From positions 28,971 to 92,970 of the forward strand of contig CAZYPN010000026.1 of assembly GCA_964649085.1 (NCBI GenBank): DNA of 64,000 nucleotides, written 5' to 3'. Each line of letters starts with the position of its first letter. Position 1 is the stretch's first letter. Origin of the DNA: an uncultured Burkholderiales bacterium. GTDB lineage: Bacteria > Vulcanimicrobiota > Xenobia > Xenobiales > JADMJV01. The notes below the pieces were generated by a model. That model did no database searches, was not told the origin of the DNA, and was given only the letters and a program-made list of their open reading frames with translations. Positions 1 to 64,000 of the stretch are shown here, one piece after another. Both the position numbers and the translations under genes were made by a program.

Positions 1-29
1 CGGCCCGGCGACTCAGCGACGCACAGGTC

Positions 30-956
30 GTGCGTCCGCCGGCCGATCAGACACGCGATCTCTCCACCCTGGCCCATTATCTTTGTCAGAACTGCGCTTC
101 CGATGAGGAAAAGGCCGAACAGCTCTTTCGCTGGGTGGCCGAGAACATCGCCTACGACCTCCCTTCGCTTCGCCATCCCCTGCGCCCCGAAGACGTCTCT
201 CCCCAGGTGGTATTGCAGCGTCGCCAGGCCGTCTGTTCGGGCTACGCCAATCTGTATCAGGCCCTGGGTCGAAAGGTGGGCCTCGAGGTCGAGGTGGTGA
301 ACGGTCGCACCAATTCACCGGTGGGTGCCGGCAACAATGGGGGCCACGCCTGGAACGCCGTCAAGCTGGACGGGGGCTGGGTGCTGGTCGACGCCACCTG
401 GGGGGCGGGCTACATCTCGGGGGAAACCTTTTTCCGCTCCTACTGCGATGATTTCTTCGAGGCCGACCCCCGCGAGCTGATCCAGACCCACTTCCCCGAG
501 GACCCGCGCTGGCAGTTGTTGCCCACCCCTGTCAGCCTGGACGAGTGGAGCACCTACACCTATCGTCCCCGCCATCGAGCAGGTCGGGGCGAGCCCGTAG
601 CCCTGACCGATTTCCGCCTCTCGACCCCCGCCACTGCTCCAAGGGGCTCTGCCCAGCCCGGGGCAGCGCCTCGACAGCTCTATTCCTACCGACTGCGCGG
701 GGTTCAACAGTTGCTGCCGCGCAGTGCCGAACTGCAGGAGGGAAGCCACGAGTTTCACCTTCAGGCGCCCGGAGCCGCCCGGGTCATGGTGCAAACGCCG
801 GAAGCCAGCTACGACCTTCTGGCGGTGCCGGGCAAGCCTGGCTGGTTTCGCTCCATGGTGCCTATCGCCGGACCCTCCGGCGGCCTCATCCGGGTGCTGG
901 CACAGTTTGGCTCCCAGGCCCGATTCGAGCCTCTGCTCGAGTATCGGCTCCCCTGA
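30..956 (+). CDS. Transglutaminase-like cysteine protease domain protein (may start upstream of window)
   Basis: Cys-His-Asp core motifs QAVCSGYANLY ... GHAWNAVKLDGGWVLVDATWG typical of the transglutaminase-like superfamily; normal composition; the antisense ORF 315..794 is Gly/Ala-rich junk. Confidence 0.7.
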   Translation: MRPPADQTRDLSTLAHYLCQNCASDEEKAEQLFRWVAENIAYDLPSLRHPLRPEDVSPQVVLQRRQAVCSGYANLYQALGRKVGLEVEVVNGRTNSPVGAGNNGGHAWNAVKLDGGWVLVDATWGAGYISGETFFRSYCDDFFEADPRELIQTHFPEDPRWQLLPTPVSLDEWSTYTYRPRHRAGRGEPVALTDFRLSTPATAPRGSAQPGAAPRQLYSYRLRGVQQLLPRSAELQEGSHEFHLQAPGAARVMVQTPEASYDLLAVPGKPGWFRSMVPIAGPSGGLIRVLAQFGSQARFEPLLEYRLP

Positions 957-968
957 GCCCGAACGGCC

Positions 969-1355
969 TCAATAGCGAACGCCAAAGAAATACTCCTGGC
1001 AGCCATAACACACCTGGTTCGAGCCGAGTTGTCCCTGATGCTTGCGCCGCCCGCACCACAGGCAGGGCATAAAGTAGCGTGGGTCCAGGAGAAGTTCGTC
1101 GGGGCTGGAGTCGGTGGTTTCCCAGCGGGCCTCGTTACGGTGGCCGTCCCACAGCAGTTCGGCCACCACCTGGAACTGGCCCTCGTGATGGCGGGTGTAC
1201 TGCTGCAGCAGTCCCTCATCGCTTTCTATCGCCAGGCCATAAGCTCTCGCCTCGATCAGCGGGCCCCTTCTGCCCTCGGCCTGTGCCCTTTCCAAAAGTT
1301 CCAAATTGGCCCGGCAAAAGGCCTCATATTCTGCCTGCGACTCAAAGCTCTTCAT
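969..1355 (-). CDS. Hypothetical protein with C-terminal Cys-rich (zinc-ribbon-like) tail
   Basis: Internal ATG (MKSFESQ) preceded by GGAGGG about 12 nt upstream; C-terminus CLWCGRRK...CYGCQEYF; the longer ORF to 1499 lacks an RBS. Confidence 0.5.
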   Translation of the reverse strand: MKSFESQAEYEAFCRANLELLERAQAEGRRGPLIEARAYGLAIESDEGLLQQYTRHHEGQFQVVAELLWDGHRNEARWETTDSSPDELLLDPRYFMPCLWCGRRKHQGQLGSNQVCYGCQEYFFGVRY

Positions 1356-1558
1356 CTGGCAGGGTTCAACCCTCCCACTGGTCGTCCTGGCGCACGAGGC
1401 CGCCGTCAAGTTCCCGGTAGGCGTGGCAACGAGGCCAGCTAAGAGCTCTTTGCTGGCGGCGTCCGGCAATTCTGGCAGGTTCGGCTCCGGCGCTACCATC
1501 CGGGTACAGTCGCCCAGACAATACTTACGGGAATTGGTCTGGTGCTGGTCGGAGAAAC

Positions 1559-2287
1559 TCAGCCCCGGGACTCGGGGTTCTGGAGCAATGCGCGCAGCCG
1601 GCGGAGTTCAGCTTCTGCGCGTTCGGCACGGGCTGCTTCCTGCTCGGCGCGGGCTGTTTCCTGCTCGGCACGGGCCGCTTCCTGCTCGGCACGGGCCGCT
1701 TCCTGCTCGGCGCGGGCTACCTGTTCGGCGGGGGTGGGGAGCAGGCGACCCTGGGGGTCGAAAATGCGCAGCTGGTCGCCGACGGGTCGGAAGTTCAGTT
1801 GCAGTGCCGGGCTGGTGTAGCCGGTGGCGGCCGGTACCAGCACGGGCAAGAAGCCGGAGCCGCCCCGGCGATAGACCTGGAAACGCGGCTCGAGGTAGTC
1901 ACCCCGAGGATCGAAAAGCAGGTATTCCTGCACTCCTAAGGTTTCGTAGAGGGCCTTTTTGTGATGGAGGTCTTTGCGGCGAGTGGTGCGCGAGGTGACC
2001 TCGATGACAAATTCGGGCATCTTGCCTTCTTCCCATAATTTGTAAATCTCGCGGGGATGGGGGGGATGGTCGAGCGTGACCATCACGTCGGGAGAGAGGC
2101 TGGCTTTGGGATTGCCACGCTCGTAGTAGAGCATCAGGTTGCCGCTGACATAGACCTGGCGCCCCCGGAAATGGGCGGCCAGGGCCTCGATGAGGTTGGT
2201 CATCAGCTGGCGATGCAGGTCGGACTCTGCCATGGGTTTTCCGTCGGAACAGGGGTAGTCTGGTTCGTCGTCCTGCGCGTGAAGCAT
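1559..2287 (-). CDS. Uma2-family (DUF820, PD-(D/E)XK-like) putative endonuclease with C-terminal AEQEAAR repeat tail
   Basis: MLHAQDDEPDYPCSDGKPMAESDLH...YYERGNP...VIEV start and body typical of Uma2 proteins; C-terminal (AEQEAAR)n repeat; start placed at Met 133 of the track ORF, where family-like sequence begins. Confidence 0.75.
   Translation of the reverse strand: MLHAQDDEPDYPCSDGKPMAESDLHRQLMTNLIEALAAHFRGRQVYVSGNLMLYYERGNPKASLSPDVMVTLDHPPHPREIYKLWEEGKMPEFVIEVTSRTTRRKDLHHKKALYETLGVQEYLLFDPRGDYLEPRFQVYRRGGSGFLPVLVPAATGYTSPALQLNFRPVGDQLRIFDPQGRLLPTPAEQVARAEQEAARAEQEAARAEQETARAEQEAARAERAEAELRRLRALLQNPESRG
1617..1730. repeat. About five tandem copies of a 21-bp unit ctgctcggcRcgggcYgcttc (encodes the AEQEAAR repeats of the Uma2 protein on the minus strand)
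   Basis: Directly visible in the sequence, 1641-1724 near-perfect. Confidence 0.9.
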
Positions 2288-2952
2288 GGTGTGGTTTTCG
2301 GGCCGTCGAACGAGTTTCCCTCGGCCGCTCCTTTCCTGTGGGCTGAGGGCAGTGTATGGGCCGGGAGGGCACGGTGTCTGTAGAGAATCCATGGCCGGAT
2401 GTGAACTTGTTTCGGGGCCGTTGGCGACTTTGGACATGCAATGGTAAAGAGGCCTGGCCCACTTGGAGGTGTTGGGTAATGGAAACTGGTCACCCAGGGA
2501 TTCTCGACGCAAAGCATTCTGTACTGGCTGCAAACCCGGCCAGTGATGATAACGCTGCCGCCAAAATTTCAGGCCTGTCAACTTGCTACTTCCGGGGCCT
2601 CTGTTCGAGATGGTAAAGTCTTTGAAGTCTTTGGCCAGACTGTATGTAGCGGAGATGCCAGGGTGATTCCCACAGGAATGCACGGAAGTCCTCTCAGAGA
2701 AGAATCAGCGTTGAACCGGTTGAACCGGAGAAGCCATAGGAGCATCTGTCGGATGATCAAGCGATACGATGTCTGGCGGGTGCTGCTGGCCGGGACCCAG
2801 CCGGTGGATAGCTACGATGTTGGAGAAGCGGTAACCCAACCCGCTACTCACCCCTATTTGCTATTTCGGACGCTGGACCGCGAGCGAGCCGAGATTCGCG
2901 AGACCGTGGTGACGTTTCAGCGGGGCGGACTGTTGGGCCCGGCTTCGGGGCG

Positions 2953-3372
2953 TTGAGTCGAGTGACCGTTCATCGCCTGCTCTGGATCGACTGTGCGGCC
3001 GCCCTGGCCGGCGGCATCGGGCTGGCGCTCCTGGCGGATTGGCTGGGGGCCTTCACCGGCCTACCCGTGATGCTCATCCTTCGTCAGTCCCGCATCAACC
3101 TGGTCTACTCCTTGTTCTCTTTTGGACTGACTCGCCTGTCGCCTTGCCCCCGTCCCTGGTTGGCTACTCTGGTGGTCGCCAATTTCTCCTATGCCCTCTA
3201 TTGTCTGGCCTTGCTATTCCACTACGCCTCTCGCTGTAACCCCTGGGGCTGGCTTTATCTGGTCCTCGAGGCCTCCCTGGTCGCGGCGCTGGCCAGCTGG
3301 GAGTGGCGGGTGTTTTTCCCGTCAGCAGCCGAAATGGACGGGCTTCAGCAATCTTTCAGGCCTCCAGGCTAG
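2953..3372 (+). CDS. Hypothetical 4-TM membrane protein
   Basis: TTG start overlapping the upstream stop (TTGA); hydrophobic helices LLWIDCAAALAGGIGLALLADWLGAF..., normal composition. Confidence 0.4.
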   Translation: MSRVTVHRLLWIDCAAALAGGIGLALLADWLGAFTGLPVMLILRQSRINLVYSLFSFGLTRLSPCPRPWLATLVVANFSYALYCLALLFHYASRCNPWGWLYLVLEASLVAALASWEWRVFFPSAAEMDGLQQSFRPPG

Positions 3373-3424
3373 CCTGCCCCTAGCCTCCGAAAACAGAGAG
3401 GCACGAGTTCGAGGGAGTTCCGTC

Positions 3425-4033
3425 ATGAATGTTCGCACCTACAGCCTGGGGGGTGTGCCGTCCGGCAGCCGCCAATCTCTTCGCGTTGAAGAGCACGACA
3501 AAACCCTGTCCGTGATTTCCGACGGGCGCATCGATGCCCCTATGATGGATGGCTTTCACAGTGCTGGCGCCGTCCAGTCGGTGCGCGATCCGCGCCTACA
3601 GTCACTGCGCAACGATACCCACAGCTGGTTCAAGGGCCACCTGATGAGGGAGTGGGAGTACGATGAAGACAAGGCGGCGCGCCTAAAAACGCTGGCCGAC
3701 CTCAAGGCTGCTGGCAAAGACGATTTCCAGGGCATCATCCTGCAGAATTTAGGCCCCAGCTGGAAACTGAGCCGTAGCGAGGTCCGCTGTGGTGGATCCG
3801 GTTCGCTCACTGCCACGCTCAAAGAGGGCGACCAGACCCTGGGGGTTACCGTCGATCGCTATCGTGGCGACGGCCCCGACCTTACCCTGTGGAGCACCCG
3901 GCTCGAGGGCGACTTCCGCCGCTCCCATGTGGTGTCGTACTTCTCTGAAACCGATCAGGTGGTGGAATCGGCCTATCTCGTCGACCGGCGTGTTCCAGTC
4001 AAACACCTTATCGGCGACGAGTGGTTGCAATAA
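3425..4033 (+). CDS. Hypothetical protein
   Basis: ATG (MNVRTYS) with GAGGGA 8 nt upstream; balanced composition; the longer track ORF from 3191 overlaps the upstream gene. Confidence 0.55.
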   Translation: MNVRTYSLGGVPSGSRQSLRVEEHDKTLSVISDGRIDAPMMDGFHSAGAVQSVRDPRLQSLRNDTHSWFKGHLMREWEYDEDKAARLKTLADLKAAGKDDFQGIILQNLGPSWKLSRSEVRCGGSGSLTATLKEGDQTLGVTVDRYRGDGPDLTLWSTRLEGDFRRSHVVSYFSETDQVVESAYLVDRRVPVKHLIGDEWLQ

Positions 4034-4555
4034 TCAGCGACTCAGCCAGCCCTGGTCACAGGAATCGATGGTGTCCTTGGGGCGAAAGTTCACCTCGTAG
4101 CCACTCTTGTTGCTGGCATGGGCCACGCTGGTCCCGTTCTTGTCGATCACGGTCTTGGTGATGGAATCCAGGTCCCAGCCCTTCACGTAGCTCAAGGTCA
4201 CCTGGCGATTGGCCTTGCCATCCGATCCGTAGTCGGTCCGCTGGTAGTGGGCACCGGTAAGTTCTTTGCTCACATGGGTTTCCCAGTAGCCCTCGCGATC
4301 CCGGTAGCTGTGCTCTTCGGTGCGAATTCCGGCACGAAAGGTGGTTTCGCTGCGGCCCTTCGGGCTGCGAACGTGCACCAGATTGTCGGCCGGGTTCAGG
4401 TCGGCCGGGCCGTTGTCGGCCTTGCGGAAGCTGTCGATCACCGCGTCCATTTCCTGGCGCAACTCGCGAGCCGCTTCACAGTCGCGTTGGAATCGGGCCG
4501 ACATCGACTGCAGTCCCTGGTTGTTGCTTGGGTGCTTGAGTGACGGGGTGTGCAT
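4034..4555 (-). CDS. Hypothetical protein
   Basis: GGAGG 8 nt upstream of ATG at 4555; balanced hydrophilic composition; convergent with 3425..4033. Confidence 0.55.
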   Translation of the reverse strand: MHTPSLKHPSNNQGLQSMSARFQRDCEAARELRQEMDAVIDSFRKADNGPADLNPADNLVHVRSPKGRSETTFRAGIRTEEHSYRDREGYWETHVSKELTGAHYQRTDYGSDGKANRQVTLSYVKGWDLDSITKTVIDKNGTSVAHASNKSGYEVNFRPKDTIDSCDQGWLSR

Positions 4556-4632
4556 AGCGAGAACCTCCAGGGCTGTCCAGATTCGGTTTGTATAAATTAC
4601 GATAAAATCGTGAACCTGGTGTTAACTCTCGG

Positions 4633-6045
4633 TTAAAAGTCTGTGTTTCCCCCGCTCGGGTTCCCGATTTGATCGTGGGCAGTTCCCGCCGTGTAATAGA
4701 CCACGGGCTTCTCGGCCCAGGCGGCTTCGACGGCGTCGGACACGCGCCAACCCGCCACCGCTTCTGCCGGTGTGGCAAAAAAGGCCGACTCACCCTGGGC
4801 GGCACTTGCTAGCAGGCCGGAATAGGCTGCCTGGTTGGGAATCTGGGGGTCGAGGGGCAGGCTTACCGTTTTCTCGGCCGTGACCACCTCGATACCCGCC
4901 TTTCCATTGACGGTGAACTTCATCGTGGCCGGTTGATCGGCCCTTAACCCCAGGCGCTCGGCCAGAGCCGGTGGCAGCGCGCGCAGATGAACGTCCACGC
5001 CCGAGCGTTTTTGCTCGACGCCCTTGGCGTTGATCAGGTGAAAACGCACGCCTTCCCAACGCGGCAAGCCCACCTTCAAGTCGAAGGCCACCAGGGTTTC
5101 GGCCTCAGACGGCGGAGCTCCCTCGGGCGCTCCCTGGAGGGGGTCGTTGAAGCCGGAAAACTGGCCTCGAACCACGGTCTCTGGCACGATTTCCACGGCT
5201 TCAGCCGCTCGCTGCCGCTGCAATCGAAGTTGCTCACTGGTGATGTTGGTGGGCAGATCCATGGCCAGCGAGGACAGGATTTGCATCGCATGGTTTTGGG
5301 TCATGTCCTTGAGAATGCCGGTGTCGCGGAAGTAAGGACGGTCGTTGGACTTGATCGTCTCCAACAACTTGACTTCCACCCGTTCCACATACTGCGAGCG
5401 CAACGCTTCGTCTACTTCAGGGCGGGCTTTGAATTGCAGCATATGGGACATGCCCGGATAGCCCAGAAAGTGGTCGATCAGCAACACCTGTCCGGGCTCG
5501 AAGTCGCGTTCCACCACCTCGGCCAGTTCGCGGGCCTCGGTCGAGTTGGCCCCGAAGGGCTTCTCCAGCAGAATACGCCGAAAGGCCCCGTTCTCTGGGC
5601 TTTGCGACAGCCCGCTCGATTTCAGGTTGTCCAGCAGGGGCTTGTAGGCCTTGGGGGGCACGGCCGCCAGAAAGACGGCGTTCTCGCTGCCAACGTCGTG
5701 CTGGATCTGTTGGAAGTCCTCCGGACGAGTCAGATTGACCCCCAGCACCGAGGCCCCTTCCTCTTGCAATGACGTCAATGCCCGAAACTTCTCGAATCCT
5801 GCTTCACGGATGGGTTTCGAATCGGCATCGCCCTGGCGAAACCGCTCCAGGTAGGCCGCTCCCGACGAGGGCTTCGAGCCCATCATAATCAGCGCGTGCT
5901 GTTCGGGGTTCAGACGATCGGTTTCAGCCAGCTCCACCAGAGCATCGCGCACCGAGCGCTTGCTCACGAGGTCGCCGGTGGCTCCGAAAATGTAGAAGCG
6001 CGCCGAGGGTATGGGCCCCAGGCTGCTTCGCAACAGTTCCGTCAT
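4633..6045 (-). CDS. zwf: Glucose-6-phosphate dehydrogenase-like NAD(P)-dependent oxidoreductase (divergent Zwf family)
   Basis: N-terminal FYIFGATGDL dinucleotide-binding motif, LIDHFLGY (cf. RIDHYLGKE) and ILKDMTQNHAMQIL (cf. RDMVQNHLLQ); start at Met 50 places the GxxGDL motif at residue about 17 as in G6PDs; alternative start 6192. Confidence 0.7.
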   Translation of the reverse strand: MTELLRSSLGPIPSARFYIFGATGDLVSKRSVRDALVELAETDRLNPEQHALIMMGSKPSSGAAYLERFRQGDADSKPIREAGFEKFRALTSLQEEGASVLGVNLTRPEDFQQIQHDVGSENAVFLAAVPPKAYKPLLDNLKSSGLSQSPENGAFRRILLEKPFGANSTEARELAEVVERDFEPGQVLLIDHFLGYPGMSHMLQFKARPEVDEALRSQYVERVEVKLLETIKSNDRPYFRDTGILKDMTQNHAMQILSSLAMDLPTNITSEQLRLQRQRAAEAVEIVPETVVRGQFSGFNDPLQGAPEGAPPSEAETLVAFDLKVGLPRWEGVRFHLINAKGVEQKRSGVDVHLRALPPALAERLGLRADQPATMKFTVNGKAGIEVVTAEKTVSLPLDPQIPNQAAYSGLLASAAQGESAFFATPAEAVAGWRVSDAVEAAWAEKPVVYYTAGTAHDQIGNPSGGNTDF

Positions 6046-6296
6046 GTCTTCCACGGCGGACGGCTGCGGAGCTGAACTCAAGGTGACCTGATCGGTGGCC
6101 CCCAAGGTTTCAGCAGCACCGCCCTTGTCCACGCCCGTTGCCGACTGCCGGTAGATCCGGTGGGGCTGGGAAGGCGTTAGGGGGGACAGCATCTCCGATC
6201 ATTCAGCAGGGCGATGGCAAAGCCTCCAACAGGAGGGATGTCTTAGTATGGACGGTTCTGTCAGTCTGACTGTAATAGTGTTATGCTTGGCATTCG

Positions 6297-6743
6297 ATGA
6301 GGAGGTGTGGGGTGAAGTCCTTCATTCTTGCGTGGTTACTCTCGGCCAGCCTGTGGGCCCAGCCTTCGGGGCCCATCATTCGCCCATTGGGGGCCGATTT
6401 CTATCTGGTTCAATGTAATGCTTATCCGCTCAAGGTCGACGACCGGGTAGTGCTCACCCGTCAGGGTGTCGAGGTGGGGAAAGGCCAGGTCATGCGTCAA
6501 GAGGGTGGCTTTTGCAGCATCCGCCTGCTCGAGGGTCAGGCCCAGCGCTATGACCTGGTGTCGCTGCAGTCTCAGGGGGGCTCTGGCGACCGGGGGCCGG
6601 CGCTGAACCTGCATACGCCACCGGCTTCCAAGCCAGGCGCGGCGGCACGTCCCCGCCAGTCCCAGCAAGCCAGCTATTTCCATTCGCTCGACTTCAGTGG
6701 TCGTGTCTACCAATTGAATACCGGCCAGGTGCTCACACCGTGA
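6297..6743 (+). CDS. Small secreted hypothetical protein (signal peptide)
   Basis: ILAWLLSASLWAQP signal peptide; GAGGAGG overlapping the ATG, so the GTG at 6312 is the more likely start. Confidence 0.5.
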   Translation: MRRCGVKSFILAWLLSASLWAQPSGPIIRPLGADFYLVQCNAYPLKVDDRVVLTRQGVEVGKGQVMRQEGGFCSIRLLEGQAQRYDLVSLQSQGGSGDRGPALNLHTPPASKPGAAARPRQSQQASYFHSLDFSGRVYQLNTGQVLTP

Positions 6744-7111
6744 GGTGGCTGCGCAGCTTCTGGTTGCTGTGTGCGGTGGCCTGGGCTCAACCCTCACCCA
6801 GGCTACCCGAGGGAAACTGGGTGGTCAGCGAAACTTCAGGCAGCACGGTGCAGGGCAACTGGTCCTATCGCGCCGGGGCAGCCGTGATACAGGCCCGCTG
6901 GAATAACGGCACCCAGGCCCTACTTCGTCTCGATTCGTGGGATGGCCAGCGCATACAAGTCTCCCGGCTCGATGCTAGCGGGCCCACCACCGGTCTCAGG
7001 GCCGTGTATTCGGGGGTTTGTCAGGGAACGTTGATTCAGGGGCAGGTCCATTGGTACTGGCCGGGCGGCTGTCGTCAGGGAAAGTGGACGGTTCAGTTGC
7101 CCCAGGTTTGA
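6740..7111 (+). CDS. Small secreted hypothetical protein (signal peptide)
   Basis: GTG start overlapping the upstream stop; FWLLCAVAWAQP signal peptide; tandem with 6297..6743. Confidence 0.5.
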   Translation: MRWLRSFWLLCAVAWAQPSPRLPEGNWVVSETSGSTVQGNWSYRAGAAVIQARWNNGTQALLRLDSWDGQRIQVSRLDASGPTTGLRAVYSGVCQGTLIQGQVHWYWPGGCRQGKWTVQLPQV

Positions 7112-7129
7112 GCTTTTCAGGGTTTCATC

Positions 7130-7909
7130 ATGACTCCCGGCTATGCTGCCCCCATGTTATCGCCGCTCCGCTTCCAATCGCCCACACTCTCGCGCCCGCT
7201 GGCAAGAGCCAATCGGCAGTCCCCGCAGGATCTGTCGACGGCTCCCTCGGACCAGGTCTGCCTCAGTGCGGCCCCAACGCCCAGCCGCACCTCGATCGGA
7301 GTTCGCGCCGGTCAGGCACTGTTGATCGGGTGCAGCCTCGTGGGCGGGGTGGTGGGGTTGGCCTCGGCGGCCCAGGCCCAGCAGGCTCAGGTCCAGGTGC
7401 GTCGCGGAGTGCGCTACGATATGACCGAGCAGCAGCTGAGCGAGCGGGTGCGCAACTCGCTGACGGCCGACCAGATCGGCGAAGGACAGCCCCACTTCAC
7501 GGCCTGGGAGGTCGACTCCAATCAGTCGAGCAAGTGGTATCACAACCCGCGCACGTTGCAGGTGGACGAGCAGCACAGCGGACGCACCGTCACCGAGGGC
7601 GACCCCTTCCGCCAGTGCGCCCGGCAAAGTGCCGACGGCACCTGCCAGACTGCCAAGCCCAATCAGATTCGTTACAGCGTGCTGAGCTGCATCTACCAAA
7701 AGCAGGAAGACGGTCAGCTCTACCGGGTCACCCACAAGTCCTACCAGCACAACTACACCCATAACATGCAGCGCAACGTCTGCGGCGGCCACGAGCTGCG
7801 CTACGACGCCGGTGCCATGACCTTCATGCCTCACCAGGTCAATGCCGAGGGCGATCAGTTGTTCCTCAATCCCGCCAACATTCTTTCGATCGAAAAAGTG
7901 GGCGGCTAG
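7130..7909 (+). CDS. Hypothetical membrane-anchored protein
   Basis: Balanced composition with a TM-like segment LLIGCSLVGGVVGLASAAQA; the overlapping antisense ORF 7157..8023 is Gly/Ala/Leu-rich junk. Confidence 0.45.
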   Translation: MTPGYAAPMLSPLRFQSPTLSRPLARANRQSPQDLSTAPSDQVCLSAAPTPSRTSIGVRAGQALLIGCSLVGGVVGLASAAQAQQAQVQVRRGVRYDMTEQQLSERVRNSLTADQIGEGQPHFTAWEVDSNQSSKWYHNPRTLQVDEQHSGRTVTEGDPFRQCARQSADGTCQTAKPNQIRYSVLSCIYQKQEDGQLYRVTHKSYQHNYTHNMQRNVCGGHELRYDAGAMTFMPHQVNAEGDQLFLNPANILSIEKVGG

Positions 7910-7917
7910 ATAGTCGG

Positions 7918-8442
7918 CTACGCCGACTTCTTCAGCAGTTGCCCAGGAGGCCAAGGAATCACGCCTCCAAGCAGGTCCACCCAGACCACCACTGCCACCC
8001 AGTGAAAGACAACCAGCGGCCACAGCGACCCGAAGCGCAGGTAGTGCAGGCTGTTCAGCAGGGCCAGGGCCAGCGCCAGCGCCAGGAAGCGCGGGTTCTC
8101 AAAGGCTGCCCGTGCCTCTGGCCCGCCTACTCGGCCCAGCAGCGGGTGCCAGAGCACGAATAGCACGGCGCTCAGCGCCACCGCGCCCCAGGGGTTGGGC
8201 GAGCCGGGTGCAGGCAGCAGCAGCACGCGCCAAAAGGCCTCTTCCAGGCAACAGGGCACCAGCCACAGGGCGGCCCAGCGACGCCAGCAGGGGCGACGCG
8301 GAGCCCAATGCAAGAACCGCCCCCGCAGCTTCCAGGCCAGCCCGGCGTAGAACAAGAGTTGCACCAGCAGCCACCCCCAGGCTTCGACGGGGGGCAAGGC
8401 CAGCGACTGCCACAATCGGTCATTTCCCAATGGAGTCAGCAT
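7918..8442 (-). CDS. CPBP-family (CAAX protease / Abi) intramembrane metalloprotease
   Basis: Motif 1 EEAFWR (EExxxR), motif 2 FVLWH (FxxxH), motif 3 HYLRF...HW; multi-TM. Confidence 0.8.
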   Translation of the reverse strand: MLTPLGNDRLWQSLALPPVEAWGWLLVQLLFYAGLAWKLRGRFLHWAPRRPCWRRWAALWLVPCCLEEAFWRVLLLPAPGSPNPWGAVALSAVLFVLWHPLLGRVGGPEARAAFENPRFLALALALALLNSLHYLRFGSLWPLVVFHWVAVVVWVDLLGGVIPWPPGQLLKKSA

Positions 8443-9002
8443 TGGGGGATATGCGAAAACATCCAGGCGTCGTGGCGCTTGCCGTGCAGGGCCAAGCGGT
8501 TGCGCAGCAACCCTTCATACCATGCCCCCGACTTTTCGGCCGCCCGACGCGACGACTCGTTGCCCACCGCCACCACGATTTCCACCCGGCCCAGGCCCAG
8601 TTGCTCGAAGGCCAGCCTTGAGGCCGCCCGAATGCAGCCCACGGCGATCCCCTGGCCCCAGCGGCTGCGGCGCACCCAGTAGCCCAGGTTGGCAAAACCG
8701 TGCTCGCGCGACAACTGGTTCAGCCCGCAGCCGGCCACCAGGTCCCCGCTGCCCGGGTCGAAGACCGCTAGAGAATAGTCCTCGCCGCGCTCCCAGGCGG
8801 GCGGGCGCGAATGGGCATAGCTGATGCTCTCGTCCTGGCTATAGTCGGGGTGACACCAGGGCATCCATTCGCTGAAGCCAGCACCGGCCGACTCGCGGGC
8901 GGCTTCATAGAGAGCCCTCGCGTCCTCGGGTTGATAGGGGCGAAAGAGCAGCTCGACGCGTACTTTGTCGTCGGCCGGCAGCAGCAGTTCGAAAGCGATC
9001 AC
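8436..9002 (-). CDS. GNAT-family N-acetyltransferase (RimJ/RimL-like)
   Basis: Acetyl-CoA-binding region RRSRWGQGIAVGCIRAASRLAFEQLGLGRVEI (Q/RxxGxG/A motif A). Confidence 0.8.
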   Translation of the reverse strand: MIAFELLLPADDKVRVELLFRPYQPEDARALYEAARESAGAGFSEWMPWCHPDYSQDESISYAHSRPPAWERGEDYSLAVFDPGSGDLVAGCGLNQLSREHGFANLGYWVRRSRWGQGIAVGCIRAASRLAFEQLGLGRVEIVVAVGNESSRRAAEKSGAWYEGLLRNRLALHGKRHDAWMFSHIPQC

Positions 9003-9065
9003 GCAGAAATCATCGCCCCCTGCGGCTATCGTGTCAATCGCTTTACAGGCCGTGGCGGGTGAAGG

Positions 9066-9257
9066 TCAGGCCAGGAAGTAAATCCCGTGACCAATATCGT
9101 CTGCAGTGTTGCCGGGGGTAATCAGGCCGGTCGCAGTATCCAGGGTGAACACCTGGTTTCCGGGGAAGTCACGCCCGGGTTCTGCCCACTCGGTCGAGGG
9201 CGTTTCCTGACGAGACCGCCGGATGGAAGGTTGGGAAACGAAGTTGGCCTGGATCAT
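9066..9257 (-). CDS. Small (63 aa) hypothetical protein; first gene of the small-ORF / GNAT / CPBP string
   Basis: AGGAG 7 nt upstream of the ATG; co-directional and tightly spaced with the GNAT and CPBP genes. Confidence 0.45.
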   Translation of the reverse strand: MIQANFVSQPSIRRSRQETPSTEWAEPGRDFPGNQVFTLDTATGLITPGNTADDIGHGIYFLA

Positions 9258-9421
9258 GGTTTGCTCTCCTGGATGTTTTGTCTGTAGGGACCAGCTTACA
9301 CGGCAATCCTGAAAAAGCTCTCAAGGGCACACTCCAAGGGGGGGGCAAACCAGGCAGGATGCTCAAATTGTTTCCAGAATGTAACCAAAGTTACAGACAA
9401 ATGAACTGGGGGGTGGGCAAC

Positions 9422-11281
9422 ATGCGCCGCGGCTTCACCCTTTACGAAGTCCTCGTGTCCATGGCCATCTTGACCTCGGTCATGGTGTTGGCCCTGGTCA
9501 ACGGTCGAACAGCCGAACGGTCGAGCCAGTCTCAGGCCGTAGCCGAGTTGCTGGCTGGCGAGTTTCGTCAGGCCCATCAGCGGGCTCTGGCCGAACATCG
9601 TCCCGTGGCCGTCGTGGTACCTGGTCAGGGCAATTCCTGCCCCCACGCCAGTTCCATTTATCTCATGGCCGGAGAAGAGAAGCCTCGCCCTTCGCGCTCG
9701 GTAGACTTTTCCAAAGAATTTCCGCTGGCCATGGTCAGCGTGGCTCACTGGCCGCTCACCAGCGGCGTCACCACACTCGACCCACCCGCTGGCGTCACTG
9801 GCCTGGATGTGAGTGCCTGGGCCGGACCAGGCTTCAGCGATTATGCCTATGTCTACGACGCATCGGGTCGGCTGCACACCAATCTGTTGCCCAACTTCCA
9901 GGGGGCCTATCATCTGGTGGTCTGCACCGGCCTGGACTATGTGTCCTCAAATCCCACGGTGACCGGAACGGCTCCTCTCAATCATTTTGCCCTGTCCAAG
10001 GTGGCCCAGCCCTATACGGTGCGGCTCACACCTTCGGGAGGCGTCAGCGTGAGCAAGGGGCTGCTGAATGCCAGTCCGGCAGTGGCTCAGCTGGTTGGCA
10101 GTATGAACTCCAGCCCCCCGGCCAGCAAGGTGTTGGTAAGCAACAGTGCCAACCAGAATCCGGTCATCGCCTCGCTCGATTTCGCCCCGCGCCTTCCCGG
10201 CGCCGGCTCCAGCACGGCCTATGTCGACAAGGACGGCTTCCTGTCGTTGAAGGTCACCGCTCAGGATCCTGAAGGCGGGCCGCTGTATATTCGTTGGACG
10301 GCCAACGGTGGTAGCTTCTCCTATCAGGATCGGGTGAGAATGCAGTGGAACGAACAGGCTCAGGCCTGGACCTCCACCTGGGAGTGGCGCCCGCCCCAGG
10401 CTTTTGTGGCCGGACAGCAGTTTGCCCTCACCTGCCAGGTGGCCGACCCGCTAGGGGCGGTGGTCAGCCTGGCAGACCCGGCCCTACAAGGGGTTGAGCC
10501 CGTGGCCGGCGGCAAGATCGGCTACAACGACGCCGCCGGTGGCGCCAAGTTGGTGCTGCAGAACGGCACTCCTGTGGGTGGCTTCGGCGATGCCACCTAC
10601 ATGTTTTTGAACTTCAGTGCCGACGGCAAGCGTGCCGTATGGCGCACCGGTCCTGCCACCGTCACCTGCAATACCGATGGCACCTCACCCCACAGCATTC
10701 CGGGTTCGCACCAGAACCAATCGTGGTCGCCCGACGGCAGCAAGATCCTCTATTGGGATGTGAGCTTTCCCCTGCGGGTGTGTGTGATGAACGCCGACGG
10801 CACCAATAAGACTCCGCTGACCCCCAACAGTTCCAGTTACATGATTTATCAGGAGCCGCGCTGGTCGAACCGAGGCGACCGCATCCTGGTCTATCAAAAC
10901 GGAGCCGCCATGCTGGTCAACCCCGACGGCACGGCGTTGGAGCCGCTACAGGGCGTGCCCGCTCAGGCCTACGGCTTTGACTTTAGCCCCGACAGCACCC
11001 GTATGTGCTACTTTCGAACGGGCACTGGGGGAGGTCTGTGGGTGTGCGACCTGACCGACAACCCCGGCGACGGACTCAATCCCACGCTAAGCAATCACGT
11101 GCAGATATCGACCGACACCCTCTATACGGCCCCACGCTGGTCGCATCGCGGAGACGCCATCGCTTACCACGCGTATTCCAGTGGCTATCGACTCAAGCTG
11201 ATTCATCCTGACGGCAGCGGCGCCGTCAGTCTGGGGTATAATGCCACGGGCAACTACACCCCGCCCAGCTGGTGTCGATAG
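9422..11281 (+). CDS. Prepilin-type N-terminal cleavage/methylation domain protein (pseudopilin) fused to a TolB/PD40-like beta-propeller
   Basis: MRRG|FTLYEVLVSMAIL class III signal peptide with Glu at +5; C-terminal repeats SWSPDGSKILYW / PRWSNRGDRILVY / FDFSPDSTRMCYF / PRWSHRGDAIAYH; GGGGGTG-type SD upstream. Confidence 0.8.
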   Translation: MRRGFTLYEVLVSMAILTSVMVLALVNGRTAERSSQSQAVAELLAGEFRQAHQRALAEHRPVAVVVPGQGNSCPHASSIYLMAGEEKPRPSRSVDFSKEFPLAMVSVAHWPLTSGVTTLDPPAGVTGLDVSAWAGPGFSDYAYVYDASGRLHTNLLPNFQGAYHLVVCTGLDYVSSNPTVTGTAPLNHFALSKVAQPYTVRLTPSGGVSVSKGLLNASPAVAQLVGSMNSSPPASKVLVSNSANQNPVIASLDFAPRLPGAGSSTAYVDKDGFLSLKVTAQDPEGGPLYIRWTANGGSFSYQDRVRMQWNEQAQAWTSTWEWRPPQAFVAGQQFALTCQVADPLGAVVSLADPALQGVEPVAGGKIGYNDAAGGAKLVLQNGTPVGGFGDATYMFLNFSADGKRAVWRTGPATVTCNTDGTSPHSIPGSHQNQSWSPDGSKILYWDVSFPLRVCVMNADGTNKTPLTPNSSSYMIYQEPRWSNRGDRILVYQNGAAMLVNPDGTALEPLQGVPAQAYGFDFSPDSTRMCYFRTGTGGGLWVCDLTDNPGDGLNPTLSNHVQISTDTLYTAPRWSHRGDAIAYHAYSSGYRLKLIHPDGSGAVSLGYNATGNYTPPSWCR

Positions 11282-12068
11282 GTTGTCTGTCCGCGGTCGG
11301 GGTCTCAGCCTGGTCGAGACCCTCATCGCCTTCTTCTTGCTCAGCTGCGGCGTCTTGCTGATCACTCAGCTTTTCCTTTACTCGCTGCGCTACACTCGCC
11401 AGGTGGAGGCCCGCGCCCGAGCCCTGCTGGCGGGCGAACGCGCCTGGCAGCGCCTGCGCAACTGGGCGGCCGAGGTGAATGGTGGTCAGCTCAACTTCTT
11501 GGGCAACTGGGCCACCTATCAAGGGGTAACGGAAACCGACCCCGACGACGCCGAATTCCAGCTGCGCTACCAGGTGGCCGACCAGAACTTGATGTCGCCC
11601 TGTCACGAGCTTGAACGTCTCATTCCGGCCGACCAACAGGGACTGATGGCCCGCTCGGCCAAAAGGGTGTCCATTACGGTCAGCTGGCGTGGGGGCTCGC
11701 TTCAGTTGGCCGGGCTGGTGGAAGAGCCGCCGCGCCAATGGCGGGCCACCAATCCTCTGGTGGTGTCGGGCACCCCGCCCGATCCGGTCAACGCCTCCAA
11801 TCCGGCCAACTTTACGGCAACCGCCTTCGACAGCAACGATGCCGCCATCGAAGATCTTGAGTTTCGCTGGTACGTCGACGCCATGTCCACCTCGGGTACG
11901 GTCACGCCCTCACAGAACGGAAAGGCGGCCACTTTCCTCCCTCAAATCACTCTGTCGGACGGCAGCACCCAGCCCAGCCCTCCAGGCCAGTGCCGGGTGA
12001 AAGTTCGGGCCGTGTATCGCGGCCAGGAGCGCATCGCCCTTTCTACCGTGATGAACGTGGCGCCGTGA
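11241..12068 (+). CDS. Prepilin-type pseudopilin (minor pilin-like)
   Basis: RGRG|LSLVETLIAFFLL with Glu +5; alternative TTG start at 11283 directly after the upstream stop. Confidence 0.7.
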   Translation: MPRATTPRPAGVDRLSVRGRGLSLVETLIAFFLLSCGVLLITQLFLYSLRYTRQVEARARALLAGERAWQRLRNWAAEVNGGQLNFLGNWATYQGVTETDPDDAEFQLRYQVADQNLMSPCHELERLIPADQQGLMARSAKRVSITVSWRGGSLQLAGLVEEPPRQWRATNPLVVSGTPPDPVNASNPANFTATAFDSNDAAIEDLEFRWYVDAMSTSGTVTPSQNGKAATFLPQITLSDGSTQPSPPGQCRVKVRAVYRGQERIALSTVMNVAP

Positions 12069-12610
12069 AGACGCGAGCGCGTGGCATCACCCTGATCGAG
12101 GTCTTGCTCACCTGTCTGCTCTTCAGTGTAGCGCTGGGATTGCTGGCCGGATTTGTCGGCCGGGTGAGCGATGTGATGCGCTTTTCCAGCGGTAAGGACC
12201 GCACGGTTCAGGCGGCCCGTCTGGCCCTGGACCGCATGCAGGACGAACTCTCAGGTGCCATACAGCTCTTGGAGCCCGGATCCAGCCCCACCGACAAGCT
12301 GCAGTTCGTGCGCCTTGACCCTCGTGTGGCCGGTCGCCTGCCCAACCCACTTCCCAGCACGCTTCCCACCAGTTGGGACCCGGTCGACCCTGCCTTCCTG
12401 ACTCAGGTCACCTACGCCCTGGTCGACGACCACCTGGAGCGCACGGCGTTGCACAATGACGGCAGCACCCGAAGTGAAACCCTGCTCGACCAGGTTCAGG
12501 GCCTGCAAACCGAGCGCCTGACCCCAACCAGCGTGCGTCTGACTCTGCTGGTGTGGGACAGTCGCCGCACCACTCGCTGGATCGCCATCGGGGGGATTCG
12601 CCTTCGATGA
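12065..12610 (+). CDS. Prepilin-type pseudopilin (minor pilin-like)
   Basis: GTG start overlapping the upstream stop (GTGA); VKTRARG|ITLIEVLLTCLLF. Confidence 0.7.
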   Translation: MKTRARGITLIEVLLTCLLFSVALGLLAGFVGRVSDVMRFSSGKDRTVQAARLALDRMQDELSGAIQLLEPGSSPTDKLQFVRLDPRVAGRLPNPLPSTLPTSWDPVDPAFLTQVTYALVDDHLERTALHNDGSTRSETLLDQVQGLQTERLTPTSVRLTLLVWDSRRTTRWIAIGGIRLR

Positions 12611-13068
12611 TCCGCCGGGGCTCTTCCATCGTGGCCGTGTTGCTGGTGTTGTCGGCCATTCTGGTGTTGGGCCTGGGGCTGCTGGGCTCGCGGGTGTCGC
12701 AGGTGCGTGCCGCCCAGGACTCGCTGCAGGCCTCGCAGGCCCAGCTTCTGGCCGAAGCGGGTCTGGCCGACGCGCGCATGAAACTGGACAAACGGCTCAG
12801 CTTTCCTCCCAAGTTGGTAGACCAGGATGAGGTCATTTTCAGCTATACCGAAGACCTGCTCGACCCGGCCGGGCAGCGTGTGGGCAGCTATCAGGTGGTG
12901 ATTGACCGAACCTGGGAAAAGGACCCCTACCGCCTGATCCGTGTAACTTCCGAGGGCCTGGTGGGGCCTGTCGAATCACCCAGGACGCGGCGCAAGATCA
13001 GCGCCGAACTCGACTGCGGCGCCAGCCCCACCGAGTGGATCAACTGGATAGACGAAGGGGGGCTGTAA
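12607..13068 (+). CDS. GspK/PilX-like pseudopilin-family protein (no Glu +5)
   Basis: ATG overlapping the upstream stop (ATGA); MIRRGSSIVAVLLVLSAILVLGL N-terminus. Confidence 0.6.
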   Translation: MIRRGSSIVAVLLVLSAILVLGLGLLGSRVSQVRAAQDSLQASQAQLLAEAGLADARMKLDKRLSFPPKLVDQDEVIFSYTEDLLDPAGQRVGSYQVVIDRTWEKDPYRLIRVTSEGLVGPVESPRTRRKISAELDCGASPTEWINWIDEGGL

Positions 13069-13473
13069 CTACCGCTGAAGCGGCTGAATGCTCAGAACCA
13101 GACCGTCTTCGCTCTTCAAGATTTCTCGGTCTTGCTCGATTACTCGATAGACCTTGCGGCCTCGAAAGGCCGCTGGAACCTGAGAATCGTCGAGCAATTC
13201 CCCCTGCGGCGTCTGGCCGGCCCTGGCCGGCCCGTTGAGCTGAACCTGGGTGGTGCGGCGGCGGCTGGGAACGCCGGTAATGGCCCCGCCCGTCGGGGCC
13301 GCGGGTGCTGTGGCCGCGGGAGCCGCCGGGGCCGCCTGAGGTAGGCTGCTCTGGGGAGACTTCGCCGGGGTGGCGGACGTGGCCGAAGCAGCGGGTGTGC
13401 GGGTTGAGGTGGGGGAGGGCTGCGAACTCTGAGCACAGCCGGCCAATAAAAGAGCGAGCAAGAACAGCCGCAT
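13069..13473 (-). CDS. Putative lipoprotein (Pro/Ala/Ser/Thr-rich linker)
   Basis: MRLFLLALLLAGC lipobox signal; the longer track ORF to 13737 overlaps gspF antisense. Confidence 0.45.
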   Translation of the reverse strand: MRLFLLALLLAGCAQSSQPSPTSTRTPAASATSATPAKSPQSSLPQAAPAAPAATAPAAPTGGAITGVPSRRRTTQVQLNGPARAGQTPQGELLDDSQVPAAFRGRKVYRVIEQDREILKSEDGLVLSIQPLQR

Positions 13474-13538
13474 GTCGAGGTTTTCTAGCTCAGAGAGAGT
13501 TGGCCTCCCGAGGAGTGCCAGGGAAAGGAGGTGCTGAT

Positions 13539-14699
13539 GTGCGCGAACGATGGAATGCCTTGAAACGCGGTCTGACCGGCAAGAAGCAGCCAGCCGGTGG
13601 GTGGTTGCCCAGCGGACTGGCCGACCCCGCAATGCGCAGCCATCTGAGCACGCTTGCGGTGGCACCCGGCGAGGTGGCGGCCTTGACCCGCCAGCTGGCC
13701 ACCTTGCTCTCGGGCGGCGTGCCGCTGGTTCAGGCATTGGGCATTCTACGCCAACAGCCCGAGAACCCCGTGCTTGGGGACGTGGTGGCCGACGTCGGCG
13801 CCCAGGTGGGTTCGGGCCATCGCCTATCGGCGGCCCTGAGTCACTACCCCAGGGTCTTTGGCCAGCTGTTTGTCACCATGGTGGCGGTGGGTGAAAACTG
13901 TGGGCAGCTCGACCAGTCGCTGCGCAATCTGGCCGATTGGCTGGAGAAAGACGACGCCCTCAGGCGCAAGGTCAAGGCGGCCATGACCTATCCGCTGATG
14001 GTACTCGGCCTGGCTGTGTTGCTTGCGGTGACGATGTTTGTCACGGTATTGCCCGGCTTTATCACCATCTTCGAGGACCTGCAAACCCCCCTGCCGTTGA
14101 TCACTCAGGTGGTGGTGTGGATCACCAAAGCCTTGCGACACCCCCTGTTCTGGATCGCGGCCGTGGGCCTGGGTGCAGGCCTCAAGGCGGCCCTGCAAAA
14201 GGCCCAGGCCGACAGTCAGCGCAACGCACAACTCTACCGCTGGCTGCTCAACATTCCTGGCCTGGGGGGGCTGCTCTTTCACAGCAGCTGCGCCCGCTAC
14301 TGCGCCACCGTGGGGGTGCTGCTCAATGCCGGCATGGACCTGCGACGCAGTTTGACTTTGGCGGCTGCTGCCAGCGGCAGCCCACTGCTTGAGCAGGATG
14401 CGAAGCAGCTGGTCAATGCCGTCATCCACGGACACGCCGTCGATGACTATATGATGGCCCATCCACAGCTCTACTCTGGCACCATGACTCAGATGGCCGT
14501 AGCCGGCGAAGAGGCCTCGCGCCTGCCCGAGATGCTCACTCGAGCCTCGCGTTTCCACGAACTGGAGGTGGAAGCTCGCATCGAAGCCATCAGCGCGGCG
14601 CTGGAGCCGATTTTGCTCAGCGGGGTGGCGCTTGTGGTGGGCACGGTGCTGGTGGCGATTTTCATTCCCCTCTACGGCATTGTGGCCACCCTGGCTTGA
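13539..14699 (+). CDS. gspF: Type II secretion / type IV pilus platform protein GspF/PilC family
   Basis: Two T2SSF-type halves (ALTRQLATLLSGGVPLVQALGIL...; RYCATVGVLLNAGMDLRRSL...) and 3 TM; GTG start with AGGAGG 8 nt upstream. Confidence 0.85.
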   Translation: MRERWNALKRGLTGKKQPAGGWLPSGLADPAMRSHLSTLAVAPGEVAALTRQLATLLSGGVPLVQALGILRQQPENPVLGDVVADVGAQVGSGHRLSAALSHYPRVFGQLFVTMVAVGENCGQLDQSLRNLADWLEKDDALRRKVKAAMTYPLMVLGLAVLLAVTMFVTVLPGFITIFEDLQTPLPLITQVVVWITKALRHPLFWIAAVGLGAGLKAALQKAQADSQRNAQLYRWLLNIPGLGGLLFHSSCARYCATVGVLLNAGMDLRRSLTLAAAASGSPLLEQDAKQLVNAVIHGHAVDDYMMAHPQLYSGTMTQMAVAGEEASRLPEMLTRASRFHELEVEARIEAISAALEPILLSGVALVVGTVLVAIFIPLYGIVATLA

Positions 14700-14744
14700 T
14701 CGCTCTTTCAGAAGGGTTTCAGCCCGAGGACATAAGGTTGAGGC

Positions 14745-15404
14745 GTGAACATCTCGGCTCACTGTCTGCCCCAACGACCCGACCGCATCGCACGCAAGGC
14801 TCTCGAGGCTCTGGCCCTGGACCCGCAGCAGCATCGGCTGCTGGAGGAGAATCTGGCCAGCTACACTTCCCACCTCCACGATGACTACCAGCAGAGTCTG
14901 GAAACCCTGGAGGGTGGAGACCTGCTGGCCCGGCTGCAGAACGGTTGGGCTCACGGCGAGCATCGTTGGACCGACAAGCTGCGCCGAGATCTCCGCGACC
15001 CTTATTCCGACCAGCAGGTGGGAGAGCGATTTGAAGCCCTCAAAGCTCGTTTCATCGAGGAGGCCCGCAACTATCCCGGCCAGCTCTTCATCGCCGGCAG
15101 CCTGAGCAAGGGGCGTTTCGGGGCCCATTCCGATCTGGACGTGCTGGCCACGGCCTCGCCCGGCTCAATGCCTGCTTCCTCGTGGCAAACGGGCAGCCCG
15201 CAGTTTTTGCTCGATTCCTTTCCGGGCGCCGTGGCTGTGGGCAGCGATGGACAGGACCTGCTCAAGCTGTGGCGCGAGGGCCTGGGCCGCAAGGGCCTGG
15301 AACTTCACGATGACTGGAAAGTGGCGCGCCACACTTACGTTCAGCGCCAGCCCGAACCCATCCCAAAAAGTGGCATGATGTGGAGCTTTGCCGACTTACC
15401 CTGA
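14745..15404 (+). CDS. Nucleotidyltransferase-fold domain protein
   Basis: Minimal NTase motif IAGSLSKGRFGAHSDLDVL (GS-x9-DxD); the antisense ORF 13824..15128 is junk. Confidence 0.5.
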   Translation: MNISAHCLPQRPDRIARKALEALALDPQQHRLLEENLASYTSHLHDDYQQSLETLEGGDLLARLQNGWAHGEHRWTDKLRRDLRDPYSDQQVGERFEALKARFIEEARNYPGQLFIAGSLSKGRFGAHSDLDVLATASPGSMPASSWQTGSPQFLLDSFPGAVAVGSDGQDLLKLWREGLGRKGLELHDDWKVARHTYVQRQPEPIPKSGMMWSFADLP

Positions 15405-15435
15405 GAGGCATCCGGCGAATTTCTGGGCCAGACCA

Positions 15436-16992
15436 CTAAACTTTTGTCTTCCGCCAGTCCTGGTAGGCAAAGAAGCAGTCGAGTCCCATAGGCACAATGG
15501 CCATGCGACAGGTCCAGGCCGGCAGGTCGGCTTCGGGCACCCAGGCGGACCATTCAATATGGTCGGGGTGAAATTCCATCGGGCCCTTCCATTCCAGGCG
15601 AAAGATATGGATCCAGGCCCGTGATCTCGCCCCCTGGTGAAAGTGGCTGCAGACGAACTCGGGGTTGGCCCCAACAATGCCCACCTCGGTCTGCAATACC
15701 CGACGGGCGGCCTCTTCATAGCTCTCGCCACTTTCGACCACGCCGCCCACAAAGACGTCGTGCATGCCCGGAAACAGGTCTTTGGTCGAGGTTCGCCGAT
15801 GCACGAGAACCTCGCCCTGGTCGTTGTAAATCAAGATTTTGACGGCCCGATGCATCAGGTTCTGCTCGCGCATGGCGCTGCGGGCCACGTGGTCCACCAC
15901 TCGATTCTCGCTGTCGACAACTTCCACGGTTTGCTGGCTGACGTCGATGCGTTGATGCGCTTTGGGTGCCTCCTGCTCAGCGGGGTCTGACGGCAGGTTG
16001 ACCTCGCGCAAGAATTCGGCATCGTTCTCGGGCACCGAAGGGTTGATGAACATCCCTGTGCCAAGTTCAAAGCCTGCACTTTTCTGCAATCGGGGCACGA
16101 TGGTGATATACCAATGAAATACACGTCCGCCCAGAATTTCAGCGTGCGACGAGCGCACCACCAGGTTATAGGGTGGGTCGCCCAGGCCATGATAGAGCCG
16201 GGCCAACAACTGTCGCAGCAGAACCGCCAGCTCTTCCAGTTCGGCATCGGTGGTCAGGGCATAGCTGCAACTGTGGCGACGCGGCAGAATCCAAATGGAG
16301 AACGGCGAGAAAGCGGCGTAAGGAACAAAAGCCACAAACTCTTTCGTTTCGCCTAGGATACGGGTGCGCTGACGCAGTTCCATCTCCATTTCATCGCAAA
16401 ATACACAGCGTCCGTGCTGATGATAGTAATGGTTGGCCACTTGCTGTCGGTCCAGCACCTGTCGGGGTGTCACTGGCAGAGCCACCACCTGAGAGTGCGG
16501 ATGTTCCAAGGAGCAACCGGCGGCCTGCCCGTGATTCTTGAAGATCACCACGTGCTCGGTTTCGGGCTGCAACCAGAAGGTACGATAGCGCTGGCGCCAG
16601 GCCTTCAGTACGAGGCTCAGGTGGCTGGGCACCATCAGGGCCAGCGTGGTGTTATGCAAGGGAGACTCGGCCACCACTTCGTGATGGCCAACCCCCTGCA
16701 GCCACCGGGCCAGTTCCTCGCCCCGCAACTCGGGGCGAGCCCCGGGGCTGACCACCGGAAAACGGTTGGGAAAACTGCGCACCAACCAGCCCGAAGTTTC
16801 ATCGCTGAAGCACAGCGTTTCTCCCGGAGTGCGGGAGTCGTGCCCCGGACAAAACGGGCACTGGCCCTTCCAGGTAGGTCGCTCATGCGTCCACTCGCCG
16901 ACCTCGCGGTGAAAGTCCTCGGGCCTGCGTGCCCTTTCGGGAGCAAAGACGACCCACTCTCCAGTGGCCACACTCAGGCGCAGTTCAGACAT
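15436..16992 (-). CDS. GalT-type (HIT superfamily branch) nucleotidyltransferase/phosphorylase fused to a C-terminal Nudix hydrolase
   Basis: Zn motif CPFCPG, active-site HPHSQ (GalT HPHGQ), then Nudix box GGVVESGESYEEAARRVLQTEVG. Confidence 0.8.
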   Translation of the reverse strand: MSELRLSVATGEWVVFAPERARRPEDFHREVGEWTHERPTWKGQCPFCPGHDSRTPGETLCFSDETSGWLVRSFPNRFPVVSPGARPELRGEELARWLQGVGHHEVVAESPLHNTTLALMVPSHLSLVLKAWRQRYRTFWLQPETEHVVIFKNHGQAAGCSLEHPHSQVVALPVTPRQVLDRQQVANHYYHQHGRCVFCDEMEMELRQRTRILGETKEFVAFVPYAAFSPFSIWILPRRHSCSYALTTDAELEELAVLLRQLLARLYHGLGDPPYNLVVRSSHAEILGGRVFHWYITIVPRLQKSAGFELGTGMFINPSVPENDAEFLREVNLPSDPAEQEAPKAHQRIDVSQQTVEVVDSENRVVDHVARSAMREQNLMHRAVKILIYNDQGEVLVHRRTSTKDLFPGMHDVFVGGVVESGESYEEAARRVLQTEVGIVGANPEFVCSHFHQGARSRAWIHIFRLEWKGPMEFHPDHIEWSAWVPEADLPAWTCRMAIVPMGLDCFFAYQDWRKTKV

Positions 16993-17095
16993 CCCCTGGT
17001 TTTCCCGCTATGGGCGGCCGAAGCCTGGCTGGACACCAGCGCTCAGGTCAACGATTCGGGCAGGGGTTTCCCCTTGCCATCTGTAATCCTGGGCC

Positions 17096-17872
17096 GTGCG
17101 CTATTGGTACCTGGTGCTGCTGGTCCTGCTGGCTCTGCCGGTGGCCTCACAAGGCCCCGACGACCTTAACGTATTGCGTTCCGCCTGCCAGTTTTTCGCC
17201 GGCTCTCCGCTCACCGCCGACGAGTGGGCCCGCATCGAAGCCGATGCCCGCAAGGATTTCGCCACTCAACCCGAGCAGTCCAGGGCCCAGCTGCAGGAGC
17301 TTCGCCAGCTGGGTTCCACGCTCTCCCAGATCACCGAGCCCGGGGCCCTGATCGAGGTGCGTCAGGCAGGGCTTTACTCGTTTTACCAGCTGCGCCAGTC
17401 GGGTCAGCACGACCTCAGTGCAGAAATTGTGCTGCAGCGTGCCCGTCCGTTGGCGGTCGACCCGGCCCATCAGGTGCTGCTGCTCGAAGCCGACCTCGAC
17501 GGGGTCATGGCCTATCTCAGTCTCCTGCGTCAAAGCCAGGGCGGGGCCCCCTGGTCTGCGCACGAGGCTCAGCAGTTCCGTAGCCAGACCGTCCAGAATT
17601 TCGCCCGACTGCCCGATGCTTCCAAAGCTTTCTTGCTGGGGGGGCAAATCTACTGGAGCGTGATCTCGGCCCAGATGCAGCGCCTTGGCCAGCAACGCCA
17701 GGCCGAGGTGCAGCAACGGCTGGCCCAACAGCAGCAGGTGCCGCTCTCGATGGATGCCTACCAGGCCCTCAGCAACCTCAGCCGCAGCCAGCACCTCACC
17801 ACCATGAACATTCTGGAGAACATGGGCGGCAGCGGCGACTACTGGGAAATGGTCGAGCGTCCCTCGTGGTGA
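17096..17872 (+). CDS. Secreted hypothetical protein (Gln-rich)
   Basis: Signal peptide YLVLLVLLALPVASQ; GTG start; antisense ORF 17147..17929 rejected on composition. Confidence 0.5.
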   Translation: MRYWYLVLLVLLALPVASQGPDDLNVLRSACQFFAGSPLTADEWARIEADARKDFATQPEQSRAQLQELRQLGSTLSQITEPGALIEVRQAGLYSFYQLRQSGQHDLSAEIVLQRARPLAVDPAHQVLLLEADLDGVMAYLSLLRQSQGGAPWSAHEAQQFRSQTVQNFARLPDASKAFLLGGQIYWSVISAQMQRLGQQRQAEVQQRLAQQQQVPLSMDAYQALSNLSRSQHLTTMNILENMGGSGDYWEMVERPSW

Positions 17873-17923
17873 GCCTGGAATAGGCTGCGCTCGAAGGCGA
17901 CTCTGGGGGGCGGAGGTCAGGAC

Positions 17924-19750
17924 ATGCAACGAACCTTAGGTTGGCTTCTCTCGCTGTGTATCACAGCCATGGCACAACCCATCCCCTACGCCAGTCAGCG
18001 TCCCGGTGGGGCTCTCAGCGACCCCCTGGAACAGCCACGCGACCTTACCGGGCGCTCGGTGAAAACCCCCCGGGTCCGCGCCATTCACGGCCGTGAATTG
18101 CCCGGGAGCAGCGGTTGGCTCATGGAGCACGACCCCTGGCTGGCCTACCAGATGGGGCGCGACCTCGGGCTACGCGAGTTCAGCCGGGCCGACGGCGCCT
18201 TTGGCGACGCCGGTCGCCTGGGGGGCAAAGTGCTCGACGATCAGGCCACGCCTATGATGAGCCGCGATCACGTCAACAGTTGCGTGGCCTGCCACAACGT
18301 CCCCTGGCGCGACATGGGGGCGGGCATCACCATCCAGAAAAACGCCGCCACCGGCCGTAACACGCCCCACGGCTTTGGCGGCGGTATCGTGGAAATGATC
18401 GGCCAGGAGATTCGCTCCCAGCTTATGGCCCAGGCCGATCGCAACGGTAATGGCTGGATCGAGCTCAGCGAGGCCAGCGGCCCGGCCCGGGTCCAGCCGG
18501 TATCGGGCGAGTTCCTCGACTACGGCTTTTTCGACGATCGCAACGGCGACGGCCGCCCCGATCTGAATCGAATCGTTTTTGTGTGCTACCTCGACGCCCA
18601 GGGGCGGCGTATCCCCTGGGCCCGCAGCCTGAACGATGCGGGAGTGGCCGGATACAACCTCGAGGTTCAGGTTTTTGGCCACGGTCAGCGCGACCGCCTC
18701 GGCCACGGGGGGCTCAGCGCCACCTTGCGGGCGGTCAGTTCCAACGCCTGGGACATGCACTCGGGGCTGCAGGCCCACGACCCCACCGCCTCGCGCGAAA
18801 GCCAGGCCGGACTGACCGGCTTCAGCCTGGCGGGCTGCTGGCAGTTCTTCACCGGTTTCACGCGCGATGCCGGCACCCGCAAAACTCCCAGCGGCATCAG
18901 CCTTGACGATCCCGATCGCGACGGAGTGGTGGAAGAAATTTCCCAGGGCGATCTCGACCTGCTCGAGTTCAGTCTGCTCAATCACCCGGCCCCGGCCGAA
19001 AAGGTCGACGCCCGATTTCAACGGGGGCAGAGCCATTTCCAGGCCATTGGCTGCACCGACTGCCATCGCAGCAGTTGGTCAGTGCGCCAGGACCGCCGCT
19101 TTTTCGAGCTAAAAACCAGCTACGTGCAGGGCCGGCTTCAAGGTCGCCTGCAGCGGCTGCACGGCGGCCCGGCCCGCTTCGAAGGTCTCTACAGCGATTT
19201 CCGTCACCACGATCTCGGCGAGGCCTTCTACGAAGTGCAATACGACGGTAGCCGCAACCGCAGCTTCCGCACCAGCCCGCTCTGGGGCGTGGGCAGCACG
19301 GCTCCTTATGGTCACGATGGGGCCAGCCTCAGCCTGGAAGAAGTCATTGTGCGCCACGGAGGCGAGGCGCTGGCCTCGCGCCAGCGCTTTGAACAGCTGG
19401 CCCCCGAGCAGCAGGACGAACTGGTGCACTTCCTGCGCGGGTTGACCCTCTACAGCAGCGAAACCCTGCCCTGTGACGTGAACGGCGACGGACACATCTC
19501 TCAGCACTTCGAAGTGGCCGGACAGGATACCGGCACCGAGTGCTTCAATCCCGAATGGCTTTTCGCCACGCCCGGGCGTATCGAAGGCATGGTCAGCGAC
19601 GGCGAGGGCGGGCGCATGCTCAGCAAGGCGCTGACCAACCTGCGCCAGGCCTACCGACTCGATTTACCGGCCCTGCGCGACCGCGACCACGATGGATTTG
19701 CCGACATCCTGGAACTACAACGATATCTGAGTGCACGGAGGAAACCATGA
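17924..19750 (+). CDS. Di-haem cytochrome c peroxidase-like protein (DUF1111 / MauG-CCP-like)
   Basis: Two CxxCH haem motifs (CVACH, CTDCH), PLWGVGSTAPYGHDG motif, signal peptide, C-terminal DVNGDGHIS calcium-binding-like loop. Confidence 0.75.
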   Translation: MQRTLGWLLSLCITAMAQPIPYASQRPGGALSDPLEQPRDLTGRSVKTPRVRAIHGRELPGSSGWLMEHDPWLAYQMGRDLGLREFSRADGAFGDAGRLGGKVLDDQATPMMSRDHVNSCVACHNVPWRDMGAGITIQKNAATGRNTPHGFGGGIVEMIGQEIRSQLMAQADRNGNGWIELSEASGPARVQPVSGEFLDYGFFDDRNGDGRPDLNRIVFVCYLDAQGRRIPWARSLNDAGVAGYNLEVQVFGHGQRDRLGHGGLSATLRAVSSNAWDMHSGLQAHDPTASRESQAGLTGFSLAGCWQFFTGFTRDAGTRKTPSGISLDDPDRDGVVEEISQGDLDLLEFSLLNHPAPAEKVDARFQRGQSHFQAIGCTDCHRSSWSVRQDRRFFELKTSYVQGRLQGRLQRLHGGPARFEGLYSDFRHHDLGEAFYEVQYDGSRNRSFRTSPLWGVGSTAPYGHDGASLSLEEVIVRHGGEALASRQRFEQLAPEQQDELVHFLRGLTLYSSETLPCDVNGDGHISQHFEVAGQDTGTECFNPEWLFATPGRIEGMVSDGEGGRMLSKALTNLRQAYRLDLPALRDRDHDGFADILELQRYLSARRKP

Positions 19751-20880
19751 AACTCACCACCGCAGCTCTGAGCCTGGCGCTCAGCGGCGCCGCCACCGCG
19801 GCCTGCTGCTACTTCGCCGCCATCAACAAAGACGTCACCCAGCCCGGGCAGCGCGCCTTTATTAGCTGGGATGAGCAACTGCAGCTGGAAACGTTCACCG
19901 TCCAGCCCCAGTTCCAGGGCAACGCCGAAGAATTCGGCATGGTCATCCCCACCCCGTCCCAGCCCAAACTGCAAGAGATGCCGCGCGACTTTTTCCGCGC
20001 TCTGGCGGTGTTCACCATTCTCGAACCGATGGACGTCAGCAAGTTCAAGCAAATGCGTCGTTCTATGCCTTCGTCCTACAGCGAAGGTGTTCGTCAGACC
20101 AAAAGCAGTCGTCCTCCCGTGCGGGTGCTTGAGCGTGGGGTTGTGGGCAACCTCGACTACAAGATTCTCGAGGCCGACAAGGCCGACGCTCTCTTTCGCT
20201 GGCTCAAAGACAACAAGTATCACTACGGCGGCGACGAGTCGACCCTCAAGTTCTACATCCAGCAGCGCTGGAACTTCACCGTCATGAAGATCGACCCGCG
20301 CCAGATGAAGAAAGGGCCCGACGGCAAGTTCCTCGGCGACATCACGCCCACCCGCTTTACATTCAAGTCTAAAAAGCCCATCTACCCCTTGCGCATCACC
20401 CAGATCAGCGTCAAAGACCAGACTGACGTCTTGCTGTACGTGATGTCGCGCAAGAAAATGGACCTGGACGGCAACTGGTCCTATCAGGCCAACTTCTTTT
20501 CCATGTGGACCCAGGCCATGAGTTGGGCCGTGCCCGAGAAGCTCACGGCCGAGGAGAAACGTTGGAAGTCCATCCTCGAGAAAAAGCCCCTCCAGGGCAG
20601 CCCCCAGGGGGCGCAACTCGAATGGGCCGGCAAGCTCACGCGTGACCGTCTCGCCGTGCTTACGGGCGATCGCGCCTACAACCGCGAGGCACCCCCTGAA
20701 GAAATAAAGAAACTCAAAGTGCTGAGCGGGCACCTCAAGCAGGATTGGTATCTCACCAAGTTTCGCAAATCGTTCCAGAAGGCCGAGATGACCCACGATA
20801 TCGGGCTGGTCGAGGCTCGCTATCAGGGCCAGGCTGACGACCTGGAATACGTCAGCATCCTCCCCACCTCGCCGCCTTAA
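19747..20880 (+). CDS. Secreted hypothetical protein, translationally coupled to the di-haem peroxidase gene
   Basis: ATGA start/stop overlap, GGAGG 5 nt upstream, signal peptide MKLTTAALSLALSGAATAA. Confidence 0.6.
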   Translation: MKLTTAALSLALSGAATAACCYFAAINKDVTQPGQRAFISWDEQLQLETFTVQPQFQGNAEEFGMVIPTPSQPKLQEMPRDFFRALAVFTILEPMDVSKFKQMRRSMPSSYSEGVRQTKSSRPPVRVLERGVVGNLDYKILEADKADALFRWLKDNKYHYGGDESTLKFYIQQRWNFTVMKIDPRQMKKGPDGKFLGDITPTRFTFKSKKPIYPLRITQISVKDQTDVLLYVMSRKKMDLDGNWSYQANFFSMWTQAMSWAVPEKLTAEEKRWKSILEKKPLQGSPQGAQLEWAGKLTRDRLAVLTGDRAYNREAPPEEIKKLKVLSGHLKQDWYLTKFRKSFQKAEMTHDIGLVEARYQGQADDLEYVSILPTSPP

Positions 20881-20968
20881 GAGCCTGGCCCGGCACCGGG
20901 CCGGTCTGGATTGAGAATTTTTTCAGCCACTCCCGCTAGGCTCTGTCCATACAGATACAGGGAGAGCA

Positions 20969-21622
20969 ATGACCATGGAACTCAAGAACCGAGCCGAAGG
21001 AATTTTCAACCGATTCATCTCTACGGGCAGCCTGGGAGAAGGTGCCCGTCGCAGCGAGAAGCTGGGCATGATGGACCGCATGAGCGCCACCGGCGGCGAC
21101 GTCTACGAAGCCGTTTTTCAACAGGACAACAACCCCGCCCTCGACCAGAACCCCGCCGTCGGTGTCATGAGCGGTGATGCGGGCAAACTCAAGCAATTCC
21201 TCGAACAGGGCTTCATGGCCGAACTCGAGCAGGGCCTCAACGAACTGATGGGACCCACCCCCGACCCCGCTACCCTTTCGGAAGAGAAGAAGGCCGAGTT
21301 GCGTAAAGAAATGGAAGAACTCGTCAAAATGGGCATCATGACCCAGGAAGACCTGGAAGCCGCCTTCAAGCCGGCCGACCAGCCCGGCGCCGCTGTCAAC
21401 GGAACCTACGACGGCACCATGACTCGCGACGAGGCCGGCAACCTCAAGGTGATCTTCGAGACCAACACCAAAGAAGAGCACGATGTCGAGTGCTTCTTTG
21501 CCGACGGCCAGGGCGGCAGCTTTTTCCTCGACGTGACCAACATGGGCGACCACCTCAGCCTGCGGGCCGTGCGTATGGGCTCCGAAGCTGAATACAAGGA
21601 AGAGATGATTCTCCGCGACTGA
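20969..21622 (+). CDS. Hypothetical acidic protein
   Basis: GGGAGAG SD; balanced, Glu/Asp-rich composition; possible start at the second ATG, 20975. Confidence 0.5.
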   Translation: MTMELKNRAEGIFNRFISTGSLGEGARRSEKLGMMDRMSATGGDVYEAVFQQDNNPALDQNPAVGVMSGDAGKLKQFLEQGFMAELEQGLNELMGPTPDPATLSEEKKAELRKEMEELVKMGIMTQEDLEAAFKPADQPGAAVNGTYDGTMTRDEAGNLKVIFETNTKEEHDVECFFADGQGGSFFLDVTNMGDHLSLRAVRMGSEAEYKEEMILRD

Positions 21623-21697
21623 AGCCCGGTTGCTTCTGCACGATGGGCCCTCGCTCCGGCGGGGGCTTTTTGCTGCTGCTACCCCCGGCTCAGTCCG

Positions 21698-23212
21698 TCA
21701 CCAGCTGGCCCCGGCCCCGCCCCCGCTCGACGAGCCTCCTCCCCAGGAAGATGAGGAACTCGACGACGAGCTCGACGAAGAACTCGACGAGCTTTCCGAT
21801 CGCTGCACGCGGGGAATGGTGTAGTAGCTCTTGTTATGGTAGGAACAATGAACGCAGTTGGAGGTCCTCACTCCGCGCCCCTCGCTCCATTCGGTGGCGC
21901 TCGACAGGGTTTCGCTGGTCGTCGACAGGGTGCGCCGCGAGCAGCGCGGGCAACTCGAGTAGCCGCTGAGCCAGGCGGAATAGCGGCTCTTTTGGGAGAA
22001 CTCGCATTCGGGACAAAGCCAGATGTCATAGTCGACCGAGCCGATCCGCTCTTCGGCTCGCTCTCCTTCATCCAGGTGCTCGTCGTCGCTCACCTCGTCA
22101 AGCAAAATCATGTCGCGTTGGCAGTTGGGGCAGCGCCTGCGTCGGTAGCGAAAGTAGCGATAGATGGCGTAGCCTACTCCGGCCAGGCCTCCCGCGCCCC
22201 CGGCTCCCATGGCCCAGCTAAAGTCTCCTGAATGCACGGGCGAGCGCATGGGGTGTGGGGGAGGGGCCGCCGCCGGCGCGCTCGGCGCCTCGGGAGCGCC
22301 GAGCAGCGCTACGGCCAGCTCCACCGATTGGGCGGGATGTCCGGCCTTCAGCGCTTCCTCGGCCTCGCGCTGGAACTTCTCCATTCGGGCCGACGAATAG
22401 CGCCCGGTCGATTCCGGGCCCAGGCGCAGGGACAGTTGGTGGCTGCGGGGATTGAGCACCAGCAGACCGTCCTTGCCCGCCACGGCCCAACTGCGCTGAA
22501 GTTCTTCGGCCACGGCCGACGGACCGGCCGGTGCCTTGTCTTTGTCTTTGAGCAGAACGGTCAGCAACTGCACGTCCTGGCTGGCGATCAGCCCCTCCAG
22601 ATCGCGTTGCAGCCGGGCCCGAGCATCCTTGGGCAGGCGCTGTCCAGGGTCGACGATCAGGCTACCCTTGGGGCGCGGGTCGGCCAGCGACTGAACCAGT
22701 GCCGAGGGCCGTTTCAGGCCAGAGTACACCACGGGTTGCAGGCGCTTGCACAAGGTTTCCGTGCAGAACACCACGCCCTGATCGGGGTGGCCGGCGCGAA
22801 AGTGCGGCACAACCTGCGACTCCAGCAGTTGCTTCAGGTCGGCGTCCGACCAGTACTGGCGCACGCCATCACCGGTGACCACTTCCATTCGCCGTTCCTG
22901 AATCACCACCAGAAAGAGCAGGCCGTTGTTGACCCCGCGCTGACCCACCCCCCAATAGTTGAACAGTCGATGGGCATAGTCTCTGGGGGCCATGCCGCTG
23001 CATTCGGGCAGGATCACCACCCCTACCTCACTGCCGTTGGCTCGTCGCAGGGCCTCGATACACCCGTGCAGTTGCTGCTGCTGAGCCGCGCTCAGCACAC
23101 CACACATATCGCTCACCCAGCGGTTTTGGGCCCTGGGGTTGGGCACTTCAGTGTAGGGCACCCCCCAGGCGGGCACGGCCCACAGCAGCAGAACACACAA
23201 AAGCAGTCGCAT
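21698..23212 (-). CDS. TPM (TLP18.3/Psb32/MOLO-1) domain protein with two TPM repeats, a TM segment, CxxC zinc ribbons and a poly-Ser/Gly tail
   Basis: Signal peptide; VSDMCGVLSAAQQQQL...GLLFLVVIQERRMEVVTGDG TPM-like domains; CPNCQ...CPECEF and CPRCS...CVHCS pairs; 17 consecutive Ser. Confidence 0.7.
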   Translation of the reverse strand: MRLLLCVLLLWAVPAWGVPYTEVPNPRAQNRWVSDMCGVLSAAQQQQLHGCIEALRRANGSEVGVVILPECSGMAPRDYAHRLFNYWGVGQRGVNNGLLFLVVIQERRMEVVTGDGVRQYWSDADLKQLLESQVVPHFRAGHPDQGVVFCTETLCKRLQPVVYSGLKRPSALVQSLADPRPKGSLIVDPGQRLPKDARARLQRDLEGLIASQDVQLLTVLLKDKDKAPAGPSAVAEELQRSWAVAGKDGLLVLNPRSHQLSLRLGPESTGRYSSARMEKFQREAEEALKAGHPAQSVELAVALLGAPEAPSAPAAAPPPHPMRSPVHSGDFSWAMGAGGAGGLAGVGYAIYRYFRYRRRRCPNCQRDMILLDEVSDDEHLDEGERAEERIGSVDYDIWLCPECEFSQKSRYSAWLSGYSSCPRCSRRTLSTTSETLSSATEWSEGRGVRTSNCVHCSYHNKSYYTIPRVQRSESSSSSSSSSSSSSSSSWGGGSSSGGGAGASW

Positions 23213-23271
23213 TCTCAGGCCTTCGGCCCAAAGCTCAAGGTTCCGTTGTAAACCCGTCTTGGGGTTTGGAC

Positions 23272-24651
23272 TCAGGCCTGGGGTTTTCGGCGCAGCAACT
23301 TGCCGCGGGTCTTGTCGCCCACGAACTTTCCGTCCTTGACTGCCAGCTGCCCGCGCACCGTCACATGGGTGGGCTTGCCATCGATTTCCATGCCCTCAAA
23401 GCCGCTGTAGTCGTTGTTGACGCTGTGCTCTTTGGCCGTGATCTTGCCGCGATAGTTGGGGTCGTAAATCACCAGATCGGCGTCGCTGCCCACCGCGATC
23501 GTTCCCTTGCGGGGGAACAGTCCGAAAATCTTGGCCGATTTGGTGCTGGCGGCATCGACAAAGCGGTGAATATCCAGGTTGCCGCGGCTCACCCCATAGG
23601 TGTACAGCAGGTTTACCCGGTCTTCGATGGCAGGAATGCCGTTGGGAATGGCCGTGAAGGCATCTTTGCCCATCTTCTTTTGCTCCACATCGAACGGGCA
23701 GTGGTCGGTGCCCACCGTGTCTACCAGCCCCTGGGCCAGGCCGTCCCAGAGGATCTTCTGGTTGCGTTTGTCGCGCAGGGGGGGCGACATGACATGCTTG
23801 GCACCCTCGACGCCGGGGCGTTCGGCGTAGGTCTTGTCGAGCATAAAGTGAGGAATGACCGATTCCACGTAGAGCGGAATGCCTCGCTGTTTGGCGGCCA
23901 CGGCGGCCTGCAGCGCCGGCCCGCAGGACAGGTGCACCACATAGCCGGTAGCCCCGGTGTTTTCCAGGAAGGTGGCAAAACGACTTGTGCCCTCGGCCTC
24001 CACCGATTCGGGCCGGCTGGGTTCATGCCACTCCGGTCCCGTCTTGCCTTCGGCCAGCAGTTTCTGCTGCAGGCGGCCCACCAGTTCGGCGTTCTCACAG
24101 TGGGCCGTCACCACCACCCCCAGTTCTTTGGCCAGCAACATCGTTTGATACATCTCGTCATCGGTCACGCCGAAGAAATTCTTGTAGGACAGGAAGATCT
24201 TGAACGAAGTGGTGCCGTCGGCCACGATCTCGCGCAACTGCTTCTCGGTGGTCTCATCGAACTTGGAGATCCCCATGTGAAAGGCATAGTCGCAGGCGCT
24301 GTTGCCCTCGGCCTTGGACTTCCACAAAGCATAACCGTCTTTCATGGCGTCTTCGGTTCGGTTGGGGCAGCACATCTCGATATAGCAGGTGGTGCCTCCG
24401 ATCAGGGCGGCCCGACTGGCTGTCTCGTGGGTGTCCTTGGCAAAGGTGCCCATGAAGGGCAGATAAATGTGCACGTGAGGATCGATAAAGCCCGGAAACA
24501 CCAGTTTTCCACTGGCGTCGATGACCTCGCAGCCGGCCGGAACTTCCAGGTTCTTGCCGATTCGCGTGATGGTCTCGTCTTCGATATAGATATCGGCCAC
24601 GGTTCTGGAATCGGCCGTTACGATTTCACCATTTTGAATAAGTAGCGCCAC
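23272..24651 (-). CDS. Dihydropyrimidinase / D-hydantoinase (cyclic amidohydrolase)
   Basis: PGFIDPHVH metal-binding motif, TDHCPF, about 460 aa; GTG start with GGAGGG 7 nt upstream. Confidence 0.85.
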   Translation of the reverse strand: MALLIQNGEIVTADSRTVADIYIEDETITRIGKNLEVPAGCEVIDASGKLVFPGFIDPHVHIYLPFMGTFAKDTHETASRAALIGGTTCYIEMCCPNRTEDAMKDGYALWKSKAEGNSACDYAFHMGISKFDETTEKQLREIVADGTTSFKIFLSYKNFFGVTDDEMYQTMLLAKELGVVVTAHCENAELVGRLQQKLLAEGKTGPEWHEPSRPESVEAEGTSRFATFLENTGATGYVVHLSCGPALQAAVAAKQRGIPLYVESVIPHFMLDKTYAERPGVEGAKHVMSPPLRDKRNQKILWDGLAQGLVDTVGTDHCPFDVEQKKMGKDAFTAIPNGIPAIEDRVNLLYTYGVSRGNLDIHRFVDAASTKSAKIFGLFPRKGTIAVGSDADLVIYDPNYRGKITAKEHSVNNDYSGFEGMEIDGKPTHVTVRGQLAVKDGKFVGDKTRGKLLRRKPQA

Positions 24652-24883
24652 GGATATACCCTCCAACAAACTTCTCTGGGCGGGCGCTTCTTCGGCGGGC
24701 CCCCGTCCACCTATCCGGGTGTCAGGCAACCCCCAGGAGGGATTCCCCGAGCCCCGGTCGAAGCGCGGCTTCGCCCCGATGGAGATTCAACTTTTCTCCT
24801 CGAGGGGACAAGAGAGAAAGCCCATAAATAAAGGCTTCAGTGACAGTTAACCCAAGAAAAAAAAATTGAGTTAACTACCAGGA

Positions 24884-24900
24884 CTTGAATAGTATTCAAG
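24884..24900. promoter_or_regulatory. Perfect 8-1-8 palindrome CTTGAATAgTATTCAAG in a low-GC divergent promoter region, next to an A9 tract and two AGTTAAC direct repeats
   Basis: Read directly; lies between divergently transcribed dihydropyrimidinase and LysM-NlpC/P60 genes. Confidence 0.4.
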
Positions 24901-24952
24901 TCGAAGGCGCCTCCGAAAGGGGCCGTCACTTTGAAGAAAGGAAGGTGAGAGC

Positions 24953-25699
24953 ATGAAGCATCGCTTCACTTCAATGGTCGCCCTCTGTGTCCTCAATCTC
25001 GGGATACAACACGCTTCGGCCGAGACACTCTACTCGGCACGCAAGGGCGACACCCTCACCAAGGTGGCTAAGAGCCACCAGATCACCGTAGAGAAACTCC
25101 TGGCCGCCAATCCTGCTCAGTCGGGTGTGGCCAATCTGGCCGAAGGCGTTATTCTGGTCATTCCCGATGCCGAGGAAAAGGCCGTTCGCGAAGAGGCCGA
25201 TCCCGCTGCTACGGCTGTTCGCATCGAGGGCAAAACCCCCGAACCACAGCAGGTAGCCGCCGAGACCGACGAGTTCGTTCTCGACCGTCAGGGCAACTAT
25301 CGCCGTCGCCCCAGCATGAGTGCCCGCCGTGGCAACTTGCTGCGCGGGGTTACCGGCTCGGCCCATCGCTTCCTGGGCACCCCCTACGTCTTTGGGGGCA
25401 CCAGCCAGGGTGGTATCGACTGCTCCGGCTTCACCATGCGGGTCTTCGCCATGAACGGCATCAAACTGCCGCGCACGGCCGACGTGCAGTATGCCGCAGG
25501 CAGCCCGGTGAAGAGCGGTCACGAAGAGCCCGGCGATCTGGTGTTCTTCGAAACCTACTGCCCCGGTCCGTCCCACGTGGGTATCTACCTGGGAGGGGGC
25601 AACTTCATTCACGCCTCGTCCTCACGCGGGGTCTGTGTCAGCAACCTCTCCGACTCCTATTACAAGAGTCGCTACCTGGGCGCCCGCCGCTTCTTCTAA
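24953..25699 (+). CDS. LysM domain + NlpC/P60 (C40) peptidoglycan endopeptidase
   Basis: Signal peptide; LysM YSARKGDTLTKVAKSHQITVEKLLAANP; C40 catalytic GIDCSGF...H...H; AAGGAAGGTGAGAG SD. Confidence 0.85.
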   Translation: MKHRFTSMVALCVLNLGIQHASAETLYSARKGDTLTKVAKSHQITVEKLLAANPAQSGVANLAEGVILVIPDAEEKAVREEADPAATAVRIEGKTPEPQQVAAETDEFVLDRQGNYRRRPSMSARRGNLLRGVTGSAHRFLGTPYVFGGTSQGGIDCSGFTMRVFAMNGIKLPRTADVQYAAGSPVKSGHEEPGDLVFFETYCPGPSHVGIYLGGGNFIHASSSRGVCVSNLSDSYYKSRYLGARRFF

Positions 25700-25721
25700 G
25701 CCAGGCAACGCCTTCATCAGG

Positions 25722-25752
25722 GAGCTCGACCCATCCGGGTCGGGCTCTTTTC
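25722..25752 (+). terminator. Putative rho-independent terminator (11-bp stem with one mismatch, 4-nt loop, TTTT)
   Basis: gagctcgaccc-atcc-gggtcgggctc followed by ttttc, immediately after the LysM-P60 stop. Confidence 0.45.
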
Positions 25753-28700
25753 AGTTGCGCGGACTGAACAACTCGCCCACTTCGTCAAAGTTCAGCTCTT
25801 CTCCGCACAGCACGCGCGTGCGCTCGTCGAGCAGCACCGATCGCCCCAGCAAGTCGCTTTGCGACTGCACCTTGTGGGCTCTACGCACGCTGTCGCCTAT
25901 CACGGTAAACTGTTGCTGATCGCCGGCCCGCAAAATACCCACCGTCAGCAGCCCGCTACACAGCCCCGCCCCCACGTCAAACGACTCGTGCTCGCTCAGA
26001 TTCCAGCGCGAACGCAGCCGACTCACCACCTGCTCCAACTCCATGGCGGCTCGCACCGCTGCCAAGGCCGGCCGCGCCAGCGGGCGCAGCAGCCCGAACA
26101 CCACCAGTTGAGCGTCGCCCTGGTAGGTCAGCACCGACCCCCCGTGGCGCTCATAGCAGGCCACGGTTTCCTCGTGGTATTCGTTGAGTAACTCCAAAAT
26201 TTGCACCGGGCTGCGCCGTTCCGAAAGCGAGGTGTAGCCGCGGATGTCGGTCACCAGAATGGTGGCCTCGCCCACCCGGTCGGGGGTTTCTCCTCGCTGC
26301 ACCAGGTCCAGCACGATGCTGTCGGGCACAAAGCGCCGCAGGGCCGATACCGACATCAGCGTGCGTCCCAGCAACAGCAGAAGCCCGGCCAGCGCCACCG
26401 AGGTCACCGGCTCCTGGCTCAACACCCAGCCGGCGCGGGTCAGCCAGAAGTGCCCCAGCCAGGCCAATCCCAGCCCTGCCAGGCTGACCAGGGTCAGCTC
26501 GGCAAAGCGGCGAGCCTTCATTCCCAGACCGGCCACCAGAGCGCAGGCCAACCCGGCCAGCAGCGTTCCCCAGCGACTTTCCCGCAGGTCCTGTGGAGGG
26601 CGCGGTGCCAGCAAAGTTTCCAGCAGCTGGGCGTGCACTTCGGCTCCCTTCATCGGGCCCACCGGTGTGTCAAAACGGTCGCTCTCTCCGGGCATCGCGT
26701 CGCCCACCATCACCACCGCGCCCTGCAGGGGCGGCAGCGGTTCCTCCAGCAGCCGGGCGTAGGAATAGCGCAGCCGCCTGGGGCGCTGCCAGCGCACCAG
26801 GCACTGTTCGGGCAGCCTTTGCGATCCCAGTTGTAGGGGCGGGCCAGGGTGCAGGGGCTGTCGCTGCAGCTGGGCGGCCACGGCCAGGGCCGCCGCCGGA
26901 TAGGCGGGGTTCAGCTCCCGATATACCAGGGCCAGCGAGCGCAGGCGCCCCTCCTGGTCCTCCATGCGGCTGTGAATCAAGCCCACCTGCATTCGCTCCC
27001 GCAGCTGGGCCACGTCCAGTCCCGGCAGCAGTGATGGTGGCTCTACCTCCGAACTGCCGGCCCTGCGCCGGGCGGCACCGGCCAGCACCACCCGGGGAAA
27101 CTTCTGAACCGCCTCGGCCAGAGCTCGATCCTCGTCGGTCGAGTTCGAGGCGGTGTCGAACAAAATGTCGTAGAAGACGCAGCCCACCCCGGCCCGTTCC
27201 AGGTTGGCCAGCACCCGGGCGTGCAGGTTGCGAGGCCAGGGCCAGCGGTGCACCTCCAGGCAGGCCTCGTCAATGCCGGCCAGCACCACCCTGGTGGCTA
27301 TGGGTGCCCGGCTGTGCAGCAGGGGTCGGTCCCAGAGCCAGCCGCTCAGCCAGGGAATCGGGCCCAGCAACCAGGCCGCCCCGGTGGCCAACGTGGCCAC
27401 CGCCAGTGTGGCTCGAGGGGCGCCCCGCCCCCAGGAACGCGGCCGCCCGTCGGAAGTGCGGCGGGGCTGGCGCCTGACCAGCGCCTGGCGAGCCTCGAAT
27501 ACCGGCACAGGCTCGGCCTTGCCTTTCAGCACCAGAGGTTCCAGCGCTTCGGCCTCCACCCGAATCCCGGCCTGCTCGCGGGTCCGCTCGGAAATCAATA
27601 CGCCCTTGCCCAGCTTGCGGGCCGCGCCCATCAGGCGAGCGGCGGTGTTGGTGGTGTCGCCGATGGCTGCAGCCGCCTTCAAACCGCTGGCTCCTACCTC
27701 TCCCCAGGCCACCGGGCCAGTGCACACGCCGCAATGAATGGCCTCGGGTGGCGCCTCCCAACTTTGCATCAGTTCGGGCACCCGGCGACACAGATCCAGC
27801 CCGGCTGCCACCGCCCTCAGGGCGTGGGCCTGGCGGGGGTGCAGTGTGCCAAACCCCACCATCTGGGCGTCTCCTTGCTGATCGAGTATCAGCCCCTGAT
27901 GGGGCAACAGCACCTCGCCCAGCAATTGGGAATACTCGCGGCGCAGGCGCGAGGCCCGATGATGGTCCGACTTTTCCAAGTCGAGCAGAAACTGGGGCAG
28001 CATCGTAAAGAGAATGCTGGCTTCGCGCATTTCGCCGTCTTTGGACTCCGGTTCGGGCGTGGAGAAGGCCTGTACCAGTCGGGCTGCCAGCGGGCCTTGC
28101 AGCATCAATCCGGTCACCAGCGCCCCCAGCGAGCCCAGCCACACCGGTACCACCGCCCCCACCAGGCCCCGTCGCGCCAGTTCCAGTTGCAGCAGGGCCC
28201 AGAGTCCCAGGCTCAGCAGCCAGACCAGGCCGGCCCCGGCCGGTTGCAGTCGCGACAGCAGCCCGCACAGCCCGGCCAGCCAGGCCGCTCCCAGGGCCAG
28301 TTGGAAGGCCAGCGGTAAAGGTTTCCAGCCATGGCCACTCAGCAGGCTGTCCCACAGGCTGCCCAGCAGTTCCAGGCGGGCCATGCTGCCGGTGGGGGTT
28401 TTGCGGTCCACCTGCTCGGCGCTCTGCAAGTAGCTACCCAGCACCACCACCTTACCTTTCAGGTGCTCGGGGTTCTGAGCGGCTGCCAGCAGCGGGATGG
28501 GTGCCAGGCGAAAGACCCCGGTGGGCCCGCTCACCATGGCCTCGGTTTCGGCGAAGTGAAACAGCGGATAGAAGCGCCCCTGGCGGTCCAGCGGCAATAC
28601 CAGGCGGTCCACGGGGGTGCCCTTCACCCGCGCCAGTTCGCTCATCAGGGACGTGGGCCGACCCTGGCGTAGCAACTGAAACCGGCGCACCACCCCGTCC

Positions 28701-28984
28701 GGCTCGAGAAGGGCCTCGTCCAGCGCGTCGGGCATCACCACCCTGGCTCCGGCGCTTTCCAGGAAGCCTCGAAACTCTTCCAGTTCGGCCTTGCCCAGCC
28801 CGGCACGGGCCGAGTCCTCGTCAAGACCCACCAGCACCAGTTGATCCACCAGAGGTCGGTCCTGCCAGTGGCGCACCAGTCGTTGGCGCACATCGTAGCT
28901 GGCCCATTCCAGGCTGCGGCCCAGGCCCAGCTGGCCCAGCAGCAGGCCCAACAGTGCCGCAAACAAGCGCAGTCGCAGGGCCAC
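25751..28984 (-). CDS. Membrane signalling protein: two consecutive CHASE2 sensor + class III adenylate/guanylate cyclase (CHD) modules in one 1077-aa polypeptide
   Basis: Two CHD-like regions (GDAQMVGFG...TNTAARLMG and YQGDAQLVVFG...GDSVRRAHKVQS) each preceded by a TM-flanked extracytoplasmic region; GTG start with GAGGG SD. Confidence 0.75.
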   Translation of the reverse strand: MALRLRLFAALLGLLLGQLGLGRSLEWASYDVRQRLVRHWQDRPLVDQLVLVGLDEDSARAGLGKAELEEFRGFLESAGARVVMPDALDEALLEPDGVVRRFQLLRQGRPTSLMSELARVKGTPVDRLVLPLDRQGRFYPLFHFAETEAMVSGPTGVFRLAPIPLLAAAQNPEHLKGKVVVLGSYLQSAEQVDRKTPTGSMARLELLGSLWDSLLSGHGWKPLPLAFQLALGAAWLAGLCGLLSRLQPAGAGLVWLLSLGLWALLQLELARRGLVGAVVPVWLGSLGALVTGLMLQGPLAARLVQAFSTPEPESKDGEMREASILFTMLPQFLLDLEKSDHHRASRLRREYSQLLGEVLLPHQGLILDQQGDAQMVGFGTLHPRQAHALRAVAAGLDLCRRVPELMQSWEAPPEAIHCGVCTGPVAWGEVGASGLKAAAAIGDTTNTAARLMGAARKLGKGVLISERTREQAGIRVEAEALEPLVLKGKAEPVPVFEARQALVRRQPRRTSDGRPRSWGRGAPRATLAVATLATGAAWLLGPIPWLSGWLWDRPLLHSRAPIATRVVLAGIDEACLEVHRWPWPRNLHARVLANLERAGVGCVFYDILFDTASNSTDEDRALAEAVQKFPRVVLAGAARRRAGSSEVEPPSLLPGLDVAQLRERMQVGLIHSRMEDQEGRLRSLALVYRELNPAYPAAALAVAAQLQRQPLHPGPPLQLGSQRLPEQCLVRWQRPRRLRYSYARLLEEPLPPLQGAVVMVGDAMPGESDRFDTPVGPMKGAEVHAQLLETLLAPRPPQDLRESRWGTLLAGLACALVAGLGMKARRFAELTLVSLAGLGLAWLGHFWLTRAGWVLSQEPVTSVALAGLLLLLGRTLMSVSALRRFVPDSIVLDLVQRGETPDRVGEATILVTDIRGYTSLSERRSPVQILELLNEYHEETVACYERHGGSVLTYQGDAQLVVFGLLRPLARPALAAVRAAMELEQVVSRLRSRWNLSEHESFDVGAGLCSGLLTVGILRAGDQQQFTVIGDSVRRAHKVQSQSDLLGRSVLLDERTRVLCGEELNFDEVGELFSPRN

Positions 28985-30024
28985 TAAGGCACCCTCAGTT
29001 GGCCCTCCAGCGGACGTCCCTGGGGCTGCCCCTGACTGTCTACAGGCCAGGCTCGCCAGCGATAGGTGCCCGACTCCAGCGGGCGCGCATCGGACGGATA
29101 GTCTACCTCGCCCTGGTTCGTCCGGGCGCTCCAGTAGAGCTCGCGTTCAAAGGAATCGCCGCGGGTCAGCAGCAGCTGATAGCCTCCGGTGGCAGGAGCA
29201 GGCAGCGAAAAGTGAGGGCGCCCTCCCACCAGCCAGGCCGAGGCGCCGGTGCGCATCTGCGTTCCTCGGTTGCTGTTCGACCCCCTCAGTCCACCCAGGC
29301 TCTGCAGCAGGCTGTCGCGAGTGGTGTAGGCCGCCTGCCTCAACTCGTCGGCCGTGGTCAACATATCCTGGCGAAAGGCCTGCATCTGCTGACGGGTTTC
29401 AAACAGCTGCTGACGCATGTCAAACAACTGCTCGCCCAGTTCTGCGCGCAGTCGCTTCAGCAATTCTTCGGTCGAGCGCAATTCGGCCACCAGCGGACGC
29501 CCCGCTCCAAAGACCACGTCGGCTCCGGGCACGGCCTCATAGGCCTCTCCCTGATCGGGCTGCACGACCACTTCGCCTTCCAGCAGGGCCAGACGGGTCT
29601 CGCCGCTCTCCTGTACCGACACGACGAATTCGGTGCCCTTGATGGCCATCACCCCACCGGCGGTCTTCACCTTGAGGTCTTTCTTCTGCTTGTCCACTTT
29701 GGCCCAGAGCGTGCCCGACTTTACCAGCAGGGTATTGCCCACCACCTGCACATCGCGGTCGCCTACGATTTCAATTTCCGAGCCCTGAGCCAGGTTGGCC
29801 ACCCCGCCCAGATGAAAGCGCAAAGTGGCCCGCGTTTGCGCATCGGTCTTCAGGTGCTGCCCCTTGAAGTTGTCCATGTCGACAAAGGCTCGATACCAGT
29901 CGGACTTGCCAGCGTTGTGATACATCAGATTGCCGGCTCCCGCCAGGCTCTCCACCTTGCCCACTGCCGTGGGTTCGCTCCAGGCCGCCACGGCCAACCC
30001 AAGCCACAGGATCCAGGTTCGCAT
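28984..30024 (-). CDS. Secreted FecR-domain protein with a distinctive C-terminal domain
   Basis: Signal peptide MRTWILWLGLAVAAW; FecR-like beta-sandwich LWAKVDKQKKDLKVKTAGGVMAIKGTEFVV; GGGGG SD; stop overlaps the cyclase gene start. Confidence 0.7.
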   Translation of the reverse strand: MRTWILWLGLAVAAWSEPTAVGKVESLAGAGNLMYHNAGKSDWYRAFVDMDNFKGQHLKTDAQTRATLRFHLGGVANLAQGSEIEIVGDRDVQVVGNTLLVKSGTLWAKVDKQKKDLKVKTAGGVMAIKGTEFVVSVQESGETRLALLEGEVVVQPDQGEAYEAVPGADVVFGAGRPLVAELRSTEELLKRLRAELGEQLFDMRQQLFETRQQMQAFRQDMLTTADELRQAAYTTRDSLLQSLGGLRGSNSNRGTQMRTGASAWLVGGRPHFSLPAPATGGYQLLLTRGDSFERELYWSARTNQGEVDYPSDARPLESGTYRWRAWPVDSQGQPQGRPLEGQLRVP

Positions 30025-30090
30025 GTTCCAACCCCCTTTGGGGGTAGCTACGCCTTTCACGGCTTGTCTCCTACGGGTATAATCAACCCC

Positions 30091-31092
30091 ATGGGTTATG
30101 GCCTCCTCAACGACGTCTTGTTCAAAATCGTCTTCGGTAGCCCCAGTAGCGAGCCCGTTCTTCGGGCGCTTTTGAATGCGCTGCTCGGCTACACTGGAGA
30201 GGACAAGATCGCCGAGTTGCAGATCCAGAACCCTTCGTTCGACAAAGAGTTTGTGCACGAGAAGGGTTCCATTCTCGACATCAAGGCTCGAGATCGGAAG
30301 GATCAGCTTTACAATATCGAGGTTCAGCTCACGCCTGGCTATCCCGATGACTACCTGAAACGTTCCGTCTACTACCTGACCAAGCTATTTTGTGAGCAAC
30401 TTGAGCGGGGCCAGCCCTACAGCAGCCTGAATCGAACTATAAGCATTTCGTTGCTTGATTTTGTGCTGTTTCCCGAGACTACAGAACTCCACAGCCGATT
30501 TTCTCTCTACGAAAAGGACCGTCAACAACGACTGACCGATGTCATCGAGCTGCACTATATTGAGCTCAAGAAATTTTCACCCAACAAGCCTCATCATTTG
30601 CTGACACCGTTCGAAAGGTGGCTTTACATTCTGAAGTTCTCCGACCTTTATGAATCCGAACCCTTACCCCAAAATCTGCTGCAGGAAGAAGGTATCTCCA
30701 TGGCCATCGATTCTATGAAACGGGCCTATGCGACCGACGAGATCCGCGAAATGATCCTCGCTCGTGAAAAGGCCCATCGCGACCTTGTGAGTTTGCGCGC
30801 GAGCGCCATCCGGGAGGGTCACGAACTGGGTCGCGCTGAGGGTCGCGCTGAGGGTCGCGCTGAGGGTCGCGAGGAGGGTCGCGAGGAGGGTCGCGAGGAG
30901 GGTCGCGAGGAGGGTCGTCGCTCAGGGCTTCAGGCGGGATTGGCTTTGGCCCTGGATCTTCGATTCGGAGAGTCCGGGGCTTACTTGAAGCCATTGACGT
31001 TGGCCGCCACGGTACCACAACTCGAGGCCGCCCTGGCTGCCTTACCCCAGGCCACCACGCCCGCGGAACTCGAGGCCCTGTTGAAAAGCTGA
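30091..31092 (+). CDS. Rpn/YhgA-like PD-(D/E)XK nuclease family putative transposase (TIGR01784-type)
   Basis: Family-typical MGYGLLNDVLFKIVFG start; C-terminal GRAEG/GREEG repeats; about 50% GC against about 67% around it; TATAAT 8 nt upstream of the ATG. Confidence 0.75.
   Translation: MGYGLLNDVLFKIVFGSPSSEPVLRALLNALLGYTGEDKIAELQIQNPSFDKEFVHEKGSILDIKARDRKDQLYNIEVQLTPGYPDDYLKRSVYYLTKLFCEQLERGQPYSSLNRTISISLLDFVLFPETTELHSRFSLYEKDRQQRLTDVIELHYIELKKFSPNKPHHLLTPFERWLYILKFSDLYESEPLPQNLLQEEGISMAIDSMKRAYATDEIREMILAREKAHRDLVSLRASAIREGHELGRAEGRAEGRAEGREEGREEGREEGREEGRRSGLQAGLALALDLRFGESGAYLKPLTLAATVPQLEAALAALPQATTPAELEALLKS
30828..30918. repeat. About 7.5 tandem copies of a 12-bp unit ggtcgcgMKgag (GRAEG/GREEG codons) inside the Rpn-like gene
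   Basis: Directly visible. Confidence 0.9.
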
Positions 31093-31102
31093 GGAAGGGG
31101 CC

Positions 31103-31804
31103 ATGTCCTCGCTGGTCGGTAGGCAGCAACTGCAGCAGGCCTGGGCCCTGAGCCTGGAACAGCCCGAGTGGGCTGACTTGCTGCGCAGCGAACTGGAGTT
31201 CCTTGGCCAGGACTCGTTGCTCAGCCGCCTGGGCCAGGGCTCGGGCGAGGCCTGGCGACAGCTTGCGCGCTACCTGCGTTCGGGTCGATATAGCCTTGAG
31301 CAGGCTCGGTCCCAGGCTCTCGTATACCTGAATCCCCCGTCTGAATTTGTCGAAGCCTGGCAGCGGCGCCAGCGCTACCAGTTTACGCCCCGGCCGCTCA
31401 AAGTCGACGGCTGGCTCTACCGACTTCCCCAGCCCAGAGCCGAGTCGCTCGAGGGCATGCAGCGGGTGGTCAACCTGCGCCAGGAGTGCGAACGAAGCAA
31501 AGAGCTCTGTCAAGAACTGGGTCTGGAATACCACTGGCTGCCGGTGCCCGACATGCAAACCCCTCGACTCGACCAGGTGCTCACCTTTTTGGCCTTGTTC
31601 CATCAACCCCGGATTACGCTGGTGCACTGTTACGCCGGTCAGGGCCGCACCGGGCTGTTCGTGGCCTGCTATCGCATCTGGCGCGGCCTGCAAGTGGAAC
31701 AGGCCATCACCCTCACCGACCGCGAAATCGGTTCACGCGGCATGCGCGAACATCAGCGCCAGTGGGTGCGCGAGCATGCCGATCAACTGCAACCAACCCC
31801 CTGA
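31103..31804 (+). CDS. Dual-specificity / tyrosine protein phosphatase (CX5R P-loop)
   Basis: VHCYAGQGRTG signature; GAGGAAGGGG SD. Confidence 0.75.
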   Translation: MSSLVGRQQLQQAWALSLEQPEWADLLRSELEFLGQDSLLSRLGQGSGEAWRQLARYLRSGRYSLEQARSQALVYLNPPSEFVEAWQRRQRYQFTPRPLKVDGWLYRLPQPRAESLEGMQRVVNLRQECERSKELCQELGLEYHWLPVPDMQTPRLDQVLTFLALFHQPRITLVHCYAGQGRTGLFVACYRIWRGLQVEQAITLTDREIGSRGMREHQRQWVREHADQLQPTP

Positions 31805-31844
31805 GGGGGCAGGGGAAAGTCCTTTCGTCACTAAGCCAGCCTTG

Positions 31845-33584
31845 ATGGAGTTGCCCCGGGTCACCGAGCCCATCTCAGCCCCCGCCACCCTGCAGACCAT
31901 CGTCGAAGAGTACAATGCCCAGCCCGCCGCCGGCCTGCTTCGCGACGCACTCGGCTACCTGGCGCGTTACTACACCGGCGTGTGCGTCGCGGCGTGTCGC
32001 GAACTCGACTGTTTACCCGGCGAGGTCGCCCAGAACTGGTCTGGGCCGCCTTCTATCGAGCTTTCCCTGCCCATCCTGCATAACTGTCTGGAGCGCCTGC
32101 GCCCCTGTGAACAACGCCTGGCTCGCAAGCTGGTTCAGGTGTTTTACGAGCAGGATGGCCAGCTGCGCTCGTTTGCTCTGAGCTGCTTTGGCAGCTCGGA
32201 GTTTCAGGTCGCCGACTTTTGCAGCACGGCCCGCGATCAGGTCGAAAGCGCCCCCCAGGAGCACTTGGAGACGGCGGCACGTCTCGTCGACACCTGGATT
32301 TCAGCTTCTTTCAGTTTCTTTCTCGAGGCCGAACACCGCCTCGAAACCGGACCCTACTTCGGTCAGCTCGAGCAGGTGGTCTGTTTCGAGCAGTACACGC
32401 TGCGCAGTGGACTTACGATGCGCGTCCACGAAAGCCGCGGCCTGGCTCCACTGCCGGCCCTGGCGCCCGATTCCGTTGCCTTGGAGAGCGAACCCGTCCC
32501 TCAACTCGAGCCTCAGCCGGTGCCCACGGCTGGCGAGGCACCTGCCCTCGAGCCTCCCCGGCCGGTCGCGGCCGAGTCGCTGATCAAGTTTCTCGAAGAC
32601 AAGCAGCGCCATGTTCCGGCCGGGCCCGTTCGCTCGGCTCCGGTCGTCCCGTCCGATCAGGCGCCGCGCCTGGAGGTGCGGCTCGAGCCACTCGGCTTCG
32701 CCCGCAACAGTCGAGGCAAAATCGGCTATGGCGGTTTTCTTTGGGTAGAGTCCAACGACGGCGACCCCATCACCGGAACCGTCACGGCCACCGGGGGAAC
32801 GGTCGACATTACTCCACCCGTGTTCGAAGGGGCCACGACCCGCATCTCCTACTGGGTTCATCCCGACGACGTGGCCTCGTCTAAGCATTACCTGAAGGTC
32901 AGCGCCGACGGCGAAAGTCGCATGTACGGCCTGTGGCGGCTGGCCCCCCCCAGTCGGTTCGAGTCGTTTACGCGCAGAAGGCTGGCCGGGCTGTTGCTGC
33001 TGCCTGGCTTGATCGGCGTGCTCTATTCTGCCTGGATTTTGTTCATCACCGAGCGCACGGTAGAGCGCCAGGTGCGGGCCATGTTGGGCAACTACGCCAG
33101 TGAGTATCTCAACCCCGAGCAACCCCTTTCTCTGAAGCAGGCCGGCATCGGCCAGCTCGACGTCACCTTCAAGCCGCAGATGGAATCGGCTGCATTGATT
33201 TTTCTGCTGGCCGCCTGGGCCACGCCGGTGGTGGTGGCCAGGCTCTATGCGCGCTATCCTCGCCGCGATCAGCGGCCGCTGGTGCTCTTCTTCATGTTGG
33301 GATGTTGTTTGCCCCTGTTGGGCTACCTGGCCCTGTGGAACACGCCGCTGACTCAGGGCGTGCTCACCCTCCATCCCGAGCTGGCCCAGATCGATTTTCG
33401 GCGCAGCTTCCTGGCTTTTGCCGCCCTCAACCTCGGCACGTCCCTCTACGTGGTGCTCTCGGTGGCTGGCTTCTTTCACCGCGTGCTCAACGAACTGGGG
33501 CGATTTGCCCTGGCCTCGCTGGGTGTGGCGGGGGTGGTGCTGGTCATCCTCTTGCAGGTCTACGGACTGTCGTGGTTTAGTTAG
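31845..33584 (+). CDS. Hypothetical membrane protein (soluble N-terminus, Pro/Glu linker, C-terminal multi-TM)
   Basis: Chosen over the antisense ORF 32301..33479; the 5' part of the track ORF from 31347 overlaps the phosphatase gene and is rejected. Confidence 0.5.
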   Translation: MELPRVTEPISAPATLQTIVEEYNAQPAAGLLRDALGYLARYYTGVCVAACRELDCLPGEVAQNWSGPPSIELSLPILHNCLERLRPCEQRLARKLVQVFYEQDGQLRSFALSCFGSSEFQVADFCSTARDQVESAPQEHLETAARLVDTWISASFSFFLEAEHRLETGPYFGQLEQVVCFEQYTLRSGLTMRVHESRGLAPLPALAPDSVALESEPVPQLEPQPVPTAGEAPALEPPRPVAAESLIKFLEDKQRHVPAGPVRSAPVVPSDQAPRLEVRLEPLGFARNSRGKIGYGGFLWVESNDGDPITGTVTATGGTVDITPPVFEGATTRISYWVHPDDVASSKHYLKVSADGESRMYGLWRLAPPSRFESFTRRRLAGLLLLPGLIGVLYSAWILFITERTVERQVRAMLGNYASEYLNPEQPLSLKQAGIGQLDVTFKPQMESAALIFLLAAWATPVVVARLYARYPRRDQRPLVLFFMLGCCLPLLGYLALWNTPLTQGVLTLHPELAQIDFRRSFLAFAALNLGTSLYVVLSVAGFFHRVLNELGRFALASLGVAGVVLVILLQVYGLSWFS

Positions 33585-33589
33585 CCCCT

Positions 33590-33922
33590 ATGCGAACCAA
33601 ACAACCGGTCGATGTCCAGCTGCTTGAGGGGGTCCTTGAGATTCGCTGGAGTGACGGCCTTACCAGCCAGCATTCCATGGAGATTCTGCGGCGTCATTGC
33701 CCCTGCGCCACCTGCCGCACCGAGCGCGAGAAAATGCAGGGAGCCAGGGGGCTTTCCAGCCTGCGGGTCATCCAGTCGTCCACCCCGGCCGTGGCCGAGG
33801 CGCGCATTCTGCAGGTCACCCCCGTGGGGCGCTACGCCCTATCCTTTCGCTGGAACGACGGCCACCAGACCGGCATCTACTCCTACGAATTCCTGCTCGA
33901 GCATCAGTTGCCGTTGAAGTGA
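33590..33922 (+). CDS. DUF971-family small protein (CPCAxC zinc motif)
   Basis: RRHCPCATCRTE motif and about 110 aa size typical of DUF971. Confidence 0.65.
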   Translation: MRTKQPVDVQLLEGVLEIRWSDGLTSQHSMEILRRHCPCATCRTEREKMQGARGLSSLRVIQSSTPAVAEARILQVTPVGRYALSFRWNDGHQTGIYSYEFLLEHQLPLK

Positions 33923-35061
33923 GTGTAGGCCAGGTAGCCCACGCCGGTGGCGATGCCCACCGCTACGGCGCCGCTGACCACCGGGTGCTCTTTGATAAAG
34001 CTGCCCACGTTGGCCGCCGCGCTTTTGCTGCCCTGGAAGGCCATACCGGCCAGATCGGCCACCTTGTCGGGCACCCCCGCGCGCTCGAGCAGCACACCGG
34101 TGGCCACGCCGGCCGAGGCCACCACCGTAGCGGCCAGCACGGGGTGCTCGTAGGCAAAGGCCTTGACGTCGTTCATCACGTTGTCCCAGGTCTTGCCGCT
34201 GTCTTTCTGATATTGCGAGATGGCCGCCATCACTTCGCGGTTGATCTCCTTGGCATCGGCGTCGGGGTTGGCCGCCAGGCGGTCTTCCAGCGACTTGAAG
34301 GTTCCCTCCAGTGCCTGGGCCTGCGCTCCTGTGGGTTTGGCCGGAACCGAACCTTCGGCCGTCACCACCTGGTGAATCAGGTAGGCCGTGCCGCCGGCCG
34401 CGGCCAGGGCAATGCCGGTGGCCAGTAGGGGGCGCTCTTTGGCGGCCTGATAGATTTTGGAAACCCCGCCCGAGATGCCGTCGCTCAAGCCCAGCTTCTC
34501 CAGGCCCACGCCCGAGGCCGTGCCCAGCGCAAACAGGCTGGTAATGGTCAAGGCCGGGTGGTCCTGCATCAGGTTGCGCAGGTCGTTGACCAATCCCGGG
34601 CCGTCCTTGCCCGACTCGCGGGCATAGGTCTTGGCTGCGTCCATAATCTGGCGCGTGATCTGCTCGGCCTGCAACTGACCGTCGCCCGCCTGCATGTCCT
34701 TCATCTGTCGCTCGATGTCGCCCAGCCGTGAAGAGAGCTGCTGGCGTGCCTCTTTCTGCACCTGGGTCTCCACCTGCTGGGTGCCCACCGGTTGCTTGGT
34801 GCAGCCCGTCAGTGCCATCACGCCCACCAGTCCGGCCATTCCCATCGTAGAGGCCCGCATCCACAACGGCATCGAGGCCAGCTTCACCGGCTTTTCGGCG
34901 CTTTTTTCGGGGGCCGACTGGCCCGGCTTCATCAGGTTCAGGGGGGCTTCCGAGCCGCCTACCTCCAGCCTGTCTTCGAGCCGATGCAGAGTGGGGATCG
35001 GGCCTTTCAGCGAAGGCTTTCCGGTCGTGGGGGACGGCTGCTGGCGGAGGGCTGAAATCAT
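33904..35061 (-). CDS. Membrane protein with four repeated ElaB/YqjD(DUF883)-like HP-x-(A/V)-Gly-zipper anchor modules
   Basis: Repeats QDHPALTITSLFALGTASGVGL / KERPLLATGIALAAAGGTAYLI / YEHPVLAATVVASAGVATGVLL / KEHPVVSGAVAVGIATGVGYLAY; GGGAG SD; antisense ORFs rejected. Confidence 0.5.
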   Translation of the reverse strand: MISALRQQPSPTTGKPSLKGPIPTLHRLEDRLEVGGSEAPLNLMKPGQSAPEKSAEKPVKLASMPLWMRASTMGMAGLVGVMALTGCTKQPVGTQQVETQVQKEARQQLSSRLGDIERQMKDMQAGDGQLQAEQITRQIMDAAKTYARESGKDGPGLVNDLRNLMQDHPALTITSLFALGTASGVGLEKLGLSDGISGGVSKIYQAAKERPLLATGIALAAAGGTAYLIHQVVTAEGSVPAKPTGAQAQALEGTFKSLEDRLAANPDADAKEINREVMAAISQYQKDSGKTWDNVMNDVKAFAYEHPVLAATVVASAGVATGVLLERAGVPDKVADLAGMAFQGSKSAAANVGSFIKEHPVVSGAVAVGIATGVGYLAYTHFNGN

Positions 35062-35184
35062 GACGAAGCTCCCAGAAAATGGATGCCGCCACTATGCCCG
35101 GTCCGGCTGAAAAAACTCTCAAAGGAGTTCTGGCCCCACCTGCTAAGGTGCCCATTTTCCTACACTGTTCGGAGGATAGCGAAG

Positions 35185-36081
35185 TTGAGTGAGATCCACA
35201 CCCTGGCCGTGATCGGCGCAGGCACCATGGGGGCCGGCATTGCCCAGGTTGGGGCGGCCGCCGGATACAACGTAATCGTCAACGACGTTCAGGAGGCCTT
35301 CCTGGAGCGGGCCCGCAAAACCATTGCGGGCAGCTTTGACAAGTTCGTGCAAAAGCAGAAAATGAGCGAGGCCGACCGTCAGGCTGCACTGGATCGCCTG
35401 ACCTTCACCACCCGCCTCGAGGATGTGGCCCAGGCCGATCTCGTGGTCGAGGCCATCATCGAGCAGATCGCTGCCAAAGTCGAGCTCTTTGGCCGGCTCG
35501 AGTCGATCTGCAAGCCCTCCACCCTTTTCGCCAGCAACACCTCTTCGCTTTCGGTTACCGAAATGTCGCGGGCCTGTGCCCGCCCCCAACAGGTGGCCGG
35601 TATGCACTTTTTCAATCCGGTGCCGCTGATGAAGCTCGTCGAGGTGATTCGCACCCCGCTGACCAGCCCGGAAACGTTCCAGGCCATCTGGCAGGTGGCT
35701 CTGAAGATGGGCAAGTCGCCTGTCGAAACCCGTGACACCCCCGGGTTCATCTTCAACCGGCTGATCATTCCTTACCTTAACGAAGCCATGTGGGCTCTTT
35801 ATGAGGGCGCTGGCACGGTCAAAGACATCGACTCGGCCATGGTGTTGGGGGGCAACATGCCGATCGGCCCTCTGGGGCTGCTCGACATGATCGGCCTCGA
35901 CGTGCAGCTGCACGCCTGCCAGGCCCTCTTCGAGCAGTTTGGCGACCCCAAATTCCGTCCCTGTCCGCTCAACCGGGCCCTGGTCCGGGCCGGGCTGCTC
36001 GGGCGCAAAAGCGGCAAAGGCTTCTACGACTACTCCCAGGACCCGCCCCGGCCGCTCGCCATGGATCCGTTCCGACTCTAA
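35185..36081 (+). CDS. hbd: 3-hydroxyacyl-CoA / 3-hydroxybutyryl-CoA dehydrogenase
   Basis: TLAVIGAGTMGAGIA Rossmann motif, FFNPVP, 298 aa; TTG start with GGAGGA 8 nt upstream. Confidence 0.85.
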   Translation: MSEIHTLAVIGAGTMGAGIAQVGAAAGYNVIVNDVQEAFLERARKTIAGSFDKFVQKQKMSEADRQAALDRLTFTTRLEDVAQADLVVEAIIEQIAAKVELFGRLESICKPSTLFASNTSSLSVTEMSRACARPQQVAGMHFFNPVPLMKLVEVIRTPLTSPETFQAIWQVALKMGKSPVETRDTPGFIFNRLIIPYLNEAMWALYEGAGTVKDIDSAMVLGGNMPIGPLGLLDMIGLDVQLHACQALFEQFGDPKFRPCPLNRALVRAGLLGRKSGKGFYDYSQDPPRPLAMDPFRL

Positions 36082-36099
36082 ATTCTCAGGAGGTACCCG

Positions 36100-36912
36100 A
36101 TGCAAGGCATGCAACCCACGATGAACCAGAAATACAGCAACCTCATCCTCTGCTTCGAGGACGGGCTGGCCGTCATGGTTCTCAACCGACCCAAAGCACT
36201 CAATGCCCTCAATGCCGAGGTCATCCAGCAAATGGCTCAGGCCCTCGACGAAATCGAGGCCGACCCGAAGAACAAGGTGTTGCTCATCACCGGTGCCGGC
36301 GACCGTGCCTTCGTGGCCGGGGCCGACATCCACGAGCTCAAACAGTGCACTTCCAGCCAGCAGGGTCAGCAGGCCTCTCAGGTGGGCAGCCAGCTCTTCC
36401 GTCGGCTGGAACGTTCGCGCCTGGTGGTCATCGCCGGCGTGAACGGATTTGCTCTGGGAGGAGGCATGGAGCTGTCGCTGGCCTGCGACATGCGCATTGC
36501 CGGAAGCAACGCCGTATTCGGCCTGCCCGAGGTGGGCCTGGGCATCATTCCCGGCTACGGTGGCACCCAGCGTCTGCCGCGTCTGGTGGGCCGCGGGCTG
36601 GCCATGGAGTTGATTGCTACGGGGCGCAAGCTCAATGCCGAAGAGGCTCTGCAGATCGGCCTCGTCAACCGGGTGGTTCCAGCCCAGGAGCTGCTCAACA
36701 CCTGTCGCAGCCTGGCTCACGAAATCATGCAACAGGCTCCGCTGGCCGTAGCGGCCGCCAAGTCGGCTCTGACCCGCGGCTGCGAAACCGACCTCGATGC
36801 CGGGCTGGCCATCGAATCGGAAGAATTTGGCAAGCTCTGCCTCACCCAGGATATGCACGAAGGCATGGCGGCCTTCATCGAAAAACGCAAGGCCCAGTTC
36901 CAGGGCCAGTAA
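36100..36912 (+). CDS. crt: Enoyl-CoA hydratase (crotonase family)
   Basis: LITGAGDRAFVAGADI and GGGMELSLACD crotonase motifs. Confidence 0.85.
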   Translation: MQGMQPTMNQKYSNLILCFEDGLAVMVLNRPKALNALNAEVIQQMAQALDEIEADPKNKVLLITGAGDRAFVAGADIHELKQCTSSQQGQQASQVGSQLFRRLERSRLVVIAGVNGFALGGGMELSLACDMRIAGSNAVFGLPEVGLGIIPGYGGTQRLPRLVGRGLAMELIATGRKLNAEEALQIGLVNRVVPAQELLNTCRSLAHEIMQQAPLAVAAAKSALTRGCETDLDAGLAIESEEFGKLCLTQDMHEGMAAFIEKRKAQFQGQ

Positions 36913-36928
36913 GAAGGAGTCATTATCC

Positions 36929-38125
<1,197 letters not shown>

Positions 38126-38129
38126 GCCG

Positions 38130-39347
38130 GTGCTGACCGTCGCCGAGGCGCTCGAGCGCATCCTCGCGGCGGTGCAGCCGCTGCCTCCCGGGCCTCTGCC
38201 GCTGGCCGAGGCCCTGGGGGGGCGGCTGGCCCGACCCCTGGTGGCTCAAGAGGACCAGCCCTCCTTTGCCAGTTCGGCCATGGATGGCTATGCTCTGGGC
38301 CCTCCCCGCGACCCGCCCGGTTGGACGCTGGTCGGACGCGTGGCCGCTGGCGAAGTGCCCCAGTTTGGGCTGCAGGCGGGCCAGTGCGCCCGCATCTTCA
38401 CGGGGGCCCAACTCCCAGCCGGCAGCTGGGCTGTGGTGCCCCAGGAAGAGGCTCAGCTCCAGGCCGACCGCCTTCAGGCCAGCGTTCCCCCCTCGCCCGG
38501 TCAGCACATCCGTCCGGCTGGCGAACACTTTTCTCAGGGTTCTGAACTCATTCCCAGCGGCACCGACCTGCACCCGGGCACGCTGGGTTTGGCCGCGCTG
38601 ATGGGTTATGGGGAGGTGCACTGCGCTCCCCGCCCCCGGGTGGCCATCCTGTCGACGGGCGATGAACTGGTCGAGCCCGGTTCGCCACTGGGCCCGGCTC
38701 AGGTGCGCAACTCGAACGCTCACGCCCTCGAGGCCCAGATCACCCTGGCCGGGGGTAGGCCGCGTCGTTGCCCCATCGTGCCCGACGATCCGGCTGCCCT
38801 GCGCAGCTGCCTCGAACAGCTCCTGCCCGAGGTTGATCTGATCGTCACCGCCGCCGGAGCCTCCGTGGGTGAGCACGACTTCGTCCAGCCCGTACTCCAG
38901 CAGCTGGGGGCCAGTACCCAGCTGTGGACGGTAGCCATGCGACCCGGCAAGCCGCTGGGGTTCTCCCGCCTGCCCGGCGACCTGCCCGTGCTCTCGCTGC
39001 CCGGCAATCCGGTGTCCTGCTTTGTCACCTTCGAGCTCTTTGGCCGGCCCTTGCTCGATCGATTGCGCGGCGGCCCGGGCCGCGGGTTGGCCCGACGTTC
39101 CATGAAGCTGGCCGAACCCGTGCGCAAGAAAGTCGGGCTGCGCTTTTTTCATCGCTGCTGTTGGAATGCTCGGGGAGAAGTGCGCCTGGCGGGCGGGGCG
39201 GCTGGCCAGGCCAGTCATCTCTTTCGCAGCATCCTCGACAGTCAGGGCCTGGTGGAACTCCCCGAGGGTCTGGCAGCTTTAGAGCCTGGGACTGACGTTG
39301 AAGTTCGCCCCTGGCCCTGGGTTGAATCCCCGCCAATCGGGTTATAG
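38130..39347 (+). CDS. moeA: Molybdopterin molybdenumtransferase MoeA
   Basis: SFASSAMDGYAL and LSTGDELV ... PGNPVS MoeA motifs. Confidence 0.8.
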   Translation: MLTVAEALERILAAVQPLPPGPLPLAEALGGRLARPLVAQEDQPSFASSAMDGYALGPPRDPPGWTLVGRVAAGEVPQFGLQAGQCARIFTGAQLPAGSWAVVPQEEAQLQADRLQASVPPSPGQHIRPAGEHFSQGSELIPSGTDLHPGTLGLAALMGYGEVHCAPRPRVAILSTGDELVEPGSPLGPAQVRNSNAHALEAQITLAGGRPRRCPIVPDDPAALRSCLEQLLPEVDLIVTAAGASVGEHDFVQPVLQQLGASTQLWTVAMRPGKPLGFSRLPGDLPVLSLPGNPVSCFVTFELFGRPLLDRLRGGPGRGLARRSMKLAEPVRKKVGLRFFHRCCWNARGEVRLAGGAAGQASHLFRSILDSQGLVELPEGLAALEPGTDVEVRPWPWVESPPIGL

Positions 39348-39367
39348 TATCTGCAAAGGAGGCTGCC

Positions 39368-39565
39368 ATGTTCGGACTGGGCCTGTGGGAATGGGTTGGC
39401 ATCATCATCATCGCGGGGTTGCTTTTCGGCCCGCGCTTCCTCATCGGCGTCTTCACCACCGTATGGAAAAGCCTCAAGGGTTTCTTCACCTCCTTCAATC
39501 AGGCTACCCAGGACCCGGCCTTGTCGGCTGAGCCAGAGAAGAAAGCCCTGCCCGGGGGGCACTGA
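39368..39565 (+). CDS. tatA: TatA/E-like twin-arginine translocase small subunit (divergent)
   Basis: AGGAGG SD; TM helix + LFGP hinge + amphipathic KSLKGFFTSF. Confidence 0.6.
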   Translation: MFGLGLWEWVGIIIIAGLLFGPRFLIGVFTTVWKSLKGFFTSFNQATQDPALSAEPEKKALPGGH

Positions 39566-40272
39566 TGGCCATCGAGGAAAAGCCCATGACGCTGGTGGGC
39601 CATCTCGAAGAGTTGCGCGGACGAATCCTGTGGTCGGTGTTCTATTGGGCCCTGGCCGCCTTTGCTTCCTACCAGATGATCCCCAGCGTGCTGGCCAAAT
39701 GTCGGCCGCTGCTGCACGGCCACAAGTTGATCTTCACCAACCCTACCGAGGCCTTCTTTGCCTACATCAACGCCAGCCTGGTGGGTGGAGCCTGTCTGGC
39801 TGCCCCGGTTTTTCTCTACCACGTCCTGATGTTCGTGCTTCCCGGGCTCGAAAAGCACGAGCGTCGCTGGATCTACCGCCTGCTGCCGCTAAGCATCTTC
39901 CAGTTCTTGCTCGGGTCGGCTTTTGCGCTTTACGTGGTGCTGCCGGTCACGCTGAACTTTTTCCTCGGTTTCGCCACCGAAGAACTGCAGGCCACCATTC
40001 GCATCGGCGAGTTCGTCGGCTTTATCGCCACGGTCACGGTGATGTGCGGGGTGATCTTCGAACTTCCCATCGTGCTTTTTTTCCTGGCCAGTTTGGGCAT
40101 CCTCAATTCTGCCTACCTGGCCCGACATCGCCGCATCGCCTACTTCCTGGCCTTCGTGGTGGCGGCCGTGGTCACACCCACGCCCGACGCCCTGACGGCC
40201 GCGGTGGTCGCCGTGCCTATCATCCTCAATTATGAGTTGAGCATTCTGATGATCTGGTTGTTCCGAAAATAG
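39565..40272 (+). CDS. tatC: Twin-arginine translocase subunit TatC
   Basis: LEELRGR, FTNPTEAF, 6 TM. Confidence 0.85.
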   Translation: MAIEEKPMTLVGHLEELRGRILWSVFYWALAAFASYQMIPSVLAKCRPLLHGHKLIFTNPTEAFFAYINASLVGGACLAAPVFLYHVLMFVLPGLEKHERRWIYRLLPLSIFQFLLGSAFALYVVLPVTLNFFLGFATEELQATIRIGEFVGFIATVTVMCGVIFELPIVLFFLASLGILNSAYLARHRRIAYFLAFVVAAVVTPTPDALTAAVVAVPIILNYELSILMIWLFRK

Positions 40273-40281
40273 GAGGTCAAC

Positions 40282-40488
40282 ATGCAAGAAGTCGTACTGA
40301 TGTGGTCACTGGGTCCTGGGGAAATCGCTTTACTGGTGTTCTTCGCCATTCTGCTGTTCGGTCCCAAGCGACTGCCCGAACTTGGTCAGGCTCTGGGCGA
40401 TTCACTGCGCTCGTTCCGCAAAGCGTCCAACCCCGAACCTCAGGGACTCTCCGCGCCCTCGGAAGACTCCGAGGCCCGAGCGAAGTAG
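40282..40488 (+). CDS. tatA: TatA/TatB-family twin-arginine translocase subunit
   Basis: AGGAGG SD; LLFGPKRLPELGQALGDSLRSFRKA. Confidence 0.75.
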   Translation: MQEVVLMWSLGPGEIALLVFFAILLFGPKRLPELGQALGDSLRSFRKASNPEPQGLSAPSEDSEARAK

Positions 40489-41087
40489 GCGAGAATGGCC
40501 AGTTCATGGGTCAGGTCTACGTTGCGCACATGAATGTGGGCGGGTAGATGCAGGTGGGCTCCACTGAAGTTCAGTAACGAGTCCACCCCCGACTCCATCA
40601 ACAGCCGGGCCGCTTCAGGGGCTGCCGCTGCGGGCACGGCCAGAATACCCAGGTCGGCACCCAGCGCGCGGGGCAGGGCGCTCACGGGCTCCACCTCGAT
40701 GTGCTGCAGTTTCTGGCCGACTTTTTCACTGGAGTTATCGAAGATCCAGAGAATTTGAAAGCCCCAGCGCGCGAACCCCGGAAATCCGGCCAGGGCCGTT
40801 CCCAGATTGCCCGCGCCCACCAGGGCAACCTTATGCACTTGGTCGAGCCGCAAAATCGACGAAACCCGCTTGAGCAGGTGGGGCACCGGATAACCCAGGC
40901 CCTGCACGCCAAACTCACCGAAATACGACAGGTCCTTGCGAAACTGAGAGGCCTTGACGCCGGCCCGAAAGGCGATCTCTTCCGAGGAAACCACCGCCAC
41001 CTGCTGATCGTTAAGCTCCACCAGGCAGCGAAAATACATCGCCAGTCGAGCGATGGTCGGTTCTGGTACCCGCGTGCGCTTCTCCAT
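40440..41087 (-). CDS. rex: Redox-sensing transcriptional repressor Rex
   Basis: N-terminal wHTH PTIARLAMYFRCL, Rossmann ALVGAGNLGTALA; 3' end overlaps the tatA-like gene convergently by 49 nt. Confidence 0.85.
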   Translation of the reverse strand: MEKRTRVPEPTIARLAMYFRCLVELNDQQVAVVSSEEIAFRAGVKASQFRKDLSYFGEFGVQGLGYPVPHLLKRVSSILRLDQVHKVALVGAGNLGTALAGFPGFARWGFQILWIFDNSSEKVGQKLQHIEVEPVSALPRALGADLGILAVPAAAAPEAARLLMESGVDSLLNFSGAHLHLPAHIHVRNVDLTHELAILAYFARASESSEGAESP

Positions 41088-41309
41088 GAAGCAACCCCTT
41101 TACGCCGATTTCTTCAAGGTCTCCTGTTGTAAAGGTTTTGATCCTCACGTTCCGGGTTATATCTCCGGGGTACGGGGTCCGTTATCTAAGATTCAGGACG
41201 TCGAAAAACAACCAGGAACCGATCCTCGATAGTTTCTGGACCCGAGGTCACGCTCGTCACCGTCCTGGTGTGGGGACGGCCAGCCCGGGAGACATTATGG
41301 GAGGTACAC

Positions 41310-41495
41310 ATGGCAGCCAAAAAGGGAGAGGGCAAGCCCGCTGCTGGCAAGGGGAACGCCCCCAAGAAGACCAGCACCAAGCCGGCCAGCAAGCCCGCCA
41401 AAACCGCCACCGCCGCCGCTCAGCCGACTCAGGCCGAGCCCGCGAAAAAAGCGGTTGAGGTTCGTAAAAAGGGTACGCCCGTCCGCGAAATGTAG
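41310..41495 (+). CDS. Small Lys/Ala/Pro-rich basic protein (histone H1-like / Hc1-like tail composition)
   Basis: GGGAGG 6 nt upstream of the ATG; 61 aa, AAKKGEGKPAAGKG...PAKKAVEV. Confidence 0.5.
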   Translation: MAAKKGEGKPAAGKGNAPKKTSTKPASKPAKTATAAAQPTQAEPAKKAVEVRKKGTPVREM

Positions 41496-41567
41496 CAACG
41501 TTTCCCCGCGATGTGCGTGAGAAGCCCTCTGCCTGGCAGGGGGTTTTTCGTTGTACGCCAGGCCTGC

Positions 41568-42107
41568 TCAGGGAGCGATGCTTCGTCCGCTCCACTCCCC
41601 CCCGCGACGTTCCCACACGGTTCGACGCGGCTCTTCGCCCAGCACGAGCACCTCGATTCGTGGATGCCACCCTTCTACAGCTCGGTCGATCGGGTCCAGG
41701 CGGGCTTCCATAAGCCAGAAACTCTCGGGGGGCTGGGGGGTGTGGGGATGGGCCTGATACAGGGCTCTGCGTTGGGGGGGCGCTACTTTTTGCCACAGGC
41801 GCAGGCCCTGGGGGTGGCTCTCACCGCTGCTGGCCGCCAGCAGTACGTCAATACGTACCTGCAGCGGTCCGTCCTCGCGCAGCAAACACAGCTGCCCGCG
41901 GGGGTCGGTCGTGACCTGGTGAAGCTTGGCGTGGTCACGGTGGCAGGCAAAGGTCCAGCACCCCTGCAGCAGGTTGTAGCTCAGCAGCCGCACCGTGCGC
42001 ACCCGAGCCCCGCGATCGGGGTCGCTGGTGGCGACCCACACCCATGGGAAGGGCTTTCCCGCGGTGACCTTCTGTAGAGCCTCGTGCAGCGGTGCGGGCA
42101 GACTCAC
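41568..42107 (-). CDS. Pyridoxamine 5'-phosphate oxidase-like FMN-binding split-barrel protein
   Basis: PNPOx-like fold sequence features; the antisense ORF 41511..42077 is junk. Confidence 0.6.
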   Translation of the reverse strand: MSLPAPLHEALQKVTAGKPFPWVWVATSDPDRGARVRTVRLLSYNLLQGCWTFACHRDHAKLHQVTTDPRGQLCLLREDGPLQVRIDVLLAASSGESHPQGLRLWQKVAPPQRRALYQAHPHTPQPPESFWLMEARLDPIDRAVEGWHPRIEVLVLGEEPRRTVWERRGGEWSGRSIAP

Positions 42108-43327
42108 CGTTTACGGATCAGCACCAGCGGCGTCATTTCGGCGGCGTTACCGGCGGGGTTGGGGCGCAGGGCCTCGACCACCTCCTGGCTGCGAGCCGGA
42201 TCGCTGATGTGAAAGATGTCCACCTTACCCAGGTCGTTGGCGTCTACAATGGCGCAATCCATGCCGGTAGCGGCTTTGATCTCCTGCACCAGCTGATCGC
42301 CACGAGCCGGGCCCATCACCACGTGTTTGTCAAAGGGTGGCAACGTGCCGGTACAGTCGTCAATGGCGGCTACGCCGCGGCCCGCCAGGCGGTAAAAATC
42401 GCCCCCGCGACGGGTGATCTTGCCCAGCACCCCGGCCGCCATGGCCAGCAGAATGCGTGCTGCCCCCACCTCGCGCATGGCCATTTCCAAAGAGTAGGGC
42501 GACGACAGGCTCGAGTGCATTCCGAACAGGCTGTTCAGTTGGCGGGCCAGGAAGCGGGGTTGAATATCTTCACAGTAGGCCAGTCGTCCTTGCACAATGG
42601 CCACGGCACTCTCGGCCAGGGCCACGATGTCGCCAGGTTGGCCCACCCCATCGGTATAGCGGCGCACAATCTCCAGGGTGTCTTCGCCGGGGCGCAGCAG
42701 GTGGGTGCGCAGGGAGACGACCTGAGCTTCCGGGTCCAGCGGCGCCTTGGGCTTGGGCGGCTCGGGGCGCAGCAGCGGCTGGGGCTGGTCCTGGGGAGCG
42801 AAGGCGTCCACCGGAAGCACGATCTCTACCTTGCGGTAGTGCAGCGGCGTGCGGCAGTAGTACTTGTAGTGCAAATCCAGACGCAGGGCGCCCATTTCCG
42901 CCAGTTTTTCGCTGACGCGGCCGTCCTCGCACTCCAGATCCAGGCGGATCTCCACCTCGATCTCCTTGCCGGCGGGAATGATGTAGGCTTCCCAATAGCC
43001 GTCCACTCGGGGGGAGTCAGGGTTGATCAGTCGGCAGCGGGGTTGCAGATCGTTATAGCGGTCTCCGGCCGGCTGCATCAGAGCCCGTGCATCGATGATC
43101 AGGGCCTGCTGGCGCCCCAAATTCTTCAAGGGCATCCGGCAGGTCAAAATGGCCGTGCGCTGGTCCTCGGCGACGAACATCTTGGGCTGACTGACCAGCT
43201 CGGGGCGCGCCACCACCCGGGCATCGCCCACGTGTTTACGCCAGGCCTGCAAACCCAGATAACCAAGCAACAGTGGGACCGAACAAGAAACAAGACACAT
43301 CAGATCCTCCGGAAGGAAGGCGCCCAT
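42104..43327 (-). CDS. CofE-like (F420-0:gamma-glutamyl ligase family) protein with N-terminal TM/extension
   Basis: C-terminal region DIVALAESAVAIVQGR...LARQLNSLFGMHSS...VAAIDD resembles CofE; start at Met 35 avoids overlap with the divergent gene; alternative start 43429. Confidence 0.6.
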   Translation of the reverse strand: MGAFLPEDLMCLVSCSVPLLLGYLGLQAWRKHVGDARVVARPELVSQPKMFVAEDQRTAILTCRMPLKNLGRQQALIIDARALMQPAGDRYNDLQPRCRLINPDSPRVDGYWEAYIIPAGKEIEVEIRLDLECEDGRVSEKLAEMGALRLDLHYKYYCRTPLHYRKVEIVLPVDAFAPQDQPQPLLRPEPPKPKAPLDPEAQVVSLRTHLLRPGEDTLEIVRRYTDGVGQPGDIVALAESAVAIVQGRLAYCEDIQPRFLARQLNSLFGMHSSLSSPYSLEMAMREVGAARILLAMAAGVLGKITRRGGDFYRLAGRGVAAIDDCTGTLPPFDKHVVMGPARGDQLVQEIKAATGMDCAIVDANDLGKVDIFHISDPARSQEVVEALRPNPAGNAAEMTPLVLIRKR

Positions 43328-43379
43328 AGTAAGGCAAAGATGAGCCTCGCTTTTCGAGGGCCGGCTTGGTATCCTGCTG

Positions 43380-45314
43380 ATGCAGGGGGAAATCCGCACC
43401 CAGGACAGTCTCATTTTCATGCAACTCATCGGCAGCTACAACTCACGCTTCTTCGCTGCCCTGGCTCCCAGCGAGATCAGGCTCTATCGGGGTATTTCCG
43501 CGGGGGGTAACTTCACCGAGTCCAACGAGGCCACGATGGTCTACCAAAAGCCCGTCGATGCCAGCTGGGGTCTGCAATTACTGCGGGTGGCCAACCAGGG
43601 CGACCTCTTCTTTTTGTGCAAAAAGGGCCTGCTGCGGTTGCGCAACGACCCTCAGGCCCAACTCGAAATCGTCAACGCCCAGCTTTCGGCCCTGGCCGCA
43701 GGCGACGAGGGTGGCAAGTTGGGCAGGGTGAGGGTCGACGCCGACGGCCGCGAAATCCTTTACGAGGTCATCGCCCCCGAAACGGGTCTGAAAGGCAAGT
43801 TTTTCAAAATGCTGGGCGGCAAGTCGGGCGAGCCCCCTCTGGTGCACCAGGTGGTTCACTTCAATCTGCACAGCCAGAAGTATCTGTATTTCCCTGGCAC
43901 CCAGGTCGACCCCAAGCGAGAATACCCCTTTGTCTGGAGCAGTTCCGAGGGTGGACGCTTTATTGTCCAGGCGCGTCCCGAGAAGAAGGCCTACAGCATT
44001 GAGGTTATCGACATCCTCTCCGAGACCCTGATCAGCAACTTTCAGATGGCCCTGGCGCCCATCAACGAACTGCGGGTCAACGATGCCGGCGTCATGCTTG
44101 TCGACGTTCGCCAGATCGGCGAAGAGAAGATCATCATCGCCCTGCCCGACGAACGCACTCGCCATCACTTTGTGCCGCCGCCCAGCTATCGCGTGCTCAA
44201 CCTGGGTGCCCTTCACGTAGCCCTGGTGCTGGAAGAACAGAGACGTCTGCAGATCTACGATTACCCCGGCAAGTTGTTGGCCGATATCGACACTCGGCCC
44301 TTGCGTCAACTGGCCTCCGATTTCGATTTTAACTTTAATGAGCGCAGCGACATCGACGTTCTCATCTGGCAGCAGGGGCGTCTCCATCTTCATCACGCCG
44401 ACCACAAGTCCATCAAGGTAGATGCCCAGCGTTGGCACCTCATCGCTCAGCATCAGCAGGCCCAGATCGAGCATCAATTGGTCCAGGAAGCCACCGCCCA
44501 GCACCTGCAGGACCGCAAGAAGATGGAGGATTTCCAGCTCAGTCGCCAGTTGCTCGAGGCCGTCCAGGGCGATGTCTCGGCCGCCAGTCCTCCTCCTGCC
44601 CAGCGCCCCCACCTGGGGGGCGAACGTCGCCCGGCCAGCCCGCTGCCCCCGCCCGTCCCCAGCTTCGAGAGCATTCCCGATGTGCCGGCGGCGCCATTGG
44701 AGCCGGCTGCTCCGCCTCCCTGGATGAGCCCCGCGGCCAGCAGCCCCCCACCGCCGCCCACGCTGGAGTTGCCACCCCCCGAGATCGCCATCCCGGCTCC
44801 CGAGCTTCCGCCTCCTTTGCCGCCCGTGCTCTCGGTGCCCGAGCCGTTGCCCACGCCCACGCCTGCGCCGCCTCCCCTGCCGCCGCCACCGCGCACTCCG
44901 GTGCTCGACGGCATGCCGGCTCATTTGCAACCACCGTTGCCATCGCGCCCCTCTTCGCTCAAGCCGCCGGCCTCGATTCCCAGCCCGGCAGCCCCTCCGC
45001 CGCGTCCGGCTCCCGAGCCGCCTCCGCCGCCCACCAGCTTTTCCAGCGCGGCCGATATCGACGCCGAGCTCGAGCGTCTGCGCATGACCTATATCGCCGG
45101 TGAAATCACCCGAGATGTCTATTATCAACGCCGATCCGAACTGGAGGCGCAGCGGCGGGGGTTTCAGGGGGCATCTCCGGCACTGGGCGGACCTCTGCGT
45201 CTCGACCTCGAGGCGCCGGGCGGGGGCGCTGCTCAACCCTCCCGGCCGGCCATCAAGCGCCGCGCCCTCGATGGCCCCTCGCTCGAACTGCCTCTGCCCG
45301 GCAGCGACGAATAG
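43380..45314 (+). CDS. Hypothetical protein with a long Pro-rich C-terminal region
   Basis: Long ORF with balanced N-terminal domain; the antisense ORF 43578..45236 is Arg/Gly junk. Confidence 0.5.
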   Translation: MQGEIRTQDSLIFMQLIGSYNSRFFAALAPSEIRLYRGISAGGNFTESNEATMVYQKPVDASWGLQLLRVANQGDLFFLCKKGLLRLRNDPQAQLEIVNAQLSALAAGDEGGKLGRVRVDADGREILYEVIAPETGLKGKFFKMLGGKSGEPPLVHQVVHFNLHSQKYLYFPGTQVDPKREYPFVWSSSEGGRFIVQARPEKKAYSIEVIDILSETLISNFQMALAPINELRVNDAGVMLVDVRQIGEEKIIIALPDERTRHHFVPPPSYRVLNLGALHVALVLEEQRRLQIYDYPGKLLADIDTRPLRQLASDFDFNFNERSDIDVLIWQQGRLHLHHADHKSIKVDAQRWHLIAQHQQAQIEHQLVQEATAQHLQDRKKMEDFQLSRQLLEAVQGDVSAASPPPAQRPHLGGERRPASPLPPPVPSFESIPDVPAAPLEPAAPPPWMSPAASSPPPPPTLELPPPEIAIPAPELPPPLPPVLSVPEPLPTPTPAPPPLPPPPRTPVLDGMPAHLQPPLPSRPSSLKPPASIPSPAAPPPRPAPEPPPPPTSFSSAADIDAELERLRMTYIAGEITRDVYYQRRSELEAQRRGFQGASPALGGPLRLDLEAPGGGAAQPSRPAIKRRALDGPSLELPLPGSDE

Positions 45315-45319
45315 CTGCT

Positions 45320-46597
45320 TTAGAAGCGCTGGCGGCCCAGAACTTCAATGTGGGCGGGTCCACTGTGGGCTCCGATACCCATCAGCGAGGTGTCGAAGTG
45401 AAAACCGGCCCCCTGTAAGGTCAATTTGCGGTTGGTGGCCACCGCTCCGAACAGGCCTTGAGTTTGACTGCCGGTAATCGTGACATCAGCCCGAGGGGCA
45501 ACGACCGTGCAGTAAGATTCCGAGCCGCCATAGAGCCCGACCGTGCCGGTGCCATCAAAACAGATCTTGAACTTCTTGGGGTCGCGGGTCGAGTTCAAAA
45601 TGGTGTCCGAAGCGAGCAGGTTGAGCGAGTTTCGCACATAGATCACCACCGACCCCGTGGGGTCGTTGAATCCGATGTCGCCGGCGGTCATCGAGATGCT
45701 GTCAAAAACATACTCTCCGGGTTGCAGTTCGATACGACCCAAGATCACCGACAGGTCCCCGTAGGCGCCGGGGGGCAGGCTGTGGGTGCCCCCCACGTCC
45801 AGCGGTCCGCTCCAGGGAAACGACTGGGGGGTTAGAGTCGGCACGGTGAAGGTGGGACAGGGCATGGGTTCGGGCAGAGTGCTGATGCTGCCCTGCACAC
45901 TGCCCGGGTCCCATAGCAGATCGGAGCCGCCCCCGGGGCCGACGCGTACATTGCCCTTGATGTCCCCCATATAGTTGCCGATGGCTTTCAAGGGGAAGGG
46001 GTTGGTGGCCCGGTTGGTGGCCACCACGTCGGCCCCTGCCACCAGTGTGGCCGGACCATAGGGCCCCGCCCCCGAGTCGTAAGCGTCAATGGTTGGGGGG
46101 TCGGCGCCGATGCCGATGGGCGGCACCACCATGTGGAAGCTGTCGGCCAGCGCGCCTACCCGAAAATCGCCGTTGAGTCGCTGGATCAAAGCCCCCACGC
46201 GGCGGCGCGCCAGCACCTTGCCCGAGGCCGATCGGGCCAGTCCGACGGAAAGCACGTACAGGGTGCCCTTGGGAATGGGAAAGTCCAGTTCGGGCACGCT
46301 CAGTTCGCTGGTTCCTCCCACATTGTCAAAAACCGTCACCTCAAAACCGTCGCCTGTCGGGTTGCCGGGCAGCGTTCCCGATGTCACCGAAGGGGGGAGG
46401 GGAGGAGGTGCTTTGCTCAGTTCATTGAGCGCCAGGGTTAAGCCACCCTCGGCCGCAAAGTGGGCCCTTTCACTGGAGAGTTGGCTCACACTTACCTGCA
46501 GTTGATCGGCGCTAAGCCCGATGGCGGCCAGTCCGATCACCGACACCAGGGCCAGAATCAGCAGTACGGGAACGATGGCCAGGCCGCGGCGCCTCAT
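45320..46597 (-). CDS. GspK/PilX-like large pseudopilin-family protein
   Basis: MRRRGLAIVPVLLILALVSVIGLAAIG N-terminus; ATG overlaps the upstream stop (ATGA). Confidence 0.65.
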   Translation of the reverse strand: MRRRGLAIVPVLLILALVSVIGLAAIGLSADQLQVSVSQLSSERAHFAAEGGLTLALNELSKAPPPLPPSVTSGTLPGNPTGDGFEVTVFDNVGGTSELSVPELDFPIPKGTLYVLSVGLARSASGKVLARRRVGALIQRLNGDFRVGALADSFHMVVPPIGIGADPPTIDAYDSGAGPYGPATLVAGADVVATNRATNPFPLKAIGNYMGDIKGNVRVGPGGGSDLLWDPGSVQGSISTLPEPMPCPTFTVPTLTPQSFPWSGPLDVGGTHSLPPGAYGDLSVILGRIELQPGEYVFDSISMTAGDIGFNDPTGSVVIYVRNSLNLLASDTILNSTRDPKKFKICFDGTGTVGLYGGSESYCTVVAPRADVTITGSQTQGLFGAVATNRKLTLQGAGFHFDTSLMGIGAHSGPAHIEVLGRQRF

Positions 46598-47211
46598 CGA
46601 TTGAGCACCGTGATCTGGGTTTCCAGTTCGATGCGCGTGCGGCTGCGACTGGTGATGGGTTCCAGGGCCACCACCCTGACCACGTAGGATCCGGGTAGGG
46701 CGCTGGGTGTCAGGCTCCAGTGTTCGATGTTGCGGGCCAGAACCCGGCGGGCTGGATAGGTCTGCGAGCGAAAGACCGTTAGAGCCGGAGCCGGTCCGGG
46801 CCCCGGCAACAGGTCGACCAGCGGCCCTCCGCTCAGGGCTACCTCCGAGCGAACCAGTTGGCTGCCTGAATCGAGGGAGTAGCAAAGCCACTTCCACCAG
46901 CGCAGTCGGGCGCTGTCCAGGGCGTATTCATAGCCCGATTGCGGAGCCAGCCGCTCGGGAGAAAGGAAGCGCACGGCCCCGGCGCTGATCACCAGGTGCT
47001 CGCGACAGCTGTTGTTCAGGTCGCGCCCCAGTCGGGCCAGCGCCTTCTGCACCTCTTGTTGCCCGCCCTGATAGGACTTCGACTGCTCAAACAGCCTCAA
47101 TCCGGCCAGGGCCAACAGATATAGGATTCCCAGCATGCCGAGCATCACCGTGCTGGAGACCACCACTTCGATCAGGTTGAACCCCCGCCGCCGGCTAATA
47201 GGGCCCCACAC
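46594..47211 (-). CDS. Prepilin-type pseudopilin (GspJ-like)
   Basis: RRRG|FNLIEVVVSSTVMLGML. Confidence 0.65.
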   Translation of the reverse strand: MWGPISRRRGFNLIEVVVSSTVMLGMLGILYLLALAGLRLFEQSKSYQGGQQEVQKALARLGRDLNNSCREHLVISAGAVRFLSPERLAPQSGYEYALDSARLRWWKWLCYSLDSGSQLVRSEVALSGGPLVDLLPGPGPAPALTVFRSQTYPARRVLARNIEHWSLTPSALPGSYVVRVVALEPITSRSRTRIELETQITVLNR

Positions 47212-47614
47212 AGGTCTGCAGGCGCACCTGGTGCTGAGCCCCGCCGGGGTCGGAGGCTCGGAACGGCCACTCCACCGTAACCACCACGTTCTTCACCTGG
47301 TCCGGCGCCCAGGGTTGGCTCACATCAACTCGATAGGTGAAGGTGCGGCTCACGGTGGCCGAGTGCACCTCGACCGAGCGGGTTACCGCCTGGGCCCCAA
47401 TCGGTTGCACGGCGCTGTAGTCCAGCGCTCGCTGGGCCTCCAGCACCTGCCGTGCCAGCGCGTTGGCCTGGGTCAAATCCATGCTCTGGTTCTGACTGCG
47501 CGCCACCGTCACAAACGATCCCAGGGCCAGCAGGGCGATGGTCCCCGTGAGTGCCAGCCCCAACATCAGTTCCAGTAGAAGGCTGACCCCTCCGGCTCGT
47601 TTTCTTCCAGCCAT
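47195..47614 (-). CDS. Prepilin-type pseudopilin (GspH/I-like)
   Basis: KRAGG|VSLLLELMLGLALTG with Glu +5 equivalent; GGAGG 4 nt upstream of the ATG. Confidence 0.65.
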   Translation of the reverse strand: MAGRKRAGGVSLLLELMLGLALTGTIALLALGSFVTVARSQNQSMDLTQANALARQVLEAQRALDYSAVQPIGAQAVTRSVEVHSATVSRTFTYRVDVSQPWAPDQVKNVVVTVEWPFRASDPGGAQHQVRLQTCVGPY

Positions 47615-47807
47615 GAGCCTCCAGTATAGCAGATGGCGAGGGCTATGGCCTTCAGTGTCGGCCCTGTCGCTGCAATGAACGGCGCTCTGGCAATCACAAA
47701 ACTCCTCGAATCGGTCATGGAACGGCAACGCCTTCCCCGGCCAGGTAGCTTTCTGGCAGTACCCGCCACTCTAACCTGAGGCATCACATCTCAGGAGGAC
47801 AAGACCC

Positions 47808-47999
47808 GTGCCCATCGTCAAAGAAAAAGACCCTCTGGTTCGTATGGCCCGGCGCCGAAAGGCGCAGCGCCGCGAGGCCATCAAGCAGATGAGCCTCGAC
47901 TTCGAGGACCGGCTCGAACACAATCGCGCCCTGATGAGCCTCTACCAGCAGCATCAGGCGGCGCTGCGCAGGCTGGGCAGCAGTACATCGGGGGGTTAG
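47808..47999 (+). CDS. Small basic hypothetical protein (63 aa)
   Basis: GTG start with AGGAGG 9 nt upstream; helical Arg/Lys-rich sequence; its 3' end overlaps the stop of the tubulin-like gene convergently. Confidence 0.35.
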   Translation: MPIVKEKDPLVRMARRRKAQRREAIKQMSLDFEDRLEHNRALMSLYQQHQAALRRLGSSTSGG

Positions 48000-50900
48000 C
48001 CCAGCTTCAGGGCCAGTCGCCCGTCCCCACGGGCCTGGCCCAGCTGGTCGCGGGGGCCTTCGATCAGCTGGTTGACTTGCCCGGAAAAGCTGTCTTGGCC
48101 CAGGGCCCGCACCGCCGGGCAATCGAGCACGGCGGCGATTTCGGCTGACAATACGCGCACCGTCATCATTTCTTCGAAGGGAAGCTCGGAGTCGTCGGTC
48201 TTACGGCCCCAGTCTTCGCCCCAGGCCTGGCGTTTCGTCAGCTCTAAAATGCCCGCATAGCGGGTCAGCAGCCCCTCGTCCGAGCTGGCCAGAATTTGCT
48301 GGCGCTGCTCGCGAACCTTGGCATACAGCTTCTCGCGCGTGGGGGCGTGGGTGCTCAGCTTGAGCAGGGTCATAAACTGGTCTCCCAGGGGGTGGGGGCG
48401 CATCTGGAAACCGTCGCGCTCCATCCAGAGATACTCCTGGCCCTTGAATTCCAGAATGTTGAACAGGCTGCCCAATACAAAGCACTGATAGGCCTCCTCC
48501 AGAGCCTGACGCTCTTCCTGGGTGAGGATCATCAGGTCGGGGAAACGCTTGTCGTTGCAGTCGATGTGCAGCGGATCGCCGGCCGTATACAGCTTCAAAT
48601 ACGACTCCCGCAGGTCGGCCAGCCGAGACGAGTAGTTGATCGGAAAGCCTCCGGCCTCCTGATAGAAAATCAGCTCCGAGCTGTCCGGCATGGGGTAGTA
48701 GCGCAGGTCGGTGCTCAATTCGCGACCGGCAATGGTTTTGAGTTGCTGAATATAGCCTTCGAGCTCGCTGCGCTGGGCCGGATCCATGTTGGAAGTGGGT
48801 CCGGGCAGGCCCACCATGATGTGGATCTGTTCCGGCGGAATGCGGAAGGTGCCGTGCACGCCGCTGCGGGTCACCCAGTAGGCCGAGCGGGCGAAGATCT
48901 GCTTGAGGTGGTGCACCCGCGAGGTCTCGTCTACTTGGGAAAAAAGCACCTTGACCACGTGGAAATCTGCCCGCACCCCCAGGAAGCGCTGGCGACACTC
49001 GGCCAGCAGGGCCCGCTTCCACTGGTCCGAGCGGCCCGCCGCCAGATCGACCGAAAGGCCGGTCACCGAGCGTTCCAGCCGGGCCAGCACGGCTTTGGAA
49101 GTTTCTTCGATGACCCCGGGGCGCACATAGGCCGGATAATACTTCTTCTCGACATCGGTGCTCTCGTAGAGCAGCAGCGCCTGGGGCAGCTTCTCCTTTT
49201 GGGAAAAGTAGTTGTAGCCCACCAGCAGGTCCTGCTTCATCTGGGCCAGGTCGCGCTGCAACTGTTCGATTTGCTGGCGAATGCCGCCGCTCAGGCTGCC
49301 GTCGGCGCGCACCTGGCCCGAAAGGGCCGGAATCAGGCGCTTGCAAAACTCGATGGCCTCTTTGTAGAGGCGGTCCTGCAGCAGGCAGCGCAGCAGGCCA
49401 GGGTTGGCTCGGTCGCCCACCAGTGCGTCCAGATAGCGCTCGGTGACGTGCTGCAGAATAATGGCCTTGCGACCGTCCCAGTTCATGCGGCCCTGCTGTC
49501 GGGCTACCTCGGTCAGGCAGCGCTGGGCCTCTTTCTGGCGGCGTTGCAGCTTGTCTTGAAGGTCGCTGGCCTGGCGGGCCATCTGTTCCGACACCTGCTG
49601 CAAAGCCTGGGCCGCTTCTTTGAGTACGGCCTCGGCAAAGCGCAGGCTCTCGTTTTTCTGATCGATCAGCCCGAAAGCCTGATTCTGCAGGCCCTCCTGG
49701 GCTCGCTTCAGCAGCGCTTCCATGTTGGCTCGAATGGTGCGCGGATAGCTGCCCCACTGGTCCGGACTGGTGCCTACCTGCTCGGCCCACATCTGCTTTT
49801 CGGCTTCTTGGTGGGCCCGGTCCAGAAATTCACGCAGGGCCAGGTTTTGCTGGCGATACACCCCGCGCTCGACTTCCATCATGCGCTGTTGCTTCCACTG
49901 GGTCAGTTCGTCAATCAGTCCGCGGCTCTTGCCCTTGTCGGGGTCGCCCAGGCCCTGGGTGTCCAGCAGCGCGTAGAGGATGTCGTGGTTCTTGTCATCC
50001 TCCTGCAGGCGCACTTTGGCCAGCACGTCCTGACGCACAAAGCGGGGCAGGTCGGCGTCGTTGAAGTCGCCGGCCGAAAGGCCTCCCCAGCGGTCGACGA
50101 TCTCCGAGGCCAGGCGGTGGGCGCAGGCCGTGATGATGCGGGCGTGGGGCACCATGATGCTGGCCATGCCCAGTGACCCGTAGCGCTGAATGAAGCGTTG
50201 CTTGAAGCGCGGGTGCTCGTAGTCGAAGGTCTTGTTCATATACTGGCGCAGGTTGATGCGAGCGCTGCGCTTGTGGTCGGCGAATTCGCCGTGGGAGAAG
50301 TCTTTGAAGATCGAGTCGGCCAGCAGCTCAAAGACCAGTTCCTGCGAGTTGGGCTGGCCCCCCGTCACCTGGCCGGCGGCGTTCTGGTTGTCGAACACGT
50401 AGCAGTAGTCAAAGGGCGGAATGGGCACCTTCGACTGGGTGCCCCGGGTCCACTCGGCGTTGAAGTGCGACACCCCATATTGGTAATAGTTCAGCTCCTT
50501 GAGCAGGGCATAAGAATTGGCCTTCATGCGTTCGTTGGTCACGCTGCCAAAGTGGTCGGGAAAGACCAGAAAAGAGGAAACGGTAACGTTGCCTTCCTGA
50601 AACACGTCCTTGACGAGGAAGGCCATGTCCATCAGCATGCCGCTGCCCGTGCCACCGGCGATCGAGGTCACCAGATAGACGTTGGTCGGCTGCTGAAACT
50701 CGACCTGGGCCAGCAACCCCTGGTCTTTGAGCACCGCCGATTTCATCATCGACTCCTGGGCCAGCGGGTCGCGTATGCGCTTGTTGGCGTCTACAATGGC
50801 CGCGCGGATGGCCGTGTAGTGATGAAAGAAGGCCAGACGGCTATAGGCCCGGATCTGTCCGGCCCCCTCGTTCATCTGCCCCAGTGAATTCAGCCCGGGA

Positions 50901-51223
50901 TACCACCACTTGTCGATGTGCTGGAAGTTCGGTTCTTTCAGGTTGGTGGTGATGGCCGTGGTGTCATTGATGGTCATCATCAACCGCTCGGTGTCGGTCA
51001 GGCGCACAAAGTCGCGAATTTCACGCGCCAGGATGTGCTTTTCGCTGCGGTCGGTGTCCATCCACAGATAGCCCACGATGGGAAACTCGGCCAGGCTGCC
51101 GTAGCTTTCGTAGAAACGGCGGCGGATGCGCATCACCACATCGCCGCCGGTGCCGCCCAGACCGATGATCAGGGTGGGACGGATGCGGATTTGCTCGTTT
51201 TTGGCGCCCTGGGTTTCGCTCAA
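47996..51223 (-). CDS. Tubulin/FtsZ-superfamily GTPase-like giant protein (1075 aa): N-terminal tubulin-like domain + long alpha-helical/coiled-coil C-terminal region
   Basis: N-terminal G-box PTLIIGLGGTGGDVV and the tubulin signature loop VTSIAGGTGSGMLMD (GGGTGSG-type); TTG start 12 nt after the upstream membrane-protein gene stop. Confidence 0.75.
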   Translation of the reverse strand: MSETQGAKNEQIRIRPTLIIGLGGTGGDVVMRIRRRFYESYGSLAEFPIVGYLWMDTDRSEKHILAREIRDFVRLTDTERLMMTINDTTAITTNLKEPNFQHIDKWWYPGLNSLGQMNEGAGQIRAYSRLAFFHHYTAIRAAIVDANKRIRDPLAQESMMKSAVLKDQGLLAQVEFQQPTNVYLVTSIAGGTGSGMLMDMAFLVKDVFQEGNVTVSSFLVFPDHFGSVTNERMKANSYALLKELNYYQYGVSHFNAEWTRGTQSKVPIPPFDYCYVFDNQNAAGQVTGGQPNSQELVFELLADSIFKDFSHGEFADHKRSARINLRQYMNKTFDYEHPRFKQRFIQRYGSLGMASIMVPHARIITACAHRLASEIVDRWGGLSAGDFNDADLPRFVRQDVLAKVRLQEDDKNHDILYALLDTQGLGDPDKGKSRGLIDELTQWKQQRMMEVERGVYRQQNLALREFLDRAHQEAEKQMWAEQVGTSPDQWGSYPRTIRANMEALLKRAQEGLQNQAFGLIDQKNESLRFAEAVLKEAAQALQQVSEQMARQASDLQDKLQRRQKEAQRCLTEVARQQGRMNWDGRKAIILQHVTERYLDALVGDRANPGLLRCLLQDRLYKEAIEFCKRLIPALSGQVRADGSLSGGIRQQIEQLQRDLAQMKQDLLVGYNYFSQKEKLPQALLLYESTDVEKKYYPAYVRPGVIEETSKAVLARLERSVTGLSVDLAAGRSDQWKRALLAECRQRFLGVRADFHVVKVLFSQVDETSRVHHLKQIFARSAYWVTRSGVHGTFRIPPEQIHIMVGLPGPTSNMDPAQRSELEGYIQQLKTIAGRELSTDLRYYPMPDSSELIFYQEAGGFPINYSSRLADLRESYLKLYTAGDPLHIDCNDKRFPDLMILTQEERQALEEAYQCFVLGSLFNILEFKGQEYLWMERDGFQMRPHPLGDQFMTLLKLSTHAPTREKLYAKVREQRQQILASSDEGLLTRYAGILELTKRQAWGEDWGRKTDDSELPFEEMMTVRVLSAEIAAVLDCPAVRALGQDSFSGQVNQLIEGPRDQLGQARGDGRLALKLG

Positions 51224-51235
51224 GGAATTCGGTTC

Positions 51236-51994
51236 CTAACTTCGGGTAAGGACGTAGCCAAGTCCAAAGATGCCCAGCACCACCACCAGATAGCCAGCGG
51301 GCACCAGGACGTAAATCCAGTAGAGCTTGTCCCAGACAATGATGGGGAAGAACACCATGGCGGCGGTGGCCAGGGCGGTCAGGCACCAGCTCAGCAATAC
51401 CAGCACATTGGACCAGCCTAGCGCGCTACCCACTGCCATGCGACGATGGCGAAGCATACGCGCAAACAGGCTTCGCCCGAACAGCATGTAGGTCGTAAAC
51501 AGACTACCCAGCGTGAAGCCCAGGATGATGGCCATTTCCACCTTGCTGTGGGGAGCCCTCAGCTCATCGGCTTTGACATCGCCCCGGGTGCTCTCGGTGC
51601 CGATGTGCCAGATGGCCGGCGACAGAGAATGCACCGTATTGTCCTGGATCAGGGTCAGCTCATAGTCTACGGGGCTTTTGTCTTCCTCGAAGACGACGAA
51701 CTGCACCTTGGCCACCCCGTCTTGTACAGGAAATTTGACGTATTCCTGAGTTTGACGAGCATACTCGATGCCTGCGCAGGCCAGGGTCTCGTGGTTGGCC
51801 ACCAGTTTGTTACCCTGCTTTTCATCCTGAGCCAGACGCACCCCAACCCAGGCCGTATTCTGTTCCACCAGGTAGGGCCGCTCAAAGCGGTCATTCACCT
51901 GAACTTCAATGGGAATCAGGCGGAATTTGGGCGGGTCGGCTCCCGCCAGTACCGAGAGAGCCACCGTCAAAAAGACAAGAATGCGCCACCACAC
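51236..51994 (-). CDS. Membrane protein: signal peptide, about 150-aa extracytoplasmic domain, three C-terminal TM helices
   Basis: MWWRILVFLTVALSVLAGA signal; C-terminal hydrophobic helices; 12 nt upstream of the tubulin-like gene. Confidence 0.6.
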   Translation of the reverse strand: MWWRILVFLTVALSVLAGADPPKFRLIPIEVQVNDRFERPYLVEQNTAWVGVRLAQDEKQGNKLVANHETLACAGIEYARQTQEYVKFPVQDGVAKVQFVVFEEDKSPVDYELTLIQDNTVHSLSPAIWHIGTESTRGDVKADELRAPHSKVEMAIILGFTLGSLFTTYMLFGRSLFARMLRHRRMAVGSALGWSNVLVLLSWCLTALATAAMVFFPIIVWDKLYWIYVLVPAGYLVVVLGIFGLGYVLTRS

Positions 51995-52028
51995 GCGGGC
52001 CTGTTCTTGCTCGACGGGGCCCTCCCCT

Positions 52029-53198
52029 CTACTGAACCGTGAAGTAGGTTTGGCTGGCTCGCTTCATCGGTTGATCCTCGGAATCCACCGGAATCACGCG
52101 CCAATAGTACTGTCCGGGAGCCAGGGGTTGGTGATTGGCTGGATAGACCACCTGGGTCTCGCGGGTCAGCGTGGTGAAGCGATTGTCATTGGCGTTCTCG
52201 TCGCTGGAAATCATCACCACGTAGCCGGCCGCTCCCTCGACACCCTTCCAACTGAAGCTGGGTCGGTTGGGCATCGGGCCCGCGCCGTGTGCCCCGTCAG
52301 GCACCAGTTGAGTGGGAAAGTCGGGTTCTTTGGGCTTGTTGTTGCGGGGGATCGACACTCCGAAAGGACCGGGAATGCGAGAATTGATCTGAGACTCAGC
52401 ATAGCTGATGGCTGTGTTCTCCGGGTCGGTGACCAGGTTGGCCCCCAACGAGGCATAGCTCAGGCCCGTATAGACATTGCCCGGAAGATAGGCCCCGGCC
52501 CCGAACATGTTGGCCACAGACATGGCCTGGTTCAAATAGCTCCAGGCCTCATTGAAGGTGCTGCGCAACTTGGTTTCACGAAATTCTTCGACGTTTTCGT
52601 AGGTCTTCACCACCGGGGCCGACTTAAAGTCTGTTTTGAACTGTTCTCCGGGCTTCACCAGTCCGACCACTTTGCCCGAGTTGTCGCGAACTTCTACGCC
52701 GCCCTGTTCGCTGTTGCTCTCAAAGCAACACACCTCCGAGGAGCCGCCCACCTCTTCCACGGTGAACTCGGTGCCCTTGATACCCATGACCCCGCCCGAG
52801 GTCTGGATTTCCATCGGTTGTTTCAGAGTTTTGGCGTCGGCTTTGACCCACATCGCACCGCTCTTCAAAATCACCCTTTTTACGCTGGTCTTGCCGTCGG
52901 CCACCGACTTTTCATCGACGATGACGATATCGGTGTTTTTGTTGATGCTCACCTTGCCGCCGATCAAAAACTCCAGCGCGGCCACCGTATTGGCGTCGGT
53001 GATGAAGTGGTCTTTCGGGTAGCCGGCCGCGTTGACCGACACGGCAAAGGGCTGCTCGGTGGGTCGCTGGCGCTGCAGCACGGGGGTCGAGCCCTCTTTG
53101 GCTGGCTTGATGCTCTGCACCCGTACCACGGCTTCTTCGGCCAGGGCGGCACCCATCATTACCAGAGTTAGAGCGAGAATGGTCGCATTTTTCTTCAT
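52029..53198 (-). CDS. Secreted FecR-domain protein, paralogue of 28984..30024 (shares the C-terminal Y-x-W-R-x-x-P-V-D-S motif domain)
   Basis: Signal peptide MKKNATILALTLVMMGAALA; VKADAKTLKQPMEIQTSGGVMGIKGTEFTV FecR-like; GGGAG SD; the longer track ORF to 53531 lacks an RBS. Confidence 0.7.
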   Translation of the reverse strand: MKKNATILALTLVMMGAALAEEAVVRVQSIKPAKEGSTPVLQRQRPTEQPFAVSVNAAGYPKDHFITDANTVAALEFLIGGKVSINKNTDIVIVDEKSVADGKTSVKRVILKSGAMWVKADAKTLKQPMEIQTSGGVMGIKGTEFTVEEVGGSSEVCCFESNSEQGGVEVRDNSGKVVGLVKPGEQFKTDFKSAPVVKTYENVEEFRETKLRSTFNEAWSYLNQAMSVANMFGAGAYLPGNVYTGLSYASLGANLVTDPENTAISYAESQINSRIPGPFGVSIPRNNKPKEPDFPTQLVPDGAHGAGPMPNRPSFSWKGVEGAAGYVVMISSDENANDNRFTTLTRETQVVYPANHQPLAPGQYYWRVIPVDSEDQPMKRASQTYFTVQ

Positions 53199-53283
53199 AG
53201 CTGTCTCCCCGTATGGATTTGCCCCGCCACTTTCCCCCCCCGGCGCGGGGAATCCTTGGGTCGCAGTCGGCCCCGCTTTCTTC

Positions 53284-53535
53284 CCGCTCAGACCCAGGTG
53301 CGATCTGGACCTGCTCCAGGGTGACGGCCTCGATACGCATCCCATAAGCCTGCACGGGGTCATCGAAGCGGCGGCTGGCAACTTGCTCTCGGCTGGAGTC
53401 GATCCCAATGGCGGATTCCAAGAAGTTGGCGGCGGACATCCGAAGAATTTCCCACCCTTCCATGGGTCTGGCCAGCGCCTCAGCCTCTGGCTCAGCCCGA
53501 AGAATGGCGAGCACAGCGGAGGTATCCACAATCAC
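53284..53535 (-). pseudogene. VapC (PIN-domain toxin) N-terminal remnant, with a degenerate 25-36-codon vapB-like upstream ORF ending in a GTGA overlap
   Basis: Translation starts VIVDTSAVLAILRAEPEAEA...SAANFLESAIG...GMRIEAVTLEQVQIA (classic VapC N-terminal half); similarity ends abruptly near a G8 homopolymer and the frame runs into the FecR gene. Confidence 0.5.
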
Positions 53536-53684
53536 CTGGGGAGTCCTCGCTCGTCATAGAGGAAATCACCGTGTTCGATGGCCAGAGTGGCCGCTATACC
53601 AATTCTCAAAAGTTCTGTCTTGATTGGCCGCCTTGTGACCCGACTTTATCAGGGCTTGTGCGGACAAACCTTACGAGAATTTGT

Positions 53685-55481
53685 CTAGCGCTTCTTCTTG
53701 GGAGGCGTCTTCTTCTTAGGAATCTTCACCAGGTTGACGGCTTTGGTGTGTTCCCCACCGGGTTCGATCGTCACCTGGACAGCCTGAGGTTTGAAGCCAT
53801 CGGCGGCCACCATCAGTTTGTGCTTGCCCGGCCACAGAGGGATCGGCTCGCCTTTGCTGTATTCGATGCGTTTTTTTCCATCGATGCGAACGGCCACCTT
53901 GGCGGGTTTACACTCCAAAACCAGCGTTCCCGCTCGTAAGAACTTCCAATATGCGCCCCCCAGGCCCAGGCCGACCAACAACAGTAACAACCATTTCCAC
54001 GGAAAGCGTCGTTCCGGCTCGAGCATCAGCGGGACGGGAATGGTCTTCGGGCGATCGTCCACCAGCACGGGGCCACGATTCAAGACCGCTTTGCGGGGCG
54101 GGGGGGGCGGCGGCGGGGGGGGCTCCGGCTCGGGCTCCGGCTCCGGTTGGGGCTCCGGCTGGGCTTCCGCGGGCGGCAGCTCCAGCGAGGGTTCCACCAC
54201 CACTTCGGGCACTGCAAATTCTGGGCCCGAGTCGTATTGCCACACTCCGTCGCCGCCTTCTACCCAGTGATTGCGGTCGTGCAGTTGAGAACCCGAGTGC
54301 GCGCAGATGCGCAGCCGCCCGGGAGGGCAGTTTTGCAAAATGGAATAGCCGATGTCCACCGTCGGACAGGCCAGGTTGTCCAATTTGGGTCGACGCATAT
54401 AGCTTACCGGGTCGGGCTCGATCTCGCCCGTGACCACCACCAGGCGGATTTGGTCCGAGGGGTCCTCGCCGCGGCGCAGTGACAGGGCGCATTCAAGAGC
54501 CGGCTGGAGCTCGGTAAATACCAGCAGCGCCACCTCGTCCAGCCATTGATGATGCTGCGGCCGATGAGCGAGCAGCGCCTGCTCGACTCGTGGTAGGCCC
54601 TCTGATTCCGCCGGAGCAGAGACCATCAAGATCGAGTATTCTCGGCCCGATTCAAAGCTTTCTGTAATCTCGGGGGAGGGAGCCGGCTCGGCCTCGCTCA
54701 TCAAAATGAAGCTCAGTTCGCGAGACAGGCCCGAGCAGGTGGCGCGGGTGCTCGGGTCTCGCGATAGGCCTTTAAGAACGGCTTCGCTCAGGCCCTCGGG
54801 CAAGGCCGGCAGCGGTGCCACCGCCTGGTTGCGGATCGCCTCTTCGGTGGCCTGCGTGCCCGAGCGCAGGAAAGGATGGGCTCCGGCCAGCAGTTCATAG
54901 AGCATCAAGGCACAGGCATAGCTGTCGCCCTTGGGGTCGCCCGGGCCGCGGGGCAACAGTTCCGGCGCACAGTAGGCCAGTGATTCTGGGGTGGGCTCTT
55001 CGTCGGCGGGTATGAGTTGAGCCAGCGCAAAATCGGTGACCACCACCTGCTGCTCCTGGTCGACCATCAGGTTCGCGGGTTTCAAATTGCCGTGGCTCAC
55101 ACCGTGGTCGTGAGCCATCTGCAGGGCTTTGAGGGCCGAGTTCACCCATTCACAGGCCTGAGCCCAGGGAAGTCCGCCGGCTTGCAGCTTCTGCGAGAGG
55201 GGAGCGCCCTCCAGGAATTCTGTTACGATGAAGTGGTGCCCCTTATCGCTGCCCTGGTCGACCACTTCGACGAGGTTGCGGTGTGACAGATTTCCCAGCA
55301 CGTCCACATCGCGCGAAAACCGCTCGAGGCGAGACTCGTCGCGGCACAGCTCGGGGCGCAACACCTTCATCACCAGTTTGCGGTCCGAGTCAAAACGGCT
55401 CACCTGATAGACCACGCCGTGGGGGCCTTCACCCACTTTGCGCTCGAGGAGATAAGCTCCAATTCGATCCGGCACCACCAT
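53685..55481 (-). CDS. Ser/Thr protein kinase with C-terminal TM segment and PEGA domain
   Basis: Kinase subdomains: GxGxxG-like VGEGPHGVVY, VMK, HGNLKPANL, DFALA, APE; C-terminal PEGA-like VAVRIDGKKR...GKHKL. Confidence 0.85.
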   Translation of the reverse strand: MVVPDRIGAYLLERKVGEGPHGVVYQVSRFDSDRKLVMKVLRPELCRDESRLERFSRDVDVLGNLSHRNLVEVVDQGSDKGHHFIVTEFLEGAPLSQKLQAGGLPWAQACEWVNSALKALQMAHDHGVSHGNLKPANLMVDQEQQVVVTDFALAQLIPADEEPTPESLAYCAPELLPRGPGDPKGDSYACALMLYELLAGAHPFLRSGTQATEEAIRNQAVAPLPALPEGLSEAVLKGLSRDPSTRATCSGLSRELSFILMSEAEPAPSPEITESFESGREYSILMVSAPAESEGLPRVEQALLAHRPQHHQWLDEVALLVFTELQPALECALSLRRGEDPSDQIRLVVVTGEIEPDPVSYMRRPKLDNLACPTVDIGYSILQNCPPGRLRICAHSGSQLHDRNHWVEGGDGVWQYDSGPEFAVPEVVVEPSLELPPAEAQPEPQPEPEPEPEPPPPPPPPPRKAVLNRGPVLVDDRPKTIPVPLMLEPERRFPWKWLLLLLVGLGLGGAYWKFLRAGTLVLECKPAKVAVRIDGKKRIEYSKGEPIPLWPGKHKLMVAADGFKPQAVQVTIEPGGEHTKAVNLVKIPKKKTPPKKKR

Positions 55482-55602
55482 GCTGGGTCCCTTCCAGCCC
55501 CCTCCCCCAAGCTCCTATATATAGAAGGCAATCAATTCTTTGGGCGCAGGAGTGCCAGCAGCAGCGTCCAACATTCGCTCATCTGGCTGGCTGGGGGCTT
55601 GC

Positions 55603-56244
55603 ATGTTTGACTTCCTGAAGACGATGACGGCACCGCACTTTTCTGTGGTCGATTATGGCGAGGGCCTGGTCTACTTTCGCTGCAGCAAGAAACTCTCGTT
55701 GGCCGAAACAGTAGCTGGCTATGCGGTGCTGCCCGGCGGCGAGAAGCATCCTCTCTGCGTGCAGGTGGTTCAGCGACGCTCCGACGGCATTTACCTGGGC
55801 CGGCCCACCGAGGCCACCCCCGGAGTGGTGGCACTGGAGAAGCATTTCCTGCCCGATGCCTACAAGCCGAAGGAGCAGATGTTCTACAAGATCGACCCCG
55901 AGGAGTCGACCCGGCATCTGCGTACCTACTCGCTGCGTTCCGAGAGCTTTCCCGGCTTCAAGGGCATGACGGCCGAACTCTCCACCGAGGGTTGCAAGGT
56001 TGTGCTCTCGGGCAGCATTCCCGAGGGAACCTCTCTGACCATGTTTCTCGACCTGGCCGACGAGCAGCCGCCCATTCGCATTCTTGGTGAAGTTCAGTGG
56101 TCCAAACAGCGAGACAAGAAGGCCTGGGTGGTGCAGCTCAAGTTCACCGAAATGGATGACGAGCAAAAGAGCTTCATGCGATTCCATCTGGCCGGTCTCA
56201 AGGTCAATCCTCAACTCCATCGCGACGAGCCCGAGCCGAGCTGA
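55603..56244 (+). CDS. PilZ-like c-di-GMP-binding domain protein (tentative)
   Basis: GGGGG SD; C-terminal region with an ELSTEG (D/NxSxxG-like) motif and PilZ-like beta-barrel pattern. Confidence 0.4.
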   Translation: MFDFLKTMTAPHFSVVDYGEGLVYFRCSKKLSLAETVAGYAVLPGGEKHPLCVQVVQRRSDGIYLGRPTEATPGVVALEKHFLPDAYKPKEQMFYKIDPEESTRHLRTYSLRSESFPGFKGMTAELSTEGCKVVLSGSIPEGTSLTMFLDLADEQPPIRILGEVQWSKQRDKKAWVVQLKFTEMDDEQKSFMRFHLAGLKVNPQLHRDEPEPS

Positions 56245-56713
56245 TTCGCTCATAGCGGCAGAAACGGTAGGGCCACTCTTCCCCATCCGGACCCTCTTGA
56301 ACGTCGGCCAGTAGCCATTCCCGAGGGGAGAATTCGGGGTAGTAGCTGTCGCCCTCGGGCTCGGCTTCTACTTCGGTCAGTATCTGACGGTCGCAGTAGG
56401 GCAGCAGCTGTCGGTAGACCTGCTCCCCTCCGATCACCCAGGCCAGCTTTTCGTCCAGGGCCTGTAAGAGTGTCTCTAGCGAGGAAAAGACGCGAACTCC
56501 TGGCAGTTGTAGGCCCACGGTTCGCGACAGCACCCAGTTTTCGCGTTGGGGCAGGGGGCGCCCGATCGAAGCGAAGGTGGTGCGGCCCATAATCACGACA
56601 CCACCGCGAGTGAGTTCGCGAAAGCGGCGCAGGTCGCCCGGCAGGTGCCAGGGCAGACGGCCCCCCACACCGATCACCCGGTTTTTGCCCATGGCGGCAA
56701 TGCTGATCAACAC
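56204..56713 (-). CDS. folA: Dihydrofolate reductase
   Basis: LISIAAMGKNRVIG ... LPWHLPGDLRRFRELT ... VIMGRTTF motifs; GTG start; overlaps the upstream kinase gene stop by 7 nt. Confidence 0.8.
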   Translation of the reverse strand: MLISIAAMGKNRVIGVGGRLPWHLPGDLRRFRELTRGGVVIMGRTTFASIGRPLPQRENWVLSRTVGLQLPGVRVFSSLETLLQALDEKLAWVIGGEQVYRQLLPYCDRQILTEVEAEPEGDSYYPEFSPREWLLADVQEGPDGEEWPYRFCRYERISSARARRDGVED

Positions 56714-59700
56714 GGCCCGGGCTCTTTCGGAAAGCGGGCCGAGGCGCCGGCGGCGGCCAGATAGAGCTGAGCGTTTTGCAAACGGGCCGGATCGGAATCC
56801 AGCTTGCCCAACTCCCACTCCACCAGCCCCTGTTCCAGCAACAGGTCCCAGCGCCGCGACTGCCCCAGGGCCTGGCGCAGCGTTTCTCGGGCCAACGATT
56901 TGCGCTGCAGGCCGGCTCGAAAGCGCAGGGCAGCGCAGCGAAAGGCGGGAAAGATCCCTTCGCTGGCTCTCTCCAGTTCGTCCAGGGCCGTTGGATTGGC
57001 GGGTTCACAAGCGCAGCCAATCAGAGCCGCCTCGGCCTGCTGCAACAGGTCCAGATCCCCCGGCTTTTTCAGCCAGTCCAGGGCGCCCCTCAGCTCCCCC
57101 TTTTGCCAGCAGTTCCAGGCTGCGGCCAGACGTTGTTCAACCCCCAGGTATCCTCCTGAACGGCACTCCAGTGGTTCGTCCACAGGCTGGCCGGCCATCG
57201 CTGCCAGGCGATGGAGATGGGCCTGCAGCACCTGGCTTTCGTAAGAGTTGCGCGATTCTTCCACCAACAGAGACGACTGTGCGAAGGCCTCCTGGCTGCG
57301 AATCAAGCGGCCGCTCAGGCGATGGTAGAGCCCCTTGAGGTTGTAGGCTTGCAGCAGCGACCCCAGATCGCCGATGCGCTCGGCTTGTTGGATCAGCAGT
57401 TCCAGCAGATTGGCAATGTCGGGCTGACCCAGCACCAGCAGTTGATAGCAGGTGTCGAGCAAGAGTTCACAGCGGGTCGAGCCCGAGGGTAGAGCCAGCG
57501 TTTCGTTGACCCCCTGTTCCAGATGGCGGCGGGCTTCGGCAAAGAAATGACGAGGACCCATCAGGTAGATCGAGCCCAACGTCACCTCCAGCTGGGCACG
57601 CTGCACCTGGCGACCACGCTGCCAGCTGCGAGCCAACTGACAGAGCATCAGATACAGTCGATCCAGCTTCCAGCCCGGCGGTCGGAGAAAGAACAGGGCC
57701 CTGTTCAGGCTAACTTCCACCTTGGTGAGCTCGGCCGGTTGAGTTCGCCTTGAAGGTGCGGGCGGCAGGCCCAGCAACATTCCTGCAAAGGACCCCAGCG
57801 TCCACAGCCCGCTGAGCATCGAGTGCGACGGGGGCTTGCGGTTCAATTGCTCCAGCGCCCCTATCAGGCATTGATGGGCACCTTCCAAATCGCCCTGGCG
57901 CCAAAGGCAACGCCCCGCCTTCCGCAGCAGGCGAGGTTTGACGGCTCGCGCGGCCAGCTGCTCGTACAGCGTCTGGGCTTCTGCATAGGCGTGACTGCCC
58001 AGCAGCGCGTCTGCCAGGCTCTCAAGTTGGGCCGGTTGTAGTTCTCCCGCGGCCTGGCGCAGTTGACCGAACAGCGAGGCTGCCTTGCGGAAATTGCAGG
58101 CCCGCAAATGAATCTGTGCCGCCATTTCTAACCAGCGACAGGCTCGTCCCCCAGCCTGGGCCTGCAGCCAATGGTAAGCGATGCGCTCGGGCTGTCCTCC
58201 TTTACGTTCCAGAGCCAGGGCCAACTGGGTGTGCCAGCCGTTGAGGCTGGCCTGTGGCAGGTGGCTTTCCAGAAACACCCGCAGATGCTGAGGCATTTCG
58301 TAGTTGGCTCCGCGTTCCTCGCGCAGCAACTGGCGCCGAACCAGCGTGTCGAGCCCCAGCAGCAGCGGTTGAGGCGGCTCGGCCGTGGCGTGAAACAGAT
58401 CGTCGAACGAGATGCGCCCCCGGGCACAGGCCGTCAGGAACAGTAGCTCGATCTCCAGGGGAGTCAGGTTGGAGATGCGCTTTTGCAGTACCTCGTGCAG
58501 GCTGCCGCTGTGGGGGTCGCGCGTGGTCAATCGTCCTTCCGGACTGCGGCACAGGCGGTCTTCCTCCCACAGCAGTTTGACCATTTCGGCCACTGCCAGG
58601 GGGTTGCCCTGGCTTTCATCATACAGTCGCTGGGCCAGGCCCTCGTCCAGGGAGGCGCCCAACATGGAGCTGGCCAACTCGCGCACCTGCTCGGCGTTGA
58701 GGGGGTCGGCTTCGACCAGCCGTCCGGGCAGGCCCAAGGACCACCAGGAGCGGCTATCGGCGCTGACCAGCATGGACGGAGCCCCTGCTTGATGCGAGAG
58801 GTATCGCAGCAGTTCCAGTTCGTCGTCGGCCAGCAGATCCACATCGTCGAGAATAATCATCCCCCCGCACATGGTGGTGCGCAGCACCGCCAGCACGGCC
58901 GCAAACAGCGAGGCACGGTCATTGGCCTCGGCGCTGCCCAGTTCGGGCAGCAAGGTGGCCAGGGCGGGGCGAAAATGCTCCAACGACCGGGGCAGTTCGT
59001 TCACCAAGAGCTTCTTCAGCAGGTCCACCCAGATTTCAAAGGGGTCCCCGCTCTGGGTGCCAGCCCGTAGCCGATGAATGCCTTCTCGCTGTTCCGACTT
59101 CAGCCGGTAGCGCCGTTCCAGTTCATCCAGAATGCGCGAGCGTCCGGCTCCCGCCGAGCCCACGATAGCGACCAGATGACAACCTCCCTGCAGCGCTTCT
59201 GTCACCTCGTTGAGCAGGCGTTCCCGCCCCACCAGGCGTGGGGCCAGCAGGTTCGGCACCACCGCCTGCAGGCCACGCGGTGATTTCTGCAGTTGGAACA
59301 TCTCCCGCCAGCGCTGCAGAGCCACCTGGGCAGAGCTGGGGCGATCCTGAGGATCCTTGCTTAGCAAATGGCCGATGAACTCCCCCAGGCCCTCGGGCAG
59401 TTCACCCAGAGGTGTAAAGGGTGCCGGCGGCTGGGTGAGCAGGCTCTGCAGCAGTTGCATGAGCTGGCTTTGAGGGAAGGGTAGCTGACCGCTGAACATC
59501 AAGTACATCAAGACGCCCAGGCTATAGAGGTCGCTGCGGGCGTCCAGTTCACAGTCTTGTAGCTGTTCGGGGGCCATGAAGTGTGGGGTTCCCACCAGGG
59601 TGCCAGGGTCGGTCAGGCGCGTCACCTGAGTGGCGCCGGCCAGCCCCAGGTCCAGCAATTTGGTGGTGCCCTGGTCGCTTATCAAGATATTCTCGGGCTT

Positions 59701-60120
59701 CAGGTCGCGATGGATGATGCCCAGGTGGTGCAGGTGCTCCAGTCCTTCGAGCAGCGAAGCGAAGATTTGAGCCAGATGACCCACCCAGGCGGGCCAGGGC
59801 AAGGTGGTCCGCATGCGTTGGGAAAAGTTGTCTAACGTTTCCCCCCTCACCAATTCCATGGTGTAGTACGTCAATCCAGGCTCTTCGTGATAGTCATAGA
59901 CGTCTACGAACAGGGGGTGATCGACCAGTTTTCGGGCCAGATGATATTCTCGGGCAAAGCGAGCCCGTTCCAGCGGGGCGACCAGGGCGGGATGCAGCCG
60001 CTTCAGGGCGCGAAGTTCCCAGGTGGGCAGGTGGCGAACCTCGTAGACCGAGCCCATGCCACCACGGCCGAGGACCCCAACGAATCGATGGTCAGGGATG
60101 CGGGTTGACCAACTGTCCAC
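56707..60120 (-). CDS. Ser/Thr protein kinase fused to a STAND/AAA (NB-ARC-like) ATPase and a long TPR-like helical repeat region (1137 aa)
   Basis: LGRGGMGSVYEV, HRDLKPENIL, DLGLA, APE; Walker A VAIVGSAGAGRS; GTG start at 60120 with GGAAGGA SD (the track ORF start at 60339 would overlap the divergent gene). Confidence 0.8.
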   Translation of the reverse strand: MDSWSTRIPDHRFVGVLGRGGMGSVYEVRHLPTWELRALKRLHPALVAPLERARFAREYHLARKLVDHPLFVDVYDYHEEPGLTYYTMELVRGETLDNFSQRMRTTLPWPAWVGHLAQIFASLLEGLEHLHHLGIIHRDLKPENILISDQGTTKLLDLGLAGATQVTRLTDPGTLVGTPHFMAPEQLQDCELDARSDLYSLGVLMYLMFSGQLPFPQSQLMQLLQSLLTQPPAPFTPLGELPEGLGEFIGHLLSKDPQDRPSSAQVALQRWREMFQLQKSPRGLQAVVPNLLAPRLVGRERLLNEVTEALQGGCHLVAIVGSAGAGRSRILDELERRYRLKSEQREGIHRLRAGTQSGDPFEIWVDLLKKLLVNELPRSLEHFRPALATLLPELGSAEANDRASLFAAVLAVLRTTMCGGMIILDDVDLLADDELELLRYLSHQAGAPSMLVSADSRSWWSLGLPGRLVEADPLNAEQVRELASSMLGASLDEGLAQRLYDESQGNPLAVAEMVKLLWEEDRLCRSPEGRLTTRDPHSGSLHEVLQKRISNLTPLEIELLFLTACARGRISFDDLFHATAEPPQPLLLGLDTLVRRQLLREERGANYEMPQHLRVFLESHLPQASLNGWHTQLALALERKGGQPERIAYHWLQAQAGGRACRWLEMAAQIHLRACNFRKAASLFGQLRQAAGELQPAQLESLADALLGSHAYAEAQTLYEQLAARAVKPRLLRKAGRCLWRQGDLEGAHQCLIGALEQLNRKPPSHSMLSGLWTLGSFAGMLLGLPPAPSRRTQPAELTKVEVSLNRALFFLRPPGWKLDRLYLMLCQLARSWQRGRQVQRAQLEVTLGSIYLMGPRHFFAEARRHLEQGVNETLALPSGSTRCELLLDTCYQLLVLGQPDIANLLELLIQQAERIGDLGSLLQAYNLKGLYHRLSGRLIRSQEAFAQSSLLVEESRNSYESQVLQAHLHRLAAMAGQPVDEPLECRSGGYLGVEQRLAAAWNCWQKGELRGALDWLKKPGDLDLLQQAEAALIGCACEPANPTALDELERASEGIFPAFRCAALRFRAGLQRKSLARETLRQALGQSRRWDLLLEQGLVEWELGKLDSDPARLQNAQLYLAAAGASARFPKEPGPC

Positions 60121-60165
60121 CCCGCATCCTTCCCAGTGCGAACGGCTTCCTCCTATGGGGGTCAG

Positions 60166-61110
60166 ATGATCCTCGGACTGGCTGCCCGGATGGGAGAAAC
60201 TCGAGCGGTGTTGCTCGACCTGCAAGGTCAGGTGCTGGACCGCATGGTGGAATTCCCTTCCCCGGAAGCACTCTCGGGCTGCAATATCTCCCACGTGGGC
60301 GTGGCCGCCACCGACGAGCGCCTGGAAGAAGTGCAACACTGGCTTCAGTCCTGGTCAGGGCGGGCCCGGCTGTGGCAAACCCCCTGGGTCGATGCGGCGC
60401 TGGCCGGAGCCTTCCTGGGCCATCCGGGCGTTTTGCTGTGCACCGAACATTGGTCGACCTATCGAGGGTGTGCCGCCAAAGCAGGCCCCGAGTCGATCTG
60501 CCAGGCCCTGGTCATGGCTCGCGAGCCCAATCATCGCAGCCTTTCCATCGTTCACGGCGAAGGTGGTCTCGAGTGGCTCAGCCGCGAGGGTCTGGCGCTG
60601 CTCGACCAGGTCGGCGGGCCTTCCCAATTGCGCCTGCGGCGCTTGCTCGGTCCTCACCAGGGCGAGCGCCCTCCGCTCGATCCGATGCGCCAGCGGGCCC
60701 TGGCCGTGCGCGCCAGTCTCGAAGAGCTGTCGGAATACCCCGGGCCCGATCCGGCCTCACTGGCACTGCTCACCCGCGCGGCCCGCCGCCTCAGCGATCT
60801 GCTGCGGGTGCTGGTGGGGCGTGCCCAGCTGCCTGTGCGCTGCCCGGCGGCCTGGTGGGACGGTCGCCTGGAAGGGCCGCTGTGGGGCGCCCTCGAGAAC
60901 GAGTTTCGCCGCTACCTGCCCCAGTTGCACTGGCAGCCTGCTGCCGACGATGCGGGTCGCGGCTGTGCGGCTCTGGTGTGGGGGCAACTTCGCGAAGAGC
61001 AGCGACAAGCTCTCCGACCCGGGGCGCCACCGCCTCCACCTCACGAGGGGGTTCGGGCCTTGAGTGCCGACGCCTGGCGTCAGCTCTCGCGAACCACCTC
61101 AATCGGTTGA
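60166..61110 (+). CDS. BadF/BadG/BcrA/BcrD-type ATPase (ASKHA superfamily, N-acetylglucosamine kinase-like)
   Basis: MILGLAARMGETRAVLLDLQGQVL N-terminal phosphate-1 motif of the ASKHA fold; GGGGG SD. Confidence 0.6.
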   Translation: MILGLAARMGETRAVLLDLQGQVLDRMVEFPSPEALSGCNISHVGVAATDERLEEVQHWLQSWSGRARLWQTPWVDAALAGAFLGHPGVLLCTEHWSTYRGCAAKAGPESICQALVMAREPNHRSLSIVHGEGGLEWLSREGLALLDQVGGPSQLRLRRLLGPHQGERPPLDPMRQRALAVRASLEELSEYPGPDPASLALLTRAARRLSDLLRVLVGRAQLPVRCPAAWWDGRLEGPLWGALENEFRRYLPQLHWQPAADDAGRGCAALVWGQLREEQRQALRPGAPPPPPHEGVRALSADAWRQLSRTTSIG

Positions 61111-62543
61111 AAATACACCCGCCGCTCAAAGCGCTCTACCTGGGCGGCTTCGTTTTGCACGGGGAATACGTAGACGGGAGTCATCACGGCCTTCCATTTC
61201 CCGCCCTCGGGGCGCACCTCCACCTCCAGGTGGCCGTAGTGCTTACCGCCGTCGATCAGCCGCCCGCCTTCCCAGCGTTCCGGGCTGTCGCGATGGGCCA
61301 AAAACACCAGATGAGGGTTGCTGAGCACGGGTTCGGGGCTGCGCAGGCCATCGCCCCCAATGCCCACGTCAAAGACGTGCAGGTCGCCTACCCGCGAATA
61401 TTCCATCATCTCGTCGTGGCCGTTGAGCAGGGCCGTGACTCCGTATTTCTGGAACAGCGGTGTGAGCACCTGAGTGGGCAGCCCCGATTGCTTGTCTTTG
61501 CCGGGGGGCAACGAGTGGGGACCACTGGTGTAGCCGCAGTGATGAAAGGTCACGAAGGTGAATTTCGAGCTCTCACGGGCCGACTTCAGCTGCTCCTCCA
61601 GCCAGCGGTACTGGGCTGAACCGGGATTGAAGTCGGGCGCTCCCGAGCCCCGCGATGCCAGATGATGGTTGGTATCGGCCGGGCCGCTATCGGGCTGGCC
61701 ATTGCAGCAGTCCAGCCCGATCAGCGTCAGCGGGCCGTAGTCCATGCGGAAGTAACGATGCTGGCGGCCCGCTCCAAAGTAGGTGAGAAATTTGCCAATG
61801 GCGCGTTCCGAGGCCTCGGGTTCAAAGCGGCCTTGTTGGGGCCCGGCAAAGTATTCATGGTTGCCTTGAATCGCCACCAGCGGGATATGCGAGGCCAGGC
61901 GGGCGTTGTGTTTCCAGAATTCGTCCCAGTCGCGCTGCTCGCCGCCGGTCTCCACCAGGTCCCCTGCCAGCACCACGAAATCGGGCTGGCGTTGCTCGAT
62001 CACCGCCAGGTTTGCGTCATAGCCGCGCTGCTGGTCGACGAGATACTTGCGGCCTTTCACCGTCGGATCGGCGGAAGGCCAGTCTACGCAGGCGCCTCGA
62101 CTTTCCGGTTCGGTTTCCGAATCGGCATAGGCGATAAAACGAACGGGCTGGTCAGGGTTGGGCGCGGTGCGGAATTCCCCCCGGCGGCCGTCCACTCGAT
62201 AGACATAGCTCTTTCCCGGCTGCAGGTCGTCCAGGCGCACCACGTGGCGGTAGGCCGTGCGAATGGGGCAGTCATTAGGAAACTGCTTGCGTTCCCAGCT
62301 TCCGTAGTCCAGAGCTGGAGCGGGCTGCGACTGGCTCATCCAGGGGCTCTCCCGGCCGTCCAGGTAGACGGCCTGTGGTTGGGCCTGGGTGCTGAACCAG
62401 ACCAGGCTTATAGAGTTGCGTTCGGGGTCTTGCACGTAGGGCGTTACCAGCCAGTCGATGTGCTCCCCTCGCCAGCTCCACACGGCGGCACTCAGCCCCA
62501 GCGGCACCAACAGGGCCAGGCCCCAGCGCGTCCAGATTTTCAC
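61080..62543 (-). CDS. Secreted calcineurin-like metallophosphoesterase (purple acid phosphatase-like)
   Basis: GDLVETGG, GNHEY, VTFHHCGYTSGPH metallophosphoesterase motifs; signal peptide; GTG start with GGAAG SD. Confidence 0.75.
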   Translation of the reverse strand: MKIWTRWGLALLVPLGLSAAVWSWRGEHIDWLVTPYVQDPERNSISLVWFSTQAQPQAVYLDGRESPWMSQSQPAPALDYGSWERKQFPNDCPIRTAYRHVVRLDDLQPGKSYVYRVDGRRGEFRTAPNPDQPVRFIAYADSETEPESRGACVDWPSADPTVKGRKYLVDQQRGYDANLAVIEQRQPDFVVLAGDLVETGGEQRDWDEFWKHNARLASHIPLVAIQGNHEYFAGPQQGRFEPEASERAIGKFLTYFGAGRQHRYFRMDYGPLTLIGLDCCNGQPDSGPADTNHHLASRGSGAPDFNPGSAQYRWLEEQLKSARESSKFTFVTFHHCGYTSGPHSLPPGKDKQSGLPTQVLTPLFQKYGVTALLNGHDEMMEYSRVGDLHVFDVGIGGDGLRSPEPVLSNPHLVFLAHRDSPERWEGGRLIDGGKHYGHLEVEVRPEGGKWKAVMTPVYVFPVQNEAAQVERFERRVYFQPIEVVRES

Positions 62544-62603
62544 GCTTCTGGCTTCCTGTCCAGCGAAGGCGCTCCCTGCCAAGAATTTTCTTTGAATTGA
62601 GGG

Positions 62604-62627
62604 AACGTTCGTGCTTTGTCGAACGTT
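62604..62627. promoter_or_regulatory. Inverted repeat AACGTTCG-n8-CGAACGTT in a low-GC divergent promoter region, TAGTAT -10-like box just downstream
   Basis: Read directly; between divergent genes 61080..62543(-) and 62637..63155(+). Confidence 0.4.
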
Positions 62628-62636
62628 ACATTTAGT

Positions 62637-63155
62637 ATGCGAGAACTGCCAGCGATGTGTGTGCTTGCACTTCGGGACGTCCTGGGCCGACAGGACGGCG
62701 CTTTGCGGGTTCCCTATGCCGAGCACGCCCTGGCGGTTGCCCGCCGATTGGCGGCTCTGGGCAGTTTTTCCGAGGCGGTTTGTGCCGCCATCTTACACGA
62801 ATGCTTCGAGCAGGGCCGCATCTCGTGCCAGGAAGTGGCCGAGCGCTATGGTTCCGAGGTGGTCGCCCTGCTGCAGTCATCGGCTGAGCCCTGCGAATTG
62901 CCGGGACGTCTGCTGCAGGTCTGTGATCAGTTGCAGCATTTGGACGAACTGGCCGAGCTGGGCTTGGGCCTGGCTCCCGAACGCATCAACTGCCTGTGGG
63001 CATTGCTGCGCAAGCTACCTCCGCGCTTTCGTCAGCCTTTGAGTGACGAGCTTGCTGGGCTTACCGGCACCCTCCCAGCCACACCCGCCACGCGTTCGGC
63101 TCGGATCTATCGGCCCGTTGCCTCGCCCAGGGGGCGTTCATCGGACCTGAACTGA
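62637..63155 (+). CDS. HD-domain protein (small ppGpp-hydrolase-like HD fold)
   Basis: HALAVARRLAALG...AVCAAILHE matches the H...HD-type HD motif context; ATG chosen downstream of the operator-like repeat. Confidence 0.5.
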   Translation: MRELPAMCVLALRDVLGRQDGALRVPYAEHALAVARRLAALGSFSEAVCAAILHECFEQGRISCQEVAERYGSEVVALLQSSAEPCELPGRLLQVCDQLQHLDELAELGLGLAPERINCLWALLRKLPPRFRQPLSDELAGLTGTLPATPATRSARIYRPVASPRGRSSDLN

Positions 63156-63986
63156 GCCCTCGGGTCCGTCCGGTCCGGGGCGTCCCGGTGTTCCGTTGCG
63201 CCCGTTGCGGCCGCTGAAGGGTTGGCCGTTGTTGAAATAGCCCACGGCTCCCAGTCCCCCGCGGCCGCCACTTCCGCCCGGTCCTCCCGGTCCGCCGCGC
63301 ACATCCACCTGCAGGTACTTTTCCACCGCCAGTCCGTGAGATGTAATGCGCACCGTGCCTCCGCGACCGCCGGGGCCGCCCTGGCCGCCGTCGCCCCCCG
63401 GTCGGCCATCGGCGTCATAGGGGTTGAGACTGGTGCCTCCCAGGCCGGGCTGCCCGGCACCGCCGGGTCCTCCCGGGCCACCCCGCGCCTCGATGATCAC
63501 AGGTGGAGCCCCTTCCACCAGCAGAAACTTGCGATTCTGCACCGATAGCACCACTCCGGCGGGGCTGGGTTGCAGGTCAACATCCACCACCGGCCCGTCT
63601 CCGCCCGGCAGGCCCATCAGTCCGTGAATCGAGTCGCTGCGTCGGCGGTCGGGTGGGGCGGGCTTGCCAACAAATCGAAACTCATCGCCGCTGGAAAACT
63701 GAAAGGAGTTCCAACCCGTGTCGGGGGCGTTGCTCAGCGGGCTCACCATCCAGCGGTAGAGCACACCCGGTCGCACGGACAGGGGAAAGCCTCGCCCCTG
63801 AACCCGGGTGTCGATCAGGGGGCGCCCCGAACCCTGCACGCTCAGTTGAAACTCTTTGCCGGGCAGATCCCACTGCAGCAAAATCTCCGAGACTCGCCCC
63901 AACATGTGGGCGCCATCCGGGGGGTAGGTTTGGCTCCAGGCCAGCGGCGTCAGGCTCAGCGCCAGCAAAGCGGCTTTCCAGGTCAT
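63138..63986 (-). CDS. Secreted protein with Gly-rich collagen-like GGPGGPGG repeats
   Basis: Signal peptide MTWKAALLALSLTPLAWSQ; repeated GGPGGPGG/GRPGGDGG tracts. Confidence 0.6.
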   Translation of the reverse strand: MTWKAALLALSLTPLAWSQTYPPDGAHMLGRVSEILLQWDLPGKEFQLSVQGSGRPLIDTRVQGRGFPLSVRPGVLYRWMVSPLSNAPDTGWNSFQFSSGDEFRFVGKPAPPDRRRSDSIHGLMGLPGGDGPVVDVDLQPSPAGVVLSVQNRKFLLVEGAPPVIIEARGGPGGPGGAGQPGLGGTSLNPYDADGRPGGDGGQGGPGGRGGTVRITSHGLAVEKYLQVDVRGGPGGPGGSGGRGGLGAVGYFNNGQPFSGRNGRNGTPGRPGPDGPEGSVQVR

Positions 63987-64000
63987 TGCGTTGGCTTTGA

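Follow-up and report, generated by a model that had tools for sequence, protein, structure and literature searches.

The window, by which we mean the whole stretch of 64,000 nucleotides that was analysed, contains two genes for secreted FecR-domain proteins, FecR1 and FecR2:

28984..30024, (-) strand: FecR1, 346 aa from an ATG start; secreted protein composed of FecR domain, helical linker and C-terminal Fn3-like domain
52029..53198, (-) strand: FecR2, 389 aa; secreted A-type FecR protein (see below) with linker and Fn3 domain
FecR2 residues 1-20: signal peptide
FecR2 residues ~23-200 (52599..53132): FecR beta domain
FecR2 residues 201-295: linker, helical and partly disordered
FecR2 residues 296-389 (52032..52313): Fn3 domain

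Gene callers place the start of FecR1 at a GTG at position 30060, resulting in a protein of 358 aa. A preliminary description of this DNA had stated that both proteins share a signal peptide, a FecR domain and a C-terminal domain, and had proposed a pairwise alignment as a check. The BLASTP alignment confirmed the statement, with an E-value of 1e-22 and 26% identity over 327 aa; it covers the FecR as well as the C-terminal domain, and the similarity is not of the low-complexity kind. The motif pairs KTAGGVMAIKGTEFVV / TSGGVMGIKGTEFTV and TYRWRAWPVDSQGQP / QYYWRVIPVDSEDQP were found in FecR1 / FecR2. As read from the sequence alone, both N-termini carry Sec-type signal peptides (MRTWILWLGLAVAAWS ahead of EP, MKKNATILALTLVMMGAALA ahead of EE). 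FecR1 (40.7 bits; residues 58-152, E 3e-10) and FecR2 (39.4 bits; E 8e-10) both score above the gathering cut-off of 24 bits for the Pfam FecR family (PF04773). LysM gave no match in either protein, and a C-terminal Fn3/Ig-like domain is present in its stead. The AF2 model of FecR2 (pTM 0.84, pLDDT 87.5) matched the PupR CCSSD (6OVK_R, E 1e-5), 4M0N (E 1e-5) and Fn3 domains in Foldseek searches. The modelled FecR beta domain of FecR2 thus has the predicted fold of the FecR/PupR periplasmic signalling type. A tblastn search revealed no family members in the window other than these two copies. We conclude that FecR1 and FecR2 are paralogues of identical architecture within a secreted FecR-plus-Fn3 family, which is confined mainly to Eremiobacterota (Vulcanimicrobiota/WPS-2). 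Its members have a signal peptide and a FecR beta-domain of the PupR/FecR periplasmic type, joined through a helical linker to an Fn3 domain at the C-terminus.

With the FecR/PupR anti-sigma factors (6OVK), the two proteins share the beta-domain fold alone, not the system. Unlike these factors, they possess neither a cytoplasmic anti-sigma domain nor a TM anchor; a cleavable-looking signal peptide is followed at once by the FecR domain. Furthermore, the Pfam-scanned ORFs of the window included neither an ECF sigma factor nor a TonB-dependent transducer, so that a role as cell-surface signalling anti-sigma factor is not supported. Weak NCBIfam matches to LipL45, Lsa33 and Lsa19 (E 1e-6 to 1e-4) would suit surface adhesins akin to the FecR-domain lipoproteins of Leptospira (LipL45/Lsa33) that take no part in signalling. 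We regard this as very improbable for FecR1 and FecR2, because the scores of 18-28 bits are far under the cut-offs of 250-420, neither signal peptide contains a lipobox Cys, FecR1 is translationally coupled to a cyclase, and the FecR–cyclase pairing is conserved, as described below.

Genomic partners of the FecR-Fn3 family

We surveyed the family in 30 genome loci and looked-up contigs. About 23 of the 27 informative loci adjoin CHASE2 cyclases, and the conserved genomic partner consists of two paralogous CHASE2-class III cyclases, designated X and Y. Seven distinct Eremiobacterota loci (L001, L002/L012, L003, L005/L017, L011, L013 and L023) contain an operon of FecR-A, FecR-B, cyclase X and cyclase Y (A-B-X-Y), with FecR-A as the first gene. 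The form with a single FecR gene, FecR-X-Y, was found in L018-L022, L025, L026, L028, L032 and L036. Orphan A-like genes occur as well, convergent with flhA in two MAGs (L015, L016) and with a sigma factor gene (L014). Three A-like copies (L014, L016, L023) were found in a single MAG, bin.189_sub. From the stand-alone genes L014 and L015/L016 it follows that the family can function away from cyclase genes.

FecR1 and the double CHASE2-cyclase

FecR1 is surrounded by the following features:

27425..28984, (-) strand: X half of the fused cyclase (residues 1-520), with TM, CHASE2 (E 5e-14), three TM and cyclase domain (Guanylate_cyc, E 5e-6)
25751..27424, (-) strand: Y half of the fused cyclase (residues 521-1077), with TM, CHASE2 (543-818), TMs and cyclase domain (Guanylate_cyc, 903-1071)
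30091..31092, (+) strand: PD-(D/E)XK (PDDEXK_2, Rpn-like) nuclease/transposase (PF12784, E 5e-54)

The proposal that FecR1 lies immediately upstream of, and overlaps, a double CHASE2-cyclase proved correct. Its TAG stop codon shares 1 nt with the GTG start codon (TAGTG) of a 1077-aa protein, for which Pfam reports two CHASE2 and two Guanylate_cyc domains. The N-terminal half had its top match among the X proteins that other loci encode separately (30% identity, E 4e-29), the C-terminal half among the separately encoded Y proteins (34%, E 1e-78). The protein is thus an X~Y fusion, and the same ORF of 1077 aa recurs in independent assemblies. FecR1-type genes with 39-60% identity immediately precede the gene for a fused double cyclase in five other distinct loci (L009, L010/L037, L030, L033 and L038); the L030 protein could be aligned over only a part of its length. 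The FecR1 subfamily is always paired with the fused double cyclase, which supports FecR1 as a dedicated partner of this enzyme. The divergent PD-(D/E)XK gene, 30-66 bp from the FecR1 start, takes the place held by the A-type FecR gene in A-B-X-Y operons; it is possibly the agent or the scar of a rearrangement.

The metal-binding Asp pair and the transition-state Asn and Arg are among the catalytic residues of class III cyclases. The X half lacks the first metal Asp and keeps Asn and Arg (GDTTNTAARL). The Y half keeps both metal Asp residues (VTDIRGYT, YQGDAQ), and Asn and Arg are replaced by Arg and Lys, respectively. We aligned 17 X and 17 Y domains from 17 loci, and all 17 loci followed the pattern (G/N/S/M),D / N,R for X and D,D / R,K-like for Y. 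The decay of the two active sites is complementary, and we therefore expect an X:Y heterodimer or a fused pseudo-heterodimer. The residue pattern implies that X and Y probably form an obligate heterodimer, in which a single composite catalytic site is combined with two extracytoplasmic CHASE2 domains that differ from each other. Membrane adenylyl cyclases of mammals also carry two cyclase domains, C1 and C2, on one chain, with one active and one degenerate site. In a similar manner, the metal Asp pair would come from one half of the X~Y chain and Asn/Arg from the other. Unlike in C1/C2, each half has its own CHASE2 ectodomain, and X and Y are encoded by separate genes in many relatives. The substrate-specifying positions, Lys/Asp in the mammalian enzymes, are Asp/Ala in X, which corresponds neither to the canonical Lys/Asp nor to Glu/Cys.

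The pair of FecR1 and fused cyclase represents a variant of the FecR–CHASE2 gene pairs known from the literature: FecR1 is co-oriented with the receptor gene, lies directly upstream of it, and the arrangement is conserved across genomes. The 'BiofilmReg' operon of Burkholderiales and P. aeruginosa (PMC5192318) encodes a LysM-FecR protein (COG4254) and a CHASE2 histidine kinase, and likewise has the secreted FecR-domain gene immediately upstream of, and operon-linked to, the CHASE2 membrane receptor gene. In the family described here, however, the additional domain is an Fn3 at the C-terminus and not a LysM at the N-terminus, and a class III cyclase replaces the histidine kinase as the output. 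Furthermore, two CHASE2 domains are present in the receptor, an apparent X/Y heterodimer or fusion, and some loci have a duplicated FecR gene (A+B). In Campylobacterota, a CHASE2 adenylate cyclase clusters with a FecR-domain protein, a phosphodiesterase and a TPR protein (PMC9239204). The grouping of a CHASE2-class III cyclase with an extracytoplasmic FecR-domain protein is the same, whereas FecR1 in the window adjoins neither a phosphodiesterase nor a TPR gene, the cyclase is a double, complementary pair, and a soluble FecR-Fn3 protein is encoded instead of a predicted outer-membrane protein. The literature found on FecR-CHASE2 pairs reports no experimental FecR-CHASE2 contact. By analogy, FecR1, translationally coupled to X~Y, would bind the CHASE2 ectodomain(s) and set the cNMP output.

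FecR2 and the tubulin-like GTPase

The second FecR gene had been described as lying upstream of a membrane-protein gene and a tubulin-like gene, and the arrangement is indeed present:

53685..55481, (-) strand: membrane Ser/Thr kinase, 598 aa, upstream of FecR2 (Pkinase, E 4e-37)
51236..51994, (-) strand: TM252, 252 aa; signal peptide, extracytoplasmic beta-sandwich of ~120 aa and three TM helices
47996..51223, (-) strand: FtsZl1-family tubulin-like GTPase, 1075 aa; N-terminal Tubulin_2, predicted coiled-coil middle, helical C-terminus

The FtsZl1 protein matched PF13809 (Tubulin_2) at residues 18-377 with an E-value of 4e-69, and its translation contains the GTPase loop GGTGSG within SIAGGTGSGM. 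TM252 had no match in Pfam or NCBIfam. All named proteins among its 35 homologues belong to Eremiobacterota/Vulcanimicrobiota, and on these named homologues TM252 is restricted to this phylum. The AF2 model of TM252 reached a pLDDT of 84; its ectodomain is a generic beta-sandwich without a significant match in a PDB fold search. FecR2 and TM252 are separated by 34 bp on the same strand without a terminator-like site, and FecR2 is thus probably co-transcribed with TM252–FtsZl1.

The 1075-aa protein has the architecture of the FtsZl1 systems described by Makarova & Koonin (2010; PMC2875224), in which protein kinases recur as neighbours, and a kinase gene is nearby in the window as well. Unlike in those systems, genes for a vWA protein, a GTPase or OmpA were not found near it in the window. 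VWA and small GTPase genes are located 6-8 kb from TM252–FtsZl1 in L006. As filament-forming elements could not be identified for the FtsZl1 family (PMC2875224), the label 'GTPase filament' used in the preliminary description is unproven.

TM252 is encoded directly upstream of Tubulin_2 in every locus that we looked at. In all seven other loci (L006, L007, L008 and L041-L044) the TM252–FtsZl1 pair is devoid of an upstream FecR gene, and the FtsZl1 contexts described in PMC2875224 do not include FecR either. The comparison shows that TM252 rather than FecR constantly accompanies FtsZl1 in this phylum, which differs from the systems of PMC2875224. The order FecR2–TM252–FtsZl1 is common only to one relative, L004 (at least 95% identical), where the kinase C-terminus is also encoded upstream of FecR2. 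The absence of conserved adjacency in related genomes had been named beforehand as refuting the proposed sensor module, and this is what we observed for its tubulin half; for the CHASE2 half, represented by FecR1, adjacency is conserved. The idea of a reusable module is therefore supported for the cyclase output and not supported for the tubulin output.

FecR2 showed 46-57% identity to the A genes of the operons, 33-37% to the B genes and 25% to FecR1. In these comparisons it is an A-type protein, placed within the operon-type A clade and outside the orphan clades. FecR–CHASE2 adjacency is thus absent for FecR2 in the window and present for its orthologues. Two MAGs (GCA_046327835.1, GCA_019637395.1) hold both A-B-X-Y and, separately, a FecR-less TM252–FtsZl1 pair. 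The FtsZl1 gene of the window, 81-85% identical to those of L006-L008, is followed at its 3' side by genes in synteny with L006/L008, indicating that TM252–FtsZl1 resides in its ancestral place and that FecR2 is the newcomer. FecR2 reached the tubulin-like gene by a recent, lineage-specific move, and there is consequently little to indicate that it provides input to the tubulin-like protein. FecR2 is under strong purifying selection (dN/dS 0.055 relative to L004), and the gene order has been kept over that distance (dS ~0.4-0.5). Its FecR domain is 66% identical to A-types, as compared to 70% among the other A-types; neither rate acceleration nor domain-specific divergence from operon-type A proteins was observed.

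Discussion

Our overall view, which we hold to be on balance probable, is that the FecR-Fn3 proteins are a family of X/Y partners, with FecR1 acting on X~Y and FecR2 relocated but retaining its ancestral role in trans. Elsewhere, the A-type gene opens the A-B-X-Y operon; in this lineage, FecR2 was moved in front of the pre-existing TM252–FtsZl1 pair, which is conserved independently. Since FecR2 has an intact sequence that evolves under strong constraint and without acceleration, it most likely retains the ancestral role, and would act in trans as an extracytoplasmic CHASE2-cyclase partner. Its target may be the X~Y protein encoded 22 kb away or the product of a cognate B-X-Y set at another site of the genome. 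The data show the paralogy, the domain architecture, the patterns of conservation, the X~Y fusion and the complementary residues, whereas the present-day partner of FecR2 and the physical binding between FecR and CHASE2 are both inferred. Evidence against a role in trans comes from the probable co-transcription with TM252–FtsZl1 and the gene order maintained with L004. Moreover, the fused subfamily to which X~Y belongs has a single FecR1-type partner elsewhere, and X~Y is only ~30-34% identical to the X/Y proteins accompanying A-type FecRs; therefore, no cognate partner of FecR2 is visible in the 64 kb.

This last observation would also suit FecR2 as a stand-alone envelope protein with incidental gene adjacency, whose Fn3 domain binds, for example, a cell-wall or surface ligand. 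The orphan A-like genes in unrelated contexts and the three copies in bin.189_sub point in the same direction. However, FecR2 clusters with the operon-type A clade instead of the orphan clades, and most informative loci adjoin CHASE2 cyclases, so that we find this explanation conceivable but doubtful.

FecR2 might instead bind the TM252 ectodomain and signal via the three TM helices to the tubulin-like GTPase. The short same-strand gap, the kinase–FecR2–TM252–FtsZl1 order held in the relative under strong purifying selection on FecR2, and an extracytoplasmic TM252 domain without assigned function are consistent with such a new function. Nevertheless, we judge it unlikely in view of the FecR-less loci, the published FtsZl1 contexts, the lack of accelerated or domain-specific change in FecR2 relative to operon-type A proteins, and a TM252 beta-sandwich that has no tie to a known FecR-binding domain. 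That an A-type FecR2, once a CHASE2-cyclase partner, was captured into the TM252–FtsZl1 transcription unit as its extracytoplasmic input is, in our estimate, decidedly unlikely; FecR2 has probably not turned into a sensor of the tubulin-like protein.

FecR-CHASE2 gene pairs are widespread, and the version found in this phylum is unusually informative. One or two FecR-Fn3 proteins are matched to a cyclase that is predicted to be obligately heterodimeric or fused and to combine a single active site with two different CHASE2 ectodomains, which makes stoichiometry and partner specificity testable. At the same time, the survey does away with an inference that is appealing but weak, namely that a periplasmic sensor is connected to a tubulin-like GTPase. 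If the capture of FecR2 were nevertheless true, it would provide the first clue to the regulation of any FtsZl1 system, and a case from nature in which a sensor module was re-wired between outputs.

FecR1 and FecR2 are paralogous FecR-Fn3 proteins

The window encodes two secreted FecR-Fn3 proteins, FecR1 and FecR2, whose genes are listed here together with their downstream neighbours.

Genes for the two FecR proteins and their downstream neighbours
28984..30024, minus strand: FecR1, 346 aa if started at the ATG that follows GGGGG
25751..28984, minus strand: double CHASE2 cyclase X~Y, 1077 aa, with CHASE2 and class III cyclase domains, two of each
52029..53198, minus strand: FecR2, 389 aa
51236..51994, minus strand: TM252, a 252-aa membrane protein
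47996..51223, minus strand: FtsZl1, a tubulin-like GTPase of 1075 aa (Tubulin_2, PF13809, E 4e-69), directly after TM252

The preliminary description had taken FecR1 and FecR2 for paralogues, and a pairwise alignment confirmed this: 327 residues, spanning the FecR as well as the C-terminal domain, aligned with 26% identity (E 1e-22). Both proteins exceeded the Pfam FecR gathering threshold, and tblastn revealed no third copy of the family in the window. Gene calls elsewhere place the FecR1 start 12 codons further upstream.

An AlphaFold model of FecR2, built from a 44-sequence family alignment (pLDDT 87.5, pTM 0.84), begins with a signal-peptide helix, followed by a FecR domain of all-beta fold (residues ~25-199). 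A helical linker, disordered in part (residues 203-272), leads to a C-terminal beta-sandwich (residues 296-388). Foldseek matched the FecR domain to two anti-sigma proteins, the regulator PupR (periplasmic signalling domain, 6OVK, E 1e-5) and a Bacteroidales anti-sigma factor (4M0N), and the last domain to fibronectin type III domains. In contrast to FecR proper, FecR1 and FecR2 have neither an anti-sigma domain nor a TM anchor, and neither an ECF sigma factor nor a TonB-dependent transducer was found among the window ORFs scanned. Thus, they have only the domain in common with FecR proper.

We counted 107 homologues of FecR2 and 17 of FecR1; almost all of the named ones belong to Eremiobacterota/Vulcanimicrobiota MAGs and a few to Armatimonadota. 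Weak NCBIfam matches of FecR1 (28987..30024) and FecR2 (52032..53198) to the leptospiral FecR-domain lipoproteins/adhesins LipL45, Lsa33, and Lsa19 scored far under the family cut-offs. That both proteins are adhesin-like, without a role in signalling, appears highly improbable.

FecR1 is paired with a two-part CHASE2 cyclase

The TAG stop codon of FecR1 and the GTG start codon of the double cyclase overlap by one base. The genomic context of related genes was surveyed by contig look-ups and a scan with one genome per species (30 loci), and neighbours were classed by tblastn and ORF structure. Three arrangements were recurrent. The A-B-X-Y operons, found in seven distinct loci (L001, L002/L012, L003, L005/L017, L011, L013, L023), contain two FecR paralogues (A and B) followed by two CHASE2-cyclase paralogues of ~600 aa (X and Y), with overlapping stop and start codons. 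About ten loci have a single FecR gene followed by separate X and Y genes. The third arrangement, a FecR1-type gene with a fused X~Y (one ORF of 1069-1111 aa), occurs in the window and in five other distinct loci (L009, L010/L037, L030, L033, L038), so that the pairing of FecR1 with the double cyclase, as originally proposed, holds beyond the window. Among the surveyed loci, the fusion was confined to those of the FecR1 type.

The N-terminal half of the window cyclase matched X best (30%, E 4e-29), and the C-terminal half matched Y best (34%, E 1e-78). We rejected misassembly or a frameshift as the source of the fusion, because independent assemblies contain the same 1077-aa ORF and the cyclase has fused orthologues. 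A second reading, in which an A-B-X-Y operon lost its A gene and FecR1 is simply the remaining B gene, was likewise rejected: FecR1-type proteins with a fused cyclase represent an old clade of their own (39-60% identity), with no A-type gene adjoining. Based on the recurrent arrangement, the matches of both halves, and the reproducible ORF, we conclude that the pair of FecR1 and double cyclase is conserved and coupled in translation.

In Burkholderiales and Pseudomonas, a LysM-FecR protein is paired with a CHASE2 histidine kinase (PMC5192318), and in Campylobacterota, a FecR-domain protein is clustered with a CHASE2 adenylate cyclase (PMC9239204). FecR1 with its cyclase is a variant of this already reported FecR-CHASE2 gene pairing. 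The kind of pairing is known; what is new is the architecture of this variant, in which a FecR-Fn3 protein goes with a double CHASE2 cyclase, either heterodimeric or fused. On one MAG contig (L032), two FecR-cyclase systems stand back to back, at 5023..8638 (minus strand) and 10001..14638 (plus strand); the FecR gene of one system is located downstream, not upstream, of the cyclase genes.

Genes upstream of FecR1
30091..31092, plus strand: PD-(D/E)XK (PDDEXK_2, Rpn-like) nuclease/transposase (PF12784, E 5e-54)
31347..33922, plus strand: 745-aa protein and 110-aa GBBH-like_N (DUF971) protein

The nuclease/transposase gene is divergent from FecR1, 30-66 bp off the FecR1 start, and occupies the position of the A gene in A-B-X-Y operons. 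On this circumstantial evidence, it is possibly a trace of rearrangement. Its product carries a GRAEGR/EEGR tandem peptide repeat. The 745-aa protein gave no Pfam match. Homologues of the 745-aa and DUF971 proteins are encoded upstream of, and on the same strand as, the FecR gene in L020 and L030; their location on the opposite strand in the window suggests a local inversion in this lineage.

X and Y have complementary catalytic residues

For X and Y, 17 sequences each were aligned over the catalytic domain. All 17 Y sequences retain both metal-binding Asp residues (VTDIRGYT, YQGDAQ), with the transition-state Asn changed to Arg and the Arg to Lys, Glu, Gly, or His. All 17 X sequences have lost the first metal-binding Asp (Gly, Asn, Ser, or Met) and retain the Asn and Arg (GDTTNxAARL). 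Given the head-to-tail architecture of class III cyclases, the complementary residues predict that X and Y, like mammalian C1/C2, together form a single competent, composite site, the second site being dead. As judged from the sequences, this implies that X and Y would act as an obligate heterodimer. At the usual substrate-specifying positions, class III cyclases have Lys/Asp for ATP and Glu/Cys for GTP. X has Asp and Ala, which is neither pair, and the cyclase product is therefore uncertain. Each enzyme has two CHASE2 ectodomains that differ from one another, which could explain the duplication of FecR into A and B, although a single FecR suffices in many X/Y loci.

FecR2 is a newcomer beside TM252-FtsZl1

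FecR2 is 46-57% identical to operon A proteins, 33-37% to B proteins, and 25% to FecR1. In an NJ tree without bootstrap support, FecR2 was nested within the A clade, and FecR1 was on a long branch, which makes the position of FecR1 unreliable. The contig of the closest non-trivial relative of FecR2 (P0003) stops right behind the gene and is uninformative about its neighbours.

A 34-bp gap separates FecR2 from TM252 on the same strand. In the window, which has a G+C content of ~63%, a promoter/terminator scan of 47500..56000 yielded counts at shuffle level and served only for this gap, where no terminator was seen. An Rfam scan of the whole window gave 0 matches; the 486 bp that precede FecR2 thus contain no riboswitch.

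TM252 and FtsZl1 form a tight, conserved two-gene unit that is also present in three other genomes (L006-L008) and on four short contigs (L041-L044) from a metagenome scan with a TM252 profile, which are usable as negatives for an upstream FecR. None of these seven loci has a FecR gene upstream of the unit. The order kinase-FecR2-TM252-FtsZl1 is common only to the window and L004, whose FecR2 is 95% identical. The adjacency of FecR2 and the tubulin-like gene is limited to one species-level lineage. The earlier proposal of a FecR module plugged into a tubulin-like output, for which a lack of conserved adjacency in related genomes had been named as refuting, was thus not borne out as a conserved association. 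The longest contigs of the FecR2 and FtsZl1 clusters (at least 90% identity) match, with 148,673, 8,792, 4,101, and 94,048 nt, which suggests that both genes co-occur also in the cluster members.

GCA_046327835.1 and GCA_019637395.1 each contain, on different contigs, an A-B-X-Y operon (L001 and L011, respectively) and a FecR-less TM252-FtsZl1 unit (L007 and L006). Downstream of FtsZl1, the window is colinear with L006 and L008, comprising genes for a 644-aa protein and for F420-ligase-like, PNPOx-like, Rex-like, and TatC proteins. Thus, TM252-FtsZl1 has kept its ancestral position, and FecR2 arrived later. The published FtsZl1 neighbours are vWA, kinases, GTPase, and OmpA; FecR is not among them (PMC2875224). 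TM252 had no significant fold match in the PDB; the best was a CBM20-like beta-sandwich (E 4e-3).

Further genes around FecR2 and FtsZl1
45320..47728, minus strand: minor-pilin-like gene cluster (PilX_N and DUF7305; prepilin-type G|FNLIE N-terminus)
53685..55481, minus strand: membrane Ser/Thr kinase PK598, 598 aa, upstream of FecR2; Pro-rich spacer, TM segment, and C-terminal extracytoplasmic beta domain
55540..56244, plus strand: PilZ-domain gene, between the 598-aa and 1210-aa kinases
56707..60339, minus strand: Ser/Thr kinase, 1210 aa, upstream of FecR2; AAA_16/STAND and TPR regions

No PK598 orthologue was detected in related FtsZl1 loci. Compared with L006 and L008, the window has the minor-pilin-like cluster as an insertion that separates FtsZl1 from the 644-aa gene, and L004 shares this insertion.

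Present role of FecR2

FecR2 is not decaying. Its dN/dS against L004 is 0.055 (dS 0.54), comparable to those of TM252 (0.077) and FtsZl1 (0.032). Its FecR domain is 66% identical to those of operon-type A proteins (70% among other A-types), and its Fn3 domain 50% (52%); the divergence of FecR2 from operon-type A proteins does not exceed that among these proteins themselves. The low dN/dS and the lack of extra divergence argue that FecR2 kept its ancestral function instead of adapting to a new partner. Capture of FecR2 by TM252-FtsZl1 is quite unlikely, considering the seven FecR-less loci and a FecR that is not accelerated.

No cognate cyclase of FecR2 was seen within the 64-kb window, whose X~Y belongs to the fused subfamily that elsewhere has only FecR1-type partners. 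In two different MAGs, an orphan A-like FecR-Fn3 gene lies convergent to flhA (L015, 9980..13211; L016, 617..3866; the adjacent FlhA proteins are 87% identical). A further orphan lies convergent to a sigma-70-family factor gene in L014 (7799..10001), and MAG bin.189_sub holds three A-like copies. Dispersal away from the cyclase genes is therefore common. FecR2 might accordingly be a stand-alone envelope protein, for which the copies in L014-L016 provide precedent, but we regard this as unlikely. On balance, FecR2 is somewhat probably an ancestral partner of a CHASE2 cyclase that acts in trans.

Follow-up and report, generated by a model that had tools for sequence, protein, structure and literature searches.

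Do three consecutive genes in the window analysed here (a stretch of 64,000 nucleotides) encode a single system, with a secreted FecR-domain protein as sensor, a membrane protein as adaptor and a long tubulin-like protein as polymerising GTPase, or is the conserved unit smaller than this string? The sensor-adaptor-GTPase reading arose in a preliminary description from a single-genome view. Our comparison of related loci points, with a probability of about 75%, to a conserved two-gene, membrane-associated FtsZl1 module on the chromosome of a member of the Eremiobacterota (class Xenobia), composed of the genes at 51236-51994 and 47996-51223. The elements first recognised at this locus are all present on the minus strand, namely the 1075-aa ORF with its TTG start and its two GTPase motifs, the FecR domain, and the short intergenic gaps of 34 nt (from the stop of the FecR-domain gene, hereafter FecR389, to the start of the 252-aa ORF) and 12 nt (from the stop of the 252-aa ORF to the TTG of the tubulin-like gene). 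The features of the locus are:

52029-53198, minus strand: secreted FecR-domain protein (PF04773) with a C-terminal Ig-like domain, 389 aa, starting MKKNATILALTLVMMGAALA
51236-51994, minus strand: conserved partner membrane protein, 252 aa, with a signal peptide and three TM helices
47996-51223, minus strand: FtsZl1/Tubulin_2 family protein, 1075 aa, TTG start (ORF and translation, PF13809)
50024-51181, minus strand: predicted tubulin/FtsZ two-domain core of the 1075-aa protein (aa ~15-400)
48884-50023, minus strand: long helical bundle/coiled-coil region of the 1075-aa protein (aa ~400-780)
47999-48883, minus strand: conserved C-terminal alpha/beta and helical domain of the 1075-aa protein (aa ~780-1075)

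The tubulin-like protein and its family

The 1075-aa protein contains the T1 motif GLGGTGG (aa 21-27) and the T4 motif AGGTGSG (aa 189-195), accompanied in the tubulin-like core by DTD (56-58), a T3-like EGAGQ (119-123) and the T6-like residues D278/N281. These GTPase motifs are not due to chance since the protein matches the complete Pfam profile PF13809 (Tubulin_2; profile positions 1-356 of 356, aa 18-377) with an E-value of 4.3e-69 (233.9 bits, gathering cut-off 27), a result that, together with the AlphaFold model, substantiates the initial assignment to the tubulin/FtsZ GTPase fold with a long non-canonical extension. By contrast, the match to PF00091 (Tubulin), the other profile put forward at the outset, reaches 26.4 bits, below the cut-off of 33, and covers aa 181-235 only. 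The protein is therefore a member of the already catalogued FtsZl1 family, not a new kind of tubulin, and the novelty initially attributed to it does not hold: Makarova & Koonin described the family in 2010, together with its architecture and the Ser/Thr kinases and lineage-specific membrane proteins associated with it (PMC2875224). They reported proteins of ~1050 aa with a tubulin core, a long helical region and a C-terminal domain, encoded in operons with a vWA protein, often a GTPase, an OmpA-like protein or a Ser/Thr kinase, and lineage-specific membrane proteins, the partner families being designated A1-A2 and B1-B9 (PMC2875224). Neither the phylum Eremiobacterota/Xenobia nor the Acidobacteriota clade is present in the supplementary files of that study, where a search for 'Acidobacteria' returned nothing. 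More than 1000 full-length homologues of the 1075-aa protein exist, already named 'tubulin-like domain-containing protein' by NCBI, and the whole FtsZl1 family comprises 4169 representative clusters (E<=1e-3). No vWA, GTPase or OmpA genes were found among the window ORFs scanned, these operon partners being an association rather than a strict requirement of the family. Canonical FtsZ acting in cell division could be ruled out by the sub-threshold PF00091 score, the lack of FtsZ_C and the lack of a division (dcw) context; the Pfam scan detected neither FtsZ_C nor Tubulin_C in the 1075-aa protein, and its gene is surrounded by kinase, FecR and pseudopilin-like genes.

Across 102 homologues, the GTP-binding loops vary little or not at all, with G21, G23, G24, G26 and G190-G195 strictly conserved. 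The C-terminal domain also contains invariant (Y875 and H886) and near-invariant positions (E850, F853, Y854, E856, G859, P861, F894, and D896). The AlphaFold2 model (pLDDT 90.4, pTM 0.78) places the tubulin core up to ~aa 400, followed by long helices (400-780) and, at the C-terminus, a mix of alpha/beta structure and helices. Both domains of the tubulin/FtsZ fold are found in it, and the model thus indicates a complete two-domain tubulin core with conserved nucleotide-binding loops, something that the sequence analysis of 2010 could not establish. The extension had been correctly perceived from the outset, although the core ends at ~aa 400 and not at 300, and what had been described as a ~800-aa coiled coil, helical indeed in part, is instead a bundle/coiled coil of ~380 aa followed by ~300 aa of mixed alpha/beta structure and helices. 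Hydropathy analysis identified no hydrophobic segments, and the protein is cytoplasmic. In addition to the extension of ~680 aa, the protein has family-specific inserts at aa ~83-124 and 253-267. Beyond helix H5 lies a candidate counterpart of the FtsZ GTPase-activating domain with its catalytic T7 residue, for which D308, kept in at least 90% of the homologues, is the candidate acidic position, placed from sequence order only. An hhalign comparison of the family profile with E. coli FtsZ aligned only S4-T4-H4-S5, with a probability of 6%, and was useless for placing T6, T7 and the C-terminal domain. A profile search of PDB sequences with the 102-sequence alignment retrieved helical matches that were all spurious, and no relative of the FtsZl1 protein with a solved structure.

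A constant membrane partner

The 252-aa protein encoded immediately upstream has a signal peptide (aa 1-19), a periplasmic nine-strand beta-sandwich (24-142) and three TM helices (151-183, 188-219, and 227-249), the signal peptide and helices deriving from hydropathy analysis and an AlphaFold2 model (pLDDT 87.6) that bear out the topology first proposed. The gene caller placed the start 14 codons later in contigs of 98% identity, giving a protein of 238 aa; we prefer the longer form because it is needed for the signal peptide present in all homologues. The best-conserved stretch in the alignment is the cytoplasmic TM1-TM2 turn (FGRxLFxxLLxxRxxxVxSA). All 35 homologues are annotated as 'hypothetical', and no Pfam domain was detected in any of them or in the 252-aa protein itself. 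Foldseek searches of the partner model against the PDB retrieved only marginal Ig-, CBM20- and pilin-like matches (best E 1.1e-3), from which we draw no functional inference.

In 21 of the 22 informative loci, which come from Xenobia, UBP9 and Acidobacteriota, this partner gene immediately precedes the tubulin-like gene, so that the membrane-protein part of the three-gene linkage initially supposed is upheld across phyla. An HMM of the TM family matches the window and 21 loci; at all but one of them the match immediately precedes the tubulin-like gene, at a distance of -67 to +115 nt. The contigs carrying TM homologues agree in size with those carrying tubulin-like homologues. One Xenobia relative (L003, 53% identity) has no upstream partner and has an Hsp70-like gene downstream instead. 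In another locus (L085) the pair stands alone, since the gene that follows upstream is transcribed in the other direction. The pair is kept across the whole class in unrelated chromosomal contexts, and in Acidobacteriota relatives it occurs inside a larger operon with genes for vWA, Hsp70-like, GrpE-like and zinc-ribbon/beta-propeller proteins. When the window is compared with its relatives L001, L002 and L004, the tubulin-like protein is 85% identical and its TM partner 67%, versus 52% and 38% for the neighbouring genes, showing that purifying selection acts far more strongly on the tubulin-like protein than on its neighbours. Two Ser/Thr kinases are encoded upstream in the window, and the preliminary description had counted a Ser/Thr kinase as a feature of the neighbourhood; kinases of this type belong to some published FtsZl1 loci, but they are absent beside the 87%, 85% and 71% identical orthologues and were discarded as a component of the system in this clade. 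Searches of the 80 related loci with orf177, the PilX-like protein and the wrong-strand ORF orf235 (tblastn and phmmer) gave nothing, and scanning the window for Rfam families and tRNAs returned no hits.

The FecR neighbour and competing explanations

FecR389 has a single N-terminal hydrophobic segment and a FecR domain at aa 67-161 (PF04773, E 8e-10), its Ig-like match being weak. A three-component signalling cytoskeleton, in which this secreted protein detects an extracytoplasmic cue that the 3-TM protein passes on to a tubulin-like GTPase polymerising in response, would be consistent with the three genes lying on one strand with no convincing terminator in the 34-nt and 12-nt gaps, with the conservation of their order in strains of 98% identity and with a periplasmic location of both FecR389 and the beta-sandwich of the TM protein. 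However, it is only in those strains that FecR389 accompanies the pair: homologues were found at none of the 80 related loci (tblastn E<=1e-3; phmmer E<=10), and FecR genes are missing at every other locus examined, including those of the tubulin-like orthologues at 87%, 85%, 71% and 63% identity and the pairs of L084-L086. Moreover, the closest homologues of FecR389 (50-56% identity) belong to other Xenobia, where they open FecR-FecR-cyclase-CHASE2 operons; an operon of this type is also present in the window, 22 kb away, and its FecR is 26% identical to FecR389. The FecR flank has also been recently rearranged, as seen from a truncated PIN remnant and an indel of ~380 nt relative to a relative with 91% nucleotide identity. 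The role of FecR as extracytoplasmic sensor had been made dependent on conserved linkage, and by this criterion of its own the signalling model is largely refuted and very improbable. FecR389 is a species-specific neighbour outside the conserved module, and nothing suggests that it is a functional component of the pair. It may be co-transcribed with the pair in the source species, given that the 34-nt FecR-TM gap has no convincing terminator; the consensus scan of 47000-54000 for promoters and terminators stayed at background level and says nothing on operon boundaries.

Two other explanations retain the pair and assign it a different role. It could be a stripped-down biological-conflict module (anti-phage or abortive) in which FtsZl1-type tubulins act as multimerising effectors, as Kaur, Burroughs, Iyer & Aravind (2020) placed proteins that combine a tubulin domain with a coiled coil, as well as vWA, HSP70 and GrpE, in predicted conflict systems and proposed multimerising tubulin effectors for the GAP1-N2 DO-GTPase systems of Firmicutes and Actinobacteria (PMC7159879). 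The combination of vWA, Hsp70-like and GrpE-like genes with the pair in acidobacterial relatives, the flanks that differ between strains (including the PIN remnant and the kinase genes) and a STAND-like kinase-AAA_16-TPR gene 5.5 kb upstream fit this idea. Nevertheless, the published systems come from Firmicutes and Actinobacteria, PADLOC matched none of the three genes (only the upstream kinases, with generic kinase models), among the neighbours scanned (Pfam, NCBIfam) we saw neither a DO-GTPase or other P-loop GTPase gene nor GAP1, and conservation well above that of the neighbours (85% versus 38-52%) together with class-wide retention in unrelated contexts is atypical for arms-race genes. 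Such constraint speaks for a core function in the cell and against a fast-evolving one in defence, making the conflict module unlikely. We consider only slightly less doubtful that the tubulin-like domain is a non-polymerising GTP switch that, with partners of chaperone type, assembles or maintains a protein complex of the envelope; the Hsp70-like, GrpE-like and vWA partners of its relatives are of chaperone/co-chaperone types, and hhalign could align only the S4-T5 segment to FtsZ.

Our preferred reading, the membrane-associated FtsZl1 module, would operate as follows. The tubulin-like head would bind GTP and self-associate on the cytoplasmic face of the membrane, and the helical and C-terminal regions would dock the protein onto the partner's short conserved cytoplasmic turn, either by direct contact or through intermediaries; the beta-sandwich of the partner would extend into the periplasm. 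Because of this periplasmic reach, the pair may constitute a membrane-attached GTP-dependent scaffold, in keeping with the 'membrane remodelling' that FtsZl1 operons have been proposed to perform. We infer GTP hydrolysis, polymerisation and membrane association for the FtsZl1 protein; direct binding between both proteins is uncertain since the partner exposes only few residues to the cytoplasm. Xenobia would have kept the minimal pair and Acidobacteriota relatives the pair within a larger operon. FecR389 is a paralogue of the FecR genes that usually accompany CHASE2 cyclases and came to lie beside the pair in the source species only. A bolder version of this idea, which we regard as quite unlikely, holds that the signal-peptide/beta-sandwich/3-TM protein and FtsZl1 form a previously undescribed minimal trans-membrane coupling module of Xenobia, UBP9, Acidobacteriota and perhaps Poribacteria, in which the periplasmic Ig-like domain would report on, or anchor to, the envelope and control the assembly of a complete, though highly divergent, tubulin-fold polymer on the inner membrane face, with FecR recruited as an extra input in one species.

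Among the large branches of the tubulin/FtsZ superfamily, FtsZl1 is the most divergent, with ~4,200 representative clusters. Our literature searches on FtsZl1/Tubulin_2 yielded comparative-genomic papers only, and a minimal, tractable version is useful because the searchable literature holds no experimental characterisation. One constant, unannotated membrane partner within a clade of three phyla offers a concrete two-protein system for reconstitution.

Comparison with known systems

Like the proteins of FecR/CHASE2-cyclase operons, FecR389 carries PF04773, but here it is detached from any cyclase. It also differs from FecR anti-sigma factors, which combine a cytoplasmic anti-sigma domain at the N-terminus with a TM segment, in having a cleavable-type signal peptide. 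FecR-type anti-sigma or ferric-citrate signalling was ruled out by its domain content, limited to FecR and the weak Ig-like match, a score of 15.8 bits against the NCBIfam FecR equivalog (cut-off 385) and the lack of any adjoining gene for an ECF sigma factor or a TonB-dependent receptor. The 1075-aa protein shares only 11-17% identity with CetZ, TubZ, FtsZ and tubulin, the PF00091 families with solved structures, and, in contrast with FtsZ and TubZ, its gene is located outside any cell-division or plasmid-partition context.

As in the GAP1-N2 DO-GTPase systems, the tubulin domain is fused to a C-terminal coiled-coil/alpha-helical region; those systems also include vWA proteins associated with the membrane and, as an alternative theme, HSP70 and GrpE, and the acidobacterial relatives combine all of them. 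Unlike in those systems, neither DO-GTPase nor GAP1 genes turned up at this locus or at the related loci annotated. To our knowledge no Pfam model exists for GAP1, which is judged absent only because the operon contains no candidate ORF for it.

The closest resemblance is with FtsZl1 itself, with which the protein shares an N-terminal GTP-binding domain bearing a GGGTGS/TG-type signature, a helical/coiled-coil stretch, an alpha-helical C-terminus and a total length of ~1050 aa, as well as a gene adjoining that of a lineage-specific membrane protein and, in some cases, those of Ser/Thr kinases, and same-clade relatives in vWA operons. It differs from the published FtsZl1 systems in that its tubulin core appears complete, with both domains, in the AlphaFold model, a point beyond the reach of the sequence methods of 2010, and in that the operon here consists only of the tubulin-like gene and one membrane partner.

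The tubulin-like protein: genes, family and predicted fold

The window is a chromosomal stretch of class Xenobia (Eremiobacterota) in which housekeeping genes such as MoeA, thiolase, Rex-like and DHFR surround a string of three consecutive ORFs, separated by 34 nt and then 12 nt:

52029-53198, minus: FecR389, a secreted FecR-domain protein of 389 aa; ORF, start MKKNATILALTLVMMGAALA
51236-51994, minus: TM partner, a membrane protein of 252 aa; ORF
47996-51223, minus: tubulin-like protein of 1075 aa; ORF, TTG start

ORF calls and hydropathy reproduced the features listed in the preliminary description. The tubulin-like protein carries the motifs GLGGTGG (residues 21-27) and AGGTGSG (residues 189-195) and has no hydrophobic or membrane segment by hydropathy, the TM partner has a signal-like segment at its N-terminus and three TM segments at its C-terminus, and FecR389 has a single, N-terminal hydrophobic segment.

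The Pfam profile Tubulin_2 (PF13809) matches residues 18-377 of the large protein over its entire length (1-356 of 356; 233.9 bits, cut-off 27; E = 4.3e-69), confirming the proposed tubulin/FtsZ relationship. The classical Tubulin/FtsZ profile (PF00091) also matches near the AGGTGSG loop, at 26.4 bits and hence under its cut-off of 33, and none of the NCBIfam and PADLOC models matched. The protein almost certainly belongs to the FtsZ-like 1 (FtsZl1)/Tubulin_2 family. A database search retrieved more than 1000 full-length homologues (~1070-1130 aa) which, where named by their source, are mostly "tubulin-like doman-containing protein" (source spelling) and in a few cases plain "hypothetical protein". 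The closest belong to Vulcanimicrobiota, Candidatus Xenobia and Eremiobacterota, followed by Acidobacteriota (~33% identity across ~95% of the length). When 1.84 billion cluster representatives were scanned exhaustively with phmmer, 4169 passed E ≤ 1e-3, of which 1756 also passed E ≤ 1e-10 and 284 passed E ≤ 1e-30.

An AlphaFold2 model built from a 102-sequence alignment (mean pLDDT 90.4, pTM 0.78) matched the tubulin/FtsZ fold, with which Foldseek was in accord (probability 1.0).

Structural matches of the large protein model (score; aligned residues)
CetZ 3zid_B: 24.7; 312/342
CetZ2 4b45: 22.9; 298/334
Phage TubZ 4xcq: 21.5; 277/303
Asgard, alpha-, gamma- and Odin-tubulins, BtubA: 19.4-20.6; 314-330
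FtsZ 2vaw: 19.9; 270/315

Because ~90% of CetZ was aligned, residues ~15-400 of the model appear to contain both tubulin/FtsZ domains, beyond the nucleotide-binding half. Conserved among the 102 homologues are T1 (G21-G27), T4 (G190-G195), a DTD motif (56-58) that we read as the counterpart of the NTD motif in FtsZ, a T3-like EGAGQ (119-123), the T6-like D278 and N281 following a strand, and D308, a candidate T7 residue sited between two helices; alignment to FtsZ supports the S4-T4-H4-S5 correspondence only, the remaining loops being assigned by order and conservation. Model and alignment point to a head that has the whole tubulin fold and whose nucleotide loops are conserved.

The membrane partner and its neighbourhood

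We compared 80 genomic loci encoding relatives of the tubulin-like protein by ORF calling, BLAST clustering of neighbours and searches with the window's proteins. The TM partner family HMM matches in 21 of them and in the window, always immediately upstream of the tubulin-like gene and in the same orientation, the gap being -67 to +115 nt in every locus but one. These loci span Xenobia/Vulcanimicrobiota, the UBP9 lineage and Acidobacteriota (Blastocatellia, Pyrinomonadaceae, Chloracidobacterium, Acidobacteriaceae and Bryobacteraceae). Within this clade the TM partner lies upstream in 21 of 22 informative loci (L006, whose upstream sequence is too short to judge, was left out), which upholds the claimed linkage of the GTPase to a membrane protein. 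The sole exception, a Xenobia relative with 53% identity (L003, 1093-7740), has an alcohol dehydrogenase gene at the expected place and an Hsp70-like gene directly downstream of the tubulin-like gene.

All members of the TM partner family share a signal peptide, a beta-rich region of ~130 aa and three TM helices, and the alignment is most strongly conserved in the cytoplasmic TM1-TM2 turn. The AlphaFold model (pLDDT 87.6) consists of a nine-strand beta-sandwich and a three-helix bundle, with marginal Ig/CBM20/pilin-like fold matches only. All 35 homologues detected are labelled "hypothetical", none with a Pfam domain, and their contigs match in size those of the tubulin-like homologues. The protein is a dedicated membrane partner bearing a periplasmic domain, and we consider it probable (roughly 0.8) that it is functionally paired with the tubulin-like protein. 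A Poribacteria contig (L035) carries, 13 nt upstream of an FtsZl1 gene, an ORF of 120 aa (17-379) that runs off the contig edge and matches the TM partner HMM weakly (E = 4e-4); the family may reach past the three phyla.

In Acidobacteriota and UBP9 a vWA protein gene precedes the pair, accompanied in Acidobacteriota also by zinc-ribbon/PQQ-propeller and GrpE-like proteins and by a ~1100-aa Hsp70-like protein with an Ig-like domain, encoded upstream or directly downstream. Larger operons that join Hsp70-like, GrpE-like, zinc-ribbon/PQQ-propeller and vWA genes to the pair occur in the acidobacterial and UBP9 versions, in L010 (574-13228) and likewise in L016, L020, L018, L037 and L014. A further FtsZl1 paralogue type in Eremiobacterota, only distantly related (26-27% identity, 979 aa), lacks the TM partner and is followed by a classical vWA-domain gene (L033, 9953-14154; L036; L048), and the FtsZl1 genes of Ignavibacteria and Microcystis have housekeeping surroundings and no obvious partner.

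FecR389 and the variable flanks

FecR389 has no match in the 80 related loci, by tblastn (E ≤ 1e-3) or phmmer (E ≤ 10), and the kinase-FecR-TM-tubulin order is kept only in 98%-identical strains. Conserved linkage with the tubulin-like gene holds for the TM partner and fails for FecR389. In L084 (87% orthologue) and in L085 and L086 (71% orthologue) the pair stands alone in unrelated surroundings, the gene next upstream in L085 being on the opposite strand; in L001 and L004 (85% orthologues) the place upstream is taken by an ABC transporter gene and an ORF of 153 aa. Where their source is named, the 107 FecR389 homologues come from Eremiobacterota or Armatimonadota, and the best ones outside the strains (50-56% identity) are first genes of FecR-FecR-cyclase-CHASE2/cyclase operons in other Xenobia. 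The window has an operon of this type as well (25751-30258, minus strand), whose FecR is 26% identical to FecR389. Further features of the window are:

9278-11281, plus: pseudopilin-like gene, N_methyl prepilin-motif protein
25751-28984, minus: 1077-aa CHASE2 + adenylate/guanylate cyclase gene, overlapping the next by 1 nt
28984-30258, minus: FecR-domain gene of the same operon (PF04773, E = 4.6e-10)
45320-46897, minus: pseudopilin-like gene, PilX_N + DUF7305, weak GspK match
52912-53535 (informative ~53290-53535), minus: truncated PIN-domain (VapC-like) ORF (Pfam PIN, E = 5.6e-6, profile 1-80 of 120)
55540-56244, plus: PilZ-domain gene, between two kinase genes
56204-56818, minus: DHFR gene, between the same kinase genes
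56707-60339, minus: 1210-aa Ser/Thr kinase + AAA_16 (STAND-like) NTPase + TPR repeats

The PIN remnant lies between a 598-aa kinase gene and FecR389, in ~380 nt that are extra in the window and missing from L081 and L082 (91% nucleotide identity), suggesting recent rearrangement of the FecR flank. Immediately after the tubulin-like gene, the 98%-identical strains differ from the window (47644-47999) by an insertion of ~3.5 kb (L081, 11232-14760; L083, 5902-9430), which holds two small ORFs and the gene of a 321-aa Ser/Thr kinase. The two-gene module is strain-variable on both flanks. Only the 98%-identical strains share the 1210-aa kinase gene, which sits two or three genes upstream of the three-ORF string. 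A 235-aa minus-strand ORF (55579-56286) is probably no gene but a shadow ORF of the PilZ gene. The pseudopilin-like genes suggest that the genome has type II secretion or type IV pilus-like systems.

Possible function and relation to known systems

The tubulin-like head would bind GTP and self-associate at the inner membrane face, its helical and C-terminal parts connecting it to the short cytoplasmic turn of the TM partner, directly or, where present, via vWA, Hsp70-like and GrpE-like proteins, and the beta-sandwich would tie the assembly to the periplasm or envelope. We hold this polymer-at-membrane mechanism tentatively, at slightly under even odds.

Among the alternatives, a GTP switch that does not polymerise and works with chaperone partners is unlikely. 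Makarova and Koonin (2010) regarded filament formation by FtsZl1 as uncertain, since T6-H7 and the C-terminal domain were not alignable (PMC2875224). An effector role in conflict systems seems a shade less likely still. Kaur et al. (2020) placed tubulin-plus-coiled-coil, vWA, HSP70 and GrpE proteins in conflict systems of the GAP1-N2 DO-GTPase type predicted in Firmicutes and Actinobacteria (PMC7159879). However, across its full 1075 residues the tubulin-like protein of the window shares 85% identity with its counterparts in L001/L002/L004, as against 67% for the TM partner and 52% and 38% for the next conserved neighbours, a poor fit to an arms-race effector; such strong constraint suits a protein with a core role in the cell and many surfaces under constraint. 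Least credible is a FecR sensor acting through a membrane adaptor on a polymerising GTPase: its link between GTPase and membrane protein survives, whereas its sensor, FecR389, has no counterpart in the related loci and is not counted as a component.

The preliminary description also erred in regarding the system as of a kind not described, because the family is published: FtsZl1 then counted 121 members, in predicted operons with vWA proteins, Ser/Thr kinases, a divergent GTPase, OmpA-like and lineage-specific membrane proteins, and was proposed to act in membrane remodelling (PMC2875224), and Santana-Molina et al. (2023) took Tubulin_2 to be this "FtsZ-like" group, which served them as an outgroup (PMC9871819). 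We found no experimental study of FtsZl1/Tubulin_2 in the literature searched. The vWA, Hsp70-like and GrpE-like neighbours link the clade to the published vWA/FtsZl1 and tubulin/HSP70/GrpE themes. The locus is a member, from a little-studied phylum, of this known, uncharacterised family; its constant TM partner, which is lineage-specific, seems to have no separate description. What is new beside these systems is the minimal two-gene module and the model's indication of a full tubulin core.
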